Source: Chloroflexota bacterium
GTDB lineage: Bacteria; Chloroflexota; Dehalococcoidia; Dehalococcoidales; UBA2162
Assembly (NCBI GenBank): GCA_016190825.1
Contig: JACPPV010000009.1
Location: 65,328-129,327 of the forward strand
DNA length: 64,000 bases
Direction: 5' to 3'
Part shown: one piece after another, positions 1 to 64,000 of the stretch
How the letters are laid out: every line of letters begins with the position of its first letter
Position numbering within the stretch: the first letter of the stretch is position 1
Translations under genes and position numbers: made by a program
Notes under the pieces: model-generated
Database searches by the model: none
The model's input: only the letters and a program-made list of their open reading frames with translations
What the model was told of the DNA's origin: nothing

Positions 1-1673
1 GGCACCGCTTGGTTTGCGCCGGTGGGACTGATTTCGGAAGCCGCCTTGCAGTCCATCCAGTTATATGAGCCGCAAAGCCCTGTCCTCTCCGGGCTGATAA
101 CGCATACGTGGCTGGGAGCGAAGGACTGGCACAGCGTGCAGGAGTAGAAAATGTCGGTGGTTTCATCGGTCATGCCTTCAATTCTGACATCCCTTACCCG
201 GTAAGCGGCGCGTGCCGCCTCGGTTACCTTGAGCACGTCCTCATCTTTCGTATATAGCTTGATCTGTATTTTATCGAATATCCGGCTGAAGTCCTGATGC
301 AGTTTTGCGTGGAGAATTGCTCCGATGTGATGAAGGCGGAAGCCCTTTCCAAAGGCGCCTTTGCTTACCCTGAGCCAGGCGATGTCTCTCTGGCCGATAT
401 GCATCGCACCCTGGGCATAATTTATCAGATGGTGAATCTGTCTTTCGAGGATTGGCTCGTAGTCCGGCTGCATCTCGCGCCCGGCTACTTCTACGGCAAT
501 CGCCAGCGGCAGACGTGAACCGGGCTGAACATCGCTGATTTCAGGGCCGATTAGTTCGATCTTGCCGTCTTCAATCTCATCCATCCGCTTGCTGGTAACC
601 CACTCCACCATGTGGGTACGGCCTCCGCCGCACTCAAGGTAGATGTCCTCGCCGCGGACCCGCTCGCCTTCAAAGGCGGCGCCATATGCCACGGGCACGG
701 GGACTTCCGCCATGGAAACCTTTAGTCCCCTGACCTCTACGGCCTTGGCGACGATTTTATCGTGCGGGATATTGGAAACAACGTGTTCGTAGGTACAAAT
801 GCCGGTGGGCAGGACCTCGGGGATGGGCGTATCGGCGATGACTGGGAATCCCCAGTTAATTGCACCAGCGCCGTTGGCATACCACTCGTCGGTCACGTAG
901 CCGAGCGGCATGGCGAAGGCAAAAACGCGGTCCTTATTGTAAATAAGGATCTTCCGGTAATCCCCGGGTTCGATGCCACCGAAAGACATCGCCGCCCTGG
1001 TAGCAAAGCCCATAGCGAAGACGGTGGCGCTGACGTCAGGCCCGAAGGGAACAAGACGGGTCGGCCAGCCGACCTGTACTCCAGCTTCAATGAGTTGCTC
1101 AGCGAACCTCTTGCCGTTGTAATCGGCTGCCATGAAAACGTAAAGGTTTTTCTGCTGGAGCTCCTGGGCAATCTTTGCCGCCATTTCCGGCGTTGGGGCA
1201 GCGCCCAGGATGGCGGCAAAACCGGGAGCCGTGCCATCAACAAACTCAATGCCGCGCTTTCTCAGGATAATGTCATCGGCGGCGCCGAGCCAGATATTGC
1301 CCTCCGTAATGTCCTCTCCCCTGAGATAGAAGTTGGGCTGTTCCAGATACCGTATCGCCTCGATGAGCTCCTCAGCAAAGAACGTAGCCATGCCCGCATC
1401 AAGGGCAGGGGCAAGGTAGGGTAAGGGGTGGAGTTCTTTTACCGGCGGCGGTAGGATGGCCTGGCACCGTTTGAGGACAGCTTCCATGTCCCCCAGTTTT
1501 TCAACTTTCATGCCGAGAATGCCGTAAATTATCGGTAGGTAATAGGCGGTGTTCGGGAAACCAACGGGCTCGTTAGCGCCCCATTTGTCTATCGCCTCAC
1601 GCCACTTATTCTCCGCCCGGGCGACTATTTTGTGAGCCCCCCTGATTGCCGCCGATGCAATAATCTTAGACAC
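1..1673 (-). CDS. acsB: Acetyl-CoA synthase catalytic (A-cluster) subunit of CODH/ACS, N-terminal ~557 codons; gene runs off the left edge
   Basis: Absent from the ORF track because no stop lies in the window. Hand translation of the minus strand from GTG at 1673 (AGGAG about 10 nt upstream) gives VSKIIASAAIRGAHKIV...GFPNTAYYLPIIYG...CTLCQSFAPSHVCVISPERTGLCG. I recognise that Cys motif region from AcsB/CdhC. The frame is open to position 1. Confidence 0.85.
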   Translation of the reverse strand, partial: MSKIIASAAIRGAHKIVARAENKWREAIDKWGANEPVGFPNTAYYLPIIYGILGMKVEKLGDMEAVLKRCQAILPPPVKELHPLPYLAPALDAGMATFFAEELIEAIRYLEQPNFYLRGEDITEGNIWLGAADDIILRKRGIEFVDGTAPGFAAILGAAPTPEMAAKIAQELQQKNLYVFMAADYNGKRFAEQLIEAGVQVGWPTRLVPFGPDVSATVFAMGFATRAAMSFGGIEPGDYRKILIYNKDRVFAFAMPLGYVTDEWYANGAGAINWGFPVIADTPIPEVLPTGICTYEHVVSNIPHDKIVAKAVEVRGLKVSMAEVPVPVAYGAAFEGERVRGEDIYLECGGGRTHMVEWVTSKRMDEIEDGKIELIGPEISDVQPGSRLPLAIAVEVAGREMQPDYEPILERQIHHLINYAQGAMHIGQRDIAWLRVSKGAFGKGFRLHHIGAILHAKLHQDFSRIFDKIQIKLYTKDEDVLKVTEAARAAYRVRDVRIEGMTDETTDIFYSCTLCQSFAPSHVCVISPERTGLCGSYNWMDCKAASEISPTGANQAV

Positions 1674-1713
1674 CTTTCGTTATCTCCTTCTATCCGCTTT
1701 CATCCGCCCTGGG

Positions 1714-3687
1714 TTACACTGCCTCGAGTTCACGTCTCATCGCCATATCATAAAGCACCCTTTCCCGGGCTTTATCGATTCCGAGTGCTTTCCGCTTCTT
1801 GTCAATGTGGTCAATCATCATGTGAGCCGCCTTGACAGGATCCGGCTCAAACGCCCACATCCCGCCGTACATTTGTTCCATATCTTTGAACAGGAACTCG
1901 GTGGCTTCCTTGCTGCCGACCGTTGGCCAGGTGGTGCCGAACACGGTGAAAACACCGGAAGACACGAAGTACTGGCCGATTGCGATTGCCTTTTCGCTCA
2001 TCCATTCCGGCGCCGCGCCGGCAACCGGCAGATCGCTGATATCGTCGCCAAGACCGCCATCCTTGACCATGGCGGTAGCCGCGATCAAAAGTCTGGAGTT
2101 GTCAATACAGGCTCCCACATGCAAGACCGGCGGGATTCCCACCGCTTCGCAAACGGAAGCGAGACCGGGTCCGGCAAACTCGGCGGCCGCTTCAGGTACC
2201 ATAAGGCCCGCCTTGCCGCTCGCCATCGCCATACAGCCTGTCTGCAGGACAAGGACATCATTCTTGATGAGTTCCTTGACCATGAGAAGGTTGCCCTGGT
2301 CGTGAATCGTCCGCGGATTGTTGCAGCCAACCACGCCGGCTACACCGCGGATACGGCCGTTGATGATGTTATCATTCAATGGCCGGTAGGAAGCCCGGAA
2401 CATGCCGCCGAGCAGATAATTGATTGTCTCGTGGCTGAACCCGGCAATCATGTCTGCTTTGTGGTTAGGAATACGGACGTTGCTGCCGCGGTTGACAAAG
2501 TTGTCCACCGCCGCTCGGACTATCGCCCTGGCGGATTCAATGGCGTGATGTTCGTCAAACTGCATGTGGACTGCACCCTGAATCTTGGCCCTGGCGTCGG
2601 TCGTGATTACTTTTGTATGGTAGCAGTTGGCGGTATCGGCCAGGCCCTGCATAATGCACTGCACGTCAACTACCATCGCTTCCACCGCGCCGGTCACGAT
2701 TGCCAGCTCCTGCTGGAGGAAGTTACCCGCGATTGGCACGCCGTGGCGCATAAGCATTTCGTTGGCGGTGCAGCACATACCGGCAAGATTTATTCCCTTT
2801 GCCCCCTTCGATTTCGCGTAGGCAATCATCTCCGGCTCTTGAGAGGCCACGGCCAGCATTTCGGCGAGCTGTGGCTCGTGGCCGTGGATGATGATGTTGA
2901 CCTCGTCCTCCTTTAGGACGCCGAGATTTATCTGGCTAAGGAGCGGAGCCGGCGTTCCGAAGATAATATCCTGGATTTCGGTGCCGATCATGCTGCCGCC
3001 CCAGCCGTCCGCCAGCCCTACCTTTGACCCGAAGTTAAGCAGGTCATGGTACTCCTGGTCCGTGCCCATGTGGGTCCGGTGCATGGCTTCCGCAACTTCA
3101 ATATCAATCCCGCGGGGGGCAATACCCCACTTGCGCCATATCTCCTGGCGCTTCAGCGGAGCCCGCTTCAGGAAAAGAAGCTCTCCTTCCTGTTTCCCAA
3201 ACTCATTCACCAGCAGTTTGCCCAGATCAACGGCGATTTCCTCGTTGCTGCGATCGCCGATCTTGACCCCAAGGTCAAGCGCAAGTGAAAGCAGCTTCTG
3301 CTCGTCTTTGATCTGGTAGCCCGGAGCCTTACCCTCCGCAATGTCCAGGAACAGCTTGGCCATGACCCTTCCGTGGTCGCCATGAGATGCGGTCCCAGCC
3401 GCTATTTTCCGGACGAAGTTTCTGGCCGCAATCGTCTCAGCAGTCGCGCCGCAAACACCCCGGCGCCTCTTCTTCTCCTCCGGCGTTTCCTCTCTTGCCC
3501 TCGGTAGCGGGACCCGGCATGGTCCCATGGCACAAATGGAACAGCAATTCCCATCAGCCCCAATAGGACAGGGCGATATTCTCTCCGCCCGTTCAAAAGC
3601 ATTGGGCACGCCTTCCTGGGCTGCCTTTTCGATCATCTCCAGAGTTGCTGGATCGATACTCTTTATTTCATTTTTTCCTGGTGACAT
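1714..3687 (-). CDS. cooS: Ni-dependent carbon monoxide dehydrogenase catalytic subunit
   Basis: 657-aa track ORF. The N-terminal Cys cluster CPIGADGNCCSICAMGPCR and the length are typical of CooS/AcsA. AAGGAGGAGG lies upstream of the ATG, and the stop is 40 nt before the acsB start. Confidence 0.9.
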   Translation of the reverse strand: MSPGKNEIKSIDPATLEMIEKAAQEGVPNAFERAERISPCPIGADGNCCSICAMGPCRVPLPRAREETPEEKKRRRGVCGATAETIAARNFVRKIAAGTASHGDHGRVMAKLFLDIAEGKAPGYQIKDEQKLLSLALDLGVKIGDRSNEEIAVDLGKLLVNEFGKQEGELLFLKRAPLKRQEIWRKWGIAPRGIDIEVAEAMHRTHMGTDQEYHDLLNFGSKVGLADGWGGSMIGTEIQDIIFGTPAPLLSQINLGVLKEDEVNIIIHGHEPQLAEMLAVASQEPEMIAYAKSKGAKGINLAGMCCTANEMLMRHGVPIAGNFLQQELAIVTGAVEAMVVDVQCIMQGLADTANCYHTKVITTDARAKIQGAVHMQFDEHHAIESARAIVRAAVDNFVNRGSNVRIPNHKADMIAGFSHETINYLLGGMFRASYRPLNDNIINGRIRGVAGVVGCNNPRTIHDQGNLLMVKELIKNDVLVLQTGCMAMASGKAGLMVPEAAAEFAGPGLASVCEAVGIPPVLHVGACIDNSRLLIAATAMVKDGGLGDDISDLPVAGAAPEWMSEKAIAIGQYFVSSGVFTVFGTTWPTVGSKEATEFLFKDMEQMYGGMWAFEPDPVKAAHMMIDHIDKKRKALGIDKARERVLYDMAMRRELEAV

Positions 3688-3749
3688 CTGGCTTCCTCCT
3701 CCTTTTCACTCCTGGTATGTTCTTGTCTCGTGACTTCATTCATACAAAA

Positions 3750-4124
3750 TTACTCGCACCCCTGACAATATCCGGCGAACTCAAGATAATGCCGCCTGAC
3801 ACTGAAACCGGTATCTTTTGATACCTTCCCATCAAGTTCGCTATCAGCTGACAGGTGCACGTCCACAATTGCGCCGCACCGTTCACACCGGAAATGGCAA
3901 TGCTTGTCACCGTTTACCTCATACCGGCCCTGCATACCTATCTCCAGCCGCCGGATTTCACCGTCTCTTTCCAATACATTGAGGTTTCGGTAAATCGTGC
4001 CCAGGCTAATCCTGGGCATCTCCTGCCGCACCTGCTCATATATCCAGCCCGCATCAGGATGACTGCTTGTGTGCCTGATGGCATTCAGGATGGCTATTTT
4101 CTGTTTTGATTCCCTGGTCATCAT
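3750..4124 (-). CDS. Fur/Zur/PerR-family metalloregulator
   Basis: wHTH-like segment LGTIYRNLNVLERDGEIRR plus paired Cys motifs HCHFRCERCG and CQGC at the C-terminus. The track start at 4133 is TTG; ATG at 4124 or 4121 is more likely. No clear SD. Confidence 0.8.
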   Translation of the reverse strand: MMTRESKQKIAILNAIRHTSSHPDAGWIYEQVRQEMPRISLGTIYRNLNVLERDGEIRRLEIGMQGRYEVNGDKHCHFRCERCGAIVDVHLSADSELDGKVSKDTGFSVRRHYLEFAGYCQGCE

Positions 4125-4152
4125 GAATAGCAAACAGTAATGCTTATCAGTT

Positions 4153-4184
4153 GTAATTATAGGAATTACTCATCCGCTCGTCAA
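4153..4184 (-). promoter_or_regulatory. Near-consensus sigma70-type promoter TTGACG-17-TATAAT with a 17-bp palindrome GTAATTcctatAATTAC over the -10
   Basis: Minus-strand read: -35 at 4184..4179 (6 nt after the acsD stop), 17-nt spacer, -10 at 4161..4156. The perfect 6+5+6 palindrome spans 4153..4169. Confidence 0.5.
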
Positions 4185-4190
4185 GCTTGT

Positions 4191-5141
4191 TCAGACCGTT
4201 CCGGTCAACTCGGCGATCATCTGGCGAACAAGTTTTATGGCTTCCGGATGCCTCATGATCAAAACATCCGCTCCGGCAAGCAGCAAACACTGTGCGGACA
4301 TAGCTTCGAGAAGAATACCTCTCTTGCCGGCGTCTCCCATGGTCGGGTCTTCGGCCGCTGTGATCCTTGTCTCTTTCGCCTTCCACGTCTCCTTGGAGAT
4401 GTTTGATATTATCGGGAATTGGAGCTTGTCATCTTGCTGGGTTAAAGCCGCCATCCGTACCCGCTCTATGACGGAATAGGCATACTCAAGTCCGTATCCA
4501 ATCCCGCTCACAGTGGTATCCATGATCAAATTCTGTTCTGATACGCCGAGGTTTCCCAGAAGGATATTCAACTGCTTGGCAAGGTTAATGTCTATGGGAG
4601 TTGAGGCGATAACAACGTGCTGAAAACCGATGGCGGCGGCGCCAATTCTCTTATGATCGCCTTCTTCCACCGGGCCGAGGAGCAGGTTCTTTCCCTGGCA
4701 TAGCTCGGCGATTCGCCTCAATACCTCGGTATCCTTATCATGGTTGGCAGTTCCCCAGACAATCAGGGGAACATCAACAGCGTCGGCGACTTTTTTTGCC
4801 AGTTGGGCAGCCTCTTCAGCATCACGGTTAAGCCCGTTAGGGTCTGTGCTGATGAGCTGCAGGCATATCATATCCGCCCCGTAATCGGAAATGCACTTTT
4901 TCGCCCAGGCTACAGGGTCGCCCGTTACCCCGACGAAAGGTTTAAGCGCCTCCTCGGCCCAGTCCTCAGGCGGGTAGTCCCATACCTCCATGGCTATCCT
5001 GGGTGCATTGGGCATTTGCCCCTCGAAAATGTAAAAAGGGTAACATGTCTCCCCGCCGACAGCCACCGCCTTATTGCCCTTGCCCAAAGTAAACGCCTTG
5101 ATTTTGCCGTTATAAAGGGTTTTCGCAATCTCTATTGCCAT
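4191..5141 (-). CDS. acsD: Corrinoid iron-sulfur protein small subunit (AcsD/CdhD-type)
   Basis: 316-aa ORF recognisable as the small CFeSP subunit by its context beside cooS/acsB and its length and sequence character. GAGGA lies 5 nt upstream of the ATG. Confidence 0.8.
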   Translation of the reverse strand: MAIEIAKTLYNGKIKAFTLGKGNKAVAVGGETCYPFYIFEGQMPNAPRIAMEVWDYPPEDWAEEALKPFVGVTGDPVAWAKKCISDYGADMICLQLISTDPNGLNRDAEEAAQLAKKVADAVDVPLIVWGTANHDKDTEVLRRIAELCQGKNLLLGPVEEGDHKRIGAAAIGFQHVVIASTPIDINLAKQLNILLGNLGVSEQNLIMDTTVSGIGYGLEYAYSVIERVRMAALTQQDDKLQFPIISNISKETWKAKETRITAAEDPTMGDAGKRGILLEAMSAQCLLLAGADVLIMRHPEAIKLVRQMIAELTGTV

Positions 5142-5178
5142 CTACGTCCTCATACAAAACATTGAACTGAATCAACCG

Positions 5179-5397
5179 CTAGGCAGGCGTTTTCCTCTTT
5201 TCGCTGCCATACCACTCTTTGCCGTACCAGTACCGCTCAGCGGTCTCGAGGTACTTCAGCCTGTCTGCCCGGCTGGCGATTTTCTGCCGCCAGCGGCCCA
5301 TCTCATCATCTTCCGGTTTGCCTTCTTCAAAAGTCGGCCCGAGCACTTCCACCTCGTCCCTCCCAGGTGCGCTTTTCTTTTCAAGTTGATACGTCAT
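5179..5397 (-). CDS. Small hypothetical protein (72 aa) inside the Wood-Ljungdahl cluster
   Basis: GGAGG lies 8 nt upstream of the ATG at 5397, directly after the folD stop. The track start at 5406 is a GTG overlapping that SD. The protein has an acidic N-terminus and a W/Y-rich C-terminus (RYWYGKEWYG). No family recognised. Confidence 0.45.
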   Translation of the reverse strand: MTYQLEKKSAPGRDEVEVLGPTFEEGKPEDDEMGRWRQKIASRADRLKYLETAERYWYGKEWYGSEKRKTPA

Positions 5398-5412
5398 CTC
5401 TTCCACCTCCAG

Positions 5413-6297
5413 CTAAACTAGTCCTGCCGCCTTCCTGGCCGACCAGACCGTGGTCGCCAGTAACATCGTAATCAACATCGGCCCCACCCCACCGGGAACG
5501 GGCGTTATCGCCCCGGCCTTTTCTTTTACGGCGTCAAAATCAACATCCCCAACGGTCCTTCTCTTTTTGGTGACCGGGTCTTCTACAAAGTTTGAGCCAA
5601 AGTCCAGCACCACCACGCCCTCTCTTACCATATCGGTGGTGATGAACTTCGGCTTATTTACCGATACCACCAGGATATCCGCCCGGCGGGTATAGGCAGC
5701 AAGATCGGGGGTAGAAGGGTGGACCAGGGTAACGTTTGCCATTGCCTTCTCCTTATCCTGTGCCAGGATGGAGGCGAGTGGCTTGCCGACAAGGTTATCC
5801 ACATTCACGATAACCACGTCCTTGTACTTGACGTCATATCCTCCCCTGATGAGGATCTCATGCATGGCGATTGCCACCGCCGGCACGAAGGCGGACTGTC
5901 CCAGCCATGATTTGCCCACATTTACCGCCTGAAAGCCGTCAACATCTTTGTCCGGGGAAACGGCCGCCAGGGCTTTCTCCTCCGAAAGGTGCTTGGGCAA
6001 GGGAAGCTGGACAAAAATACCGTGCACCTTCGGGTCGCCATTCAGCCTTTCTATGTTGCTCAGAAGCTCCTGTTCCGTGACGGTGTCGGGCAAGCGGCAC
6101 ATCAATTCGGCTACGCCAACTTCCTCGCATGCTTTTGCCTTCAGACCAACATAGGTGACTGAGCCCGGGTCCTCACCCACGAGCACCCCGGCGAGGCCAG
6201 GGGTGATTCCCCGCTCTTTGAGGCGGTCCACTTCGCCCTTAAGGTCTTCCCTTATTTGAGCGGATATTGCTCTTCCATCCAGAATTTTGGCTGGCAT
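5413..6297 (-). CDS. folD: FolD-family paralog A. Lys motif retained; dinucleotide-binding and CTPxG motifs degenerate
   Basis: 294 aa. YVGLKAKACEEVG matches E. coli YVASKRKACEEVG. GxSxxxG is replaced by NVDNLVG, PCTPxG by PAVAIA, and GKP by NKP. ITPVPGGVGPM is retained. Confidence 0.85.
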   Translation of the reverse strand: MPAKILDGRAISAQIREDLKGEVDRLKERGITPGLAGVLVGEDPGSVTYVGLKAKACEEVGVAELMCRLPDTVTEQELLSNIERLNGDPKVHGIFVQLPLPKHLSEEKALAAVSPDKDVDGFQAVNVGKSWLGQSAFVPAVAIAMHEILIRGGYDVKYKDVVIVNVDNLVGKPLASILAQDKEKAMANVTLVHPSTPDLAAYTRRADILVVSVNKPKFITTDMVREGVVVLDFGSNFVEDPVTKKRRTVGDVDFDAVKEKAGAITPVPGGVGPMLITMLLATTVWSARKAAGLV

Positions 6298-6325
6298 ATT
6301 ATCGATCTCCTAAATCTCTTCGTTG

Positions 6326-7204
6326 TTATCCGGCCAGCTTCTCGGCAGCTTTGACGGTATTCACCATCAGCATGACCGATGTCACCGCGCCTGTCCCCCC
6401 GGGAACGGGCGTTATCGCGCCGGCCACCTCTTTCACCGCTTCGAAATCGACATCCCCCACCTGCTTATTCTTTCCAGTGACCGGGTCCGGAATGAAATTC
6501 ACCCCAACATCAATTACCACGGTGCCCTCTCTTACCATGTCAGCGGTGATTGCTTTAGCTCTGCCCATTGCGGCCACCAGGATATCAGCCTGCCGGGTAA
6601 ATGCGCTCAGATTCTTCGTCCCAGTATGGCATACGGTCACCGTGGCATTGGCTCCCTTTTGCTTCTGGACAAATATCCCCACTAACGGCTTACCAACTAT
6701 ATTGCTGCGACCTACGATGACCACGTGTTTCCCATTCGGGTCATGCCCGCTCCGCATCAGCAGCTCCTGGACCCCGTATGGCGTGGAGGGGAAAAACGTA
6801 TCCTCCCCGAGCAGTAGCTTGCCGGTGCTTATCGGGTTAGTCCCGTCCACGTCCTTATCGGGGGAGATGGCGCTTTCCGCTTCAAGAGCATTAAGCTGCC
6901 CGGGCAACGGCAGGAAAAGCAGGATGCCGTGCACTTTGCTATCCCGATTCAACTCGTCTATTTTCGTCAAAAGCTCCTGCTGCGTAATGGTGGCTGGAAG
7001 CCTCGCGCTCTCGGTAAGCACGCCAACTTCCCCGCAGGTCCGGGTGATTCCCCGGAGATAGGAAATGGAAGCCGGGTCCTCACCCACCAGAATCGTCACC
7101 AGTTTTGGACTTACTCCCTTTTCCTGCAAATGGTTTATTCTCTGCTTGAGGTCAGCTTGAATGTCAGCTGCAATCTTTCTTCCATCAATTATTTCTGCGG
7201 GCAT
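6326..7204 (-). CDS. folD: FolD-family paralog B. Rossmann and CTPxG motifs retained; Lys motif lost
   Basis: 292 aa. VVIVGRSNIVGKPL, TVCHTGT, ADILVAAMGRAKAI and PSTPYG are canonical. The Lys-motif position reads YLRGITRTCGEVG, with Ile where the catalytic Lys aligns. Confidence 0.85.
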   Translation of the reverse strand: MPAEIIDGRKIAADIQADLKQRINHLQEKGVSPKLVTILVGEDPASISYLRGITRTCGEVGVLTESARLPATITQQELLTKIDELNRDSKVHGILLFLPLPGQLNALEAESAISPDKDVDGTNPISTGKLLLGEDTFFPSTPYGVQELLMRSGHDPNGKHVVIVGRSNIVGKPLVGIFVQKQKGANATVTVCHTGTKNLSAFTRQADILVAAMGRAKAITADMVREGTVVIDVGVNFIPDPVTGKNKQVGDVDFEAVKEVAGAITPVPGGTGAVTSVMLMVNTVKAAEKLAG

Positions 7205-7243
7205 TTTCGCCTCCCGATAGTATTGGCTGTATTTCCTGATTCT

Positions 7244-8017
7244 TTAGCTTTTCCCTGGTACAGACTGCAAGACCATTTCCATCAGCTTATCAACCGCCGA
7301 TACCGCCCTGGAGGTGTCCGGCAGTTCGAGCAGCGGCCTCGCTTCGAGGTCATACTGGTATATCAGGTCGTCCTGGGGAACAATCACGTCCGGGTTTAGC
7401 TCCAGCTTTGCCATCTCTTCAACAATTGGCGGAGCCAGTTCATCCGGGACCATGTTGATGATGACGAATTGCCTTTTTACGATTAGTCCCAGCTCTGATA
7501 CCAGCTCCTTGATTCTTGCCAACGTCCGCACACCCTTCACGGAGTGATTGGAGACCAGAAGTAGCGCATCGATATTCTGCGTTGTCCTGCGGCTCAGGTG
7601 CTCCATCCCCGCCTCGTTGTCCATAACCACGTAGGCGTAGTTTCCCGCCAGCGAGTCCGCCGTTTTTCTCAGGACAACGTTCGGGTAGCAATAGCACTCG
7701 GGACCTTCACCCCGGCCCATGGTCAGCAGGTCGATACTTGGGCTTTCAATGATAGCTTCATTAAGCCGATATTGAAGATAAGCCTCCTTGGTCATGCCGG
7801 GAGGAATGCCAATCTTCACCTCATTAAAAGAAGCAATTATCGCGCCAACGGTCTCCTTGACCGTTAGCCCCAGGCTATCCCCCAGGTTGGCATTGGCATC
7901 AGCGTCAACGGCTAGAATCGGGACCATGTTCCGGTTCTTCAGATAACGGATCACAATGCTTGTGACCGATGTCTTGCCGCTACCGCCCTTGCCGGCTACT
8001 GCTATCGAAAAAGTCAA
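7244..8017 (-). CDS. cooC: CODH/ACS nickel-insertion ATPase (CooC/AcsF family)
   Basis: P-loop GKGGSGKT at the N-terminus and a CxC motif (GPECYCYPN). TTG start with AAGGAGAGG upstream. Confidence 0.85.
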   Translation of the reverse strand: MTFSIAVAGKGGSGKTSVTSIVIRYLKNRNMVPILAVDADANANLGDSLGLTVKETVGAIIASFNEVKIGIPPGMTKEAYLQYRLNEAIIESPSIDLLTMGRGEGPECYCYPNVVLRKTADSLAGNYAYVVMDNEAGMEHLSRRTTQNIDALLLVSNHSVKGVRTLARIKELVSELGLIVKRQFVIINMVPDELAPPIVEEMAKLELNPDVIVPQDDLIYQYDLEARPLLELPDTSRAVSAVDKLMEMVLQSVPGKS

Positions 8018-8119
8018 ATCCTCTCCTTATTAGCCCTAGTAAACAGGAATGTTTCCTGTTTTATTCTACAATACCCTGGAATTGTTCGCCACTACCTGAT
8101 TGTACAAGCTATTGTTACG

Positions 8120-8174
8120 TTTCCCCTCGCCTTAAGGGGAGGGGTGAGGGGAAAATGCTGTTGTGCCCTCACCC
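8120..8174 (-). other. Two mutually exclusive 9-bp G/C-rich hairpins in the fhs-cooC spacer
   Basis: TTTCCCCTC (8120-8128) pairs with GAGGGGAAA (8146-8154). GGGTGAGGG (8142-8150) pairs with CCCTCACCC (8166-8174). The middle segments overlap by 5 nt (8146-8150), so only one helix can form at a time. Confidence 0.55.
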
Positions 8175-8194
8175 TTGATAGTTATGTTATCTCG

Positions 8195-8278
8195 CCGTTC
8201 GCCCCGAGCCTGTCGAAGGACGCACCGCTCGTGGTTTCCTTCGGCTTGGCTCAGGACAGGCTAGCTCACCACGAACGG
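8195..8278. repeat. Intergenic palindromic repeat, family A (CCGTTCG...CGAACGG ends)
   Basis: ccgttcgccccgagcctgtcgaagg...agctcaccacgaacgg. The same ends and flanks recur inverted at 21034..21093, with a fragment at about 21672..21700. Confidence 0.6.
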
Positions 8279-8312
8279 TGCGCCCAATCGCGTATTTCTG
8301 TGAGACCGAGCG

Positions 8313-10088
8313 CTAGTCTACCTCGTGAAGGCCATGGACCTTGCCAGTCTTGACATCAACATCGACCTTCTTGAGGGCCGGGTCTGAACCGGTGGCCGGC
8401 ATCAGGCTAATTGTGCCTGCCATCGGGCAGAGAAACTTGGCGCCGGAGTAGATCAAGATGTCCCGAATGGGTAGCGTCCAGCCCTTGGGCACGCCCTTTC
8501 TGGTCGGATCGTGGGACAACGAGAGGTGGGTCTTCACCATCATGGTGGCGAACTCATCGTATTTGGGATCAGCTTCAAAACTCTTCGCTTTCGCCTCAGC
8601 CTCGGGAGTCCAGGATACGCCATCGGCGCCGTAGACCACTTTGGCTATCTTCTCAACGCGCTGTCTCAATTTCATCTCACTAGGATAGAGGAATCTGAAA
8701 TCGGTCTTTTCTTTGCAGGCGTCTTTGACGGCGTCGGCCAGTTGTCCCGCGCCAGCGCCACCGTGCAGGTAATGGGTCGAAACAGCGCAGCGGGCTCCCG
8801 CCGCCTCGGCCGCCCTGCGCACGATATTGATCTCTTCATCGGTATCGGTGGGGAAACGATTGATGCAAACAACGGGATTGATTCCGGCCGCTCTGATTAT
8901 GCCAATGTGATGCACCAGGTTGGCGCAGCCCTTCTCTACCAGTTCCGGAGCGGATTTCTTGTATGCATCAGGCAGAGCGACACCCGGCGTGACCTTGGGC
9001 CCACCGCCGTGCATCTTGAGCGACCGTACAGTGGCGACCAAAACCGAAACGTTGGGCTTGAGTCCACTGAAACGGCTCTTCACATTCCAGAACTTTTCAA
9101 AGCCGATGTCCGCCGCAAAACCGCTCTCGGTGACGTTGTAGTCGAACATCTTGAGTCCCAGGCGGTCGGCGATAATGGAAGACTGACCGACGGCGATGTT
9201 AGCGAAAGGCCCGGCGTGGACCATCACCGGCTGGTACTCGGCGGTGCAGCAAAGCGTGGGATTAATGGTGTTGCGCATCCAGGCAGTCATGGCGCCAGCC
9301 ACTTCCAGGTCGCCAGTGGTAACCGGCTTGCCCTTTTTGTCATATGCTACAGTGATGTTGTTCATTCTTTCTCGCAGATCGGCGAGGTCCCTCACAATGC
9401 TGAGCATCGCCATAAGTTCGGAACTGACCGCGATACCGAACTTGGATTGCATCATGAAGCCATCTGTCCGGCTGCCGCCCAGCCCGATAATTATGTTCCG
9501 CAGACTCTGAGCGCAATAGTCTATGATCCAGCCCATCTCAACCCTCAGCGGGTCAATATCGAGACGGCGCATCTTGCTCAGTTTGGCTAATTGAGCGTCA
9601 TCGTAGTTGCGCTCGTGCTGCATTCTGGCCGTCAGAGCCACCATTGCCAGGTTGTGGGCGTTCATAATGTCATTGATATCACCGGTGAGTCCCATGGAGA
9701 ACTCGGTATGGGGAATCAAGATGGCGTTGCCGCCGCCGGCGGCAGTGCCTTTGACGTTCATGGTTGGGCCGCCTGAAGGTTGGCGGATAACCCCGCCGAC
9801 ATTCTCTCCCTGCTTGCCCAACCCTTCGATAAGACCCATCGTAGTAGTCGTCTTTCCCTCTCCCAACGGGGTTGGGGTGACGGCAGTGACTTCAACGTAC
9901 TTGCCGTCCGGCTTGTCCTTAAGGCGGTCAATTATCTTCAGAAAATCCAGTTTGGCCACCTTGCCGTAAGCCAGGATTTCATCCTTCCTGAGTCCCAGTT
10001 TTTCCCGCCACTCGTCCGGTGTGGGCATTTGCTCTTCGGCAGCCTCTGCAATCTGCCAGTCTGCCATCTTTGACGTGTCGTAGGGCAT
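8313..10088 (-). CDS. fhs: Formate-tetrahydrofolate ligase
   Basis: 591-aa ORF with the characteristic [12 protein letters not shown]-loop and full-length family resemblance. AAGGAGGAATT lies upstream of the ATG. Confidence 0.95.
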
Positions 10089-10159
10089 AATTCCTCCTTA
10101 TTTATCCGCGCTTCTCTTTATTTTTGCCGCGTCCGGTCGGTCACCGGATACAGCTTTGC

Positions 10160-10960
10160 TCACCGGGTTACGCTGCCGAGTTCCGAGTCCATCGGGATCG
10201 AAGAAATTAGAGAACGAAAAATGTCCCTAGCCGCGGCGGCGATTGGCTGGCTGGCGCTGACGATGGGACCATGTGTGAGGTCAGCGTCCACTATTGCCTG
10301 GTCATAAGGAATGAAACCGAGGAACTCAAAACCCTCAAGACTGGAGAGCAGGAAGTCTTTTTCAGCCTTGCTCTTAATCTTGTTGCCGACAACGGCTATG
10401 CTAGCCAAACCGATGTCCTGCGCAAGCTGCCGGACTCTGAAGGCGGTTTCCACGCTGCGCCGGCCTGGCTCCACCACCACGATGAGCCTGTCCACGGCCT
10501 TAGCGGTCGCCCGGGTGAGGTGTTCGATTCCCGCCTCCATATCCATGATGATGACTTCGTTGCGGGCGAGGAGCAAATAGTTGACCAGTGATTGGAGCAG
10601 AACGTTTTCGGCGCAATAGCAGCCGCTGCCACCCCTCTTCATCTGCCCCATGACCATGAGCTTGACGCCGTCATGCTCACGCCAGTATATTTCCGGCAGG
10701 TCGTCAACCCTGGGATTGAGCTTGAAGTAGACCGCCATTTCCCCCGGCTTGGCGCCGGTGCGCTCTTCAACCAGGTCTTTCATCTCGGAAATGGGGATGA
10801 TCTCTTCGGCGTTCGGGAAACCGAGGGTGGCAGCGAGACTGGGGCAGGGATCGGCGTCAATGGCGAGCACGGAGTAGCCGGATTCGGCAAATGCTCTGGA
10901 AAGTAAAGCAGCGAGTAAGGTCTTACCAACTCCACCCTTTCCGCTTATGGCAATTTTCAT
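10160..10960 (-). CDS. cooC: CODH/ACS nickel-insertion ATPase (CooC family), second copy
   Basis: MKIAISGKGGVGKT P-loop and CxC motif GSGCYCAEN. No SD is visible before the ATG at 10960. Confidence 0.85.
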   Translation of the reverse strand: MKIAISGKGGVGKTLLAALLSRAFAESGYSVLAIDADPCPSLAATLGFPNAEEIIPISEMKDLVEERTGAKPGEMAVYFKLNPRVDDLPEIYWREHDGVKLMVMGQMKRGGSGCYCAENVLLQSLVNYLLLARNEVIIMDMEAGIEHLTRATAKAVDRLIVVVEPGRRSVETAFRVRQLAQDIGLASIAVVGNKIKSKAEKDFLLSSLEGFEFLGFIPYDQAIVDADLTHGPIVSASQPIAAAARDIFRSLISSIPMDSELGSVTR

Positions 10961-10980
10961 CTATATAGGAACTGACGCAT

Positions 10981-11018
10981 AAAATTAAAGCTGAGACTTC
11001 CTGGAAGCCCTCAGCTTT
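10981..11018 (-). terminator. Terminator-like hairpin (9-bp stem, 14-nt loop, then AAUUUUAU) in the leader of cooC-fhs
   Basis: AAAGCTGAG (10987-10995) pairs with CTCAGCTTT (11010-11018). On the minus strand the stem is followed by AATTTTAT. It lies 27 nt upstream of the cooC ATG and about 250 nt downstream of the glmS stop. Confidence 0.35.
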
Positions 11019-11051
11019 AAGCAAGCCTGCTATCCTCCACTAATCAACGAT

Positions 11052-11080
11052 AATATAACCGATGGAGAAAAATTAGTCAA
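11052..11080 (-). promoter_or_regulatory. Promoter-like TTGACT-17-TATATT upstream of cooC-fhs
   Basis: Minus-strand read: -35 at 11080..11075, 17-nt spacer, -10 at 11057..11052. Confidence 0.4.
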
Positions 11081-11263
11081 GTATTCTGGAGCAGCTTTCA
11101 AAAGCCCCCAACTTTCTTGACCATCCTCTGCATCTTCCGCAAGGTTTTCATTTTTTTCACAGGAGTCTTGTGATATTCAGGTTTTCCCATAATGCTGGTG
11201 AATCTGCTGAGTAAATCATGGCCATTGCCGTGAGCCGATAAAAAGGACGTGATTTCCACCGTG

Positions 11264-13048
11264 TTATTCTACCGTGACGCTTTTGGCCAGGTTGCGCGGG
11301 AAGTCAATGGGGCAGCCACGCTCCCGGGCGGCATAGTAGGCTAGCAACTGCAAAGCCACGCAGTTGACCACCGGGGAGAAGATGCAATCCACGTGCGGCA
11401 CCGGTATCACAAAATCTGCCAACTCTTCGACCGCCCCGTCTCCATCTTCAGACAACGCTATCACTGGCGAAGAGCGCGCCTTGATTTCCTTCATACTGGT
11501 CATCATAGCTTCATATGTGTCATCACGGCTGACGGCGGCGATTACGGGCGTCTCCCTGCCGAGCAGGGCAAACGGGCCATGCTTTGTCTCACCGGCCGGG
11601 TAGCCTTCGGCATGAATGTAAGAAACCTCTTTGAGTTTCAGCGCCCCTTCCAGTGCGACAGGATAATTTATCCCCCGTCCGATGAAGAAGGCATGTTCAT
11701 ACCTGGACAAGAACTTTGCATGCCCGGCGATTATCCCCTCATTATCCAGCACCTGTTGTACCCTGTTTGGTAACTGCCTAAGCTCCAACAACAGACTGGC
11801 AATCCGGCGCGAGTCTGCCTTCGAGTTGGACATCGCCAGCCAGTAAAGTATCATCAATTGAGCGATGAAGGTCTTCGTCGCCGCCACACTTATCTCCGGA
11901 CCTGCCCTCGTGTATATCGTCTGATTGGCTATCCTGCTGGCAGTACTGCCAACGACGTTGGTAACGGCGATAACGCGTCCTCCCTGGCTCCTCACTCTCT
12001 TCATCGCTTTCAGCGTATCCGCTGTCTCTCCCGATTGCGTGATGGCTATGCCCAGGGGTTTCCCGAAGATATTTTTCCGGTGGTTGAACTCAGAGGCAAA
12101 CTCGACCGTTGCCGGAATATTGACCAGGTCTTCCAAAACATACTTGCCCACCAGCGCCGCATGGTAAGAGGTGCCGCAGGCCAGCATCAATATCGGGGAG
12201 ACGCCGATCTCCCTGGTCAAATCTGACCCGGAGGCTGTTTCTTCGGCTTGAGTGAACTCGGCAAGGGTGTTTCTTATCACCCGGGGCTGTTCGTGGATTT
12301 CCTTTAACATGAAATGGTCGTAGCCGCCCTTTTGCGCTTCGTTAGCGCTCCATAAGACCTTGTCTTCTTTCGGCGCAATCTCTCGCCCGCCCGAGTTGAT
12401 CCTTATTCCGGATCTTGTGATGCTGCCGGTCTGCCCATCTTCGAGGTAGATAACTCTGCCCGTGTGTTCGAGAAAAGCCGGTACGTCCGACGCGATGAAA
12501 TTCTCCCGGTCGCCGATGCCAATTACCAGCGGGCTGTCCTTCCTGGCGACCACTAGACGCGCCTCGCCGGCTTTCATTACCACTATGGCATAGGAACCCT
12601 CAATTTCTCTCAGCGCCGCTACAACCGCTGCCTCCAGGTCTCCGGTGTCATATTTTTCGATGAGATGCGGGATTACCTCGGTATCCGTTTCGGAAAGGAA
12701 AATGTGCCCCTCGGCGGCCAGCTTACGCCGCAGTTCACGGAAATTGGTAATCACTCCGTTATGGACAACGGCGATCCTGCCGGCGCAATCAAGATGAGGG
12801 TGGGCATTGATTTTAGAGGGCCCGCCATGGGTCGCCCAGCGGGTGTGGCCGATCCCGACTGTTCCACCAAATTGCGGTGCGGATTTCGCCAGAGCCTCCA
12901 CGCGCACGGCATCCTTGTAAACCTGGAGTCCATCCGCCGTCACAGCGATACCGCAGGAGTCATAGCCCCGGTACTCCAGTTTCCTCAAACAACCGAGAAG
13001 CACCGGCTGGGCCCGCCGCTCACCGATGTAGCCGACTATCCCGCACAT
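11264..13048 (-). CDS. glmS: Glutamine-fructose-6-phosphate aminotransferase
   Basis: The mature N-terminus must be MCGIVGYIG (Cys2 nucleophile), and that ATG is at 13048. The track ORF (to 13171) is an artefactual extension overlapping the upstream gene. The C-terminus ends in the typical SVTVE. Confidence 0.95.
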   Translation of the reverse strand: MCGIVGYIGERRAQPVLLGCLRKLEYRGYDSCGIAVTADGLQVYKDAVRVEALAKSAPQFGGTVGIGHTRWATHGGPSKINAHPHLDCAGRIAVVHNGVITNFRELRRKLAAEGHIFLSETDTEVIPHLIEKYDTGDLEAAVVAALREIEGSYAIVVMKAGEARLVVARKDSPLVIGIGDRENFIASDVPAFLEHTGRVIYLEDGQTGSITRSGIRINSGGREIAPKEDKVLWSANEAQKGGYDHFMLKEIHEQPRVIRNTLAEFTQAEETASGSDLTREIGVSPILMLACGTSYHAALVGKYVLEDLVNIPATVEFASEFNHRKNIFGKPLGIAITQSGETADTLKAMKRVRSQGGRVIAVTNVVGSTASRIANQTIYTRAGPEISVAATKTFIAQLMILYWLAMSNSKADSRRIASLLLELRQLPNRVQQVLDNEGIIAGHAKFLSRYEHAFFIGRGINYPVALEGALKLKEVSYIHAEGYPAGETKHGPFALLGRETPVIAAVSRDDTYEAMMTSMKEIKARSSPVIALSEDGDGAVEELADFVIPVPHVDCIFSPVVNCVALQLLAYYAARERGCPIDFPRNLAKSVTVE

Positions 13049-13053
13049 AGTTC

Positions 13054-14229
13054 TTAGACCACGTAGCTCCGGTCCGGTAGTCTTCCGCCGATGAGCTTCA
13101 ATGCCTGTATCTGGCTGTAGTTGCCCGCAATTGCCCCGGGCTGAGCCACAACGCTGCTCCCCAGCCGGCAACCCGTACCGAGCATGGCACCGATATTCAC
13201 CATATGGAACTCATCATTGATTCTCAGTTCCGCCTCACCGCTACAGGCGGTGAAATGTCCCTTAATGACGCAACCCTTGTCAATGACCGAGTCCTGTATC
13301 ACCGATGCCGGCCCGATGTGGACATCTTCCCCGATCATGCTGTTTTCAATCACGCTGAATGGTGAAATGACAACGTTATTGCCAATGCTGGTTGAAGGCA
13401 GAATGCATACTCCCGGACCTATATCGCAATGTTCCCCGATGACCGCCGGCCCCAGCACGTAAGAGTTTGCCCTTATCACGGTATTCTGCCCTATCGATAC
13501 CTGACCCTTAACATAGGCGCCGGTCTCGATTGTTCCCCCAAGTTTCGCCGGCACATGGCGGAGGACAGCATCATTCAACTTTATTATGTCCCACGGGTAA
13601 ACAACATCCAGCCAGGTGCCGTCTGTCTCCATGACTGTAACCGGCCGCTTCTGCTCAAGCATGCCGTTCAGAACATCAGGAATATCCAGCCTGGTGTCCA
13701 TGAGGTCAAAGATATCCGTGCCAAACGCATATATCCCGGTATTAACCAGGTTGCTTTCCGTTTCCTTCGGCTTTTCGATGATGGCGAGGAGGGAATTGCC
13801 ATCAGCGGCTACCACTCCGTACCGGGATGGTTTTTCCACCTTCTTGGTCAGCACGGCATCGGGATGGACGGTCACAAACTGAGCGATTGTACCGGTATCA
13901 ATCAGATTGTCCCCCGGCAGCACAAGAAACTCATCGTGTACCATGTCCCTCGCCTGAGCCAGGGCGTGAGCAGTGCCAAGCTGCCTTTCCTGCGTCACAT
14001 AGGTTATGTTGACGCCGAACTGGTCGCCGGCGCCCAGGTAATCGAAAATCTCTTCCTTTTTGTAGCCAACGATGATCACAATCTGCCTTATGCCATTTTG
14101 CGCCACAGCCTCGACCACATGTTGCAATATCGGCTTCCCGGCGATGGACAGCATCGCCTTCGGCCTGGTAACGGTAAACGGCCTTAGCCTCTGGCCTTCT
14201 CCGGCGGCAAGAATCACTGCCTGTTTCAT
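13054..14229 (-). CDS. Bifunctional sugar-1-phosphate nucleotidyltransferase / left-handed beta-helix acyltransferase (archaeal-type GlmU-like), copy 2
   Basis: AVILAAGEGQRLRPFTVTRPKAML nucleotidyltransferase motif plus C-terminal hexapeptide repeats. Start set at MKQAVILAAG (14229) by analogy with the paralog. The track start at 14253 lies inside a palindromic repeat. Confidence 0.8.
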   Translation of the reverse strand: MKQAVILAAGEGQRLRPFTVTRPKAMLSIAGKPILQHVVEAVAQNGIRQIVIIVGYKKEEIFDYLGAGDQFGVNITYVTQERQLGTAHALAQARDMVHDEFLVLPGDNLIDTGTIAQFVTVHPDAVLTKKVEKPSRYGVVAADGNSLLAIIEKPKETESNLVNTGIYAFGTDIFDLMDTRLDIPDVLNGMLEQKRPVTVMETDGTWLDVVYPWDIIKLNDAVLRHVPAKLGGTIETGAYVKGQVSIGQNTVIRANSYVLGPAVIGEHCDIGPGVCILPSTSIGNNVVISPFSVIENSMIGEDVHIGPASVIQDSVIDKGCVIKGHFTACSGEAELRINDEFHMVNIGAMLGTGCRLGSSVVAQPGAIAGNYSQIQALKLIGGRLPDRSYVV

Positions 14230-14250
14230 CGCATGAACCTGGTGTTCGGT

Positions 14251-14362
14251 CATTGCGAGCGTTAGCGAGGCAATCCGTTATCTAATGAATCGCAGACGGA
14301 TTGCCTCGGACGGAGTTTACACTGACCCTGAAAGTGGTGAAGGGGAATGTGCCCTCGCAATG
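14251..14362. repeat. Nested palindromic intergenic element, family B
   Basis: Outer inverted repeat CATTGCGAG (14251-14259) / CTCGCAATG (14354-14362). Inner perfect 12-bp inverted repeat GAGGCAATCCGT (14267-14278) / ACGGATTGCCTC (14296-14307). It sits between the two GlmU-like genes. Confidence 0.65.
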
Positions 14363-14400
14363 ACAAATTATGTAGCATCATTTTCTACGTCCGTACGAGT

Positions 14401-15603
14401 CTAAAATATTCTCGAATCGGGGGCAACTACTCCACCCACTTTTGCGCCGGGCCCGATCCAGGTATTATTGCCGATGATGCTGCCAACATTTATCGAGACA
14501 TTTATGCCTGTTTCCACGTTATCCCCGATGATAGCGCCAAGCTTCCTTCTCCTTGTATCCCGGCCGGTCACCATGATATTTTGTTCATCGAACCGCAGGT
14601 TGGCGGTCTTGGTGCCCGCTCCTAGGTTGCACCCTTCGCCGATAACGCTGTCACCTACGTAGCTGAGGTGGGGAACATTGCTGCCATTCATGATTATCGA
14701 GTTCTTGATCTCGACAGCGTTTCCGATATGACAGTGGTCGCCGATTGCCGTATACGGGCGGATATAGCAGTTCGGCCCGATATCACAGTTCTCCCCGATT
14801 ATGACCGGCCCTGTGATATATGCCCCTGATTTGATCACCGTGCCTTTGCCAATGGCAACCTGCCCTTTGATTACAACGTTCGTTTCAATCTCCCCGAACT
14901 GCTGGGGCTCAATCTCCGAAAGCAACAATTCGTTCGCCCGCAGCAAATCCCACGGGTAACTCATATCAAGCCAGGAGCTTAGCTTATGGTAGCCAACTGG
15001 ATGCTTGCTGTCAATCAGTAGCTGCAGGGAATCGGTTATCTCGTACTCCCCGCGCGGCGATTTCTCCGTTTGAGCTATGGCGGCAAATATCTCCGGCGCA
15101 AACAGATAAAGCCCGGCATTCGCAATCTTCGAGACCGGGCTGGCAACTTTCTCACGGATTTTCGTGATGCGCTGTCCTGCCACCTCGACCGTGCCCAGGT
15201 CCCTGGCATCCTCAACCTCGATAACACCCATCGTATTGGTCTTTTTGCCGGCCATGTCTCTTATGTCTTCACGGCATCCTATGATGTCTCCATTCATCAT
15301 CAGGAAGTTGCCTTCCACCAGATGCTCCACCATTCTCAGCGCATCAGCCGTACCCAATTGGCGGCGCTGGCTCTGGTAACGGATGCTGACACCCCACTTG
15401 CTTCCATCGCCAAAATAATGGCGCACCTGCTCATCATGATAGCCCACAATAAGAATGAAATCATTGATTCCGGCAGATGCAGCCTCAACCAGCAAATGCT
15501 CCAGGATAGGTTTACCCGCAATCGGCAACATTACTTTTGGGCGGGTATATGTAAGGGGGCGCATCCGGCTGCCCTCGCCAGCCGCCAGAATAACTGCTTT
15601 CAT
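14401..15603 (-). CDS. Bifunctional sugar-1-phosphate nucleotidyltransferase / LbH acyltransferase (archaeal-type GlmU-like), copy 1
   Basis: MKAVILAAGEGSRMRPLTYTRPKVML N-terminus and C-terminal hexapeptide repeats. The start is 3 nt after the glmM stop. Confidence 0.8.
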   Translation of the reverse strand: MKAVILAAGEGSRMRPLTYTRPKVMLPIAGKPILEHLLVEAASAGINDFILIVGYHDEQVRHYFGDGSKWGVSIRYQSQRRQLGTADALRMVEHLVEGNFLMMNGDIIGCREDIRDMAGKKTNTMGVIEVEDARDLGTVEVAGQRITKIREKVASPVSKIANAGLYLFAPEIFAAIAQTEKSPRGEYEITDSLQLLIDSKHPVGYHKLSSWLDMSYPWDLLRANELLLSEIEPQQFGEIETNVVIKGQVAIGKGTVIKSGAYITGPVIIGENCDIGPNCYIRPYTAIGDHCHIGNAVEIKNSIIMNGSNVPHLSYVGDSVIGEGCNLGAGTKTANLRFDEQNIMVTGRDTRRRKLGAIIGDNVETGINVSINVGSIIGNNTWIGPGAKVGGVVAPDSRIF

Positions 15604-15606
15604 CTC

Positions 15607-16908
15607 TTACGATCTCTCCCTGCTGGCAGAGCGGCATTTCTCCACTATCTGCAGAGCGGCGTCATATAGCTTGCGCGCCTGCTCCTTGCTCCTGGCTTCC
15701 GCCGTCAGCCTTATTTTCGGCTCAGTGCCTGAAGGTCTCACCAGCAGCCAGCCATCATTGAAGGCAAGCCTGATGCCATCGATATTGCTTACCGATAGCG
15801 GCTTCAGTGCCGGCAATCGTTTTTCGACTTCAGCAACCGTTATTCCTGCGTTGGAGGCGCTGCCACGAATAATCGGGTAGTGGGGAATGCGGTCTATCAG
15901 GGATGACAGCTTGCTCTGGCTGGCGATGGCGAGAAGTTTGGCGGCGGCATACACACCGTCGGGGCAGAGCGAACTCTTGGGGAAGACCCAGCTTCCCGAC
16001 GGCTCACCGCCGAAATCGCCGCTTTTCTTCAGCTCCTCTGAAACATAAATATCCCCGATTCTGGTTCTCGTCACCTTGAAGCCCAACTCTTCAATCGCCA
16101 TCGAGGCGTCCAGCGTGGTGACCACCTCTTTCGCTTTCATTTCCTGCGCAAAGATGCCCAGCAGTTTGTCCCCGGGGATGAATCTTCCGAGGTCGTCCAC
16201 CGCCATCATCCGGTCACCGTCACCGTCATGGGCGATCCCCAAGTCAGCACCGGACTGGCGCGTGGCTGCGATCAAATCTCCCAGATTGGCTTCAAGCGGC
16301 TCCACATCATGCGGGAAAAATCCGCTCGGATAGCAGTTCAGAGCAATCACCTCACAGCCCAATCTCCGGAGCAAATACGGGCTTATCACGGATGTGGCGC
16401 CGCAGCCGCAGTCCAGGACCACTTTCAATTTCAGCGGACGGGGAAAATCTTTCTGTATGTGCTGGATGTGCTCTTCGATAGCCCCATCATAAATGAAGCT
16501 GTCTCGCATTTCTTCCCACGGTGCCGCTGAAAGGGAGTCGCCTAACACCGCGGTCTCTACCTGCTCTCTCTGGCTGCCATCGAATGCTGAGCCATCGTTG
16601 TTGACAAGCTTGATACCGTTATATTGTGGAGGATTATGGGAGGCGGTAATCATGGCGCCGGCGCCGAATCGCCCGGCGGCGAGAGCAAGGGTGGGCGTTG
16701 GCGTGACTCCCCCGTCCCGGTATTCAGCGCCCGCTCCAAGCAGACCAGATGCAAACGCCAGCTTCACTGCCCCGCCTGAAGTCCGGGTATCAGAGCCAAC
16801 AATAACCCTTCTGTATGTTTTGCCGACGGCCAGGCCTGTCCTGAGGGCTATCTCAAGGAGGTGCCTGTCAGCAATCCTTCTTATTCCGGAGGAGCCGAAC
16901 AGTGTCAT
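15607..16908 (-). CDS. glmM: Phosphoglucosamine/phosphohexose mutase
   Basis: 433 aa with the active-site TASHNPPQYNGIK motif. Operon context with glmS and the GlmU-like genes. Confidence 0.8.
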   Translation of the reverse strand: MTLFGSSGIRRIADRHLLEIALRTGLAVGKTYRRVIVGSDTRTSGGAVKLAFASGLLGAGAEYRDGGVTPTPTLALAAGRFGAGAMITASHNPPQYNGIKLVNNDGSAFDGSQREQVETAVLGDSLSAAPWEEMRDSFIYDGAIEEHIQHIQKDFPRPLKLKVVLDCGCGATSVISPYLLRRLGCEVIALNCYPSGFFPHDVEPLEANLGDLIAATRQSGADLGIAHDGDGDRMMAVDDLGRFIPGDKLLGIFAQEMKAKEVVTTLDASMAIEELGFKVTRTRIGDIYVSEELKKSGDFGGEPSGSWVFPKSSLCPDGVYAAAKLLAIASQSKLSSLIDRIPHYPIIRGSASNAGITVAEVEKRLPALKPLSVSNIDGIRLAFNDGWLLVRPSGTEPKIRLTAEARSKEQARKLYDAALQIVEKCRSASRERS

Positions 16909-16955
16909 TTTGCTTGATTTTAACCTCAGTCTGATTTTATGTCAAATCCGGGTTA

Positions 16956-17087
16956 CGAGAGTGTTTAAGAACAGATGTCATGCGAGTCCCGATAAAATTG
17001 GGACTTGGCAATCTCTGACATAGCTTCATCGAGATCGCCACGTCGCTTCGCTCCTCGCGATGACAACGGAGTTATTAAACACTCTCG
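16956..17087. repeat. Nested palindromic intergenic element related to family B
   Basis: Outer perfect 13-bp inverted repeat CGAGAGTGTTTAA (16956-16968) / TTAAACACTCTCG (17075-17087). It encloses CATGCGAG (16979-16986) ... CTCGCGATG (17054-17062) and the inner hairpin GTCCCgataaaattGGGAC. Confidence 0.6.
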
Positions 17088-17088
17088 G

Positions 17089-17613
17089 TTATCGCCCGGT
17101 TACCCATAGATGAAGCTGCCGGTAAGGCTGGCTGTCCTCCTGCCTGTAGAGCAGGAACTCCACTTTTTGTCCTTCGCCGGCCCTGTCCAGCGTGAACTCC
17201 ACCTCTTCCTGCCACTCTTTGCCCTGTTCAAGCGCAATTCCGTCAGAGCCGCCATTCAAAACACCGTCAACCCTGACTTCCATCCGGTATACCACCGGGC
17301 GCTGTTCCCGATTGACAATGCCGGCTATTACCTTTCCTGTCTCACCTGCCCGCAGTTCCGTGGGGTATCCGGATGCCTTGCCATCCAGTCCCAGGAGATA
17401 GAACTCACTAAAACCGCTTTCTGGCCTGGGCACTTTAACAACGTAAATAATGGTGCCCAATGTGCCCAAAATGACGGCGGCCAGTATAATGGTCAGGATT
17501 TTGTTCCAGATATTTCGCCCTCCAGGCGAGACCGGACCGGGAAAAGCCCTCGAAGCGGTCTCTAGAGAAAACGCCCAGTCTTGAAGTATAAAATAAACCT
17601 GCCGATAAAACAA
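17089..17613 (-). CDS. Membrane-anchored protein resembling DUF1616 (archaeal-type surface protein family, from memory)
   Basis: One TM helix (ILTIILAAVILGTLGTIIYVV) followed by FSEFYLLGLDGKASGYPTEL...GIVNREQRPVVYRMEV. The start is uncertain (track start is TTG). Confidence 0.5.
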   Translation of the reverse strand: MFYRQVYFILQDWAFSLETASRAFPGPVSPGGRNIWNKILTIILAAVILGTLGTIIYVVKVPRPESGFSEFYLLGLDGKASGYPTELRAGETGKVIAGIVNREQRPVVYRMEVRVDGVLNGGSDGIALEQGKEWQEEVEFTLDRAGEGQKVEFLLYRQEDSQPYRQLHLWVTGR

Positions 17614-17638
17614 CCGCCGTAAACCGCTGTCTCTTCTC

Positions 17639-17667
17639 TTGACGTGAATTTGATGCTAAGATTAATA
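17639..17667 (+). promoter_or_regulatory. Promoter-like TTGACG-17-TTAATA upstream of yebC
   Basis: -35 at 17639-17644, 17-nt spacer, -10 at 17662-17667. GAGGAGGG SD precedes the ATG at 17704. Confidence 0.4.
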
Positions 17668-17703
17668 TACAAATGGGCTGTTAGTCGATGAGGAGGGCTA
17701 GCA

Positions 17704-18459
17704 ATGTCTGGACATTCTAAATGGGCGACGATTAAGCATCAGAAAGGCGTTACTGATGCCAAGCGGGGCCAGCTTTTCACAAAACTAACGCGGGAAATCA
17801 TCGTTGCGGCCAGGATGGGTGGGAGCGATCAGACGGCTAACTACCGCTTGAGATTGGCTGTCCAGAAAGCCCGGGACGCCAACATGCCTTATGAAAATAT
17901 TGACCGGGCAATCAAGCGGGGCAGCGGCGAAGTTGAGGGAATGGTCCTCGTAGACCTTGCGCTGGAGGGTTATGGACCCAGCGGTGCCGCCATCATGGTT
18001 CACGCGGTTACCGATAACCGGAACCGGGCCATACAGGAAATCCGCAGTATCTTTTCCCGTCATGGTGGAAACCTCGGGGAAAGCGGCTCGGTGGCCTGGC
18101 TTTTTGACAGCAAGGGTGTCATCGGGATTGATGCCGCTGATTTGAATAAAGAGGAACTGGAACTGAAGGCGATTGACGCCGGCGCCGAAGACATCAAGGT
18201 CGAAAACGGTTATGTGGAAGTTTACACCCGGCCGGAAGACCTTGAAACAGTCCGCAAGAGTCTGGAGCGCGGCAATATCCCGATCGCCTCCTCCGGGATA
18301 TCAACCGTACCCAAGACAACGGTGCAACTTGAAGAGAAAGAAGCTCTCCAGACTCTCAGGCTGCTGGATAAACTGGAAGACCTTGATGATGTACATCACG
18401 TCACCAGCAACGTTGATTTCTCCGATGAAATTGTAGAAAAATATCGTTCCCAGCCATGA
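17704..18459 (+). CDS. yebC: YebC/PmpR-family transcriptional regulator
   Basis: MSGHSKWATIKHQKG N-terminus is diagnostic of the family; 251 aa. Confidence 0.9.
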   Translation: MSGHSKWATIKHQKGVTDAKRGQLFTKLTREIIVAARMGGSDQTANYRLRLAVQKARDANMPYENIDRAIKRGSGEVEGMVLVDLALEGYGPSGAAIMVHAVTDNRNRAIQEIRSIFSRHGGNLGESGSVAWLFDSKGVIGIDAADLNKEELELKAIDAGAEDIKVENGYVEVYTRPEDLETVRKSLERGNIPIASSGISTVPKTTVQLEEKEALQTLRLLDKLEDLDDVHHVTSNVDFSDEIVEKYRSQP

Positions 18460-18502
18460 ATGGGACACTAGGCCCGGTGCGTTTTCCCCTGTGAGCATAG
18501 GG

Positions 18503-19018
18503 ATGAGAGTTTTGGGGGTTGATCCTGGAACAATATGTCTTGGCTACGGTGTCCTCGATGATAACAATGGAGAGACCGCGGCCGTCCATTACGGCGTGAT
18601 AACCGCCCCAAAGCGCTATTCACTGGGGGAGCGCCTGAGTTTTATATACCGAATGCTCGAGGAAATAGTGTCGCACTATCAGCCGGGCGCCGTGGCAATC
18701 GAGCAGCCTTTTGTCGCCAGGAATGTCCGCTCGGCTATCGCTATCGGACAAGCCCAGGCTATCGCGATTCTTTCCGCCGCCAATGCCGGTATACCCGTTT
18801 ATGAATATACGCCTGCCCGTATCAAGCAGAGCGTGTCGAATTACGGCGCAGGCTCCAAGGAGCAAATCCAGGAAATGGTCAGGCTGCTTCTCCGTTTGCC
18901 GGAGACTCCTCAGCCGACTGATGCCGCTGATGCGCTAGCGGTCGCTCTTTGCCATCTCAGTGACGTGCGTCTGGGAAACCTGATGGCAGGTCAAACTAGA
19001 AAGGGAAGTAAGAGATGA
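18503..19018 (+). CDS. ruvC: Holliday junction resolvase RuvC
   Basis: MRVLGVDPG start motif. The track start at 18491 (GTG) adds 4 residues. Overlaps the ruvA start by 4 nt. Confidence 0.9.
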   Translation: MRVLGVDPGTICLGYGVLDDNNGETAAVHYGVITAPKRYSLGERLSFIYRMLEEIVSHYQPGAVAIEQPFVARNVRSAIAIGQAQAIAILSAANAGIPVYEYTPARIKQSVSNYGAGSKEQIQEMVRLLLRLPETPQPTDAADALAVALCHLSDVRLGNLMAGQTRKGSKR

Positions 19019-19602
19019 TCTCAAGCCTCCAGGGTAAGCTGGAAGCCATCAGCGGCGATTGGGCGGTAATAAATGTCCATGGCATCGGCTTCCAGGTCTA
19101 CATGCCAACCTCCACCGTTGGCGCGCTGGGAACGATGGGAAGCGAAGTCCGCTTATACACGCATCTTCATCTGAGGGAGGATGGAGCTACTCTTTACGGC
19201 TTTTCCTCCACGGAGGACCGCCAGCTATTTCATCTCCTGCTCGGCGTTTCCAGCATTGGGCCAAGGCTGGCACTGGGCATACTTTCTTCGATGACCGCTC
19301 AACAGCTAAGCCAGGCAATTGCCGGTGGCGACCTCGATATGCTGACATCGGTGCCCGGCATCGGCAAAAAGACCGCCAGCCGCCTGGTGCTGGAGCTGAA
19401 GGACAAAATAGGCGAAGGTCTGCTATCGGCCGCTGTGGTGAAAGTTGGGGACCGGGATAGCGCCGAAGTAGCCGCCGCTTTGGCTGCTCTCGGTTATTCC
19501 GCTGTCGAGGCAGCACGGGCCGCCGCGACTCTTCCGGCGGCTGGAAACCTTAGCCTGGAAGAAAAGGTCAAGCTCACCCTGCGTTATTTCAACAAGAAAT
19601 AG
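19015..19602 (+). CDS. ruvA: Holliday junction DNA helicase subunit RuvA
   Basis: MISSLQGKL...GIGFQV N-terminal OB domain and the HhH motif VPGIGKKTASRLVLELK. Confidence 0.9.
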   Translation: MISSLQGKLEAISGDWAVINVHGIGFQVYMPTSTVGALGTMGSEVRLYTHLHLREDGATLYGFSSTEDRQLFHLLLGVSSIGPRLALGILSSMTAQQLSQAIAGGDLDMLTSVPGIGKKTASRLVLELKDKIGEGLLSAAVVKVGDRDSAEVAAALAALGYSAVEAARAAATLPAAGNLSLEEKVKLTLRYFNKK

Positions 19603-19712
19603 CATTATCGCACTCTTGTCATATTGAATTGGTCGCACTTGTATCCTACCTGTGTTTTTCCCGACCATGCCTGAGCAGGGTAAGCTCCGGCGTGAATCCG
19701 GAGGACTCTGCC

Positions 19713-19740
19713 AGTAGATACCCGCTTCTGCGGGGATAAC
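19713..19740. repeat. Short family C palindromic repeat (compact, inverted copy)
   Basis: The minus strand reads gttatccccgcagaagcgggtatctact, sharing GCGGGWATCTACT with the 30377 copy. Confidence 0.45.
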
Positions 19741-19815
19741 GAAATATGGTAGATTTTCGTAATAGACAGGATTATACAATTACCGTATCAAGAGTATTGT
19801 GATCAGGAGGTAGGT

Positions 19816-20328
19816 ATGTCATTTCTGGAGCTTGCTCGAAAGCGTTACAGCGTCAGGACTTTCAAACAGGACCCGGTCGAAGATGCAAAACTCAACGAGG
19901 TACTTGAGGCGGCTCAGGCAGCGCCGACGGCCGCAAACCGCCAGCCCTTCCAGTTGGTCATTGTTCATACAGCTGGCAAAGAAACAGAACTTGCCAGGAT
20001 CAACAGCCGCCCCGGTTTTGTACAGGCGCCGTTACTTATCTTTGCCGTCGCCGTTCCATCACAGGCATGGGTCCATCGGGACGGCAAAAACTATATGGAC
20101 GTGGACATAGCAATTGTCATGGACCACCTCACTCTTGCTGCTACAGACCTTGGCCTCGGTACGTGCTGGATAGCGGCGTTCGACCGCACGGCAGCGAGAG
20201 AGTTCCTGGGCTTGCCGCCGGATGTTGAACCAATCGTTGTCACGCCGCTAGGCTATCCCGCACCCGAAACGCCCAGGGAAAAGAAGCGCAAGTCCATGGC
20301 AGAGCTCGTCCGTTACGAGCGGTGGTAG
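19816..20328 (+). CDS. Nitroreductase-family protein
   Basis: LELARKRYSVRTFKQDPV...AAQAAPTAANRQPF is the typical nitroreductase N-terminus. Confidence 0.85.
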   Translation: MSFLELARKRYSVRTFKQDPVEDAKLNEVLEAAQAAPTAANRQPFQLVIVHTAGKETELARINSRPGFVQAPLLIFAVAVPSQAWVHRDGKNYMDVDIAIVMDHLTLAATDLGLGTCWIAAFDRTAAREFLGLPPDVEPIVVTPLGYPAPETPREKKRKSMAELVRYERW

Positions 20329-20357
20329 ATTATGTCAAATGAGAGGAGGAATATAGA

Positions 20358-21005
20358 ATGGCACAGCTTGACCAGATAATGGATGGATTACACCGGATCA
20401 GCACGCTCGTCGATCCGCCTGGAATAACCTTCAACCAGTTCGTCATAAAAGACGAAAAGACCATGCTCGTTCACACCGGCGCCGCCAGCCTTTTCCCCCG
20501 GGTGGTCGAAAATATGCGGCAGGTGGTGGACGTGTCTGCCCTGAGCTATGTGTTCATATCCCATTTTGAGGCGGATGAGTGTGGCTCGCTGGCTTTCCTG
20601 CTAGCGTTGAACCACAATATCATTCCGGTTGCGCCGGGCCCCACCGCCCGGCATCTCGCCGGGTTCGGGATACACTCAAAACCGATGACGGTCAAAGAGG
20701 GCGATGAGCTTGTGCTGGGCAGAAGGCGGCTCCAGTTTATCAATTATCCTTCAGAGCCGCATCTCCAGGATGGACTGATCGCCTACGATACAACGGATAA
20801 AGTGCTGTTCAGCAGTGACCTGTTCACCAGGCGCGGCGAGGGGGCAGCAGTCGTGGTCAAAGGAGTCCGCTCGGTGTTCAGCGAGATTCCACCCCAGGCC
20901 ATTCCCGTGGAAGACCGCCGCCTCAAATGCCAGGAAGCAATCAAGAAATTGGACATCGCATTGATAGCCACCGGGCATGGACCGGTCATTGATTTGCGGG
21001 CATAA
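20358..21005 (+). CDS. Metallo-beta-lactamase-fold (di-iron ODP/FprA-N-terminal-like) protein
   Basis: FISHFEADECG occupies the position of the MBL HxHxDH motif, as in flavodiiron-type domains. There is no flavodoxin domain. Confidence 0.65.
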   Translation: MAQLDQIMDGLHRISTLVDPPGITFNQFVIKDEKTMLVHTGAASLFPRVVENMRQVVDVSALSYVFISHFEADECGSLAFLLALNHNIIPVAPGPTARHLAGFGIHSKPMTVKEGDELVLGRRRLQFINYPSEPHLQDGLIAYDTTDKVLFSSDLFTRRGEGAAVVVKGVRSVFSEIPPQAIPVEDRRLKCQEAIKKLDIALIATGHGPVIDLRA

Positions 21006-21033
21006 GAGTCAATTTCGCTGTAATTTGTTTGAA

Positions 21034-21093
21034 CCGTTCGTGGTGAGCTTGTCGAACCACAGCGTTGCCCTTCGACAGGCTCAGGGCGAACGG
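21034..21093. repeat. Intergenic palindromic repeat, family A (inverted relative to the 8195 copy)
   Basis: The reverse complement reads ccgttcgccctgagcctgtcgaagggcaacgctgtggttcgacaagctcaccacgaacgg. Both ends match 8195..8278. Confidence 0.6.
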
Positions 21094-21115
21094 AATCATA
21101 AGAACAGGGGCTTGG

Positions 21116-21652
21116 TTGGACAAACAAAAGGCCATCAGCAGCTTTCTGTCCCATCTTCAGGTACTTTCCCGTCTGCCTTTGATCACCGGCGAGGAAATGG
21201 CTGAGCTTTACGGCGAGGAGGTGGTGGCGGCTCTGGGTGAGATGGAGAGGTATGACCGCGAGGCGCAGGTCTGCGCGGATTGCGAGCGGCGGTGCTGCCC
21301 GGCGGTCCGCTGTGAGCTTTACGCCCCCCAGTTCGCCCGCTGCCCCATCCATGATTTCCGTCCGGTTATCTGCCGTCTCCATTTCTGTAACAGCTTCCCG
21401 ATTACCGCCAGCCCTTTGATCCACGAGCTGGATGATATCTTCTTTGAAAGCCTGCTGGCCGCACAAAGATCGGATATTGAGCAGGCGCGCTTCTTTGACT
21501 GTCCGCCTTTCACCCGGATTGCGCCGGACTTCATTGTCAGACTTAGTCCGCTGGTGGAAGGCGTGCGAAATGGTTCTCTTTCGCCGGATGAGGGGGAGAG
21601 GCTGATATTGAGAGAGGTGGAGAGGTACCGGTCATTACGCATCTCCATGTGA
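21116..21652 (+). CDS. YkgJ-family Cys-cluster protein (CxxCxxCC)
   Basis: CADCERRCCPAVRC...CPIHDFRPVICRLHFC. The track start at 21065 lies inside repeat A. TTG at 21116 has AGGGG 5 nt upstream, and ATG at 21197 is an alternative. Confidence 0.65.
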   Translation: MDKQKAISSFLSHLQVLSRLPLITGEEMAELYGEEVVAALGEMERYDREAQVCADCERRCCPAVRCELYAPQFARCPIHDFRPVICRLHFCNSFPITASPLIHELDDIFFESLLAAQRSDIEQARFFDCPPFTRIAPDFIVRLSPLVEGVRNGSLSPDEGERLILREVERYRSLRISM

Positions 21653-21828
21653 CCGCTTCCCCTTTCGTAAAGAGCCTGCCCTGAGCTTGCCGAAGGGGGA
21701 ATACAAGGGGATTTACCACCTCGCGGCAGGTGCAATTGCAGCTCCCAACTCCAACGGCTATACTATTGGATGAGAATAGCCTAAGCCAGTATTACGATGT
21801 CGAGGGCGGCAAATATTAAGGGGGAATT

Positions 21829-22056
21829 ATGGAGATAAAGGAAGAGCTTAAGAAAGAATATGCTGAATGGACAAAAAAGTATATGAAGGCACATGATCAA
21901 ATTGGATCCTTATTGCCAATACAAACGGGAGAGGAAATACCACGCTTGGTTCTGACCAAAGAGCTGTTAGGAAAGTTTGATAAAGCCTCAAAAGATGAGG
22001 CGACTGCTTTAGCGAAACTGCGCGATATCCAAGAAAAACTATACCAATTACGATAG
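21829..22056 (+). CDS. Small helical/coiled-coil hypothetical protein (75 aa), upstream partner of the Shedu-like gene
   Basis: AAGGGGGA SD before the ATG, AT-rich codon usage like the downstream gene, and a 45-nt gap to it. Confidence 0.5.
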   Translation: MEIKEELKKEYAEWTKKYMKAHDQIGSLLPIQTGEEIPRLVLTKELLGKFDKASKDEATALAKLRDIQEKLYQLR

Positions 22057-22101
22057 CAAACAACGAAGTCGGTAGCGTGCGGTCTAGGAGTAGCGGATAG
22101 A

Positions 22102-23166
22102 GTGGCGAAATCACCAATATTACAAATTACAATTGAGAACGATAAGTACGCTGAATTTAAGGGATTCAAGATAAATTTTATTGGATTCGACAAAGTCCCT
22201 TGGAGATTTTCGCCAAAAGGATTTACGACAGGCAAATATATACTGGGACGCTTTAAGGAGCGATTCGGTGAATTTGGATTAACGATTGTCAAAGATGAGA
22301 ATTCTAGAATTAATACCAAGAAGAGCCCTGTACAAATCACTATTAAATATGAAGACGCCCTGAGACTCGCTGGAGACTTCAAGGCAAACTATAAGTTGGA
22401 AGGCATCAAAACAGTGACTAAGCATCTTAGTACACTGTTCCCTAGGGAATTCCCTGATGCTAGCCAAGAGAACGTCCAAGAAATTGAACTTTCAATCGAA
22501 GATATTCAGGAATCTCATCGCCTGCTTCCTGTTCTAGCAAAATACAAAATCAAAAGTGCCGAAGACTTAAAACAACTATTTGCGGGGAGAAAAGTTCTCC
22601 ATTACTTATCACTTGAAAAGGTGCTCAAGGAATTCGCAAGAAACCTCAAAATCAAAGCAACAGAACATGAATGGCAGACCTTTTTCAAGAAACATATACT
22701 GATCTTGAACCCAGGGTATATTAAGATAATTGAAAAACCTAACATATCTTTGAGCATTCAGCTTCCTGATTTCCTTCTGCTGAGCATAGAAGACTATGTT
22801 GACGTTTACGAAATTAAGGTTCCCAGGACGCCTTTGCTACAATATGACGGCAGCCACCATAACTATTATTGGTCAACCGAGATGGCAAAGGCGATTTCGC
22901 AGGTTGAAAACTATGTAGACTCCATAAACAAAAATAGTGATAGCCTGAGAATCCAAATAAGAGAACAATACCATGTAGAATTAAGAGTTGTTCGCCCGCG
23001 TGGGTACATAATTGCAGGTCATAGCGACCAGCTAAAAGAATCAAAGAAGAGAAATGACGATTTCAGATTACTCAACGAGTCTTTAAGAAGTACTGAGATT
23101 CTGCCTTACGATATTTTTCTCGAAAGATTTAAGAGTTTTTCAAAAACATTGAAAGAGGTTAATTGA
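22102..23166 (+). CDS. Shedu-like (DUF4263-type PD-(D/E)xK nuclease) defence protein with an unrecognised N-terminal half
   Basis: The C-terminal half reads EHEWQTFFKKHILILNPGY...LPDFLLLSIEDYVDVYEIKVP...AISQVENYVDS...PRGYIIAGHSDQL. This matches my memory of the SduA/DUF4263 core, with D223, E237 and K239 as the D...ExK motif. GTG start, AGGAG 11 nt upstream. Confidence 0.65.
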   Translation: MAKSPILQITIENDKYAEFKGFKINFIGFDKVPWRFSPKGFTTGKYILGRFKERFGEFGLTIVKDENSRINTKKSPVQITIKYEDALRLAGDFKANYKLEGIKTVTKHLSTLFPREFPDASQENVQEIELSIEDIQESHRLLPVLAKYKIKSAEDLKQLFAGRKVLHYLSLEKVLKEFARNLKIKATEHEWQTFFKKHILILNPGYIKIIEKPNISLSIQLPDFLLLSIEDYVDVYEIKVPRTPLLQYDGSHHNYYWSTEMAKAISQVENYVDSINKNSDSLRIQIREQYHVELRVVRPRGYIIAGHSDQLKESKKRNDDFRLLNESLRSTEILPYDIFLERFKSFSKTLKEVN

Positions 23167-23178
23167 CACCTTCGGATT

Positions 23179-25260
23179 TTGCCCATGCCTGACTTTGAAC
23201 TTATCTCTGATTTCCAGATGACCGGAGACCAGCCGCAGGCTGTGGACAAGCTGGTCGAAGGGCTGGAGCGTGACCTGAAATACCAGACGCTGCTCGGCGT
23301 GACCGGCAGCGGTAAGACCTTTTCTATGGCGAACGTGATCGCTCGCCAGCGGAGACCGGCACTGGTCCTCAGCCACAACAAGACCCTCGCCGCCCAGCTT
23401 TACCAGGAGTTCAAGGAGTTCTTCCCCAACAACGCCGTGGAGTACTTCGTCAGCTATTACGACTACTACCAGCCGGAGGCATATCTGCCTCAGACGGACA
23501 CCTATATCGAAAAGGATGCCGATATTAACGATGAAATCGACAAGCTGCGCCATGCCGCCACCCGCGCCCTCTTCGAGCGGCGGGACGTGGTCATCGTCGC
23601 CTCTGTTTCCTGCATTTACGGACTGGGTTCGCCGGAAGAGTATCGCAGCTTTGTTCTTAGCCTGAAGCGCGGGGAACGTTACAACCGCTACAAGCTCCTT
23701 CACGCCCTGGTTGATATGCAGTACGAACGCAACGACATTGACTTCAGCCGGGGAAAGTTCCGCATCCGCGGCGATACTCTTGAGATACAGCCCGCTTACG
23801 AGGAGCTTGCCCTGCGCTTGGAGTTCTTCGGCGATAACCTTGACCGCATAGTCGAAGTTGACCCGCTTACCGGAGAGCTGCTCACCAACCTTGACGCCAT
23901 TGACATCTATCCTGCCAAGCACTTTGTCACCTCGCAGAACAAGTTGCAGGTGGCGATTGAAAACATAGAAAAGGAACTTGAAGAGCGCCTCAAGGAGCTG
24001 AGGGCACAGGAAAGGGTGGTTGAAGCGGCGCGGCTGGAATCCAGGACACACTACGACATTGAGATGCTACGGGAGGCGGGATACTGCAGCGGCATCGAGA
24101 ACTACTCGCGTCATCTTTCCGCACGGTCGCCGGGCAGTCCGCCCTGGACGCTGCTCGACTATTTCCCCGATGACTTTATGCTGTTCATCGACGAGTCGCA
24201 CATGACCATTCCGCAGCTTCACGGCATGTATCATGGCGACCGCTCCCGCAAAGAAACACTGGTGGAATACGGTTTCCGCCTGCCTTCGGCGCTGGACAAC
24301 CGTCCCCTTAGCTTCGACGAGTTCCAGCAGCGTCTGAGCCAGGTTGTCTTTGTTTCCGCCACCCCCGGCCCCTACGAGCTCAAGCACACCCAACAGGTGG
24401 TGGAGCAGCTTGTCCGCCCCACCGGCCTTCTCGAGCCGACCCTTGAAATTAAACCTACGAAAGGCCAGGTTGATGACCTCATGGAGGAGATCAGGAAGCG
24501 GGTGGAAAAGGGCGAGCGCTGCCTGGTGACGACCCTGACTAAGCGGATGGCGGAAGAGCTTGCCGACTACCTGGTGGAGATGGGTATCAAGACCCACTAC
24601 CTGCATTCCGAGGTGGTGACACTGGAGCGGGTTGAGATTCTCCGCGATCTCCGCCTCGGCGTGTATGATGTGGTCGTGGGCATCAACCTGCTCCGAGAAG
24701 GACTTGACCTGCCGGAGGTCAGCCTGGTGGCAATCCTCGATGCTGACAAAGAAGGGTATTTGAGATCGGAGGGTGCCTTGATACAGACGATGGGACGCGC
24801 CGCCCGCCATGTTGACGGGCATGTCATTATGTACGCCGATACCGTCACCAGATCGATGAAAGCGGCTATTGATGAAACACAGCGACGCCGTCGCATTCAG
24901 GAAGCCTACAACCGGGAGCATGGCATCACGCCACAGGGCATCAGGAAGGCGATCAAGGATATTACGGAAAGGGTAAAAGTGGTCGCCGAGACCCGCGCGC
25001 CCTATGTTTTCGTGCCCACTGCGCCCGATGACATTGTCCGCCTCATCAAGGACCTGGAGACCCAGATGAAAGCGGCGGCGAAAAACCTTGAATTTGAAAA
25101 GGCGGCGCTACTCCGCGACCGCATCATCGAGCTGCGCCGCAGTCTGGATGAGGCCACCCTTGCTTCAGCCTCCCTTGCCCCAAAGCCCGGAGACAAGAAG
25201 AAGGTCATTGAGTCGCTGGAAAGATTTCACCCTCATAAAATTCCCCACGCAAAGCGATGA
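23179..25260 (+). CDS. uvrB: Excinuclease ABC subunit B
   Basis: 693 aa. [15 protein letters not shown] Walker A, helicase motifs, and the C-terminal UVR domain ([15 protein letters not shown]). Confidence 0.97.
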
Positions 25261-25460
25261 ATAACGAACAGTCGGATTCCGCAGACCTGCCCCGACCCGT
25301 CCCAAGCTCAGTCGATGGAACGAAGTCGAACGAAACCAGGCAGGAGCGCCGCGAGAAGAAGCTCAAGAAGAAACGCGAGCGCATACCCCAGCACGGCAAG
25401 GGACTGGCAAAGGTGTACAGGGATGTGGTGGAGAAGAGGAAGAAGGGAACGGATAAGTGA
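25257..25460 (+). CDS. Small, highly basic hypothetical protein (67 aa)
   Basis: ATGA overlap with the uvrB stop. Lys/Arg-rich, no family recognised. It could be a spurious ORF. Confidence 0.3.
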
Positions 25461-25471
25461 GGCTTGTCCTG

Positions 25472-25480
25472 TGATATAAT
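25472..25480 (+). promoter_or_regulatory. Extended -10 element TGaTATAAT upstream of hicBA
   Basis: TG at 25472-25473 and TATAAT at 25475-25480, followed by GGAGA SD and the ATG at 25501. Confidence 0.4.
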
Positions 25481-25500
25481 GCTGACTGCAGGAGAGCATT

Positions 25501-25719
25501 ATGAAAACCTTTACCGCTTATGTTGAACAAGACCCGGAAACAGGACTATATATCGGGATAGTGCCAGGTATTCCCGGGGCGCATACTCAGGGAGCTACGC
25601 TGGATGAGCTTCAGAGAAATTTGAAAGAAGTCCTGGAGCTTTGCCTTGAGGAATACGAAGAACCGAGCGAAAACCTGCCGAAATTTGTCGGGCTTCAACA
25701 GATTGAGATAGCCGCATGA
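25501..25719 (+). CDS. hicB: HicB-family antitoxin (UPF0150-like)
   Basis: FTAYVEQDPETGLYIGIVPGIPGAHTQGATLDELQRNLKEVLELCLE is the typical HicB N-terminal domain. 4-nt overlap with hicA. Confidence 0.8.
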   Translation: MKTFTAYVEQDPETGLYIGIVPGIPGAHTQGATLDELQRNLKEVLELCLEEYEEPSENLPKFVGLQQIEIAA

Positions 25720-25949
25720 CACGTCTTCCCATTGTCGACTTCAGGACAATGGAAAAGCTACTCTCGCGACTGGGTTTTCAGAACACTCGCAGCAAAGGCG
25801 CCCATTTCTTTTACCGTCATCTCGATGGCAGAACCACCACTCTGCCCAACCATCCCGGAAGAGACCTGTCACGCCCATTGATACGTGAAATTCTCCGCGA
25901 AATCGAACTGACACCCGAGCAATTTTCAAAAGAACTGGATAAACTTTAG
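25716..25949 (+). CDS. hicA: HicA-family mRNA interferase toxin
   Basis: LLSRLGFQNTRSKGAHFFYRH...TTLPNHPGRDLSRPLIREILREIEL matches the HicA pattern (GAH in place of the usual GSH). Confidence 0.8.
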   Translation: MTRLPIVDFRTMEKLLSRLGFQNTRSKGAHFFYRHLDGRTTTLPNHPGRDLSRPLIREILREIELTPEQFSKELDKL

Positions 25950-26440
25950 GCACTGGCATTCGGTTTTATCGTCATCCCCAATACCACCGAAGTCTCGACC
26001 TGGCGGCGGGGAATGTCCCAGTACGCTCTCAGTAATTCGTCTTTATCCGGCATAGGCTCAAAGCCGTTTTTCCGGTAGAATTCAATTGCCCAGGTGGCGT
26101 CCGCCCATGTGCCCACCAGCAGGCGACTCGTTTTCGTAAGCCCTTTCACATGATTGAGCAGCTTCGTGCCGATGCCCCCTTTCTGGTAACCGGGCAGGAC
26201 GTAGGCATGCCTTACCAGTGTAACATTCTTCACCGGCTGATAGCCCACCACGCCGACTATCTTCCCATCCTCTTCCCAGCCGAAGAAGGTCATCCCCTCG
26301 ATTTCCCTCCTTAGCTCTTCCAGCGGCATATATGGCTCATGGTAGCAGTCCGCCGGGATGACGCCCCGGTAAGCGCGGGCGGCCTCGTTTATGATGTTGA
26401 GGATTCTGGAGGTGTTAGATAAGGAAAGTTCGGTGAGCAT
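25946..26440 (-). CDS. GNAT-family N-acetyltransferase
   Basis: YVLPGYQKGGIGTKLLNHV is the acetyl-CoA binding motif A (Q/RxxGxG). 164 aa. Its start is 23 nt after the stop of the upstream HEPN-like gene. Confidence 0.85.
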   Translation of the reverse strand: MLTELSLSNTSRILNIINEAARAYRGVIPADCYHEPYMPLEELRREIEGMTFFGWEEDGKIVGVVGYQPVKNVTLVRHAYVLPGYQKGGIGTKLLNHVKGLTKTSRLLVGTWADATWAIEFYRKNGFEPMPDKDELLRAYWDIPRRQVETSVVLGMTIKPNASA

Positions 26441-26463
26441 GGTGGGTGATTGAAAAGGAGATG

Positions 26464-27336
26464 TTACCGTTTGTCTCTCAGTTTCGAATTGCTCTCAATG
26501 ATTTCTTTCCGAGTGGCGGTAACCTTATCTATTTCTTTGCGAATACTTTCTATCTCCTTTAGTTTCTCCGTAGTCACCATTATTACAGGCGGTTCCCTTA
26601 ACCCGTCTACTAGCTCTGCTGTTCCTTCTAGTTTCCTAAGGCGCTGTTCTAGCTCGTGTTTTCTGACAGTTAACCTAGAAAATTCGCGCTTATCTCTTTC
26701 GCTCATCTTTGTCTCCCTAATTAACTGCAAGCTCAGTTGCCCGGGTTCGCTCTTCAAAGCGTCCAGAAGACTTGTAGTATAATTCCGAGTTATGTGCTCG
26801 AATACCCATACACTTCCCGAATGCGCAACAGAGATTTCATTAAACATACTTTGTAACTCTTTTAACATTCTCCGGCTTTCACCAAAGAGGACGGGTTTGC
26901 GTTGCGCTCCTTCCCGCCGGTTACTTTCCGCGTTCCAATGAGCAGCCCGCGCATCGCGGTATTCCTTGATCGCAGCGAGAACCTTCCTATGTTTTCTCAA
27001 GCGCCTGCTCAGGGCATTCACGCTAGGAACTAGGGCCGGACAGTTCCTCAACAAACCGAACAATCGATAAAAGCTGGGTGCTCGGCGGTCGTTCTCCACC
27101 ACAATTGAGACCTTGATGATGAAACGATCCAGGTGGGCCTCTCTAGTAGGCAAAAAGAACCCTCTGTACCAATTGAGTGTCTCTACTACTGTTTGAGTGG
27201 GAAACGTCTGCTCCCAAATTTCAAAATGGATGCAGGCAGCAAGAAGTTGCTTCCTCAGCTCTTCCAGCAGAAACTTAACTTCTGCCAACTGTTGCTCTTC
27301 TTGTTCGCTCATACTCTCAACCGTACGCGTAATCAT
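26464..27336 (-). CDS. Hypothetical protein with a candidate HEPN Rx4-6H motif and a C-terminal charged coiled coil (Abi-like candidate)
   Basis: 290-aa ORF in an AT-richer segment. YRDARAAHW (R127-x5-H133, nt 26938-26958) follows a helical N-terminal region. The last ~90 aa are a K/E/R-rich coiled coil. The function call is tentative. Confidence 0.4.
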   Translation of the reverse strand: MITRTVESMSEQEEQQLAEVKFLLEELRKQLLAACIHFEIWEQTFPTQTVVETLNWYRGFFLPTREAHLDRFIIKVSIVVENDRRAPSFYRLFGLLRNCPALVPSVNALSRRLRKHRKVLAAIKEYRDARAAHWNAESNRREGAQRKPVLFGESRRMLKELQSMFNEISVAHSGSVWVFEHITRNYTTSLLDALKSEPGQLSLQLIRETKMSERDKREFSRLTVRKHELEQRLRKLEGTAELVDGLREPPVIMVTTEKLKEIESIRKEIDKVTATRKEIIESNSKLRDKR

Positions 27337-27363
27337 GTGCAGCAGACGAAGGATTGGAGGAAA

Positions 27364-27445
27364 TTAAGTCCCTTGCTCTTCTTCCTCCTCCCCCTCCACC
27401 CCCTCCTCTTCAAGTTGCTCCATCAGGCGGGCGTCAGGCCTTTCC
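27364..27445 (-). pseudogene. Remnant/duplicate of the ftsK 3' end
   Basis: The minus strand encodes ...PDARLMEQLEEEGVEGEEEEEQGT*, against the ftsK C-terminus PRAARLMEQLDEEGVEGGEDDTPRGS*. By hand alignment, nt 27379-27432 versus 28107-28160 are 45/54 identical, ungapped and in frame. Confidence 0.65.
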
Positions 27446-27463
27446 CTGCAGACACACACCGGG

Positions 27464-27724
27464 TCAGGGCCTTTTCAATACCTTATCATGTTCTCCAACA
27501 TTACGCATGATGGCCCTTTCGCCATCGATTTGAAGAGTCATCCGCAGCTTTTTGGAACAGCGCGCTTCCCAGATATCCCTGCCTCCCTGCATCTTCTTGA
27601 GATGAAGACCTGGGTGTCTTGGATTGCTTCCCAGTAGCGCAAGCGCTTTGTGCACACTGCTTTTTTCCGGTTTGGTGAGCTTTTCATACGCCTGTTCGAA
27701 TTGCTCGGTGAGATAGAATTCCAC
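27464..27724 (-). CDS. RelE/ParE-superfamily-like toxin
   Basis: 86 aa. LLGSNPRHPGLHLKKMQGGRDIWEARCSKKLRMTLQIDGERAIMRNVGEHDKV resembles the RelE/ParE core. The GTG start is 2 nt after the antitoxin stop. Confidence 0.55.
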   Translation of the reverse strand: MEFYLTEQFEQAYEKLTKPEKSSVHKALALLGSNPRHPGLHLKKMQGGRDIWEARCSKKLRMTLQIDGERAIMRNVGEHDKVLKRP

Positions 27725-27726
27725 CG

Positions 27727-28011
27727 TCAGGCTTTGCTCTCAAGATACTTGACAGCCTCGGCAGCGGACTTGAACCTTTTTACCCTCCCGGCCTTTATAT
27801 CTTCATCCGCCTTGCGCTCGCCTTTCTGCCACTCTTCAGTCCAGAAATAGGCCTGGCTGGCATCCACCAGCTTCTTTGGCGTTAATATGATATGCCCTTC
27901 CTCATCAAGTTCGACCTCAACAAAGTCGCCGGGTTGCATGTTCGTTTTTTCTCTGATTTCTTTGGGCAGAGTGATCTGTCCCCCATGCGTCAGCTTGGTC
28001 AGCATACCCAT
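27727..28011 (-). CDS. AbrB/MazE/SpoVT-family antitoxin
   Basis: GGQITLPKEIREKTNMQPGDFVEVELDEEGHIILTPKK is the swapped-hairpin AbrB-type DNA-binding domain. GGAGG lies 9 nt upstream of the ATG. Confidence 0.8.
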   Translation of the reverse strand: MGMLTKLTHGGQITLPKEIREKTNMQPGDFVEVELDEEGHIILTPKKLVDASQAYFWTEEWQKGERKADEDIKAGRVKRFKSAAEAVKYLESKA

Positions 28012-28028
28012 CCCGGTATTCCTCCGTC

Positions 28029-28054
28029 ATTGAACCATTGCATCATGATTCAAT
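28029..28054 (-). promoter_or_regulatory. Operator-like inverted repeat upstream of the AbrB/RelE-like pair
   Basis: ATTGAACCAT (28029-28038), 6 nt, ATGATTCAAT (28045-28054). 10-bp arms with 1 mismatch, located between the ftsK stop and the antitoxin SD. Confidence 0.4.
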
Positions 28055-28088
28055 ATTAAATCAAAATGGCAGGTGCCTGCAAACCGTG

Positions 28089-30347
28089 TCAGCTGCCACG
28101 TGGCGTATCATCCTCGCCCCCCTCCACACCCTCTTCATCGAGTTGCTCCATGAGGCGGGCGGCGCGGGGATAGCCAATGCGCAAACGGCGCTGGAGAAAT
28201 GAAGCGGAGACCTGTGCGTGTTCCTGCGCCAGCTTGCGTGCCTCCATGAGAAGCGGATCCTCCGGCGCGGAGCCTTTCCTGGTTGAGGACTGTGTTATCG
28301 GCAGGTCATCAATCTTGAGCGAGGGCACCTCTTCCTTGCGCTGGCTGTTCCAGAAATAGACCAGCCGCTCTATCTCCGGGTCGGAGACGTAGCAGCCCTG
28401 GAGTCGCTTGGGTTTATCTGCCTCAGTGGGCATATAGAGCATATCGCCGCGTCCCAGGAGCTTCTCCGCTCCTACCATATCCAGTATCGTCCGTGAGTCC
28501 ACCTGTGATGTAACGGCAAAGCTGATACGGGTAGGGAAGTTCGCTTTGATCAGCCCGGTAACAACGTCCACCGATGGCCGCTGAGTCGCCACCACCAGAT
28601 GAATCCCCACCGCGCGGGAAAGCTGGGCGAGCCGGCACAGTATCCGCTCGACCTCGTCTCCGCTCTGCATCATCAGGTCAGCAAGCTCGTCAATGACCAG
28701 CACCAGATAGGACATCTTTTCGGTCCCGCTGCGGTTCTTATTGTACGTCTCAATGTTGCGGGCGCTGACCGTGGCCATTTTCTGATAGCGCTGGTCCATC
28801 TCGTGACTGAGCCAGCGCAACGCTTCTAACGCCTTCTCAGCATCAACGATTACCGGCGCCGCCAGGTGCGGTATGCTGTTAAAGGAGGTAAGCTCCACCC
28901 GCTTGGGGTCGATCAGGACAAAGCGTACGTCGTTCGGCGTATTGCTCATAAGCAGGCAGCAGATTAGGGCGTTGAGGCAGACTGTCTTGCCGCTGCCGGT
29001 TGAGCCGGCGATGAGCAGATGGGGCATTTTCGCCAGGTCCGCCGCAGTCGCCTCACCGCCCGCCCCTTTGCCGAGCGCCAGGGCCATTTTCGACTTCGCT
29101 TGCACTTTCTGAAAACTGTTGGTCTCAACAACGCCGCGCAGGCTAACAGCCGTTGAAACTGTATTCGGCACTTCAATGCCAACTATCGACTTTCCAGGTA
29201 CTGGGGCTTCAATACGCAGGCTGGGGGCGGCCAGGGCGAGCGCCAAATCATTGGCAAGGGAGGTAATGCGGTCCACCTTGACTCTCGTCCGATTGGTCTC
29301 CTCAAGCCGGACCTTGACGTTTCCGTCCTTGTCTTTTTCCTTTGTCTCCTTGTATTTTCGGTCCCATCCGGGCTCAACGCCGAACTGCGTCACGGTGGGA
29401 CCGGCGTTTATCTGCACCACTTTGGCATCAACGCCGTAGCTGGCGAAAGCCTCTTCTATCAGCTTTGCCCTCTTGGCATTGTCCGCCTCAGTGAACTGGA
29501 CTTCCTGTGTCTTATCCAGGATGTCAATCGGCGGCAGTTTCCAGCCGTCCACCGTAACGAGCGAAGGGGATTCTCCATACTTCTTCCACACATCCTGCGC
29601 TACCTGCTTCAGATCCTGGCGTGGAGGTGCTTGGACAGGCGCCGGAGGTGCGCCCGGTGATCGGATAGCCGGCGTCGGAGAAGGTTGGGATGATGAGCGG
29701 ATGAAAGTGAACAACCCCCGAGGTCGGCGCTCCGGCTTGTAAAGCCCATCAGCAGGAGCCGGAGTTGCCTCCGGTCTGGCTGTTTCCGCAGATGGCAGAT
29801 TTACCCGAGGCGGATTCGCGGTCGGTAACGCAATCCGGCGCAATCGCCTGAATAGCTGCGAAGCCAAGAATACGACGAAGCGATAAAAGATACCCGGAGC
29901 AAGGAGAATGAAGCCGACCACTGCCAGGAGCAGAATACGCAGGATTCCGGTCAATATACCGGCAAAATTGAGCACGGGAGGGTTACCGGTAATTGCCTCG
30001 CCGATGCTGCCACCCAGCCCAAAAAAGGACAGGATGCCCCATATTGCCAGGGCAAAAGCAATTATGCCGATCCAGCGATTCCAGCGGAAAACCAGAGAAT
30101 TCAAACTTTGCTGTCGTATCAACCACACCAGGGCAGCAAGAAACAGGGCAACGAAAAGCAGCCCCCAGCCGAATAGCCCCCAGATAGCATCGGCTACGCT
30201 ACCTATTCCGGAAGCGATCACCGAACGCTGCCAATAGACAACACCAGCGACGGATACCAGGAAAACAAAAAGGACCAATCCGCGTCGCCTTGCCGAGCTG
30301 GCGGGGTCTCTGCCTCTGGCTTGATTACGAGAGTTTTTTCTTACCAT
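28089..30347 (-). CDS. ftsK: DNA translocase FtsK
   Basis: 752 aa. N-terminal TM helices, a Pro-rich linker, a motor domain with Walker A (GSTGSGKT), and a C-terminal gamma wHTH. Confidence 0.95.
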   Translation of the reverse strand: MVRKNSRNQARGRDPASSARRRGLVLFVFLVSVAGVVYWQRSVIASGIGSVADAIWGLFGWGLLFVALFLAALVWLIRQQSLNSLVFRWNRWIGIIAFALAIWGILSFFGLGGSIGEAITGNPPVLNFAGILTGILRILLLAVVGFILLAPGIFYRFVVFLASQLFRRLRRIALPTANPPRVNLPSAETARPEATPAPADGLYKPERRPRGLFTFIRSSSQPSPTPAIRSPGAPPAPVQAPPRQDLKQVAQDVWKKYGESPSLVTVDGWKLPPIDILDKTQEVQFTEADNAKRAKLIEEAFASYGVDAKVVQINAGPTVTQFGVEPGWDRKYKETKEKDKDGNVKVRLEETNRTRVKVDRITSLANDLALALAAPSLRIEAPVPGKSIVGIEVPNTVSTAVSLRGVVETNSFQKVQAKSKMALALGKGAGGEATAADLAKMPHLLIAGSTGSGKTVCLNALICCLLMSNTPNDVRFVLIDPKRVELTSFNSIPHLAAPVIVDAEKALEALRWLSHEMDQRYQKMATVSARNIETYNKNRSGTEKMSYLVLVIDELADLMMQSGDEVERILCRLAQLSRAVGIHLVVATQRPSVDVVTGLIKANFPTRISFAVTSQVDSRTILDMVGAEKLLGRGDMLYMPTEADKPKRLQGCYVSDPEIERLVYFWNSQRKEEVPSLKIDDLPITQSSTRKGSAPEDPLLMEARKLAQEHAQVSASFLQRRLRIGYPRAARLMEQLDEEGVEGGEDDTPRGS

Positions 30348-30376
30348 TAGTTTATCTCGCGAGACATTATCCTATT

Positions 30377-30443
30377 GTCATTCCCGCGAAACTTGTCCCG
30401 TACTTGTTACGGCAGCGGGAATCTACTCCCTGCGCGGGGTGAC
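30377..30443. repeat. Intergenic palindromic repeat, family C
   Basis: gtcattcccgcgaaacttgtcccgtacttgttacggcagcgggaatctactccctgcgcggggtgac, with TTCCCGC/GCGGGAA and CCGTA/TACGG stems. Related copies at 35250-35306, 45743-45775 and 19713-19740. Confidence 0.6.
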
Positions 30444-30458
30444 ACTTTTGGCTGTTCG

Positions 30459-32117
30459 CTACACCTTCACCATGAACGGCAGAATCATGGGGCGGCGCCT
30501 TGTCTGCTCATAGTAGAATTTGTTCAGGGTGTCCCTGACCTTGGTGCTGACAAAGCTCCACTCAGCCGGACGAGCGCCGCCGTGGTCGAGGACACGCGCC
30601 ACAAGGTCGCGGCTCGCCTCCAGCATATCACGAAACTCTTCCGGGTCAACAAAACCCCTGGAGATAATATCCGGACGCCCCACCACCTTGCCGGTCTGGC
30701 TGTCAACGGCGATTACTACCATGACAATGCCGTCCTTGGAAAGCATACGGCGGTCCCGCAGTACAATGCTGTCAACATCACCGACGCCAAGTCCATCCAC
30801 GTACACATTGCTGGCAGCCACTTTCCCGGTGACCTTGCCGCCGTCCTCTGTGATTTCGAGCACGTCGCCGTCCTCAAGGACGAAAATATTCCCGCTCGGT
30901 GTCCCCAGCGACTCAGCCAGCCGGGCGTGAAAAGTGAGGTGACGGAATTCTCCATGGACCGGGACAAAAAACTTGGGTTTCGTTATGTTAAGTATTAGCT
31001 TCAGTTCTTCCTGGCTGGCATGACCATGGACGTGCACATCAGCCACTTTGTTATACAATACCTGCGCCCCCTGCTTAAAGAGGCTGTCCACCGTGCGGTT
31101 CACCAGCGCTTCATTCCCCGGAATCGGTGTGGCAGAGAGGACGATGGTATCGCCGCGCTGGATGTGCACTTGCGGATGGTCACGGTTCGCCATGCGTACC
31201 AGCGCGGATGTAGGCTCACCCTGGCTTCCGGTGGTCACGAAAACAATCTTGTTATGCGGCAATCCCTTGAGCTCATCCATACGGGCAAGCACTCCGTCCG
31301 GCGCCTTAAGATAGCCCAGGTCCAGCGCCAGATGAACGGTATCACTCATGCTGCGGCCGATAACAAAAACGCGCCGCTGGTACTTGGCGGCGGCATCTAT
31401 TACCTGCTGAATACGGGATACCAGCGAGGAGAACGTCGTGACAATCACCCTTCCCGGAGACTCGGCGATGACCCTGTCCAGGGTATCGCCCACCACCTTT
31501 TCAGACGGAGTGTAGCCGGGCAGTTCAGCGTACGTGGAGTCGGAAAAGAGGAGCAGAATGCCCTTGCTGCCCAGTTGTGCCAGCCGTGACAGGTCGGTCG
31601 GCCTGCCTCCCACCGGCGTATGGTCAAGTTTGAAATCGCCGGTATGCACGATATCGCCCATCGGCGTATGGATGATTAGTCCGGCAGCGTCCGGAATACT
31701 ATGACAGACGGGGAAAAACTCGACCCGGAACTTCCCAAGCGTCACTGCCGACCCGGGTGATACCGTCTTGACAACGGCGCCATCATGTGCTTTCCGCTCC
31801 TTCAGCTTGACTGATATCAGCCCACGGGTCAGCTTAGTGGCGTAAACTGGCACATTAAGCTGGGGCAGAATGTAGGGCAATGCTCCGATGTGGTCTTCAT
31901 GGCCATGGGTGATGACAATCCCTCTTACCTTTTCTTTCCTTTCAACGAGGTAGCTCACATCCGGGATGACGAGGTCGATGCCTAGCATTTCTTCTTCAGG
32001 GAACATCAGTCCGGCGTCAATGACGATGATGTCGTCCTCGAACTCCAGGACCATCATGTTCTTGCCGATTTCGCTCAGCCCGCCGAGGGGAATCACCTTC
32101 AATCTCGGTTTTGGCAT
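30459..32117 (-). CDS. rnj: Ribonuclease J
   Basis: 552 aa. MBL motif ITHGHEDHIG plus beta-CASP and C-terminal domains. Confidence 0.9.
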   Translation of the reverse strand: MPKPRLKVIPLGGLSEIGKNMMVLEFEDDIIVIDAGLMFPEEEMLGIDLVIPDVSYLVERKEKVRGIVITHGHEDHIGALPYILPQLNVPVYATKLTRGLISVKLKERKAHDGAVVKTVSPGSAVTLGKFRVEFFPVCHSIPDAAGLIIHTPMGDIVHTGDFKLDHTPVGGRPTDLSRLAQLGSKGILLLFSDSTYAELPGYTPSEKVVGDTLDRVIAESPGRVIVTTFSSLVSRIQQVIDAAAKYQRRVFVIGRSMSDTVHLALDLGYLKAPDGVLARMDELKGLPHNKIVFVTTGSQGEPTSALVRMANRDHPQVHIQRGDTIVLSATPIPGNEALVNRTVDSLFKQGAQVLYNKVADVHVHGHASQEELKLILNITKPKFFVPVHGEFRHLTFHARLAESLGTPSGNIFVLEDGDVLEITEDGGKVTGKVAASNVYVDGLGVGDVDSIVLRDRRMLSKDGIVMVVIAVDSQTGKVVGRPDIISRGFVDPEEFRDMLEASRDLVARVLDHGGARPAEWSFVSTKVRDTLNKFYYEQTRRRPMILPFMVKV

Positions 32118-32119
32118 AT

Positions 32120-32728
32120 TTATACCTCGAACATCCTTAGTTGCTCCGGCTGTGGCGCCGGCTCAACGCGGGCCTCCGCTTTTGCAGCGGTCAGCAGGGG
32201 AGGAATTTTCTTCATATCAGCCTCAATCTCAGAACGCAAGCTCTGCTGGTGAAGCGCCGCCGCCGGGTGATACATAGCGAAATATGTGATGCCATCTCTC
32301 TTCTGCGCTGTCCCGTGGATCTTACTGATGCTCTTTCCGGGGAAAAACATCGCCATCGAGTAGCGTCCCAGGGTGACGATCATCTTCGGCGAGATAAGCT
32401 CAATCTGCTTGTCCAGCCAGGTATGACAATTGGCTATTTCCGCAGGCAATGGGTCGCGGTTTCCAGGCGGGCGGCATTTGATGACATTAGCGATGTACAC
32501 CTGGTCTCTTCTGAGGTCAATTGAAGTCAGGAGATGGTCCAGAAATTGCCCGGCCGGCCCGACGAAAGGTCTTCCTAACCGGTCTTCGTGATAGCCAGGC
32601 GCCTCACCGATGAACAGGACCTCGGCATTTTCCGCGCCTTCACCAGGCACGGCATGAGTTCGAAATCGAGCTATCTCACAACGGTGGCATTGTGCAATTT
32701 CGGAATAAAGCTTACTTAGTGCTGACAT
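32120..32728 (-). CDS. Uracil-DNA glycosylase, family 4
   Basis: C..C...R near the N-terminus (4Fe-4S), GEAPGYHEDRLGRPFVGPAG and HPAAALH motifs. Confidence 0.9.
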   Translation of the reverse strand: MSALSKLYSEIAQCHRCEIARFRTHAVPGEGAENAEVLFIGEAPGYHEDRLGRPFVGPAGQFLDHLLTSIDLRRDQVYIANVIKCRPPGNRDPLPAEIANCHTWLDKQIELISPKMIVTLGRYSMAMFFPGKSISKIHGTAQKRDGITYFAMYHPAAALHQQSLRSEIEADMKKIPPLLTAAKAEARVEPAPQPEQLRMFEV

Positions 32729-32855
32729 CTCGCTCAGCTAACAGCAGCGTTTCGCCTATGATAGCATGGGGGATATGTCAAGTCAATTTAAGGCAGGTAA
32801 ACTGGTTGACAGGTAAAGGGTCTCGTTGTAGACTTCAACAGGGAGGAAGCAGACC

Positions 32856-34100
32856 GTGTTCTCTTTAGGTGAAACTGACCCGCAGGTTAGCCGTGCCATC
32901 GAGCTGGAAAAAAAGCGACAGAGAGAGACCATCAATCTTATTGCTTCAGAAAACTACGCCAGCAGCGCCGTCCTTGAAGCCCAGGGGTCTTTTCTCACCA
33001 ACAAATATGCTGAGGGGTATCCCGGACGACGTTACTATGGTGGCTGTGAAAACATGGACACCATAGAGAGCCTGGCTATAGAACGGGCTAAAGAAATCTT
33101 CCACGCCGATCATGCTAATGTGCAGCCGCACGGTGGTTCTCAGGCCAATATGGCCGCCTACTTCACCCTGCTTGAATACGGTGATACCGTGCTCGGCATG
33201 AACCTGAGACACGGTGGGCATCTTACCCATGGTGACAGGGTAAGCTTCTCTGGGCGATCGTACAAATTTGTCCAGTACGGGGTCGAGAAGGAAACGGAGA
33301 GAATCGACTATTACGAGGTGGAGGCGCTGGCAAAGAAACATAAGCCGAAGCTGATTGTCGCTGGCGCCAGTGCCTACCCGCGCATCATTGATTTTGAACG
33401 TTTCCGTTACATAGCTGACCTTGTTGGCGCCAGACTGATGGTAGATATGGCGCATATCGCTGGCATGGTGGCCGTTGGACTTCATCCCACGCCGGTGCCG
33501 TATGCCGATATCGTTACCTCCACCAACCACAAGACGCTGAGAGGTCCGCGCGGCGGCTTCATCCTGTGCCGGGGAGAGCTTGCCTCAGCCATAGATGCAT
33601 CCGTTTTCCCGGTTACCCAGGGTGGACCGCTGATGCACGTAATTGCTGCCAAGGCCGTGGCGTTTCATGAGGCGTTGCAGCCGAGCTTTGTCGAATACCA
33701 GCGGGCAATACTGGACAATGCCCAGACCCTGGCGCAGGAGCTCCAGCGGGGCAGATTACGCCTTGTGTCCGGCGGCACGGATAATCACATCGTCCTGGTG
33801 GACCTTACCGAAACAGGTGTCACCGGCCGGGTAGCTGAAGAGGCTCTCGGACGCGTGGGAATTGTGGTCAACCGGAACGGCATCCCATTCGATCCGCTTC
33901 CGGCAATGATAACGAGCGGCATCAGGCTCGGCACGCCTGCCGTGACCAGCCGCGGCTTCGGAAAAAAAGAGATGAAGCAGGTCGCCGGCTTTATCCTTAG
34001 GGTAGTCTGCAACGCGGGCGACCCCGTGGTTGAAGGCCATGTACGGCAGGAGGTCCAGGAGTTGTGCTGCCGTTGCCCGGTGCCGGGAATTGATACCTGA
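32856..34100 (+). CDS. glyA: Serine hydroxymethyltransferase
   Basis: [18 protein letters not shown] and [14 protein letters not shown] (PLP-Lys) motifs. GTG start. Confidence 0.95.
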
Positions 34101-34247
34101 CCTGGCACACAGCTCGTTCTTACCTCACTCCTTCGTCCCGGGAAGAAGGGTTTTTCCTGCAATACGAGCCTAAACAAAAGGGTGCTATAATGTCTTGGGA
34201 TACAAAAAGTGTAATTCTCGCTTTTGCCGGAGGGACTGAAAAAGCAT

Positions 34248-35192
34248 ATGGATGAACTGAAAATTTTCGCCGGTAATGCGCATCCGGCGCTGGCTCAATC
34301 GGTTTGCGATTACCTGGGTATTCCCCTCGGAAAATGCGAGGTCTTCGAATTCAGTAACGAAAACATATTCGTCCGTATCCTGGAAAACATCCGCCAGCGT
34401 GATGTCTTTGTTATTCAGCCGCTGGCTTCCCCAGTCAACAATAATCTGGTTGAGCTTCTTATCATGCTGGATGCCCTCAAAAGGGCTTCTGCCGGACGTA
34501 TTACAGCGGTTGTACCATATTACGCCTACGGCCGTAGCGACCGAAAGGATCAGCCTCGCGTGCCGATAACTGCGAGATTGCTTGCCGATCTCTTCACAGT
34601 CGCCGGCGCCAACCGGCTGCTGACGGTCGACCTGCACTCATCTCAGATCCAGGGGTTCTTCAACATCCCAGTGGATGAGCTCACAGCACTCTACTTGCTG
34701 AGCGATTATTTCAAGAAGAAGGAGATCGAGGACCTTGTAGTAGTCGCCACTGATATCGGTATTTCTCGCCGCGCCTGGGATGTTGCGGCGCGCCTGAACG
34801 CACCGCTGGCTATCATAGAAAAGAAACGTCTTGACAACGCGGGCCACACTGCGGTACTTAATGTCATTGGAGAAGTCAGCGGGAAGAACGCGCTCATTTT
34901 CGATGATGAAATTGATACTGCCGGTTCTCTGGTAAATGCCGTTAGCGCCCTGACGGAGCTGGGAGTAAGAGAAACATATTCTGCCTGTACTCACCCGATA
35001 TTCTCCGGCCCGGCCATCCAACGGATCGCCGCCAGCCCGATAAAAGAGGTTGTGGTTACCGACACGGTGCCCGTGACCGGTCAGAAGAGACTGCCAAAAA
35101 TCACGGTACTTTCTATCGCCCCTCTGCTAGGCGAGGCGATACATCGCATCCATACCGGGCAATCGGTCGGGGCAATGTTCCAGCAGGAATGA
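34248..35192 (+). CDS. prs: Ribose-phosphate pyrophosphokinase
   Basis: MDELKIFAGNAHPALA is the canonical N-terminus. The track TTG start at 34224 adds 8 residues. Includes the PRPP-binding loop. Confidence 0.95.
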   Translation: MDELKIFAGNAHPALAQSVCDYLGIPLGKCEVFEFSNENIFVRILENIRQRDVFVIQPLASPVNNNLVELLIMLDALKRASAGRITAVVPYYAYGRSDRKDQPRVPITARLLADLFTVAGANRLLTVDLHSSQIQGFFNIPVDELTALYLLSDYFKKKEIEDLVVVATDIGISRRAWDVAARLNAPLAIIEKKRLDNAGHTAVLNVIGEVSGKNALIFDDEIDTAGSLVNAVSALTELGVRETYSACTHPIFSGPAIQRIAASPIKEVVVTDTVPVTGQKRLPKITVLSIAPLLGEAIHRIHTGQSVGAMFQQE

Positions 35193-35249
35193 GACGGAGA
35201 AACAGGTAACAATAACCAGGTAACAACGATTAAACCGCTTACCTGTTTT

Positions 35250-35306
35250 GTCACTCCCGCAAGGCTTGTCACGTACTGCGATACGTGCGATACGGGAGCG
35301 GGAATC
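35250..35306. repeat. Intergenic palindromic repeat, family C
   Basis: gtcactcccgcaaggcttgtcacgtactgcgatacgtgcgatacgggagcgggaatc, colinear with the 30377 copy. Confidence 0.55.
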
Positions 35307-35371
35307 CAGAGGAAGGGGGCGGTGGTAGTGACAAGAAACAGGGTTACAAAAGGGAGTAAGCACGAGAAAAC

Positions 35372-38104
35372 ATGGTATTAAAGTGGTTGGGTGGACTGGT
35401 TGATTCCAACGAAAAGGAAATAAAGCGGCTGCAGCCGAATGTCGATGATATAAATAGCTTCGAGCCGGAGTTTGAGAAGCTCAGCGACGCGGAACTGAAG
35501 GCGAAGACGGACGAGTTCCGGTCCGCCTACAAAGACGGCGCCTCGCTCGATAAGCTTCTTCCGAAAGCTTTTGCCGCCGTCCGCGAGGCAGCAAAACGCA
35601 CCATTGGCTTGCGTCATTATGACGTGCAGCTTATCGGCGGTGTGGTACTGCACCAGGGCAAGATAGCGGAGATGAAAACCGGCGAAGGTAAAACGCTGGT
35701 GGCGACGTTGCCCCTCTATCTGAACTCTCTGACCGGCAGAGGCTGTCATCTGGTGACGGTGAACGATTACCTGGCAAGGCGTGACCCTTACTGGATGGCT
35801 CCGATATATTACGCCCTCGGTGTGAGCGTTGCCAGCATCTTTCCGCAGCAGGCGCCCGGTGAATATACTCCCTCCCGCATCTACGATCCCGATTTCGATT
35901 CGGGAGATAAACGGTGGACACATTTTCGCCCTATTTCCCGCCGTGAGGCTTATCAGGCGGATGTTACATACGGCACCAGCGCCGAATTTGGGTTTGACTA
36001 TCTCCGGGATAACATGGCTGTCGATATTTCCCAGTGCGCCCAGCGGCAGCCGCTTTACTATGCCATCGTGGACGAGGTGGATAACCTGCTTATTGATGAA
36101 GCCCGGACCCCGCTCATTATCAGCGGACCGGCCCAACAGGCGGAGGCCCTCTACCTTCATTTTGCCCGCCTGGTGGAGCGACTGCGTTCGGAAGAGGACT
36201 ATGAAGTTAAAGAGAAGGAGCGTAGCGCTGAACCTACCGATGCCGGTTATGCCAGGGTAGAGAAGATTCTGCGGCAGGATGGGCTGCTAAAATCAACGAG
36301 CCTCTACGACCCGGAAAATGTTTCATTGATGCATCATCTAAGAAATGCCCTCATCGCCAAGGAGTTTTACAAGAGGGACCGGCATTACGTGGTCAAAGAC
36401 GGCGAAATCATCATCGTTGATGAGTTTACGGGCCGGCTCATGCTAGGCCGCCGCTACTCCGAGGGGCTGCACCAGGCTATCGAAGCCAAGGAACGGGTCA
36501 AGGTCCGGGAGGAAACGAAAACATTCGGCACAGTCACCGTGCAGAACTATTTCCGGATGTACGAGAAGCTGGGTGGTATGACCGGTACCGCTGCCACCGA
36601 AGCGGAAGAATTCCACAAGATTTACAAGCTCGAAGTAGTCTCTGTTCCCACCAATAAACCGATGATCCGTGAGGACTTTCCCGACCGCATCTACAAGGAT
36701 GAAGCCACGAAGTTCAAGGCGGTAACGAATGAAATAGAGCAGCTTTACCGGGAAAAGCGCCCGGTGCTCATCGGCACAGTATCGATCGAGAAATCTGAAA
36801 CTCTGAACGAACTGCTGAAGAGAAAAGGGATTACGCCAAAGGTACTTAACGCTAAGAAGCACACTGAAGAGGCTGACATTATCGCCCATGCAGGAAAGCT
36901 TGGCGCAGTCACCGTAGCCACCAATATGGCCGGGCGTGGCGTGGACATCATTCTCGGTGGTAACCTTGACACCATGGTGGAAGATCGGCTGCGGGAAAAG
37001 CATATCGACCCTTTGGACGAAACGAAACAAGATGAAATTGCTAAGGTACGGACGGAAGTCAGAATAGCGTGGGAGGAAGAACACCGAGAGGTGGTAAAAC
37101 TCGGCGGGCTGCACGTGCTCGGTACCGAGCGCCACGAGGCGCGCCGGATAGATAACCAGCTTCGCGGCCGTTCCGGTCGTCAGGGCGACCCGGGCAGCAC
37201 CCGCTTTTACGTATCTCTTGAAGACGACGTCGTCCGGCGTTTCGGAGGCGACCGCGTTAAGGGCATCATGGAATGGGCAGGCATGGACCAGGATATGCCG
37301 ATCGAGAACAGGCTGGTAAACCGCACCATTGAAAGCGCTCAGGTGAGGGTGGAAGGCTACCACTTCGATCTGCGGAAGCATCTGGTCGAGTATGACGATG
37401 TAGTAAATCAACAGCGGGAGATCATCTATGCCGAGCGCCGGAAGATACTCAGCGGGGCAGACCTGCGGCGCAACATCCTCTCCATGATTGGCGAGGAGAT
37501 AAAGAACATTGTTACGGCCCATACAAGCGGTTCGCCCGAAGATGACTGGGATATTAAGGGCATACTGAGTGAGACAGCCGCCATCTTTACCCTCCCGCCG
37601 GACATAAACGCGGAAGCCTTTATTGCTCTCAGACCGGAACAGATGGCGGATAGACTGATTGAAGCGGCTGAGGCAGTTTACACCGGAAAAGAGCAGGAAA
37701 CTGGTCCTGAGAATATGCGGATGCTGGAGCGTCTGATGATGCTTGGCATCATCGATAATCTGTGGGTGGAGCATCTTACTCATATGGAGCACATGCGTCT
37801 CCAGGCAGGTTGGGAGCAACTGCGCCAGGTGCGCGCCGTGGATGCCTATAAGAAGGAAGGCTATACTGCCTTCCAGGAACTGCTTGATACCATCCGGCAC
37901 GACGTTGCCCGCACCATATTCCATGTCAACATCAGCCGTCAAGAAGAGCCCCGGCGCACCCCTGTATCTCCGATGGCAAGGGTGGCAGCGCGGGCGGGCA
38001 GCAGCCAGGCCCAGCCGGCAAAGATCGCCGGCAAGAAGGTGGGGCGCAATGACCCCTGTCCCTGCGGCTCCGGTAAGAAATACAAGCACTGCCATGGGAG
38101 ATAG
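35372..38104 (+). CDS. secA: Preprotein translocase ATPase SecA
   Basis: 910 aa. [10 protein letters not shown] Walker [20 protein letters not shown], and the C-terminal zinc motif [14 protein letters not shown]. Confidence 0.97.
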
Positions 38105-38106
38105 AT

Positions 38107-39177
38107 GTGGACGTGGATATCGGGGAGCTACTGGAAACAACGCTGAACCTCAAGGCGTCAGACTTGCATCTGGCTGCTGACACTCCGCCGATGGTTCGCG
38201 TGCATGGTGAACTACAGGCCGTCAATAAGCACGAGCCTCTTACCGCAGAGGATGTTACGGGCATCTTTCACACGGTCGCCCCCGTGGAGGCGCGGCAGAC
38301 TTTCCAGGATCGCAAAGAGCTCGATTTTTCCTTCAGCCGGCCGGGACTGGGACGTTTCAGGGTAAATGCCAGCTTCCAACGTGATACCATCAGCCTATGC
38401 TTTCGCCCGGTCCCATTATCAATCCCCTCGATTGCTGCACTCAAGCTGCCTGAAATCTGTAAGAAACTGGTGACCAAGTCCCGAGGGCTGATCATCATTG
38501 CCGGTCCGACCGGATCCGGCAAGTCCACTACCCTTGCAGCCATGGTCGAGTATCTCAATGAGACCGCCACCAAACGGATAATTACTATTGAGGACCCGAT
38601 TGAGTTTATTCACAGCAATAAGAAGAGCATGATAATACAGCGGGAAATCGGCGCGGATACCGTTTCCTTTTCTGAGGCGCTGCGCCACGTCTTGCGGCAG
38701 GACCCGGATGTGATTTTGGTGGGGGAACTGCGTGATGTCGAAACAATCTCCATGGCCCTGACCGCGGCGGAGACCGGACATCTCGTTCTAACCACACTGC
38801 ACACTAACGGCGCGGTTGAATCGGTAGAGCGGCTGGTCGATGTGTTTCCGGCGGCCGCACAAGAGCAGGTCCGTTACCAGTTAAGTTTAGTGCTCGAGGG
38901 AGTCATTTTCCAGCTTCTTTTACCCCGCGCCAGCGGGGATGGCCGGGTGCCGGCCGTTGAGGTGCTGGCGGGAACGATGGCAATCCGAAATCTCATCCGG
39001 CAGAACGAACTGCACCAGATAAAGTCATATCTTCATAGCGGAGCCGGCTACGGAATGCAGACCCTTGAGCAAGCTCTTGCGGCGTTGGTCAAAGCCGGAG
39101 AGATTACCCCGGCCGAGGCAAAAAGCCGGGCGTCAGACCTGAAGGGCCTGGAAATCCTGCTGTTGAAAAGTTACTAG
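38107..39177 (+). CDS. pilT: Type IV pilus retraction ATPase PilT-like
   Basis: ASDLHL, GPTGSGKSTT Walker A, Asp box, and the His box LVLTTLHTN. About 356 aa, typical of PilT. GTG start 2 nt after the secA stop. Confidence 0.88.
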   Translation: MDVDIGELLETTLNLKASDLHLAADTPPMVRVHGELQAVNKHEPLTAEDVTGIFHTVAPVEARQTFQDRKELDFSFSRPGLGRFRVNASFQRDTISLCFRPVPLSIPSIAALKLPEICKKLVTKSRGLIIIAGPTGSGKSTTLAAMVEYLNETATKRIITIEDPIEFIHSNKKSMIIQREIGADTVSFSEALRHVLRQDPDVILVGELRDVETISMALTAAETGHLVLTTLHTNGAVESVERLVDVFPAAAQEQVRYQLSLVLEGVIFQLLLPRASGDGRVPAVEVLAGTMAIRNLIRQNELHQIKSYLHSGAGYGMQTLEQALAALVKAGEITPAEAKSRASDLKGLEILLLKSY

Positions 39178-39353
39178 AAAAAGCATAGAAGGTATCGACG
39201 CAAGTTTGTTATGGCGAGGGCGAAGCCCGAAGGAATCCGTGCTCATTCAGTCATACACAGATTTCTATGCTGAGTTAACCTGTTCAAGCAGAGGGTTCAC
39301 CCTCATGTCAAGTAGGGGCAGGCACCGAAGCGTTCGTAATGGCGATAATTTTA

Positions 39354-40088
39354 CTAAGCGCCTTTGCCGCTTTCTCCTTTGCCTGCGCCGGATGACGCCT
39401 GCACCCCGACTTTGAGCAGCTGCGCCTGCTTGGCGAGGCTCTTGATCTCCTCAGCAAGCTTACTGATACCGGCGGCAAGACTTACGCTGTGCGTATCAGT
39501 GCCGGACTTTCCGGAACTCTGTATCTCGTTGCTGGCGCTGATAATCTCCCCGGCAAGATGGTCATATTTATCCGCTGCCTCAAAACTTTCGTTAAGGTAC
39601 CGGGAAAAGAGATTATTCAAAGCAGTCAGCTCTCGCACTTTCTGCTCAAGAGACTCGGTCTGAGCCCGCACCATCTTTTCCAGGTTTTCCATATGTTCAC
39701 GATTGCTCAGAATCAGTCTTCTCCGTTCCAGCGCCCTTTCCACAATCAGGACAAGCTCATTTATGTTGAACGGTTTGTTAAGATAGCCTGAAGCGCCGTC
39801 CGTAAGCGCCTTGATGGCAATGCTGACATCGGCTACGGCGGTCGCCATAACTACTGCGGTATCGGGATGCGTTTTCCGGAGCTCTTCCAGCACTTCCATT
39901 CCCGATTTTCCCGGCAGCTTAATGTCAAGGAGGACGACATCGGGCTTCCATTGCGCCACCATTTCCAGCGCCTGATTGCCATTGGATGCGGTAATAACCT
40001 CATGGCCGGCCCTTTCAAGCACCCGCCGTATCAACAGCAGTACATCCTGCTCGTCATCGACAGCCAGAATAACAGCTTTACTCTGCAT
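39354..40088 (-). CDS. Response regulator: REC domain plus C-terminal coiled coil, no recognisable output domain
   Basis: AVILAVDDEQD...VVLLDIKLPGKSGMEVL...YLNKPF is a REC domain. ATG at 40088 has AGGAGAAGG upstream. The track start at 40118 is TTG. Confidence 0.85.
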   Translation of the reverse strand: MQSKAVILAVDDEQDVLLLIRRVLERAGHEVITASNGNQALEMVAQWKPDVVLLDIKLPGKSGMEVLEELRKTHPDTAVVMATAVADVSIAIKALTDGASGYLNKPFNINELVLIVERALERRRLILSNREHMENLEKMVRAQTESLEQKVRELTALNNLFSRYLNESFEAADKYDHLAGEIISASNEIQSSGKSGTDTHSVSLAAGISKLAEEIKSLAKQAQLLKVGVQASSGAGKGESGKGA

Positions 40089-40437
40089 CGTACCTTCTCC
40101 TGTAGAGTGTTCCTCCAAGACAGCGATATATCATCTCAACAACCGGGACCAATCCTGGTGCAATCTCTTCTTCTTACTTTGTCCCATTGCCAACTGTCTC
40201 AATCTTAGCGGGATAGTTGAGGAGTGTCAATCTGCTTAAGACTCAGGAGAGATGCGACATCTCTTCAGCGATTCCGGTAACGAAAACAGTCTGATTATGA
40301 GGGGTTTGGGAACTGACTATGGCCCATTTAGTTGACAAAACCATCGTTTCATTATAGAGTTGGTTTCAGTTGGGGATTCGTGCGGCGAGTTTGCCCGCCG
40401 CTTGCATGTGAAGTAGGCCGAGCATGGGAGTAATCAG

Positions 40438-42159
40438 GTGGCACCTGATGGAAAAGTAATATCATTTCAGGACAGGCTTGGCCAGGCTCTGGTGGAAGCT
40501 GGCTTTCTCACGCCAGAGGCGCTTAGCGGAGCGCGTGACGCCGCCAGAAGAGAAACCAAACGCCTGACCGATATCCTGATAGAGCAGCGCTTGATCTCCA
40601 GGGAAGTTCTTACTACCGCTCTGAGCTTTCAGTTCAAGGTCCCTGTTATCAATCTCAAAGGACTTGAGATCAAGCCCGATGTTTTGAAACTTGTTTCAGA
40701 AGAATTCGCCCGGCAGCGGGAGGTATTACCGGTGGCTGTCAGCAACGGCGGAGAGCTCCAGGTTGCCATGGAAAATCCCAATGATTTTGAGGCAATAAAC
40801 ACTCTGTCTGCAATGACGCGGCGCACCATCAGGCCGGTCCTTCCCCTGGATGCCCGGGTGAAAGACATGGTAGAAGTGATTTACACGCCGGCATCCCGGG
40901 TAAGCCAGCAGCTCGCCGAAACCTTGGAATCGGTGGCTGAACCAATCACGCCAGCGCCGCCGGCAAGGTCTGTGGCGATTACTGAGGACGTCACTCATGC
41001 GCCCGTGGTGCGCGCGGTGGACATGATCGCCCTTCAGGCGGTAAAAAGTCGGGCTTCCGATATTCACCTGGTGCCCACGATTGATTCTGCCAAGGTGCTC
41101 TACCGCGTTGATGGCGTGTTGCACCAGGTCCACACCTTGCCCCTGGAGATTCATCAGAACATGGTCTCAAGGATAAAGGTGATGGCAAAGATGGATATCA
41201 CGGAAAAGAGACGCCCGCAGGACGGCTCATTCAGCCTTACCTTCGGCGAACGGGAGATAAACTTCAGGGTGGCCTGCGTTCAATCTGCCTATGGTGAGGT
41301 AATGGTCATCAGGGTACTGGACAAAGGTAATATCCACTTTGATGTCTCAGAGCTCGGACTTACCGGCACGGCGCGGCAGGCTTACCAGAGACTTCTCACC
41401 TATCCCCTGGGTATGATCGCAATCAGCGGTCCGACCGGCTCCGGTAAGACTACCACATTGTATGCTTCCCTGTATACCTTGGCCGATGGGAAACGGAATA
41501 TCATGACCGTCGAGGACCCGATAGAGTACCGCTTTGAGAATATCACCCAGATTGAGACAAATCCGGCGGCCGGCATTGACTTTCCCTCTGGCTTACGGGC
41601 AATCATGAGAATGGACCCGGACATTATTCTGGTGGGTGAGGTACGGGACAAGGAGACGGCCACGGTAGCCATTCAGGCAGCGAACACCGGCCATCTGGTG
41701 CTATCTTCAATTCATGCTAACGATTCAGCCAGCAGCATAACCCGCTTTCTTGACTTGGGGGTTGAGCCATTCTCTGCCGCCACCGGAATCATCGGGATTG
41801 TGGCCCAGCGGCTGGTCCGCAAGATTTGCCCGCAGTGTAAGACACCGGCTGAGCCAACGGCCGTTGAAGCAATCGCTTATGAACAGGAGATGCAGGAATC
41901 CGCAGGAAAGTTTTACGCCGGTCAGGGCTGCAACGCCTGTTCTTTCACCGGCTATCAGGGCAGAATCGGCGTGTTTGAGGTGCTGGTAGTAACCGAGGAA
42001 ATCAGGAGTTTGATTGTTCAACGCGCCACCTCCTCTGAGATAAAAAGAGAGGCAATGAAACAGGGTATGGTGACAATGCACCGGGATGGCATGCTCAAGG
42101 TCAAAGAGGGCATAACTACTGTTGGCGAGGTAATGCGGGCGGTTTTCACCACTGCCTGA
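40438..42159 (+). CDS. pilB: Type IV pilus assembly / type II secretion ATPase (PilB/GspE family)
   Basis: 573 aa. N-terminal GSPII-type domains, GPTGSGKTTT Walker A, and a tetracysteine motif CPQC...CNAC. Confidence 0.9.
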   Translation: MAPDGKVISFQDRLGQALVEAGFLTPEALSGARDAARRETKRLTDILIEQRLISREVLTTALSFQFKVPVINLKGLEIKPDVLKLVSEEFARQREVLPVAVSNGGELQVAMENPNDFEAINTLSAMTRRTIRPVLPLDARVKDMVEVIYTPASRVSQQLAETLESVAEPITPAPPARSVAITEDVTHAPVVRAVDMIALQAVKSRASDIHLVPTIDSAKVLYRVDGVLHQVHTLPLEIHQNMVSRIKVMAKMDITEKRRPQDGSFSLTFGEREINFRVACVQSAYGEVMVIRVLDKGNIHFDVSELGLTGTARQAYQRLLTYPLGMIAISGPTGSGKTTTLYASLYTLADGKRNIMTVEDPIEYRFENITQIETNPAAGIDFPSGLRAIMRMDPDIILVGEVRDKETATVAIQAANTGHLVLSSIHANDSASSITRFLDLGVEPFSAATGIIGIVAQRLVRKICPQCKTPAEPTAVEAIAYEQEMQESAGKFYAGQGCNACSFTGYQGRIGVFEVLVVTEEIRSLIVQRATSSEIKREAMKQGMVTMHRDGMLKVKEGITTVGEVMRAVFTTA

Positions 42160-42389
42160 ATGGAGACTTTGCGAAGCCAAAGGAGATTACTAAAAAGTAG
42201 CCCCGCAGCTTCCCGAAAGTATGCAGGCTATTGGTGGTGTAGACCTCCGTACCTGCAGATCGCATCACAGGGAGGGATGCCTGTGTCACCATAATGCAGG
42301 TTTCAATGTTTTCCGCAGCCTCAATAAGAGGAATTTAGAAATTAAGAAATGCTTTTTCAGACACTTCTGGGTACTAAAGAGGACGATAA

Positions 42390-43598
42390 ATGGCGATCGA
42401 ATACGAAGCCTACGATAGGACCGGGAAAAAGGTAACCGGCGTCCTGGAAATCGATTCTTCGGACAGGGCCCAGGAAGCGCTCATCGCGGCGGACCTGGTT
42501 GTTCTCAGCCTGCGTAAGCGTGGAGAACGCAAGACTGTCTCTGAGCTTATGCCGACTTTCTTCGGCATCAAGCCGATCGACATCATTGCCTTTACCCGTG
42601 AGCTTGCCTCACTGCTTGATTCCGGCATTCCCCTGTATTCTGCCCTCGGAGTGCTTTATGAAGAGACCCAAAAGGGGGTTTTCAAGAAGGCTATCCGCTC
42701 GGTAACGCGTGACATTGAGTCAGGGATTTCACTTTCCCGAGCCTGCGCCAAAATACCATCGGTTTTCCCGCCGTTCTATATCAGCCTGCTCCAGGTGGCG
42801 GAGGAAACGGGCAAGCTGAAGGAGGCCCTGCTTGAAATCGTGGATTATCTAGAAAGGCAGAGAACTATCCTCTCTAAAATCAGAAGGGCGCTCACCTACC
42901 CAACAATTGTGTTTATCGTCAGCCTTGTCGGCGCCTTCATTGTTGTCACTTTCGCCCTTCCGCCAATAGTAAAACTGCTCGAGGAATACCAGGCACGGCT
43001 GCCCCTGTCCACGAAGATATTACTGTGGGTCAGTAACGCCGGAGTAGCCTATGGTAAGCAGGTGCTTATCACGACGGTTGCCTTGGCTTTCCTGGTCTGG
43101 CAATACAGCCGCACTTCCGCGGGAAAGGTAAGGCTGGACCGCGTCAAGCTTAAAATCCCGGTTATCGGAGGCATAGTTTACCGGAGCCAGATGGCGCGCC
43201 TTTGTTCAAGCCTGACAACCTTGCTCGGCGGAGGCGTGCCGACTGCCGATGCCATAAGGATTACGGCGGAGTCTACTGAAAACAGCGTTTTCCGCGAGGC
43301 AATGACCGCTGTTTACCACCAGGCGCTTACCGGAGACCGGCTTGAGCCGGCTATCCGGAAACAGGCGGTGTTTCCGCGCTTGTTCGCCCAGACGGTGGGA
43401 ATCGGGGAGGAAGGCGGTTCACTCAAGGATAATCTGCGTGGGCTTACTGCCTTTTATGAGCAGGAGACAGAGAGAGCGGCCAACCGTGCGACCGACATGG
43501 TTGAGCCGACCATCATCATCTTCGTGGGTATGCTGGTTGGCTTCATCGGCGTGTCCATTATGTCGGCCATTTATGGGCTAATCCCCCAGATAAAGTAG
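42390..43598 (+). CDS. pilC: Type IV pilus platform protein PilC/GspF family
   Basis: 402 aa with two GspF-type repeats and three TM segments. Confidence 0.9.
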   Translation: MAIEYEAYDRTGKKVTGVLEIDSSDRAQEALIAADLVVLSLRKRGERKTVSELMPTFFGIKPIDIIAFTRELASLLDSGIPLYSALGVLYEETQKGVFKKAIRSVTRDIESGISLSRACAKIPSVFPPFYISLLQVAEETGKLKEALLEIVDYLERQRTILSKIRRALTYPTIVFIVSLVGAFIVVTFALPPIVKLLEEYQARLPLSTKILLWVSNAGVAYGKQVLITTVALAFLVWQYSRTSAGKVRLDRVKLKIPVIGGIVYRSQMARLCSSLTTLLGGGVPTADAIRITAESTENSVFREAMTAVYHQALTGDRLEPAIRKQAVFPRLFAQTVGIGEEGGSLKDNLRGLTAFYEQETERAANRATDMVEPTIIIFVGMLVGFIGVSIMSAIYGLIPQIK

Positions 43599-43608
43599 CG
43601 TCTGAAAG

Positions 43609-44220
43609 ATGGCTCTAAAAACCGCTATGAATCAAAAGCAGAACTACCGCCAGGTACCGAATCTCAATTTTATCCCGCTGGAGTTCCAGAGGCGTCTCCT
43701 GCCATCCCGCGCGATGTTGGTCCGTGTCTCGCTCGCTGCGCTAATCGGTGTAGGCATCCTGATCAACGGCTTCCTCTACATGGAAAATCTAGCTGTGAAA
43801 GCTGACACGGACGCCGCGCAGGAAAGGATTGAGCAGGCAAACAGTAAGCTGGAGGCGGCAAATCTCAGGCGTGGAGACGCTGCAAAAATTCAGGCCGATA
43901 TCGATGCGCTTCAGAAGGAAGCCCTCTCTCTAAAGGAGGAATGGAGAGAGCTACAGGCCGGACAGGGCTGGCCGGAGGTGCTGTCGGCCGTTTTTGGAGC
44001 CAGGACCAGCGGAGTGGACCTCAATTCGGTCACCAAACAGGGCATCAGCCAGGTGGCTATCAGCGGGAATGCTACCAGTTACTCGGCGGTGCTTGAATAC
44101 CGGAACCAGCTTCTCACCTCTAAAGAGATATCCAGGATTGTCTCCCTGACATCAGAAAAAGAGGGGGCTTCGTTCTCTTTTTCAGTAGTAGCACAGATTG
44201 AGACGGTGGTTGCGCGATGA
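43609..44220 (+). CDS. pilN: PilN-like pilus alignment protein
   Basis: N-terminal NFIPLEF (NLLP-like) motif, one TM helix, a coiled coil, then a small alpha/beta domain. Confidence 0.55.
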   Translation: MALKTAMNQKQNYRQVPNLNFIPLEFQRRLLPSRAMLVRVSLAALIGVGILINGFLYMENLAVKADTDAAQERIEQANSKLEAANLRRGDAAKIQADIDALQKEALSLKEEWRELQAGQGWPEVLSAVFGARTSGVDLNSVTKQGISQVAISGNATSYSAVLEYRNQLLTSKEISRIVSLTSEKEGASFSFSVVAQIETVVAR

Positions 44221-44759
44221 CCATTCGCTGGAGACTGTCCAGAACTGATACTATCCTGGTGGCGGTGCTGGCAGCCATGCTGGCGCTCACCTTCCTTATT
44301 TCCCAGGAAAATACCGATGCGCGGCTGGTCAAATCCACGCTGGAAAATCGCGCCCGAGCCGCAGAGATAAACCTTGCCGAAGTGGGGACCGGAGCCAGTG
44401 CGGCGGACCTTACTCAAGCCCTGGAGCGGGCACGGTCAACGCTTACCAATCCCTTCCCGTCTGAAGAAAAGGCAGCCGCATTCGGCGTTGATATTGAGCA
44501 ATTCGCTACGAAGAATCGGGTTTCTATCAGCAACTGGAACAACAGCTATACTAACGCGGTATTTCGAAACAAGCGGTATCCGGTGGTAAGGCATATTCTG
44601 ACCATCGAGGGCAGTTACGAATCCCTGCTTAAATTCCTTGGAGAGGTGACTGCCACACCGCTGGCGGTAACCGTCGAAAGCGCAGCCATTCGTCTTCAGT
44701 CGCCCGGCGGAAACATATGGCACTTGAACGTGGAAATGCTGGTCTACTATGTTGAATAA
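44217..44759 (+). CDS. pilO: PilO-like pilus alignment protein
   Basis: ATGA overlap with the upstream gene. TM helix, coiled coil, and ILTIEGSYESLLKFLGEV (PilO-like GxY..l..Fl pattern). Confidence 0.5.
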   Translation: MTIRWRLSRTDTILVAVLAAMLALTFLISQENTDARLVKSTLENRARAAEINLAEVGTGASAADLTQALERARSTLTNPFPSEEKAAAFGVDIEQFATKNRVSISNWNNSYTNAVFRNKRYPVVRHILTIEGSYESLLKFLGEVTATPLAVTVESAAIRLQSPGGNIWHLNVEMLVYYVE

Positions 44760-44773
44760 ATCGAACCAGACAA

Positions 44774-45697
44774 TTGGTAGTGGTGAGTATTATGGCAGCA
44801 GTCGGTAAAGCCTGGGGAGCAGACAGGGCTGTTCTTGCCGTATCAATCGCAGGCATGAAGCTGAAGCTTCTTGCCTGCCGGGGCAAGGAGGTGACAGCCT
44901 GGGAAACGGTGGACCTGCCAGCCGGTTTGATGAGTGGTGGACTTCCGTCCAATCCGCCGGGACTTGCCGGTGTGATAAAAACGACGTTGAAGCGAAAGGA
45001 ATTCAGTGGACGCGTGCGAGTGCTTGCCGCTCTGCCATCCCTTTACTCAGTCTGCCGGATCATGGAGCTGCCGGACTTGCCCCGCATCAAGCCGGAAACG
45101 GTGCTCCCTCAGCAGGCGAGACGGGACATCGGCTACTCCGCCGAGAACAGCCTGCTGTTCTGGCAGCGCCTGAACAATCAAAGCGACGGTAGACAGTTTA
45201 TGGTTGTTTCCGTACCGAAGGAACCGGTGGTCGCCATTGTTCAAACATTTCAGACGGCAGAGGTGCCTCTCAGCAAGCTTGAGACGGCGACCTTTTCGTT
45301 GTGCCGGGCGGTAAATGAAACCGATGCCGTTATCCTGGAGATAGACCAGTATGGATTTGAGTCCACCATTATGAGAGACCACATACCGGTAATCACTCGA
45401 AGCCAGTTTTCGGGGCAAAGGCCGTGGGATGCCGAATCTTTGCCGGCGCACGTGACCGATGCTCTCCAGCGCATCATCTCCTTCCATGATGAAAATAATC
45501 CCGGCAGCCCCCTGTCTGCCAGCGTTCCGTCCTACTTGCTCGGCTCGGGTGTCTCCGGGAACCCCGGCGTAATTGAAGCGGCGAACGCTGTCCTGGGGCG
45601 TCCGGTGGCGGACTTCGATCCGCCGCTGACCTATCCGGCCGATTTTCCGAAATCGGAGTTCGCGGTGAACATCGGTCTCGTGCTGAAGGAACTATGA
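44774..45697 (+). CDS. pilM: PilM-like actin-fold pilus assembly protein
   Basis: 307 aa. Patterns ALPSLYSVCRIMELPDLP and FMVVSVPKEPVVAIVQTFQTAEVPLSKLETATFSLCRAV resemble PilM. Start uncertain (TTG at 44774, ATG at 44792). Confidence 0.6.
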   Translation: MVVVSIMAAVGKAWGADRAVLAVSIAGMKLKLLACRGKEVTAWETVDLPAGLMSGGLPSNPPGLAGVIKTTLKRKEFSGRVRVLAALPSLYSVCRIMELPDLPRIKPETVLPQQARRDIGYSAENSLLFWQRLNNQSDGRQFMVVSVPKEPVVAIVQTFQTAEVPLSKLETATFSLCRAVNETDAVILEIDQYGFESTIMRDHIPVITRSQFSGQRPWDAESLPAHVTDALQRIISFHDENNPGSPLSASVPSYLLGSGVSGNPGVIEAANAVLGRPVADFDPPLTYPADFPKSEFAVNIGLVLKEL

Positions 45698-45742
45698 CGA
45701 ACCAGAGCATGGTCAGGGCGACGTTTCTTCTGATTCTTCATT

Positions 45743-45775
45743 GTCATTCCTGCTTACGCAGCAATCTATCCCTGC
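45743..45775. repeat. Intergenic palindromic repeat, family C variant
   Basis: gtcattcctgcttacgcagcaatctatccctgc. Its ends match gtcattcccgc...gcgggaatctactccctgc of the 30377 copy. Confidence 0.5.
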
Positions 45776-45871
45776 ACTACCCGGATTCGTGCTGTGCGTG
45801 TAGTGTGCCGATACAGGGAAGGACATACCGCCGCTCAGCGCGTTTTTTGCCTAGCCCCAAACCGCCTCCAA

Positions 45872-45880
45872 TGATATAAT
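45872..45880 (+). promoter_or_regulatory. Extended -10 element TGaTATAAT 6 nt upstream of the pcrA GTG
   Basis: TG at 45872-45873 and TATAAT at 45875-45880. GTG at 45887 with no SD in between, implying a leaderless or near-leaderless transcript. Confidence 0.45.
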
Positions 45881-45886
45881 TGGCAG

Positions 45887-48070
45887 GTGGATATACTGGA
45901 TAAGATACTTGCCGGGCTCAACCCCGCCCAGAAGGAAGCCGTTGAAGCGCCCGACGGGCCTTTACTTATTCTGGCCGGACCGGGTAGTGGCAAGACCCGG
46001 GTCATCACCCATCGCATCGCCTACCTGGTCCGTATCCGCGGTGTTAATCCCCAGCGTATCATGGCGGTCACCTTCACCAACAAAGCCGCGAGGGAAATGA
46101 CCGAGCGACTTGAAAGACTGATGAGCTATGCAGTCAAGGAGCTGACCATCGGCACGTTTCATGCCATCTGCTCCCGGATACTGCGACGCGACGGCAGTGC
46201 CATCGGCATCGACAATCGATTTGTCATCTACGACGGTGACGACCAGACCCGACTGCTCAAGCGCTGCCTTCAGGAGCTAAACCTCGACCCCAAGCAGTAT
46301 GCCCCGGCGGCGCTAGCTTCGGCGATTTCCTCGGCAAAGGCCCACCTGCTTGATCCCCGCCAGTACCTTGAGCGCGGGCGCAGCTATTTCGATGAGATTG
46401 CGGCGCGGGTGTACGAACTGTACCAGCAGCGGCTCCGCGAGAGCAACGCGCTCGACTTCGATGACTTGCTGATGATGGCGGTGCTCCTTTTCCGGCGGAA
46501 CCCGGATGTCCTGGAGCGGTATCAATCGCGCTACCTGCACCTGCTCGTTGACGAGTTCCAGGATACCAACCTGGTGCAGTATGAGCTGATCAGGCAGATT
46601 GGCGGCAAGCATCGCAATATCTGCGTTGTGGGCGACCCCGATCAGTCGATCTATTCCTGGCGGTTCGCCGATTTGCGCAATATCCTGAGCTTTGAGAAGG
46701 ACTACCCTGATGCCCGGGTCATCTTGCTCGAACAGAGCTACCGCTCCACCCGGACCATCCTGGAGACTGCCTCGCGGATCATCATGGCTAACCAGCAACG
46801 GAAGCCGAAGAACCTGTGGACGGAAAACGAGGTAGGCGAGCCGGTCAGCACGGTGGAAACCTACAACGAGCAAGAAGAGGCGCAGTTTGTCGCCCGGGAG
46901 GTGGAGCGACTGGTCAGTCGCGGAGAAGCCAGCCTGGGCGATTTTGCGGTGATGTATCGGACAAACGCGCAATCGCGCGTCATCGAGGAGACCTTTCTGC
47001 GCCACGGGATTTCCCATCGCCTGGTTGCCGGCACGCGGTTTTACGAGCGGCGTGAGGTCAAGGATATCATCGCCTACCTCCGGCTTATTCAGAACCCGAA
47101 CGATGGCGTCAGCCTGATGAGGATCATAAATATCCCCCAGCGCGGTATCGGCGATCAGAGCCAGGCGCGATTCTCCGCCTGGGCGAAGTCGCTCGACCTC
47201 TCGCTTTATGAGGTGCTGAAGCAGTTGGCCGGAAAGGAAATGAAAGCGCCCTTCACCCCGCACGTCGCCGGGGTACTGTGCGCTTTCGCCGGCATGATGG
47301 AGGGACTCGCCGCGCGGAGCAATGAGTTGAACCTGGTCGACCTGTTCGACCTCGTGGTCGAGCGCACCAACTACCGGGCATACCTGATGAATATGCCTGA
47401 TGGCGAAGAGCGCTGGGATAACGTCATGGAGTTGCGCAAGGTCGCCGAACAGCACCGCGACCTCTATCCGCCGGACGGTCTGACGGCGTTTCTCGAGGGC
47501 GTAACGCTGGTCTCGGATGTCGACAGCCTGGAAGAGGGCGTGCCAGCGGTCACCCTGATCACCCTCCACCAGGCGAAGGGGCTGGAGTTTCCGGTGGTCT
47601 TCATCGTTGGCATGGAGGAGGGACTTCTCCCTCACTTCCGCTCCTTTGACGACCCGGCACAGATGGAGGAAGAGCGGCGACTCTGCTATGTGGGCGTGAC
47701 GCGGGCGAAGAAGCGACTCTACCTAGTGCGGGCGTTCCGCCGCAACCTGATGGGACGGAGTATCGTCACCGAACCGTCCCGCTTCTTGGCCGACATCCCG
47801 CGTGATAAACTAGCGACCGGAAGCTCGTGGCAGGAGGAGCGGGGCGGCGTTGACGCCTCGCAATACGCCTGGGAAAAGCCGTCACTGTCTGCCGCCGTTG
47901 CCCGGCCGGACCTGAAAGCGGGCGACCGCGTCCGCCACGCCCAGTTCGGCGAAGGGGTGGTGGTCGGTATTAAGGCGACCAGCAACGATACCGAGGCGAC
48001 AGTAGCCTTCGATGGCCATGGGGTAAAAAAGCTCTTAATGAGTTTCGCCCGACTGGAGAAGGTGGTATAA
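45887..48070 (+). CDS. pcrA: ATP-dependent DNA helicase PcrA/UvrD
   Basis: 727 aa. LNPAQKEAV, AGPGSGKT, DEFQDTN and the remaining SF1 motifs, plus a C-terminal Tudor-like tail (GDRVRHAQFGEGVV). Confidence 0.95.
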   Translation: MDILDKILAGLNPAQKEAVEAPDGPLLILAGPGSGKTRVITHRIAYLVRIRGVNPQRIMAVTFTNKAAREMTERLERLMSYAVKELTIGTFHAICSRILRRDGSAIGIDNRFVIYDGDDQTRLLKRCLQELNLDPKQYAPAALASAISSAKAHLLDPRQYLERGRSYFDEIAARVYELYQQRLRESNALDFDDLLMMAVLLFRRNPDVLERYQSRYLHLLVDEFQDTNLVQYELIRQIGGKHRNICVVGDPDQSIYSWRFADLRNILSFEKDYPDARVILLEQSYRSTRTILETASRIIMANQQRKPKNLWTENEVGEPVSTVETYNEQEEAQFVAREVERLVSRGEASLGDFAVMYRTNAQSRVIEETFLRHGISHRLVAGTRFYERREVKDIIAYLRLIQNPNDGVSLMRIINIPQRGIGDQSQARFSAWAKSLDLSLYEVLKQLAGKEMKAPFTPHVAGVLCAFAGMMEGLAARSNELNLVDLFDLVVERTNYRAYLMNMPDGEERWDNVMELRKVAEQHRDLYPPDGLTAFLEGVTLVSDVDSLEEGVPAVTLITLHQAKGLEFPVVFIVGMEEGLLPHFRSFDDPAQMEEERRLCYVGVTRAKKRLYLVRAFRRNLMGRSIVTEPSRFLADIPRDKLATGSSWQEERGGVDASQYAWEKPSLSAAVARPDLKAGDRVRHAQFGEGVVVGIKATSNDTEATVAFDGHGVKKLLMSFARLEKVV

Positions 48071-48110
48071 TCTGGAAAATCTCAAGTGACAAAATAGCAA
48101 GCAGCAAGTA

Positions 48111-48139
48111 TTGACAGGCTACACGGAAACGTGTATAAT
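48111..48139 (+). promoter_or_regulatory. Perfect-consensus sigma70 promoter TTGACA-17-TATAAT at the left edge of the pcrA-mutL islet
   Basis: TTGACA at 48111-48116, 17-nt spacer, TATAAT at 48134-48139. The spacer and flanks are duplicated upstream of mutL (49561-49591). Confidence 0.6.
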
Positions 48140-48249
48140 GAAGGAAAAGCTGATCATACTGGGAAGTGTAAAGCAGGATAGTTTATTAGAAATGCAAAAT
48201 GACCCCTGGCCGATGTTGGTTTAACCGTATTATTTAAGGAGTGCTGAAT

Positions 48250-48444
48250 ATGCAGATAAGTAAGATAAGTAATTGTAGTTGTGGGAGCACCGACTTTCTC
48301 GTAATAACGGAAAAACTATATGAGGGATCTGTTGAGGATGGGGTGTTGAAGTGCGAGCCGGATAGCGAAGGTATCATGGAGATCCAATGTAGACAATGCC
48401 AAAAACAATATGATGTTAGCTCGTTTGAAGACATAGATTATTGA
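48250..48444 (+). CDS. Small Zn-ribbon-like protein (64 aa)
   Basis: AAGGAG (48236-48241) lies 8 nt upstream of the ATG at 48250; the track GTG at 48241 abuts the SD. Cys pattern: CSCG ... C ... CRQC. Confidence 0.5.
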   Translation: MQISKISNCSCGSTDFLVITEKLYEGSVEDGVLKCEPDSEGIMEIQCRQCQKQYDVSSFEDIDY

Positions 48445-49061
48445 CACTGGAATTAGAAATGAGCGTGAAAACAGACAATGATGTCCTCACAGAGATAACA
48501 AAGTTCTTTGAGCAGATTTTTGTATTAAAAAGAAAAGGTAATGAATATGCTTATGCAGATTACAAAGTTGAATGGCTGGAGCAACTGGGTTTGTCCGCTT
48601 CTGATGGGGATGAATCCAAAACATCACGGACCACAAAGAAATTACAGGAACACCTGAAAAACAAGTTTGGTGAGAGATTGAGTGTAGAAGCGCCTGTTGC
48701 AAAGGGAATGACTCTAAGATTTGCATCTGATAAGCTGAATGCTATAGAACGTATTGATATTGACTCGAATAAGTTGCAGGCTTTTGACATTTTAGATATT
48801 GAAACGGGGACAGCGTTTGAAGTCAGTCTGTCAGATGCCTTCGCTGAATTCTTCAAAGATGTTCTGAAGTCTTTATTGGATTCGCGAGTCAAGACACTCT
48901 ATATTTGTATGAGAAACCACAGTTACAAAGGTTCCAAAAAGAGCGGCTATTTAAAGCTAAGAGACTCGCCGATGGTTCAACAGTATATAAGTCTCGCAAA
49001 GCTTTATAAACTGGACATATATTTGGTCGATTTATTTCCTAAATGTAATGAGACATTGTAA
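48441..49061 (+). CDS. Hypothetical protein, possibly BamHI/BglII-like restriction-endonuclease fold (weak)
   Basis: TTGA start/stop overlap with the upstream gene. FDILDIETGTAFEVSLSDAFAEFFKDVLKSLL...LYICM...LDIYLVDL loosely parallels [27 protein letters not shown]...VEIVP...IPVLILGI of the BglII-like enzyme at 52359. Confidence 0.4.
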   Translation: MTLELEMSVKTDNDVLTEITKFFEQIFVLKRKGNEYAYADYKVEWLEQLGLSASDGDESKTSRTTKKLQEHLKNKFGERLSVEAPVAKGMTLRFASDKLNAIERIDIDSNKLQAFDILDIETGTAFEVSLSDAFAEFFKDVLKSLLDSRVKTLYICMRNHSYKGSKKSGYLKLRDSPMVQQYISLAKLYKLDIYLVDLFPKCNETL

Positions 49062-49084
49062 ATTTCTTGGTAGGTCGATAATTG

Positions 49085-49515
49085 GATGGGTTCCCTAAAT
49101 TCGACAAGTTGTTAAGAGCGGCCTAAAATCCGTAGGCTATCAAGCAGAGACACCGAAAACGATAACAGGAAAAAGCAAAGCGACCGGTTATCCGGATATA
49201 GAATTCATCGACGAATTTGGGCGTTCAAATTACCTTGAGTGCAAGACCTACAATATAGAAAATATTTCTACTACGATGAGGTCATTCTATTTATCGCCTT
49301 CTGAAGAGTTCAAGATTACCAAAGACGCGCACCACATCGTAGTCTCTTTTGAGGCATTCGTTGCTGGTAATAAGAGAGGGAAATACATCTTCAAATGTAG
49401 AAGCTGGAAAATAATTTCCCTGGAGAAACTCCTGGTTGACGTTAAATACGAGTTTAATTCGGATAATAAGAGGCTATATTCACCTGATTTGGTATTGGCT
49501 GAAGGGAAATTGTGA
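49085..49515 (+). pseudogene. PD-(D/E)xK nuclease-like ORF lacking an in-frame canonical start (frameshifted or non-canonical initiation)
   Basis: The frame is open from 49099 to 49515 and encodes ...KATGYPDIEFIDEFGRSNYLECKTYN... (PD at 49192-49197, ExK at 49237-49245). The first in-frame ATG/GTG/TTG is only at 49276, downstream of the motif. An ATG at 49085 lies in a different frame and stops at 49112-49114. Confidence 0.5.
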
Positions 49516-49560
49516 CAGCGCAGTTTCCCTACAACAAGAGGTGATCAGTCAAATAGCCCG

Positions 49561-49589
49561 TTGATAAACCATACGGAAACGTGTTTATT
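49561..49589 (+). promoter_or_regulatory. Degenerate promoter copy TTGATA-17-TTTATT immediately upstream of mutL
   Basis: 24/31 identical to 48111-48141, with a 12-nt perfect core ACGGAAACGTGT. The -10 ends 8 nt before the mutL ATG and there is no SD. Confidence 0.45.
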
Positions 49590-49597
49590 GAGATAAC

Positions 49598-51304
49598 ATG
49601 CCCATCAAACTCTTAGACCCCCAGGTAGTTGCCCGGATAGCCGCCGGGGAGGTGGTGGAGAGGCCGGCCTCGGTGGTGAAGGAGCTGGTGGAGAACGCCC
49701 TGGATGCCGGCGCCACTCAGGTCACGGTGGAGGCGGCAGGCGGTGGGATAAGCCTTATCCGGGTGACGGATAACGGGGTCGGGATTCCCGCCAACGAAGT
49801 CGAGCTTGCCTTTCAACGCCACGCCACCAGCAAGATTGCCAGCCTGGTTGATTTAGAATCGATTTCCACCCTGGGCTTTCGCGGTGAGGCGCTGGCCAGC
49901 CTTATCGCCGTGGGCGAGGTGGAGCTTGCCACCTGCGCCGCTGGCGAGACCGCCGGCAGCTATCTCCACCTGGTAGATGGCGAAATAGTCGACCGCACCC
50001 CGCAGGGACGGAGCCGGGGGACGACCATCACGGTGAGAGGCCTGTTCCACAACGTTCCCGCGCGACTTAAGTTCTTGAAGTCGACTGCCACCGAAGGCGG
50101 GCACATCGCTGCCGTGGTCACGCACTATGCCCTCGCCTATCCGGAGGTGAGGTTTACCCTTTCCGTTGATCGGCGGACGACATTGTCTACGCCGGGAAAC
50201 GGACGGCTTATCGACTGCGTGGTGGAGGTCTACGGCGCGGACACGGCACGGGGCATGATCGAGCTCAGGCGGGATAATAGCTGGGACGGAGCCGGGCAGG
50301 ATACCGTCGCCGTCACCGGACTGGTTGGGTCGCCGGCCGTCAGCCGCTCGAACCGCAACTACCTCAGCTGTTTTGTTAACCGGCGCTGGGTGAACAGTCG
50401 ACTTCTTACCTGGGCGCTGGAGGAAGCCTATCATGGGCTGTTGATGACCGGCAAACACCCGGCGGCGGTCCTGAACATTTCAATCCCGCCCGGGGAGGTC
50501 GATGTCAATATCCATCCGGCCAAGATGGAGGTAAAGTTCCGCGATGAACGCCGCGTTTTCGCCGCGGTGCAGAGGTTGGTGCGGCGCGCCCTCATTGAAC
50601 CGGTTTCTCTGCCCCGCATCGAGGACCCCGCCGCCACCTATGCCGCACCGACTTCATCCCTCTCTACCCGGCCATTGCCTGCAGAAAAGGTGGAGCGACC
50701 TTCCGGCCTGCCACTTGCGCGTCCCGTTCCCGCTTTCGCACTGCCGGCATTGCGACCCCTCGGGCAGGTGGCTGGCTGCTACATCGTGGCCGAGGGACCG
50801 GACGGACTGTACCTCATCGATCAGCATGCCGCCCATGAGCGGGTGCTTTTCGAGCAGATCGTTGGGCAGCGGGCGCAACGCCAGTTGGAAGTGCAGGGAC
50901 TGCTTGAGCCGCAGACATTCGAGGTCAGCCCGGCACAGAATGCCGCGCTTCTTTCCCGGCTCGACGAACTGGCCGGATTTGGATTTACCCTGGAGCCTTT
51001 CGGTGAGCGCGCCTACCTGGTGAGGGCGGTCCCTGCGTTTCTCAACCGGAAGGACTGGATGGCTGTGCTACGGGAAATAGCCGATTCCCCCGGTGGCGGA
51101 GAAGACTGGTCGGAGAGGACGACCGCGTCCATTGCCTGCCACAGCGCCGTTCGGGCGGGGCAGACATTGGGTGACGACGAGATGCGGGCGCTGCTGAGAC
51201 AACTAGAGCAGACGGCGCTGCCCAGCACCTGCCCGCACGGTCGACCCACCATGCTCCATCTCAACTCCGCTTATCTGGAGCGGGAGTTCGGCCGGAGGGG
51301 GTAA
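49598..51304 (+). CDS. mutL: DNA mismatch repair protein MutL (endonuclease-type)
   Basis: N-terminal GHKL ATPase (VVKELVENALDAG, TDNGVGI) and the C-terminal endonuclease motif DQHAAHERVLFE. Confidence 0.95.
   Translation: MPIKLLDPQVVARIAAGEVVERPASVVKELVENALDAGATQVTVEAAGGGISLIRVTDNGVGIPANEVELAFQRHATSKIASLVDLESISTLGFRGEALASLIAVGEVELATCAAGETAGSYLHLVDGEIVDRTPQGRSRGTTITVRGLFHNVPARLKFLKSTATEGGHIAAVVTHYALAYPEVRFTLSVDRRTTLSTPGNGRLIDCVVEVYGADTARGMIELRRDNSWDGAGQDTVAVTGLVGSPAVSRSNRNYLSCFVNRRWVNSRLLTWALEEAYHGLLMTGKHPAAVLNISIPPGEVDVNIHPAKMEVKFRDERRVFAAVQRLVRRALIEPVSLPRIEDPAATYAAPTSSLSTRPLPAEKVERPSGLPLARPVPAFALPALRPLGQVAGCYIVAEGPDGLYLIDQHAAHERVLFEQIVGQRAQRQLEVQGLLEPQTFEVSPAQNAALLSRLDELAGFGFTLEPFGERAYLVRAVPAFLNRKDWMAVLREIADSPGGGEDWSERTTASIACHSAVRAGQTLGDDEMRALLRQLEQTALPSTCPHGRPTMLHLNSAYLEREFGRRG
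51265..51304 (+). repeat. Left copy of a perfect 40-bp direct repeat (last 13 codons of mutL, including the stop)
   Basis: ctccgcttatctggagcgggagttcggccggagggggtaa, identical to 52930-52969. Confidence 0.95.
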
Positions 51305-51372
51305 AAACTCGTGTGTTTGAAGTTGACTATCTGTTTGTGGCAAGAGTCTAAGTGTATAATTGAGAGAACGGC

Positions 51373-52359
51373 TTGAGTATGACGTCAGATTCGCAGCGAG
51401 AAAAAGTTTTGACATCTCCGGATTTTATGCCCAGAATCGACGCTGAGTATATACAAGCTTCATCTATCATCGCGCATGTTGGCGATACGCTACCTTTCCT
51501 ACAGACCATCCCGACAGGTTTGTTTCGCCTCATTATGACGTCTCCCCCTTATAATCTCGGAAAGGCGTATGAAAAACCCAAAGCACTGAGCGAATATCTT
51601 GAGGAACAGGGAAACGTAATCCAAGAGCTCATCCGATGTCTTGCCGACGATGGTAGCCTTTGTTGGCAGGTAGGAAACTTCGTTCAGGATGGCGAAGTCT
51701 TTCCTCTCGACACCTTGTTCTATCCCATATTCAAACGAAATGGTTTGAAGTTGCGCAATCGGATTATCTGGCAGTTTGGACATGGACTCCACGCATCTCG
51801 CCGTTTCTCAGGAAGATATGAGACTTTGCTCTGGTTCACGAAATCAAACAATTATGTCTTCAATCTCGATAAAGTGCGGGTTCCCGCAAAGTATCCCGGA
51901 AAAACATTTTACAAAGGACCTAACAAGGGTAAGCCTTCTGGAAACCCTTTGGGAAAGAATCCCTCTGATGTTTGGACGTTTCTAGCTGAGGAATGGGAGA
52001 ATCAAGTCTGGGAGATTCCCAATGTTAAATCTAATCACCCTGAGAAGACCATACATCCCTGCCAGTTTCCGGTGGAACTTGTTGAGCGCTGCGTTCTGGC
52101 TCTGACGAATGAGAACGACTGGGTATTCGATCCATATATGGGAGTTGGTTCCGCGTTGATCGGTGGGCTTTTGCACGACCGGAAGGTCGCTGGCTGCGAC
52201 AGGGAACACCTGTATGTCGAAATCGCCAGGAATCGGATTAGAGATCTTTTCCTGGGTCGTCTCAAAGTGAGAAAAATGGGGACACCGATATACGTTCCAA
52301 CCGGGCGAGAGAGAGTATCCCAGATTCCCATCGAGTGGCCAAAAGGAGAAGCACAATAG
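51373..52359 (+). CDS. Beta-class N4-cytosine/N6-adenine DNA methyltransferase (M.BglII-like)
   Basis: Motif IV SPPY (51541-51552) precedes motif I VFDPYMGVGSA near the C-terminus, giving the beta-class order. The start is either TTG at 51373 or ATG at 51379. Confidence 0.88.
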   Translation: MSMTSDSQREKVLTSPDFMPRIDAEYIQASSIIAHVGDTLPFLQTIPTGLFRLIMTSPPYNLGKAYEKPKALSEYLEEQGNVIQELIRCLADDGSLCWQVGNFVQDGEVFPLDTLFYPIFKRNGLKLRNRIIWQFGHGLHASRRFSGRYETLLWFTKSNNYVFNLDKVRVPAKYPGKTFYKGPNKGKPSGNPLGKNPSDVWTFLAEEWENQVWEIPNVKSNHPEKTIHPCQFPVELVERCVLALTNENDWVFDPYMGVGSALIGGLLHDRKVAGCDREHLYVEIARNRIRDLFLGRLKVRKMGTPIYVPTGRERVSQIPIEWPKGEAQ

Positions 52360-52928
52360 TGAGAATAGTCGCCTCGTATTCGTTCAGGGGAGGAGAAAGA
52401 GCGGTCAAAAGGAAGCACAAGGATTCCCTTGCCGAGATTACGGCTGTAATCGAAGCGGTAAACTCCGATGAGCATAAGACGAAAGCCAGTAGAGAAAAAA
52501 CTATGCCTGGTAGAATACTGTATAGTCCAAGATCATTAAATGCCGCGTTCAAATCAGAGTTTGAAGCCGCTGGATGGCAGAAAAAGAAGGTGAATTGCGA
52601 ATATCCCACTCAGTTTTATGTTAAGGGATACACTCCCACGCATAACGCCAAAGGCGCCTTCCGTGAGATGGATTTCCTCAAGGGAAAGTTAGGGGTAGAG
52701 GTACAATTTGGTAAGTATGCATTCATGGTTTATAACGTTTGCGCCAAGATGACAATATTCCAGAAAATGGGCTTCATCGACACTGGCGTCGAAATAGTCC
52801 CGGTCAAGAGTTTCGCCGACCAGATGTCCACAGGAGTCTCGTATTTTGAGCAGTTTGTGTGGGATTTGGAAGCTCGTGGCGTTTCAAACATAGACATTCC
52901 TGTTCTTATCTTGGGTATCGACCGATGA
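52359..52928 (+). CDS. Type II restriction endonuclease, BglII family-like
   Basis: [20 protein letters not shown] has D, E(+9), Q(+11) spacing. That equals the D84/E93/Q95 spacing I recall for BglII (DIDFGKRDTLVEVQFSNYPF). GTG at 52359 overlaps the methylase TAG, with AAGGAG 10 nt upstream. The track start at 52335 is an alternative. Confidence 0.72.
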
Positions 52929-52929
52929 G

Positions 52930-52969
52930 CTCCGCTTATCTGGAGCGGGAGTTCGGCCGGAGGGGGTAA
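52930..52969 (+). repeat. Right copy of the perfect 40-bp direct repeat
   Basis: Identical to 51265-51304 and followed by gttccaagaag... leading into rnhA. Confidence 0.95.
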
Positions 52970-53001
52970 GTTCCAAGAAGACCAGCAGGGGGAGCCTTAT
53001 C

Positions 53002-53484
53002 ATGACCCAAGTTAAACAGATTGCTATTCATGTCGATGGAGCCTGTACGGGCAATCCCGGGCCGGGCGGATACGGAGTCATTCTTGACTACCAGGGCTAC
53101 AGGAAAGAAATCTCCGGTGGCTTCAGAATGACTACCAATAACCGTATGGAAGTTATGGGAGTCGTCGTTGCCCTGGAGTCGCTGAAGGGGCCGTGCGAAA
53201 CGACCATTTACAGTGACTCACAGTATCTAGTCCGCGCAATGACGGAAGGCTGGGCCAGGCGGTGGAAAGCGAATAACTGGAGGCGCAACAAAAAGGACAA
53301 AGTATTGAATCCCGACCTATGGGACCGATTGCTCAACCTCTGCGATCGGCATCGGACCAGTTTCATCTGGGTGAAAGGACATAACGCGAACCCGGAAAAT
53401 GAGCGGTGTGACCAGCTTGCCACTGAAGCTGCCGGAAAGCACAATCTTCCCGCGGACCCGGGCTATGAGAGCATCAGGGCTTAG
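53002..53484 (+). CDS. rnhA: Ribonuclease HI
   Basis: [30 protein letters not shown] and [18 protein letters not shown] motifs. Confidence 0.95.
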
Positions 53485-53611
53485 AGCCTGGACCAATCTG
53501 AGGGCAAGTTCTTCCCGGCGGAATGGTCCAACATCCCTGCTTTGTCCTGGTCTTCGAAATGAACCTGGCGACACAGAACATGGCACCACGTTATATTGAG
53601 TTCAGTGATGC

Positions 53612-54463
53612 ATGAAACAAAAACAGATGTTTGACGCCTTTTACTGGGCCATCCTGATTCTTGTCACTTCCCAGGTACTGGCTTTCTATATCTCCTTTCG
53701 CGAGAAGGTCTTCTTCGAGGAGAACCGGATCGTCTCACCGGAGCTGTCCGTCGGCGTACCGCTAATCTACTTTTTTTCTGCTGCCGCCGTGCTGGGCATC
53801 ATACTTTTCCTGATACCTGTTTCCAGGCTGAAGATAGTTCTCAGGTTCCTTTACGCCTTCCTCTTTTCATGGAGCATATTCATCGCCTTCGCCTTTTCAG
53901 TGCCGACACCGGCAGCAATTCTTCTTGCCGTCATTCCGGCGCTTGTCTGGATCGTAAGACCGGTTATCTGGCTGCACGACCTGCTGATGGTCTCCAGCAT
54001 GAGCGCCGCCGGCGCGGTCTTTGGATTCCTGTTCGCTCCATGGACCTTTATGGTGTTCATGCTGATTATCGCCGTCTATGACATTGCGGCAGTCCGCTTC
54101 GGCTACATGCTCTGGCTGGCCGGAAAACTGTCCGAGGGTGATACCCTGCCCGCCTTTGTCATTCCAAAACAACTTTCACAGTGGAATCAAAGTCTCAGAA
54201 AAGCAAGAATTGATGGAGAAGTTGAGTCCGAGTTTTCGATACTGGGAGGCGGAGATATCGCCCTTCCTCTGGTCCTGACCGTCTCCGTCTTTTTCAGCGA
54301 TGGATTCGCCAACGCCCTGGTTATGGGCGGTTTTTCCGTTATCGGCCTCAGCGGGGCATACTGGATACAGCGCTTCTTACTTAATGGAAAACCTATGCCG
54401 GCCATTCCGCCGATTGCCGCCGCCTGCCTGATCGGACTTTTGACCCTGCGCTTTTTACTGTAG
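53612..54463 (+). CDS. Presenilin/signal-peptide-peptidase-type (GxGD) intramembrane aspartyl protease homolog
   Basis: Polytopic membrane protein with IAVYDIAAV (YD motif), ILGGGDIALP (GxGD motif) and a PAI(P) element at the PAL position near the C-terminus. Confidence 0.72.
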   Translation: MKQKQMFDAFYWAILILVTSQVLAFYISFREKVFFEENRIVSPELSVGVPLIYFFSAAAVLGIILFLIPVSRLKIVLRFLYAFLFSWSIFIAFAFSVPTPAAILLAVIPALVWIVRPVIWLHDLLMVSSMSAAGAVFGFLFAPWTFMVFMLIIAVYDIAAVRFGYMLWLAGKLSEGDTLPAFVIPKQLSQWNQSLRKARIDGEVESEFSILGGGDIALPLVLTVSVFFSDGFANALVMGGFSVIGLSGAYWIQRFLLNGKPMPAIPPIAAACLIGLLTLRFLL

Positions 54464-54559
54464 CCTGGGACCCATTTCCGAAGGCTCAGCGAATGGCGTT
54501 GTCAAACACTCTCTCCTTCTGGTTTGCGCTTGAAGGTCGGTTAGTTATACGATGGGATA

Positions 54560-55837
54560 GTGCAGAGAAAATTTGTCGTGGGTCTGGCGCTATTGCTTCT
54601 CCTGGTGCTGGCGGCCGGTCAGAGTCCAAGGTCTGATTTCGACCGTACACTCAGTCTGACGGTGAAACCATACCGTTTTGGCCTGGCAGGGTGGGAAGCC
54701 AGGACCATAGTGGGGTGGCTGGGAGAAAGAATCTGGAAACCAAACGGGCGGATTGAAGGCGACACCGAAGCAGTTCTCAGATACGTCGAGCTGGGGAATC
54801 GCATAAAGGCGATTACAGCCGGAACAGGGAGGGAAGTAGCTGCTCATCCGGAGCTCGAAACGCTGCAGCGGGAGCGGTCGGCGCGGGCATACGTGGTTGA
54901 AGTTACTCTGGAACGGCAGATACGCGATGCACTCTCGGATGAAGGCATCTATCACCCGTGGGACGCGCGACTCGGCATAAAGGCAGGTTTTCCTCCGGTC
55001 AACTTTGAACTGCAAAGGCCGCCCCATCTCCTGGTAGTCTCGCGCAGGGACAGAATAGAGACACTGAAAACTGTCCTGCTGAAGAGCGACCTCGATGTGC
55101 CATCGATGGTGGGAATCGAAGTCGGGGTTGATAGCCCGAACATATCTTCGCTGGTCGTGAACCTGGGTGGATTCGGCGCCTTCCCCAGCATCGTGAGCGG
55201 AGACTCAGGTCTGCACTACGTCGTGGAAACTGCCGTGCATGAGTGGGTACATCAGTATTTGGCCTTTCGACCGCTCGGCTTCCGCTATCTGCTGCAGGTT
55301 TCGGGAATAAGGCACGACCCGGACATAGTCGCCATTAATGAGACAGTGGCGAATATTGTTGGGAAAGAGATCGGCGCCACCGTTATGCAGCGCTACTACT
55401 CCGAATATGGGTTCACCGGCTACTCATCCGCCGTGCCGGGGGCGTTCGATTTCGACCGCGAGATGCGGGACATCCGGAAAACAGTTGATGAGTATCTGTC
55501 CAGCGGCGATATTGATGAAGCCGAGAAGTTTATGCGCGAAAAGCGCGACTACCTGGCAATACAGGGCTATCATATCAGAAAGCTGAACCAGGCTTATTTC
55601 GCCTTTAACGGGCAGTACGCCGATGTCTCCGCCTTTATCAGCCCTATCGGCACTGAACTCAACGAGCTAAGGGCCAGGAGCACCTCCTTGGCAGAGTTCC
55701 TGACGGTCGCCTCATCGATAACGGGTCGAGATGATCTCAGAACGCTGGTAGCAAGCGACAATTGCGAAGTTACCAGTAACAACAGCCAAGTAGCAAGTAA
55801 TAATAACCCCGAAGTGACAACTGATACGTTCAAATAG
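54560..55837 (+). CDS. Signal-anchored hypothetical protein with an HExxH motif (putative metallopeptidase)
   Basis: N-terminal hydrophobic segment VVGLALLLLLVLAAG, AVHEWVHQY in the central region, and a low-complexity N/S/T-rich tail. No family recognised. Confidence 0.5.
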   Translation: MQRKFVVGLALLLLLVLAAGQSPRSDFDRTLSLTVKPYRFGLAGWEARTIVGWLGERIWKPNGRIEGDTEAVLRYVELGNRIKAITAGTGREVAAHPELETLQRERSARAYVVEVTLERQIRDALSDEGIYHPWDARLGIKAGFPPVNFELQRPPHLLVVSRRDRIETLKTVLLKSDLDVPSMVGIEVGVDSPNISSLVVNLGGFGAFPSIVSGDSGLHYVVETAVHEWVHQYLAFRPLGFRYLLQVSGIRHDPDIVAINETVANIVGKEIGATVMQRYYSEYGFTGYSSAVPGAFDFDREMRDIRKTVDEYLSSGDIDEAEKFMREKRDYLAIQGYHIRKLNQAYFAFNGQYADVSAFISPIGTELNELRARSTSLAEFLTVASSITGRDDLRTLVASDNCEVTSNNSQVASNNNPEVTTDTFK

Positions 55838-55890
55838 CAAGTAACGATAGCCAAAGAGAGGGTCATTGAAGGGGGAGGCGTCTGGTTTTG

Positions 55891-55919
55891 CAGTCTTGGG
55901 ATTGAGACTGTTGTTTTTT
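55891..55919 (+). terminator. Weak intrinsic-terminator-like hairpin with a T tract
   Basis: CAGTCT (55891-55896) pairs with AGACTG (55905-55910), followed by TTGTTTTTT (55911-55919). Confidence 0.35.
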
Positions 55920-55927
55920 GTATCTTG

Positions 55928-56479
55928 TTACTTGCGTCTTGTTAATTGTGTTCCGGCTGCCTCCAGCATTCCTTTCAGCACATGCAGCAGTATCTCTTCC
56001 TGCGTGCGATGCTGGTCAATAAGCTGGCAGAGATCGTAGACCGATTTCTCCATGCGCAATTTGTGAGCTATTTTTTCCTCATTATTCATTCCATCAAACA
56101 GGAGAGCGAGCGCTGACCTCGTCCGAAGAAGGTGTCTCTGTATTTTTCGATGTATCTTCGAAAGCGCCTGCAAAATAGCTTCACCCAGTAAAGGTCGCAG
56201 GTTTTCTTCCTCGAAGCGGAAATGGTTCTTCATTCCGTCATACAACGAGGTAATGGTCTCTTCCAGCCGTTTTTGTCTATCGATGAGGGTCTCAACGGAG
56301 CTTTCTGTCCATTCGGAATATATTCGTTGCAGGTTAAAAAGCGCCTCGAGGTCACTCATCCGCTCGCCCGCCAGCTTCAAGCCGTACAGCACCGCCCGGT
56401 GCTCGTCAATCAGGAGGTCGATAGTGGCCAGATGCCCGGCAATACCCTTTTCCCCGCTGCTTCTTTGCTTTGATATCAA
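55928..56479 (-). CDS. Hemerythrin/HHE-like domain protein, paralog 2
   Basis: HFRFEEENLRPLL...IHRKI and IDQHRTQEEILL follow the H..EE..L.P...H pattern. 4-nt overlap with the upstream paralog. Confidence 0.55.
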   Translation of the reverse strand: MISKQRSSGEKGIAGHLATIDLLIDEHRAVLYGLKLAGERMSDLEALFNLQRIYSEWTESSVETLIDRQKRLEETITSLYDGMKNHFRFEEENLRPLLGEAILQALSKIHRKIQRHLLRTRSALALLFDGMNNEEKIAHKLRMEKSVYDLCQLIDQHRTQEEILLHVLKGMLEAAGTQLTRRK

Positions 56480-56991
56480 TTCGCCTGAGCTCCTCTTTGC
56501 TCCAGTACCCCCTTCAACATGCCAAGTAGTACCTCTTCCGTGGCGAGGTGCTGCTCAATTGCCTGGCAAAGCTGGCTGACGACTTGCTCCACGTTGAGTT
56601 TATAGAGGAGCAACTCCTCCTGCTTCATTTCCTGCAGTCTGGGGGCTGTCAGCACCGGTTTGGCTTGGCGGAATTGCTCCATAATCGCTCGATGTGTATT
56701 TATGATAGACTTCATGAGGAACTCACCGAGGAGGGGAGGCAGATATTTTTCCTCAAAGCCGAAGTGCCTTTCGAGGCCGTCATGGAGCAGCGTCCGGATT
56801 TCCTCAAGCCTGGACTGTTTTTCGAGTAAAGTCTCTATCGAGCTTTGGGTCCAGTGCGCATAGGCTCGCTGCAAATTGAAAAGCGCCTCCAGATCATTTG
56901 TCCGGCCTTCCGCCAGCTTGACCTGTCCTAAAAGGGCGTGGTGCTGGGCAATTACAGCGTTGATGATGCCCAGGTAATCCAGTTCTTGCAC
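56476..56991 (-). CDS. Hemerythrin/HHE-like domain protein, paralog 1
   Basis: HFGFEEKYLPPLL...NTHRAI and IEQHLATEEVLL. Shares DLEALFNLQR and other blocks with the downstream paralog. Confidence 0.55.
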   Translation of the reverse strand: MQELDYLGIINAVIAQHHALLGQVKLAEGRTNDLEALFNLQRAYAHWTQSSIETLLEKQSRLEEIRTLLHDGLERHFGFEEKYLPPLLGEFLMKSIINTHRAIMEQFRQAKPVLTAPRLQEMKQEELLLYKLNVEQVVSQLCQAIEQHLATEEVLLGMLKGVLEQRGAQAN

Positions 56992-57215
56992 TTCTTTCCT
57001 CCTTCACCGGGGGCTATCTGGTTATGACTTTTTATTCCGGGCTATCCCTCAAGCGTGGCGAATCAACGCATATCAAGATCTGATGGCCTGTGCCCCTCGT
57101 CACAAAATACCTGTAATTCAATGATAGTCCATTCCGTCCATGCCCACAAGAGGGCTTGTTTTCTCTTGCAAGCACAGTAATAAGGCTGCCTCACTTAGGA
57201 ACTGGCATTTGAGTA

Positions 57216-57245
57216 TTGACACTTCACTCAAATACACCGGATAAT
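57216..57245 (+). promoter_or_regulatory. Promoter-like TTGACA-18-GATAAT embedded in an 8-bp inverted repeat
   Basis: ATTTGAGT...ACTCAAAT flanks the TTGACA at 57216-57221. GATAAT lies at 57240-57245, upstream of the spermidine-synthase-like gene. Confidence 0.35.
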
Positions 57246-57299
57246 TTATAGTCAAATGTCGTGATTCACGGCATTCATGGGGGAGAACGGAGGTCTGTG

Positions 57300-58841
57300 A
57301 TGCGGGTTGCCTCAACACTTTGGAAAGCCAATGGAATCGCGTTTGCAAGCAGCTTTTGCGTAATGGTAATCGAGCTCATTGCGGCAAGGATCATGGCGCC
57401 GTATATCGGCGTATCACTTTATACGTGGACAAGCATTATCGGCGTGATTCTGGCGGGCATTGCTCTGGGCAACTACCTCGGGGGTAAGGTGGCAGACCGG
57501 TACCCCTCGCCCACGATTCTGTCATCCATATTCCTGGTAGGCGGGACGCTTACGCTATTAATTCTTCCGGCGACCAGATTGGTTGCCAGCGGCAACTTGT
57601 TTGGCGGCCTGCCTATTATATGGGACTTCGTTCTCAAGACCTCAGCCATCTTTTTTCTCCCGGCGATCATACTCAGTATGGTCTCGCCGATGGTTATCAA
57701 GCTTGCACTGGCCGATATAGGCCGTACCGGAGGAGTGGTTGGCACGATATACGCCTTTTCTACCACCGGTTCTATCCTGGGCACTTTCATGACCGGGTTC
57801 TTCTTCATCACTTGGTTTGGGACACGAGCCATTGTGTGGATGATTGCCGCCATCCTGATTATAATCGGAGTAGGCGTGTGGTTCCTGTGGAAAATGCCCG
57901 AAAGATGGCGTCTTTCTCTCAAAAATTTCATTTTTTGGGGAATCATTGTCTACGTTTTCTTGGTATTCGGGGTTGTCTTTCAGACCCGTGCCTCGTGGCA
58001 ACCGAATTTCACCAGGGAATCAAACTATTACACTATTCAGGTGGCAGACCGAGGGGTAGTCATAAAAACGGTCCGGCTTGATGACCTTATTCACAGCTAT
58101 GTTAACGTGGAAGACCCTACCGACCTCATTTATGATTACACAATAGTCTTTTCTGAGATCGTTCGATATTTTGCCCCGCAGAATCCCGCACCCCGGGTCC
58201 TTCATCTGGGCGGAGGCGGATACGCTTTTCCCCGTTACCTGGAAGCTCTGTATCCAGACAGCGTCAATGAGGTGGTTGAGATTGACCCGGTCGTAACTCA
58301 GATCGCTTATGAAGAGCTGGGGCTTGCCCGTGATACATCTGTAATAAGCCACAATCTGGACGCCCGTCTATTCCTGATGCAGCGCAAAAACGGTGAGAAG
58401 TTTGATCTCGTCGTCGGGGACGTTTTCAATGATAAAGCAACCCCTTTTCACCTGGCTACCCTCGAGTTCAACCGTATGGTTAAATCGAATATGAAAGAAA
58501 ACGGCGTTTACATGGTGAATATCATTGACGACTACGGGCGGGGACGGTACATGCCTTCCTTTGCCTATACCTTGAAACAGGTTTTTAAGTATGTTTACCT
58601 CTTCACCACAGGAGAAGATTGGGAGCAAGTAACGTTCGATACTTTCGTTCTGTTGGCGACTGACCGTCAGATTGACCTGGCGGAGTACCAGATGACGGTC
58701 CGGCAATCGGAGGCATTCCGCCCCTTTGGCAGCCCGCACGACGAAGCAGGATTTGAAGAATACCTGGTGGCAAGAAAGCCAATTCTTCTTACCGATGACC
58801 ATGTTCCGACCGATATCCTGATTGCACAGCTTCTAAAGTAG
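57300..58841 (+). CDS. Fused polytopic membrane domain / spermidine-synthase-like aminopropyltransferase
   Basis: About 7 TM helices followed by VLHLGGGGYAFPRYL and DLVVGDVFND (SAM-type fold of spermidine synthases). ATG at 57300 has GGAGG 6 nt upstream. The track GTG at 57261 is less likely. Confidence 0.8.
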   Translation: MRVASTLWKANGIAFASSFCVMVIELIAARIMAPYIGVSLYTWTSIIGVILAGIALGNYLGGKVADRYPSPTILSSIFLVGGTLTLLILPATRLVASGNLFGGLPIIWDFVLKTSAIFFLPAIILSMVSPMVIKLALADIGRTGGVVGTIYAFSTTGSILGTFMTGFFFITWFGTRAIVWMIAAILIIIGVGVWFLWKMPERWRLSLKNFIFWGIIVYVFLVFGVVFQTRASWQPNFTRESNYYTIQVADRGVVIKTVRLDDLIHSYVNVEDPTDLIYDYTIVFSEIVRYFAPQNPAPRVLHLGGGGYAFPRYLEALYPDSVNEVVEIDPVVTQIAYEELGLARDTSVISHNLDARLFLMQRKNGEKFDLVVGDVFNDKATPFHLATLEFNRMVKSNMKENGVYMVNIIDDYGRGRYMPSFAYTLKQVFKYVYLFTTGEDWEQVTFDTFVLLATDRQIDLAEYQMTVRQSEAFRPFGSPHDEAGFEEYLVARKPILLTDDHVPTDILIAQLLK

Positions 58842-59094
58842 ACGTGCGCCAAAGCACTGAAAAGGCCATTGGTCCCTCAACCAAGTAGTGTGCCTTTACC
58901 GGCCCCCTGTCCTCCCTGAAAGGGCGCAAAGAACACAAAAAAGGACTCCTGCATTTGCGGATTGTTGCGGAGCAGGGCGAGGATTTTGCCTGGAACAGCT
59001 ACCAAACAATGCCACTTTGCAGACTCAGGGCAGCTCCAGCCCCTTTTAACCGATGCCGCCGTTTGTACGGATAACGGTATGTTCTGATAGCAAA

Positions 59095-59406
59095 CTAGCG
59101 CTGACGGTCTGGTCTCATCTTAGAATAGCAATCACTGCAGTAGACCGGTCTACCCAGCCTGGGTTCAAAAGGCACCTGGGTATCTTTTCCGCATTCGGCA
59201 CAAACCGCGGGGAACAACTGCCGGGTAGAGCCGGAATTGAAGTTGCCCTCGCCGGAATGGGTTGAGCGGCGTGACTGGCGGCAAGTAGGGCACCGCTTCG
59301 GCTCGTTAGCATAGCCTTTTGTAGCAAAGAATTCTTGTTCCCCCGCCGTGAACACAAAGTTTACCCCACAATCAGAGCACTGGATTGCCTTGTCTTGTAA
59401 TGTCAC
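59095..59406 (-). CDS. Double zinc-ribbon protein (zf-trcl-like plus CxxC-x17-CxxC)
   Basis: CSDCGVNFVFTAGEQEFFATKGYANEPKRCPTCR and CAECG-x17-CSDC. GTG start with GGGAGG 7 nt upstream. Confidence 0.8.
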   Translation of the reverse strand: MTLQDKAIQCSDCGVNFVFTAGEQEFFATKGYANEPKRCPTCRQSRRSTHSGEGNFNSGSTRQLFPAVCAECGKDTQVPFEPRLGRPVYCSDCYSKMRPDRQR

Positions 59407-59407
59407 C

Positions 59408-59458
59408 GGATGACCTCCCTCTTTGTTCTTTTACTCGCAGGCTGAGTCCAGGTCATCC
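59408..59458 (-). promoter_or_regulatory. 9-bp perfect hairpin in the 5' leader that partly covers the SD of the zinc-ribbon gene
   Basis: GGATGACCT (59408-59416) pairs with AGGTCATCC (59450-59458), with a 33-nt loop. The SD (59414-59419) overlaps one arm by 3 nt. Confidence 0.35.
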
Positions 59459-59591
59459 ATCACTTGGCTTCCGAATCCGGCACCCCGCCGCCGGCAATAG
59501 AACCCACCAATCATACGATAACCTTTCGTAAACCAGCGTGTATATTATATACATAAAGACCATCTCGTTTGTCAAATACCAGCGGCAAGCG

Positions 59592-61088
59592 TCAGCTTTT
59601 TGGCGATGTCATCAGTTGGCGCAATAATCTCCATAGTGCGTTGGCATGTCTCAATACCGCTTCTTCTGCCTGGAGCGCCCCATAGCGGACACCTATGTAA
59701 AGCTCCGTCAGTTCAACAAGCGGGGCGCTACCTTCGGGTACCGCTGCCTGTAATCGCCTGACGTATTCGTAGGGAGTTTCCCAGTGATGGCGGGTGACGC
59801 CAACTTCGGAAGCTTCACGGAGCAAACGGCGGTATATCTCCCGAACGTCCATTATATCTTCATGATCATTCTCATCGTGGTTGTGCAGTCTCTCCTGAGC
59901 AGTACGCTCACTGCCGCGGCGTAGGAGTGATCCCAGAAAAAGGCGCAGGTCTGTCTTGAGTCCCGTCCAGCTCCACAGGGACTCATGAAATTCCTCAATT
60001 CCTGAATCGCTTTCCCGGGAACGATAGCGGAAAACAGCCCATGCCATCAAAAATAACACTCCTGCCAGGATGATGCCAAAAAGGCTCCATTTTATCACCA
60101 TGATGATTTCTGGCGAAAGAAACCGTCCCGGCAGTTCTTCGGTCTGTTCGCCAAGTCCTGTAACATTGGCCGATGGCAAGGCAGGGATCTCTTTCCCTAA
60201 TATGAGATTGATGAAAAACATGACGATCCAGTACACCACTTGCCCTATCAGTCCGAAGGGAATAGAGATAATAACTATCAACCATACCAGCCCTTCAAAT
60301 GCCAGGTCCATTAATCGTTGCAGTAGAGTGACAAACTCTGAAGAGATCACCCCCGTAGCCGCCATAGCTATGAGGACTATCCCGCTGATGAGTCCAGAAA
60401 GCAGCGAAAGCCAGCGGCGGCTGAAAAGCAGGGCGTTCTCTCCGGCTTTCCTCATCCTTTCCTGGAGGACATGGAAATTGCCCAGTGCTAACGCCATAAG
60501 CCCAAAAAAGAAAAAACCGGCCGCATACAGCATTATTGAGGACACAGGCATTCCGGGAAGGCTTATTCCCCACATGATAACTGACAGAACCATGAAGACA
60601 ATGCCGGCAACAAAGGACCGGTATATGTCTTTGGAATCAAGATACGAGCGTCCCCACGCTATGCCCCGCCACCAGAGAAAAAGACCCAAAAAAGGCGCGC
60701 CGACCATGGTATGGGGATGGGAAAAGCTATCGAGGAAGATTCTCCCCGCCTGGAAAAACCACTCGTCTCCGAACAACCTGAAGCCGCCGCCATACTCGAT
60801 GCGCACCACGGTAAAAACAGCGGCCAATCCGGCGGTTACTATCAGCAGCCGCACCCAGCGCAGCCGCCACGGGCGGTTGATCAGGAAACGGCTAAGGGAC
60901 TGTGAGACGGTTAGAAGCAGAATGACAGATGCAAGACTTAGCGGCGGGCGCGGCGCGGCGAAAAGCGGCAGGTTCCCCACCCAGATGAACCAGGGATATA
61001 GCCAGAATGACTCCATGAGGAGTACCATCATCGGAAAGATGATGACGCCAAACCACCGGACTTTGAACAGCCTGCTAATCATATTCAC
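59592..61088 (-). CDS. Polytopic membrane protein with a C-terminal DUF4129-like domain
   Basis: Many TM helices. The C-terminal YRRLLREASEVGVTRHHWETPYEYVRRL...ELTELYIGVRYG fits the DUF4129 pattern (from memory). Downstream of DUF58 and MoxR. Confidence 0.65.
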   Translation of the reverse strand: MNMISRLFKVRWFGVIIFPMMVLLMESFWLYPWFIWVGNLPLFAAPRPPLSLASVILLLTVSQSLSRFLINRPWRLRWVRLLIVTAGLAAVFTVVRIEYGGGFRLFGDEWFFQAGRIFLDSFSHPHTMVGAPFLGLFLWWRGIAWGRSYLDSKDIYRSFVAGIVFMVLSVIMWGISLPGMPVSSIMLYAAGFFFFGLMALALGNFHVLQERMRKAGENALLFSRRWLSLLSGLISGIVLIAMAATGVISSEFVTLLQRLMDLAFEGLVWLIVIISIPFGLIGQVVYWIVMFFINLILGKEIPALPSANVTGLGEQTEELPGRFLSPEIIMVIKWSLFGIILAGVLFLMAWAVFRYRSRESDSGIEEFHESLWSWTGLKTDLRLFLGSLLRRGSERTAQERLHNHDENDHEDIMDVREIYRRLLREASEVGVTRHHWETPYEYVRRLQAAVPEGSAPLVELTELYIGVRYGALQAEEAVLRHANALWRLLRQLMTSPKS

Positions 61089-61117
61089 GCTTTCTCGCCG
61101 CTAGTCTAACGTTGGAT

Positions 61118-62350
61118 TCAATGCGATGTTTCCAAGAGTGAAAGCGAATCCATCTCCCGCCACGGAAGGTCGCCCCGGATGTGATACCTGGTCAGGCCGT
61201 CCGTCCCTGGCAGCCCCTCTTTGCCGCCCACCGTAAGCAGGACAACCCGCCGTCCGATGCGTTTCATATTAAGAAGAGTGGAAAGAAGCGCATCTGTCGG
61301 AACAGCAGCAATTACAACCAGGCTACTGCCCCAGGGAAGATTCCGGCTTTCCTGCTGGACAAACCGGGCAATTGAAACGCTCTCCGTCCCGTGCACCTGT
61401 GCCAGCGCCTCCAGCATCAAGCGAAACTGGTCGGCATGTTGACTGGGGGGCAGCTTCACTGTCTGGTTATCTTCCCATTTGCTCTGGTTAACGTACAGTC
61501 CCACCCGGTAGCCCTGTGACAGTCCATGATTGGCGACAGATGCCGCCGTTATCACCGCCAGTTCCAGAAGCTGTGGCTCGCTCCCCCACAAAGGCGGTTC
61601 AACGGTGCGGACATCCAGGAAAATCCCCACGTCAATAGTGGTCGTGGTCTCGGCAATCTTGGTCTGGAGCTGCCCGGTTTTGGCAGACGTTTTCCAGTGA
61701 ATTCGTTTCAGGCTATCGCCGGGGCTGTAGTCCCTTACACCCAGAGTGAGCAGCGGGTCGGGATGGATGTGCCTCTTGACAAGAATATCGCCGACCGGCT
61801 GCCGCGAAGGGATTCCGAGCGTCTCAAGAGAAACTATCCTGGGATACACGATGAGGTGCTCTTCCGCCGCTACCTCCACCTCCCGGTCAAAAAAACCGAA
61901 GATGTCGCCGGAGCGGATTCGCGCCGGCCCGAAGGAGAAGTAACCCCTCTGCGCACACTTCACCGGATAGCGCCGTACGGTCTTGTGATACCAGGGGAGG
62001 GAAAAGAAATTGCCCAGCACCTGGCGCGCCGGCTGGCTTGATTGATAGGTCTTTCCCTTTAGGAGAGTCACCTGGTCCGGAATCTCATCTTCTACCTGGA
62101 GCCAGGGCAACGGCAGCGGCTTCCGATTGCTCACTTCAACTTCAAGCTGTATTTCCTCTCCAAAAAATACGCGATTGCTGCTTAACCGGCGCCGGTATTC
62201 AACCCGGTTGAGACAGAACCGTCCCCAAAGTCTTGCCAAGCTGCCGGCGAGGAAAAAGGTGATTGCGATCATAAAGAGCGGCACCTGGCGCAGAATCAGG
62301 CTGGCAAGAAGAAGCAATACCGTGATGGGAAGCCACAGCCCACCAAGCAT
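61118..62350 (-). CDS. DUF58-family protein (vWA-like, MoxR partner)
   Basis: Two N-terminal TM helices, then the RRY/DIRxY-type region (GVRDYSPGDSLKRIHWKTSAK), typical of DUF58. Confidence 0.8.
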   Translation of the reverse strand: MLGGLWLPITVLLLLASLILRQVPLFMIAITFFLAGSLARLWGRFCLNRVEYRRRLSSNRVFFGEEIQLEVEVSNRKPLPLPWLQVEDEIPDQVTLLKGKTYQSSQPARQVLGNFFSLPWYHKTVRRYPVKCAQRGYFSFGPARIRSGDIFGFFDREVEVAAEEHLIVYPRIVSLETLGIPSRQPVGDILVKRHIHPDPLLTLGVRDYSPGDSLKRIHWKTSAKTGQLQTKIAETTTTIDVGIFLDVRTVEPPLWGSEPQLLELAVITAASVANHGLSQGYRVGLYVNQSKWEDNQTVKLPPSQHADQFRLMLEALAQVHGTESVSIARFVQQESRNLPWGSSLVVIAAVPTDALLSTLLNMKRIGRRVVLLTVGGKEGLPGTDGLTRYHIRGDLPWREMDSLSLLETSH

Positions 62351-62353
62351 GAG

Positions 62354-63394
62354 CTATCCTTCCTTGACGCCGGCTTCCTCTTCAACCGGCACGGATACCG
62401 CGCTGATAATCTCATTGAGGATATCCTCGGTTGTCCGGCCGCGAAGATGGCTATCAACTTTGGTAATCAAGCGGTGTGCCAGAACAAAGGCAGCGATATA
62501 TTTTATGTCATCCGGGATGACAAAGGCGCGTCCGCGGAGCGCAGCCAGCACCTGTACCGCATGATAGAGCGCCAGCATGGCACGGGGACTTGCCCCAAGC
62601 TGAAGCATGGCATGTTCCCGGGTGGCGCGAATAAGGCGGATGATATAGTCCTCTACTTCAGCCGCCACCAGGACTTCACGGCAAAGACTCTGTATGTGGA
62701 GGAGATGGTCAGAAGTGACTACCGGGGTCAGTTCTTCGAGCGGGTCAGCCCGGCGGAAGCGGGCCAATATCTCACGGTCGTCCGCAGCAGTCGGATAACC
62801 CATCCTGATGCGCAGAAGAAACCGGTCGAGTTGAGCTTCAGGCAGAGGGAAAGTCCCCTCAAGCTCGATAGGGTTCTGGGTCGCCAGCACCATGAAAGGA
62901 CGGGGCAATGGCCGAGTCTCACCCTCGGCGGTGACCTGCCGCTCCTGCATTGCTTCAAGCAGGGCGGACTGCGTCCGTGGGGTCGCCCGGTTGATTTCAT
63001 CGGCCAGGACTACCTGCGCCATGATCGGTCCCGGGCGGAACTCGAACTCGGCGGTCTTCTGATTGAAAATGTAGGTTCCCGTGATGTCTGAGGGTAGCAG
63101 GTCCGGGGTACACTGGATGCGGCGAAAGGTGCACCCGAGCGACCGGGCGATGGCTTTTGCCAACGTGGTCTTTCCGATGCCAGGTATGTCCTCGATGAGG
63201 ACGTGCCCCTCACACAAAAGGGCGACTATCGCCAGCTCCACGGCGTCATCCTTACCCACAACGACCCGGCCCACATTTTCCTTGACCGTCCTGCCGAGTT
63301 GACTCACCTTTAAGACTGCTTTGTCATCCACCGGGGTGCCTCCAGACTCCGATAGTTCTACAGGTATTATAGCAGATAGTCCAACCGCCTCCAT
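62354..63394 (-). CDS. MoxR-family AAA+ ATPase
   Basis: GHVLIEDIPGIGKTTLAKAIA Walker A and VLADEINRATPRTQSALLEAMQE. The ATG at 63394 gives 346 aa. The track GTG at 63511 would overlap the divergent gene. Confidence 0.88.
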   Translation of the reverse strand: MEAVGLSAIIPVELSESGGTPVDDKAVLKVSQLGRTVKENVGRVVVGKDDAVELAIVALLCEGHVLIEDIPGIGKTTLAKAIARSLGCTFRRIQCTPDLLPSDITGTYIFNQKTAEFEFRPGPIMAQVVLADEINRATPRTQSALLEAMQERQVTAEGETRPLPRPFMVLATQNPIELEGTFPLPEAQLDRFLLRIRMGYPTAADDREILARFRRADPLEELTPVVTSDHLLHIQSLCREVLVAAEVEDYIIRLIRATREHAMLQLGASPRAMLALYHAVQVLAALRGRAFVIPDDIKYIAAFVLAHRLITKVDSHLRGRTTEDILNEIISAVSVPVEEEAGVKEG

Positions 63395-63463
63395 AGCCTT
63401 CCACAACCGGTTGAACAAATGGACGGCAACGTTTAGAATAGGGTGGAAGGAATAAAGGAATAC

Positions 63464-63904
63464 ATGATCTGTCCGGTCTGCAATAGTCTCCTGGTGGTTG
63501 TTGAATATCACCGGATTGAACTCGATTTCTGTCCCCGTTGCCAGGGAGTATGGTTTGATTCCGGTGAAGTGGAGCTTTTATTGAAATCGACCGGCAGAGA
63601 AGATGCTCCCCGGTTTCTTGACGACCTATTGACGGGTAAAGATGCTGCACGGGCTGAAGGCAAGCGGAAATGCCCAATCTGTCACCGCGCGATGAGGAAA
63701 ACTGCCTGCAGCCAGCAACCAGGGATACTTATCGATGCGTGCCGAAATAAAGACGGCCTCTGGTTTGACGGTGGCGAGATTGACCAGCTCCTGAGACAAA
63801 TTGCAGGCACGAGGACGACAGCACCGGACACTCTCCCGCCAGTGGCGGCTTTCCTGGCTGAGACATTCGAAGGGCGGGACCGTACGGCAAAATCCGCCGG
63901 TTAA
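63464..63904 (+). CDS. TFIIB-type zinc-ribbon protein (two zf-TFIIB-like repeats)
   Basis: CPVCNSLL...LDFCPRCQGVWFDSGEVELLL and CPICHRAM...IDACRNKDGLWFDGGEIDQLL. ATG at 63464 follows AAGGAATAAAGGA. Confidence 0.7.
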   Translation: MICPVCNSLLVVVEYHRIELDFCPRCQGVWFDSGEVELLLKSTGREDAPRFLDDLLTGKDAARAEGKRKCPICHRAMRKTACSQQPGILIDACRNKDGLWFDGGEIDQLLRQIAGTRTTAPDTLPPVAAFLAETFEGRDRTAKSAG

Positions 63905-63918
63905 CAGGAGGTCTGCAA

Positions 63919-64000
63919 ATGATAGCGCTCTGGGTAACCATCGGAGTTATTGTCCTCCTTGTCATCATCTATGTTGCTACTTACAACAGGCTGGTCGGGC
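63919..64000 (+). CDS. LemA-family protein, N-terminal fragment (runs off the right edge)
   Basis: AGGAGG 7 nt upstream of the ATG. MIALWVTIGVIVLLVIIYVATYNRLVG has a TM helix followed by YNRLV, typical of LemA. Confidence 0.65.
   Translation, partial: MIALWVTIGVIVLLVIIYVATYNRLVG

Follow-up and report, generated by a model that had tools for sequence, protein, structure and literature searches.

Three accessory cassettes between repeated core-gene ends or promoters in a Dehalococcoidales genome: a probable footprint of recombinase-free gene acquisition

Introduction

Accessory DNA can be found at gene 3' ends in integrative elements, and also in integrase-less derivatives that are still flanked by att sites, as in the ssrA islands of Dehalococcoides and the CIMEs of streptococci. 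Restriction-modification (R-M) systems can be inserted with a long target duplication (Nobusato et al. 2000; Furuta, Abe & Kobayashi 2010, PMC2853133). [quoted passage not shown] The mechanism has been unexplained since 2000. Two further processes offer a comparison, namely homology-facilitated illegitimate recombination (de Vries & Wackernagel 2002; Prudhomme et al. 2002; Meier & Wackernagel 2003; as cited in PMC5361080 and PMC3240628) and the C-terminal displacement described in Rhs, CDI, and T6SS effector-immunity loci (Jackson et al. 2009; Kirchberger et al. 2017, PMC5361080).

Here we analyzed a stretch of 64,000 nucleotides (the window) from a Dehalococcoidia bacterium, in which three small modules each lie between direct repeats of the end or promoter of the neighbouring core gene. 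We conclude that the three cassettes probably bear the mark, already known, of gene acquisition without a recombinase and constitute neither a new kind of mobile element nor a new defence system.

Results

We established the identities of ftsK, pcrA, mutL, rnhA, uvrB, and the Shedu gene SduA in the window. An earlier note on this DNA had described three flanking repeats, and all three are present (Table 1). The ftsK-end repeat is identical at 46/54 positions, where the note had counted 45/54. The mutL-promoter repeat matches at 24/31 positions, with a core (48123-48141 and 49573-49591) matching at 17/19, and the mutL-end repeat matches at 40/40. In agreement with the note, the three cases are independent and located beside core genes, and no integrase, transposase, or other recombinase family was detected across the modules and about 60 scanned window ORFs. 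No terminal inverted repeats were found at the ends of the three inserts and no hairpin was common to all repeats; folding better than that of shuffled sequences was limited to the promoter palindrome and one ftsK copy. The GC content of the window is 0.54, above that of each insert (Table 1), and that of ftsK, pcrA, and mutL is 0.58-0.64.

Dinucleotide shuffles of the flanks reached the observed score in 0/2000, 3/2000, and 0/2000 trials for repeats 1, 2, and 3, respectively. When the whole window was compared with itself, the 40-mer and the 54-mer were the two best direct repeats outside paralogous genes, and the 31-mer scored at background level. Chance similarity or an assembly artefact, which the earlier note had named as a possible refutation, could draw on this background score, on the metagenomic assembly of the source contig, and on the theoretical chance that a perfect 40-mer reflects the joining of a separate molecule in the assembly graph. 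We find such an explanation scarcely credible. It is countered by the shuffles, by the alignment of both window copies of the 31-mer to the clade-conserved mutL promoter, and by the repetition of the pattern in independent assemblies (L093, L172, and L004; see below). Moreover, assembly cannot yield diverged repeats, and the k-mer sizes with which assemblies usually finish would probably resolve a 40-bp repeat.

Table 1 Repeat copies, inserts, and genes of the three modules (positions in the window).
Position	Strand	Feature	Details
27365..27433	-	Displaced ftsK tail remnant	In frame, with its own stop (ARLMEQLEEEGVEGEEEEEQGT, stop); repeat proper 27380-27433
27434..28107	-	Insert 1	674 nt, GC 0.50
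27464-27724		86-aa antitoxin partner	Insert 1
27727-28011		AbrB/MazE-type antitoxin	PF04014; insert 1
28108..28161	-	Repeat copy within functional ftsK 3' end	Encodes ARLMEQLDEEGVEGGED
48111..48141	+	pcrA-proximal mutL promoter copy	Now upstream of insert 2
48142..49560	+	Insert 2	1419 nt, GC 0.39
48241-48444		67-aa Zn-ribbon-like ORF	Insert 2
48441-49061		206-aa ORF	Rare family; insert 2
49102-49515		Type II restriction endonuclease pseudogene	N-terminally truncated; insert 2
49561..49591	+	mutL-proximal promoter copy	Degenerate: TTGATA ... CATACGGAAACGTGTT ... TTTATT
51265..51304	+	Last 40 nt of mutL, repeat copy 1	Includes TAA stop
51305..52929	+	Insert 3	1625 nt, GC 0.47, 68-nt leader
51373-52359	+	N4/N6 DNA methyltransferase	PF01555; insert 3
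52335-52928	+	BglII/BstYI-family endonuclease	PF09195; insert 3
52930..52969	+	Second copy of mutL end, perfect	rnhA ATG (53002) lies 32 nt downstream

The functional ftsK gene continues past its repeat copy to a C-terminus of DTPRGS and a stop, ending at 28089. Insert 1 carries this new end, the last 19 nt of ftsK, followed by a 77-nt spacer, in which a palindrome lies at 28037-28054, and the toxin-antitoxin pair. The 86-aa partner of the antitoxin had no match in a family search, and its low-confidence structural model showed a helix-helix-four-strand order. Beyond the insert, the displaced remnant encodes a plausible FtsK acidic tail that resembles the tails found in relatives; a tail remnant was found in none of the ftsK relatives searched (L127 and L171-L176). 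Over the 54 nt of the repeat, 7/9 differences between the copies fall on third codon positions, and part of the repeat consists of low-complexity GAR codons. Taken alone, the synonymous bias at the window ftsK is weak (P ~0.09). A sliding-window neighbour test for mosaicism along FtsK gave no signal and was without power.

At mutL, the pcrA-proximal promoter copy contains TTGACA, the perfect palindrome TACACGGAAACGTGTA at 48120-48135, and TATAAT. In the mutL-proximal copy, the palindrome begins at -28 from the mutL ATG, which is its native position in relatives. The genes pcrA and mutL are adjacent in 18 relatives with a gap of 11-107 nt, a range that holds for 23 Dehalococcoidia loci, and the gap measures 52-53 nt in the two closest relatives. 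In the 23 loci, mutL is preceded at -28 to -37 by the palindrome TACACG-N4-CGTGTA, which belongs to one conserved promoter and was observed elsewhere in 2.2 Mb only twice, one occurrence being the L093 duplicate. At the clade level, about 20 relatives have an uninterrupted promoter site with a single copy and a short pcrA-mutL gap. Since the window holds two promoter copies and the relatives hold one, a single ancestral element has been duplicated in the window.

The earlier note had read the content of insert 2 as a nuclease trio. One member is indeed a truncated type II endonuclease, matching positions 93-227 of 230 of PADLOC REase_II (E 2e-24), while the other two are unclassified ORFs, and no methyltransferase was found in the insert. 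Searches of the unclassified ORFs against PDB sequences and profiles returned nothing, and the predicted structures of the 206-aa ORF and the 86-aa partner were of too low confidence (pLDDT 43 and 47) to be usable in a fold search.

A second occupied promoter was found in L093, an unrelated metagenome contig, where a 34-nt repeat of the mutL promoter (33/34 identical) encloses a different methyltransferase and a convergent 238-aa ORF. The pcrA|mutL junction is a clade-wide hotspot that is frequently occupied by R-M genes. That two lineages hold different cassettes at one mutL promoter site would suit Campbell-type integration, in which a circular cassette with a short copy of a gene end or promoter enters by a single crossover through host homologous recombination, recreating the flanking repeats, and is released again as a circle upon excision between them. 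Repeats of 31-78 bp approach the shortest length on which RecA-dependent recombination can act, and a similar life cycle has been put forward by Kobayashi's group for repeat-flanked R-M units. We nevertheless consider Campbell-type integration improbable. The longest unbroken identity in the ftsK repeat is ~11-12 nt, and in its present state this repeat could hardly host a crossover; homologous R-M pairs are located at unrelated sites without repeats; and no circular form has been observed.

Insert 3, at the mutL 3' end, stops 1 nt past the endonuclease stop codon. Homologues of its R-M pair in other genomes follow gmk, follow recR, or lie elsewhere, without repeats, and a search for flanking repeats at four of them (L161, L162/163, and L166) found none. 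These repeat-free pairs are compatible with displacement of a resident gene end, the mechanism proposed below, and lend it no added support. Two AGATCT sites were counted where 5.8 were expected, and the observed-to-expected ratio of GATC was 0.47, a deficit that is only suggestive of restriction-site avoidance. No promoter-like sites were found in the remnant copies, including that at 52930..52969.

The perfect repeat around an intact R-M pair would agree with a true long target duplication in place, in which a staggered double-strand break or two offset nicks, perhaps provoked by the R-M system, are filled in once the cassette has been joined and the two copies then diverge with age. The L093 repeat encloses a methyltransferase-containing insert and the most diverged repeat (24/31) belongs to a decayed R-M remnant, both in keeping with duplication in place, as is the published R-M class with repeats of 30-500 bp and no mobility genes (PMC2853133). 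At the mutL end itself, a same-population donor and a true in-situ duplication would fit the 40/40 repeat equally well. For the cases taken together, we regard duplication in place as a serious but rather unlikely explanation, in view of the coding repeats described below.

We surveyed 1502 gene 3' ends, seeking the last 110 nt of each 60-6000 nt downstream, with the inverted orientation as control. The survey returned 12 cases against 1 in the control at a score of at least 38, and 8 against 0 at a score of at least 50. In the curated cases, the rlmN end was repeated (66/78) around an amino-acid permease gene in L172, the end of an Fe-S/FAD oxidoreductase gene was repeated (39/44) around a SnoaL-like gene in L004, and the mutL end was repeated (26/29) in L091. 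Other candidates were dismissed: L011, L049, and L147 from this survey as low complexity or paralogues, and L003 (Fe-S motif similarity) and L042 (low complexity) from a repeat survey of the 5' side. Together with L093, the curated cases bear out the expectation in the earlier note that flanking duplications of this kind exist elsewhere. They do not bear out the specific ties it had drawn to DNA-metabolism genes and to defence cargo, as further cases follow rlmN and the oxidoreductase gene and the cargoes include a permease and a SnoaL-like protein.

Relatives have a single gene end at mutL and at ftsK, and the genes that follow are arranged differently from one relative to another. Since downstream synteny is not conserved, homology is offered by one flank only. 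A search for a close strain in GTDB genomes, JGI metagenomes, and a set of 5.8 billion proteins gave, the source contig aside, best matches of 66-73%, and the next closest mutL and ftsK were 71-72% and 73% identical, respectively. Exact-protein look-ups of mutL and the endonuclease cluster representative found no contig. Relatives this distant revealed neither an empty site nor a donor, and no breakpoint of a mosaic could be seen.

We then analyzed the divergence between repeat copies. Pooled over four coding repeat pairs, synonymous changes outnumbered nonsynonymous ones by 19.0 to 9.0 (pS 0.43, pN 0.06). The P value of this synonymous bias is 4e-7 against neutrality and 6e-5 to 5e-4 against in-situ duplication with one copy decaying neutrally, the weight of the pooled test stemming from the loci of the relatives, as the window mutL end (40/40) carries no information. 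All coding remnants retain their frame and an in-frame stop. The repeat boundary coincides with the stop codon in the window mutL, L004, and L091 (3/5 coding cases), and in ftsK and rlmN with the point at which the variable C-terminal tails diverge. Because the differences are mostly synonymous and the frame and stop are kept, the copies look like gene ends of different lineages; judged from sequence, the divergence of the coding repeats resembles that between a donor and a recipient.

These results weigh against duplication in place. A synonymous bias is unexpected if one copy was dead from birth, the boundary on the stop codon would be an unexplained coincidence, and the cargo extends beyond R-M genes. 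In addition, repeat identity (85%, 77%, and 100%) does not track insert GC content (0.50, 0.39, and 0.47). Long-staggered-cut insertion, one of the mechanisms offered in the earlier note, is disfavoured by the same bias (19 vs 9). The note's reading of the graded divergence as events of different ages is not supported either, given the donor-recipient-like coding divergence and the lack of a relation between identity and GC content; nor did insert GC content show the correlation between repeat divergence and compositional amelioration that the note had suggested looking for.

Elements that integrate into gene 3' ends also bring a substitute end and leave direct repeats, and a substitute end would be under coding constraint too, which fits the synonymous bias. 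The cassettes could then be integrase-less, att-flanked elements with replacement gene ends, integrated site-specifically by a recombinase encoded elsewhere. We hold this to be highly improbable, because at least five targets (the ftsK end, mutL end, mutL promoter, rlmN end, and oxidoreductase end) would need separate specificities. The scanned window ORFs lack a recombinase, the inserts are minimal (0.1-2.1 kb), and the repeat lengths and end points differ between the window and L093 at one site.

Discussion

Our preferred reading, to which we give about even chances, is that the adjacent, highly conserved core gene served as the anchor for the recombination through which each cassette was gained, and that the opposite side was joined without homology. 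The incoming DNA would derive from another Dehalococcoidia lineage and would carry its own ftsK or mutL end (or promoter) together with the cargo. One crossover would occur by homology within the core gene, and the far end would be joined illegitimately, a few tens of bases short of the end of the resident gene. The core gene would now terminate in the imported end, and the resident end would become a short dead remnant lying downstream of the cargo. The imported end and the displaced resident end would together account for an apparent flanking duplication without a recombinase.

The observations behind this reading are the repeats and inserts, the single-copy ancestral mutL promoter, the recurrence in relatives, the synonymous bias, and the retained stops. 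From these we infer a one-sided homologous or illegitimate recombination route, in which conserved genes probably attract such events by offering homology between diverged genomes. Among the candidate mechanisms of the earlier note, recombination through homology to conserved gene termini fits the data. Against displacement, homologous recombination across the divergence implied by a pS of 0.43 should be rare, and the 40/40 and 33/34 repeats, which lack such divergence, suit in-situ duplication equally well.

For compact genomes with almost no intergenic space, displacement of a gene end would be a route to defence and accessory genes that requires no mobile-element enzymes and leaves the interrupted essential gene or promoter functional. 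The synonymous-biased remnants also bear on the mechanism of long target duplication; if the reading is true, the repeats are the ends of donor and recipient and not one target copied. The analysis also identifies the clade-wide pcrA|mutL hotspot and the conserved, previously unstudied mutL promoter palindrome. More speculatively, and in our view with little likelihood, streamlined Dehalococcoidia may exchange small "addressed" cassettes, in which a short piece of a conserved core-gene end or promoter directs the cassette, without a recombinase, back into the same junction of diverged genomes. R-M genes would then land preferentially at the mutL promoter palindrome, and many published long target duplications would be juxtaposed donor and recipient ends.

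Among known systems, DNA transposons and MITEs do not match, given the absence of terminal inverted repeats and the repeat lengths of 31-54 nt. Integrative elements of gene 3' ends share the 3'-end direct repeats around accessory DNA and the intact gene, but the cassettes here have no integrase, many targets, a tiny size, and variable repeat end points. As in C-terminal displacement, a module would arrive with both cargo and a new 3' end, and the old 3' end would be pushed downstream as an orphan. In Rhs, CDI, and T6SS loci, however, the variable 3' end is the toxin domain itself and the displaced pieces are long, whereas here the housekeeping genes ftsK, mutL, and rlmN would lose no more than 10-25 codons, and their cargo has no relation to them.

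Homology-facilitated illegitimate recombination would likewise let foreign DNA enter through one homologous anchor and one illegitimate joint with no element enzyme, and it suits the missing synteny on one side of the insert. It was demonstrated experimentally, in transformable bacteria with anchors of at least 100 bp, whereas the present cases are known from sequence.

With regard to the long-target-duplication class of Furuta et al. 2010, the inserts (674, 1419, and 1625 nt) and repeats (54, 31, and 40 nt) fall within its size limits, and no mobility gene was found in the modules or the roughly 60 ORFs scanned. Homologues of both R and M are present in insert 3, but not in insert 1 (toxin-antitoxin) or insert 2 (endonuclease fragment). 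Unlike that class, the cassettes also include a toxin-antitoxin pair and, in relatives, metabolic or transport genes, and their coding repeats resemble gene ends of different lineages rather than one target copied.

Three inserts bounded by direct repeats

The source is a metagenome-assembled contig of 215,785 bp from Dehalococcoidales (Chloroflexota). MutL and FtsK of the window were 100% identical to the NCBI proteins of their own contig, while the next relatives were only 71-73% identical. Family searches upheld the gene calls previously made from the sequence alone.

Features of the window and of fetched comparison loci (L-numbers)
Feature	Position	Strand	Basis or note
Shedu SduA	22102-23166		family search
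uvrB	23179-25260		family search
HicB / HicA	25501-25949		family search
GNAT	25946-26440	-	family search
HEPN-AbiU2	26464-27336	-	family search
Repeat 1 (ftsK end)	27380-27433 / 28108-28161
86-aa ORF	27464-27724	-
AbrB/MazE antitoxin	27727-28011	-	family search
ftsK	28089-30347	-	family search
pcrA	45887-48070		family search
Repeat 2 (mutL promoter)	48111-48141 / 49561-49591		palindrome
Zinc-ribbon-like ORF	48241-48444		67 aa
206-aa ORF	48441-49061
Type II endonuclease	49102-49515		N-terminally truncated
mutL	49598-51304		family search
Repeat 3 (mutL end)	51265-51304 / 52930-52969
N4/N6 methyltransferase	51373-52359		family search
BglII/BstYI-family endonuclease	52335-52928		family search
rnhA	53002-53484		family search
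Tandem paralogous pair	5488-6599		spacing 907 nt
Tandem paralogous pair	55928-56991		542 nt; hemerythrin-like
Zinc-ribbon gene, 67 aa	L008:9640-10026		tandem duplicate, unit ~261 nt
MITE-like insert	L091:11638-11761		124 nt
Intergenic repeat, 100 nt	L104:11713-11812, 14892-14987		84% identical
Truncated N6_N4 methyltransferase	L175:9713-10156, L176:9137-9580

The earlier note described three modules, each bounded by a duplicated host-gene end or promoter, and as an observation this was borne out. Direct repeats were present at all three places (46/54, 24/31, and 40/40 identical for repeats 1-3), and their scores were reached by 0/2000, 3/2000, and 0/2000 flank shuffles. When the whole window was compared with itself, the best direct repeats not derived from paralogous genes were the 40-mer and 54-mer, and the 31-mer scored at background level. 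The GC content of the inserts was low (0.50, 0.39, and 0.47) compared with the window (0.54) and the flanking core genes (0.58-0.64), and repeat identity (85%, 77%, and 100%) did not follow it. None of the three inserts contained a recombinase or had terminal inverted repeats.

uvrB and ftsK are convergent, and an islet between them (25257-28088) holds HicB/HicA, a GNAT acetyltransferase, HEPN-AbiU2, and the MazE-type pair; Shedu SduA lies 12 nt upstream of uvrB. The self-comparison found no flanking repeats at the Shedu, HicAB, or AbiU2 genes, and only the MazE pair has one in the islet. GATC and GGCC are under-represented in the whole window (O/E 0.47 and 0.48), and AGATCT occurs twice against 5.8 expected, with one site within the R-M insert.

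The pcrA-mutL junction

pcrA and mutL are adjacent in 18 Dehalococcoidia loci, with gaps of 11-107 nt (52-53 nt in the two closest relatives). The gap holds a conserved promoter, TTGACA-N3-TACACG-N4-CGTGTA-TAnnAT, whose -35 and -10 boxes enclose the palindrome TACACG-N4-CGTGTA. In 23 loci the palindrome was found at -28 to -37 relative to the mutL start, and elsewhere only twice in 2.2 Mb of fetched DNA (promoter palindrome loci: window, L002, L005, L010, L082-L107, and L168-L170). The window has a perfect copy 40 nt past the pcrA stop and a degenerate one at the native -28 before mutL. Set against the single conserved promoter of the relatives, these two copies are, judged from sequence, one ancestral element duplicated around the 1.4-kb insert and not a chance similarity.

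One of the two palindromes elsewhere falls in contig L093 (MutL 54% identical), where a 34-nt repeat of the mutL promoter (33/34) flanks an insert with a different methyltransferase and, convergent to it, an ORF of 238 aa. Five further loci have enlarged gaps with no detectable repeats: L004 (387 nt), L082 (812 nt; DUF2284), L088 (1087 nt; methyltransferase), L091 (971 nt), and L095 (2676 nt; methyltransferase and 239-aa ORF). Of these 7 inserts, the window included, 4 carry a gene for a type II methyltransferase or endonuclease. The junction is therefore a clade-wide insertion hotspot, often with restriction-modification genes. In L008, a duplicated zinc-ribbon gene lies directly 5' of mutL.

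The "nuclease trio" proposed for the window's pcrA-mutL insert reduces to one truncated endonuclease (PADLOC REase_II, E 2e-24, covering positions 93-227 of 230) and two other ORFs. With 25 cluster representatives in 1.84 billion proteins, the family of the 206-aa ORF is very rare, and the ORF had no match in Pfam, NCBIfam, PADLOC, or PDB; because D116, E127, and K139 are invariant, it may be a PD-(D/E)xK nuclease. The module contains no methyltransferase and, with its endonuclease truncated, looks like decayed restriction-modification DNA.

Gene-end repeats in other loci

For each of 1502 predicted genes, taken from the window and 173 fetched loci, we searched for a direct copy of its final 110 nt at 60-6000 nt downstream. 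This gave 12 cases with a score of at least 38 and 8 of at least 50, versus 1 and 0 in an inverted-orientation control. After removal of tandem paralogues and low-complexity matches, the real cases were the mutL and ftsK ends of the window and four in other loci. In L172, 78 nt from the end of rlmN recur (66/78) past a 2.1-kb amino-acid permease gene; in L004, 44 nt from the end of an Fe-S/FAD oxidoreductase gene recur (39/44) past a SnoaL-like gene; in L091, 29 nt from the end of mutL recur (26/29) past a MITE-like insert; and the case in L094 is weaker. The pattern is thus wider than defence genes beside repair genes. Assembly error is improbable for the 40-bp repeat and can account neither for the diverged repeats nor for the independent cases in other loci.

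The L091 insert lies directly 3' of mutL, and its terminal inverted repeats (TTGTCATTGCGAG / CTCGCAATGACAA) are 13 bp long and perfect; the insert is flanked by the mutL-end repeat, not by a short target duplication. The L104 repeat is hairpin-rich, with copies beginning 15 nt past the mutL stop and 3 kb downstream, and could be an intergenic repeat element, not the remnant of a gene end. Homologues of the R-M endonuclease are 65-81% identical, in a family of almost 7000 proteins found on small plasmids too; homologues of the pair after gmk, after recR, and elsewhere lacked flanking repeats. The ftsK 3' flank differed in 7/7 relatives examined, and truncated methyltransferase fragments lie close downstream of ftsK in L175 and L176.

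Origin of the repeats

In four coding repeat pairs, the copy ending the working gene and the remnant beyond the cargo differed mostly at synonymous sites (synonymous/nonsynonymous: ftsK, 4.5/3.5; rlmN, 8.5/3.5; oxidoreductase, 4/1; L091 mutL, 2/1; pooled, 19/9; pooled pS 0.43, pN 0.06). The pooled bias had P = 4e-7 against neutrality and P = 6e-5 to 5e-4 against a model with one copy dead from duplication onward; the window ftsK repeat alone, which partly consists of low-complexity codons, gave a weak signal (P about 0.09). The remnants are still in frame, each with an in-frame stop. The repeat boundary is the stop codon in the window mutL, L004, and L091; in ftsK and rlmN, it is the point where the family's variable C-terminal tails diverge, and all FtsK relatives have a conserved ...IGYPRAAR[LI] motif followed by a variable acidic tail at the C-terminal end. 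With this bias and the kept frame and stop, the two copies appear to behave like ends of one gene from two lineages, and we argue from these alignments against an origin of the diverged coding repeats by target duplication in place. Their divergence probably reflects lineage distance and not, as the grading of the repeats had been read, age.

The simplest reading, which we hold at about even odds, is that the cassettes were gained by homologous recombination in a conserved gene plus an illegitimate far joint. Incoming DNA from another lineage would bear its own gene end and cargo; the first joint would form by homologous recombination within the conserved gene and the second, illegitimate, shortly before the resident gene ends, with that end persisting as the remnant. 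Synteny downstream of mutL and ftsK is not conserved in relatives, so only one flank is homologous, which fits this one-sided reading. Highly conserved genes would supply homology between diverged genomes, which may explain why cassettes adjoin ftsK, pcrA, and mutL. The mosaic test run along FtsK lacked power. With five or more different targets and inserts of minimal size, insertion by a trans-acting integrase is unlikely. The earlier interpretation was partly supported: recombination through conserved gene ends fits the data, and the age gradient and the defence-repair tie found no support.

Footprints of recombinase-free acquisition are known, and the pattern is one of them; it adds an insertion hotspot at the conserved mutL promoter and evidence for "duplicated" gene ends coming from different lineages. 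[quoted passage not shown] That class might be true in-place duplication linked to double-strand breaks; transfer within a population fits these two repeats equally well. Recombination through a conserved gene end follows the same logic as homology-facilitated illegitimate recombination and as "C-terminal displacement" in Rhs and T6SS loci (PMC5361080).

Follow-up and report, generated by a model that had tools for sequence, protein, structure and literature searches.

The window, by which we mean the whole 64-kb stretch of DNA that was analysed, derives from an uncultured Chloroflexota bacterium and includes a mutL-rnhA gene pair interrupted by a low-GC insert of 1625 bp. The upstream member, mutL (49598-51304, + strand), encodes a protein of 568 aa that is 100% identical to MBI2851830.1 and matches the Pfam families MutL_C, DNA_mis_repair and HATPase_c_3. 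The gene is intact and its native end was confirmed by the MutL proteins of relatives, which terminate at the same ...EFGR(R/K)G* codon. The downstream member is rnhA (RNase H; 53002-53484, + strand; PF00075 at E 5e-41). Two copies of the 40-nt sequence CTCCGCTTATCTGGAGCGGGAGTTCGGCCGGAGGGGGTAA flank the insert, a left copy (51265-51304, + strand) consisting of the final 13 mutL codons plus TAA and a right copy (52930-52969, + strand) that is non-coding here and lies 32 nt ahead of the rnhA start. The copies are identical at 40/40 positions with a spacing of 1665 bp, and exactly two are present in the 64-kb window, where no third copy was found even allowing 3 mismatches; the shuffled control gave 0 matches in 100 shuffles. 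This pair is the sole perfect long direct repeat of the window. An earlier note on this DNA had described the perfect 40-bp repeat with its 1665-bp period, and both were confirmed computationally. Its placement of the cassette exactly after the mutL stop is likewise borne out by the content of the left copy.

Only two real ORFs were located in the insert, a methyltransferase gene (M; 51379-52359, + strand) followed by a nuclease gene (R; 52359-52928, + strand). The 326-aa M protein is a beta-class N6/N4 amino-methyltransferase as first described, matching PF01555 at E 7e-47 over residues 52-286 and the PADLOC model MTase_II at E 3e-69, with the SPPY motif (motif IV) ahead of FDPYMGVGS (motif I) in the order of the beta class. 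Its nearest solved structures are M.RsrI and M.MboIIA, and m6A as well as m4C enzymes are among the solved relatives. The ATG of M aligns with the M start of the closest homologous cassette with usable context (L165). The 189-aa R protein, corresponding to MBI2851832.1, is a type IIP restriction endonuclease of the BstYI/BglII family with matches to PF09195, Endonuc-BglII (E 1e-19; 70.9 bits against a cut-off of 26) and to the PADLOC model REase_II (E 2.5e-33), and the profile check proposed beforehand for the two genes thus recovered both families. The start of R was set at the GTG at 52359, which overlaps the M stop codon (TAGTG) and is preceded by AAGGAG at 52343-52348, and this start replaced an upstream GTG at 52335. 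The gene ends with TGA at 52928, one base short of the right repeat, again in agreement with the initial description.

The nuclease had been called BglII-like, which holds at the level of the Pfam family, but its sequence is much closer to BstYI (1sdo, phmmer E 6e-31) than to BglII (E 2e-3). The D/E(+9)/Q(+11) spacing noted for the active site is real, as in the alignment these residues fall opposite D119, E128 and Q130 of BstYI and opposite the BglII triad; BstYI K133 is also conserved, while BstYI S172 is a threonine in R. The alignment to BstYI (R^GATCY; PDB 1sdo, 1vrr, 2p0j) covers the full length of the nuclease, 189 aa versus 203 aa, although identity is moderate and a segment of ~14 residues between two aligned blocks differs. 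The BglII system (AGATCT; PDB 1d2i, 1dfm) shares PF09195 and the spacing of the catalytic residues but is distant in sequence, and the cassette here lacks a controller (C) protein gene and has M ahead of R with overlapping stop and start codons. Judged from the sequence, M and R would form an intact, horizontally acquired type IIP restriction-modification (R-M) operon with predicted activity, and they probably recognise R^GATCY or a similar hexamer with a GATC core. RGATCY accounted for 12/143 (8%) of the host GATC sites versus 19% expected (p=6e-4) and was therefore depleted, and GATC itself had an observed/expected ratio of 0.47 in the host. These depletions are compatible with long exposure to the specificity predicted for the cassette.

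The base composition changes from a GC of 0.63-0.66 in mutL to 0.44-0.49 in the cassette and the GC3 is 0.50-0.52 in the cassette versus 0.74-0.77, with a sharp break that coincides exactly with the inner edge of each repeat. The left end of the cassette is a non-coding leader of 74 nt (51305-51378, + strand). The TATAAT box reported for it is present at 51355-51360, but no -35 hexamer lies 16-18 nt away, and a search for a canonical -35/-10 promoter for the cassette found none. Transcription would probably depend on read-through from mutL and/or a weak promoter consisting of the -10 element only. The methylase would be made first and the nuclease from a weak GTG behind a strong AAGGAG; since the R start overlaps the M stop, translation of the two is likely coupled and protection should precede cleavage. 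The identity of the repeats had been taken to imply a recent event. "Recent" is to be read in a relative sense here; 40 neutral sites may stay unchanged for long. The unameliorated GC3 points the same way.

Insertion of R-M systems with long target duplication has been described (Nobusato et al. 2000, Gene 259:99; Furuta et al. 2010, NAR 38:2428, PMC2853133). The criteria of Furuta et al. were the presence of both R and M in the insert, an insert of <20 kb, and a repeat of >30 bp with no mobility gene (PMC2853133). In the window both genes lie inside, the insert of 1625 bp has no mobility gene, and the repeat is 40 bp, so that all three agree with the published class, as the earlier note had proposed. 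The repeat also spans a stop codon, and start or stop codons are often included in repeats of this class (PMC2853133). Published cases are mainly from Helicobacter, Haemophilus, Neisseria and Campylobacter, with others in Microcystis, Acidovorax, Burkholderia and Clavibacter, and most of them are in naturally competent species (PMC2853133). The locus resembles this class in having a unique, target-derived repeat over the stop codon of an intact target gene, and a small insert with a GC below that of the host inside an operon-like gene pair. It differs in that the host is an uncultured Chloroflexota bacterium without an empty-site genome, and in that several homologues of a single cassette family share this mode at unrelated targets. 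The absence of a recombinase or transposase was upheld, as nothing other than M and R is encoded between the repeats. A DNA transposon or insertion sequence was rejected on the lack of a transposase, the lack of terminal inverted repeats at the cassette ends among the inverted repeats detected and the length of the repeat (40 bp, and 38-190 bp in homologues). An integron gene cassette was also rejected, with just 1 nt between the R stop and the target-derived repeat where an attC site would be expected.

Homologues of R were numerous (6971 at 61-81% identity, from many phyla), and the order of M before R was kept in 81/81 fetched loci. At least four other genomes carried relatives of the cassette that were tightly bracketed by unrelated direct repeats of 38-190 bp. 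These were 190 bp and about 95% identical in L019, 147 bp and about 91% identical in L059, 48 bp, perfect and spanning a stop codon in L050, and 38 bp and spanning a start codon in L015. In the bracketed cases the DNA ahead of M measured just 3-74 nt and that behind R 1-44 nt. Repeat alignment scores of >=30 were obtained for 3/69 real cassette frames versus 0/340 control frames shifted by 2-4 kb, and scores of >=18 for 4/69 versus 1/340 (Fisher p=0.003). No flanking repeat was present in about 90% of the homologous cassettes. Flanking repeats were looked for and not found in L001, L165, L169, L171, L034 and L032. Targeting to hairpins was rejected as a general feature, as the 40-bp repeat folds no better than shuffled sequences (z -0.67) and the L050 and L015 repeats are likewise without a fold. 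Among the repeats tested for folding a significant palindrome was seen only in the mutL promoter element described below (z -3.5 to -3.7).

Three other cassettes of the family adjoin mutL, one after the stop (L165), one before the start (L034) and one in convergent orientation (L032). The first of these (L165/L166) has an R protein 79% identical to that of the window and is located directly after a mutL stop codon, but the 56 nt that follow R include no repeat; position after mutL and formation of a repeat can therefore be uncoupled. The leader in the window aligned only weakly to the 73-nt leader of L165 and the similarity of the two loci ends at the R stop codon. Conserved cassette termini were rejected.

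We infer the single-copy state of the 40 bp rather than observe it, because no conspecific empty site for the repeat was found in any database searched. The next-best MutL in a full-length search of 5.8 billion proteins was only 71-72% identical, and scanning metagenomes with the C-terminal domain of MutL yielded at best 60-63% identity, with no rnhA downstream. In the genomic contexts of two relatives (P0125 and P0122) the uvrD-mutL synteny was kept and the genes downstream of mutL were different, the mutL-rnhA synteny not being kept at a distance of 71-72% MutL identity. The R protein of the window itself had no entry in the contig index searched. A search for a donor found no near-identical cassette, the closest R (81% identical) being on a 1.3-kb contig without the M side. 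The expected empty junction, in the pre-insertion or excised state, is ...GGCCGGAGGGGGTAA|GTTCCAAGAAGACC with the repeat present once, and the expected junction of a circular intermediate is ...ATCGACCGATGAG-[40 bp]-AAACTCGTGTG.

A second low-GC island (48142-49560, + strand; GC 0.38-0.41) is located between a uvrD/pcrA-like helicase gene and mutL. Its left repeat copy (48111-48141, + strand) has the form of a perfect promoter, TTGACA-N17-TATAAT, together with the palindrome ACACG-N4-CGTGT, and the right copy (49561-49591, + strand), 6 nt before the mutL ATG, is identical to it at 24/31 positions. The island includes a 67-aa Zn-ribbon ORF (48241-48444), a 206-aa ORF (48441-49061) without a family assignment and the remnant of a type II restriction endonuclease gene truncated at its 5' end (49102-49515), with no methyltransferase. 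The 206-aa and 67-aa ORFs had no meaningful match in Pfam, NCBIfam or PADLOC and no homologue in any fetched locus. In the relatives L162 and L164 the uvrD-mutL spacer is 52 nt long and has a single promoter, to which both repeat copies align; for this island these relatives supply the empty site with a single copy. The repeat that brackets this island is a degenerate duplication of the mutL promoter, and the island is older than the cassette. In another relative an unrelated R-M cassette duplicated the same mutL promoter element.

We consider it likely, with a probability of about 0.78, that the insert is a BstYI-like R-M operon that entered behind mutL with a long target duplication. The cassette would have entered the mutL-rnhA junction in the orientation of the host genes. 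The final 40 bp of mutL would have been duplicated so that one copy lies on each side of the 1625 bp, which leaves mutL with its native C-terminus and stop codon. We put the exact molecular pathway forward tentatively, at a little below even odds. No recombinase would take part. A compact incoming molecule may have been joined to the target by its two ends, at points 40 nt apart, through illegitimate joining at staggered breaks or a replication fork, and the stretch between these points would thereby have been copied twice. Because both genes must stay intact, the junctions are confined to roughly 30-100 nt of non-coding DNA. The identical repeats would allow later loss or amplification by repeat-mediated recombination and excision of the cassette through them is plausible, as the earlier note had suggested.

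A Campbell-type event is an unlikely source of the repeat. A small circle with the cassette and one 40-bp copy would have been excised from a conspecific and re-integrated homologously at the mutL 3' end, the repeat then reflecting re-insertion within the species. The product would be identical to the observed one, with a perfect repeat and cassette ends within a short non-coding segment, and the cycle of excision, amplification and reinfection proposed by Kobayashi's group for repeat-flanked R-M units (PMC2853133) is of this kind. However, the question is only pushed one step back, as the first duplication would still need a de novo mechanism, and neither a circle junction nor a second genomic copy was visible. 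A length of 40 bp is also very short for RecA-dependent recombination.

Homology-facilitated illegitimate recombination appears less probable still. DNA taken up from a close relative with a mutL-cassette arrangement would have recombined homologously within mutL on the left and illegitimately on the right, 40 bp upstream of the recipient mutL stop, making the left copy donor-derived and the right one recipient-derived. Such an event would account for the recurrence of related cassettes directly after mutL and for a right junction just 1 nt after the R stop, and the natural competence of most hosts of published long target duplications fits with it. Against this, the 40/40 identity of the copies needs a donor with a near-identical mutL, and none is known. 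Such a donor should moreover give an ordinary two-sided homologous replacement, and the repeats at unrelated targets in other phyla would be left unexplained.

It is very improbable that the cassette is a cis-mobilisable remnant moved by a recombinase in trans, with the 40-bp repeat as att core and the conserved mutL 3' end as attB. The family adjoins mutL above chance (3/84 versus about 0.1 expected), and two members carry tRNA-derived repeats of the kind made by integrases (L068, the 3' part of tRNA-Cys; L033, the tRNA-Ser T-arm). Integrase islets and cis-mobilisable elements, which lie at gene 3' ends or tRNA genes, likewise have repeats from the conserved 3' end of a gene and foreign cargo that is often R-M. 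Unlike these, the unit has no integrase in or adjoining it, and the repeats vary in sequence and length among cassette copies. The unrelated sequences and differing lengths (38-190 bp) of the homologues' repeats indicate that there is no cassette-borne att site; L165 occupies the same site without a repeat, and positions relative to mutL vary among loci. An integrative element with its own tyrosine or serine recombinase was rejected, as the repeats enclose no such gene and those of the homologues share no core.

An assembly artefact, in which the cassette of another organism was spliced into the contig at a shared 40-mer, is hardly credible: the source is a metagenome-assembled contig and the cassette GC is unlike that of the host, but the same mutL 40-mer would be needed at both ends of the foreign fragment, the same architecture is present in independent assemblies of other projects (L019, L050, L059, L015), and the same M-R pair follows mutL in three independent Logan contigs.

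The locus adds a clean new case to a form of R-M gene movement that is known, proceeds without a transposase and lacks a mechanistic explanation. The question of how R-M systems move with neither a transposase nor an integrase has stood open since 2000, and the published insertion hypothesis is without experimental support for the insertion step (PMC2853133). Its repeats are perfect, its insert is reduced to two genes and the target gene is intact, which makes the locus about as clean as possible. The very large cassette family, with several independent repeat-flanked insertions, allows repeat length, junction position and the choice of target to be compared. R-M cargos of different kinds are found on both sides of mutL and the same promoter element was duplicated twice. 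This suggests that the landings at mutL reflect either strong selection for gene-preserving insertions or a real hotspot at the mismatch-repair locus. A broader and rather unlikely idea is that the BstYI-like M-R pair is a discrete, self-contained mobile unit (with at most about 100 nt of non-coding DNA, perhaps as a small circle) that enters gene boundaries in many phyla with duplications of 38-190 bp, and that both flanks of mutL are preferred sites in Chloroflexota for BstYI-like and unrelated R-M systems. If so, there would be a dedicated recombinase-independent insertion pathway tied to R-M function or to mismatch-repair loci, and the abundance of the family would make that pathway experimentally tractable.

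The 40-nt sequence CTCCGCTTATCTGGAGCGGGAGTTCGGCCGGAGGGGGTAA occurs at 51265-51304 and again in an identical copy at 52930-52969, and no other long direct repeat in the window is perfect. No third copy was found within the 64 kb with up to three mismatches allowed, and dinucleotide-preserving shuffles gave 0 matches. The left copy consists of the final 13 codons and the TAA of mutL, which encodes a 568-aa MutL carrying the four usual Pfam domains, and the right copy begins one base past the stop codon of the second of the only two real genes between the repeats, a methyltransferase gene (M) and a nuclease gene (R). GC content was 0.63-0.66 in mutL versus 0.44-0.49 between the repeats, and GC3 was 0.50-0.52 in the cassette compared to 0.74-0.77 in uvrD and mutL. 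The earlier note had described a cassette without a recombinase, inserted right after the mutL stop codon, bracketed by a perfect 40-bp direct repeat of the mutL 3' end and with the R stop codon 1 nt from the right copy, and the computational repeat check and the gene content bore out each of these points. A TATAAT box had also been proposed; the hexamer is present at 51355-51360, but no -35 hexamer was found at the canonical distance from it. Elsewhere in the window, at 5488-7897, there are direct repeat families spaced 907 nt apart (156 nt at 73% identity plus 31-33-nt blocks), which resemble tandem paralogous genes.

M (51379-52359) matched PF01555 (E 7e-47) with SPPY ahead of FDPYMGVGS, a motif order that confirmed its assignment as a beta-class SPPY methyltransferase. 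Its nearest solved structures were M.RsrI and M.MboIIA, and it is predicted to be an N4/N6 amino-methyltransferase with either m4C or m6A as its product. R (52359-52928) scored 70.9 bits against a cut-off of 26 for PF09195 (Endonuc-BglII). The start of R is most likely the GTG at 52359 because this codon lies behind AAGGAG (52343-52348), overlaps the M stop codon as TAGTG and fits the 189-aa length of nearly all R homologues. Translational coupling of the pair is suggested by the gene order, M then R, and the overlap of the M stop codon with the R start codon; no controller gene was found in the cassette. The description of R as BglII-like held at the level of the Pfam family shared with BglII, while R is specifically BstYI-like, matching BstYI (R^GATCY) over its whole length with E 6e-31 and BglII only distantly with E 2e-3. 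The catalytic residues D119, E128 and Q130 of BstYI, along with K133 (numbering read off the alignment), are conserved in R, and S172 is replaced by T.

The window MutL is identical to MBI2851830.1 and R matches MBI2851832.1 at 188/189 residues, the sole difference being the translation of the GTG start codon; both proteins belong to a MAG contig labelled "Chloroflexi bacterium" at NCBI. No conspecific genome was found in the databases searched, and the next-best MutL among 5.8 billion proteins was 71-72% identical. Two mutL relatives, L162 and L164 (~70% identity), have uvrD, then 52 nt, then mutL, followed by genes that differ from those downstream in the window. Their MutL ends in ...EFGRRG* or ...EFGRKG*, the same end as in the window MutL, so the cassette lies directly behind the native mutL stop codon. 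We infer that the 40 bp were once single-copy, and the cassette would be a recent arrival that may still be excisable.

Homologues of R numbered 6971 at 61-81% identity in Chloroflexota, Planctomycetota, Bacteroidota, Acidobacteriota, Verrucomicrobiota and other phyla, and M was immediately upstream of R in the same order in 81/81 fetched loci. The M-R pair is a widely transferred two-gene unit. When the sequence left of M was compared with the sequence right of R at each locus, four more cassettes were found to be tightly bracketed by long direct repeats, the sequences of which are unrelated to one another and to the window repeat. These were a 190-bp repeat (~95% identical) in Bacteroidota (L019), a 147-bp repeat (~91% identical) duplicating an intergenic region in Anaerolineales (L059), a perfect 48-bp repeat covering the stop codon of the upstream ORF in Anaerolineae (L050) and a 38-bp repeat covering the ATG of the downstream gene in Anaerolineales (L015). 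Weaker candidates were L037, L073 and L038. As a control the cassette frame was moved 2-4 kb within the same loci; repeat scores of at least 30 were obtained for 3/69 real and 0/340 shifted frames, and scores of at least 18 for 4/69 and 1/340, respectively (Fisher p = 0.003). In the repeat-bracketed inserts, only 3-74 nt of non-coding DNA precede M and only 1-44 nt follow R.

Two other cassettes had repeats derived from tRNA genes, with no integrase visible at either locus. At L068 the repeat is the 3' ~42 nt of tRNA-Cys (4614-4660 and 6919-6965) with ~350 nt of extra DNA on each side of the cassette, and at L033 it is 14 nt inside the T-arm of tRNA-Ser (883-971), at 947-960 and 2593-2606. Either integrase-type events or decayed islets may account for them.

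Repeat lengths of 38-190 bp, unrelated repeat sequences and the absence of a recombinase speak against both a transposase and an att site borne by the cassette. Illegitimate joining is the most likely pathway: both ends of a compact molecule entering the cell would have been joined to the target, at positions 40 nt apart, with the interval between the joining points copied twice. The intermediate would have been a small circle or otherwise compact, opened within a short non-coding segment, as R or M would otherwise have been destroyed. The little non-coding DNA alongside M and R fits such an intermediate, and selection alone could also lie behind this pattern. Campbell-type re-integration of an excised circle, homology-facilitated illegitimate recombination from a close relative and an integrase acting in trans were each rated lower than illegitimate joining. 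An assembly artefact is very unlikely, as a foreign fragment would have to carry the host's own 40-mer at each end, and the same architecture was found again in independent assemblies. Hairpin targeting was considered and rejected as a general feature, fold potential not being common to the repeats.

Between the uvrD/pcrA-like helicase gene and mutL (interval 48071-49597) is a second island of low GC content (48142-49560, GC 0.38-0.41). It includes a 5'-truncated type II restriction-enzyme gene (49102-49515; PADLOC PDLC03511 positions 91-227/230, E 1e-24) and 67-aa Zn-ribbon and 206-aa ORFs, both without a family, and no methylase was found in it. A degenerate 31-nt repeat (48111-48141 and 49561-49591, 24/31 identical) surrounds the island. 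In L162 and L164 the 52 nt between uvrD and mutL, the empty site for this island, contain a single TTGACA-N17-TATGAT promoter, to which each of the two repeat copies aligns. The promoter in the left copy is perfect (12/12). Within the mutL promoter, a palindrome, ACACG-N4-CGTGT (48121-48134 and 49571-49584), lies between the -35 and the -10; it is conserved across relatives (the L162 and L164 spacers and L107), shows significantly stronger folding than shuffled sequences (z about -3.6) and may be an operator for a mutL regulator.

In the host sequence of the window outside the two islands, GATC was strongly under-represented, with an observed/expected ratio of 0.47, and AGATCT was the fourth lowest, or most avoided, of 64 hexamer palindromes. 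RGATCY was depleted further, accounting for 12/143 GATC sites against 19% expected (p = 6e-4). This pattern, in 64 kb only, fits long exposure of the lineage to the R-M specificity. YGATCR made up 50/143 of the same sites.

Among the cassettes with usable context, the closest (L165/L166/L167; R 79%, M 75% and MutL 68% identical) is also located directly behind a mutL stop codon (L165 1818-1892), and no repeat was found in the 56 nt after its R. L162 and L164, which are without the cassette, are about equally related to the window organism and the L165-type organism. Independent gains are more likely than ancient inheritance because cassette GC3 (0.41-0.60) was far under host GC3 (0.69-0.87) in every host. 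A further cassette lies directly upstream of the mutL start codon (L034, 6603-6642) and another is convergent with mutL and one gene away from it, with a 381-aa ORF between (L032, 6570-7746). In total, 3/84 other cassettes (L165, L034, L032) adjoin mutL, against ~0.1 expected by chance on our own estimate, which assumes ~3000 genes per genome.

Unrelated type II methylases are located between uvrD and mutL in three metagenomic mutL relatives (L093, L102, L107), with adjoining 238-239-aa ORFs in L102 and L107. The low-GC L107 cassette, a type II MTase gene (481-1422) and a 238-aa ORF on the opposite strand just upstream of mutL, is flanked by a 34-nt repeat (400-433 and 2291-2324, 33/34 identical) that is a TTGACA-N17-TAAAAT form of the promoter element duplicated in the window. 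Different R-M cargos have been inserted on either side of mutL, and the same promoter element was duplicated on at least two occasions; either only insertions duplicating a promoter or gene end survived, or the mutL locus is a true hotspot. In another relative (L104), a 47-nt imperfect direct repeat (38/47; 3724-3770 and 5300-5346) over the mutL stop codon brackets a convergent 480-aa gene with host-like GC. This may be either a similar but old insertion with non-R-M cargo or a repeated terminator region.

Nobusato et al. (2000) and Furuta et al. (2010) described R-M genes inserted without a mobility gene and with target duplications that are long and variable. Often the repeat covers a start or stop codon, which keeps the target gene intact; some of the inserts sit within operon-like structures (PMC2853133). 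By the authors' own account, release and reinfection, as steps of the cycle they propose, lack experimental evidence, and they cite double-strand breakage just as a property common to R-M types, not as a demonstrated mechanism (PMC2853133). The class was defined by R and M both being in the insert, an insert of <20 kb and a repeat of >30 bp (PMC2853133), and the window cassette has all of these features, which upheld its earlier assignment to this mode. The insertion in the window is therefore of a known kind, and the phylum of the host was not in the 2010 survey. Its added value comes from seeing the pattern recur in a single abundant cassette family, together with the pattern of insertions flanking mutL.
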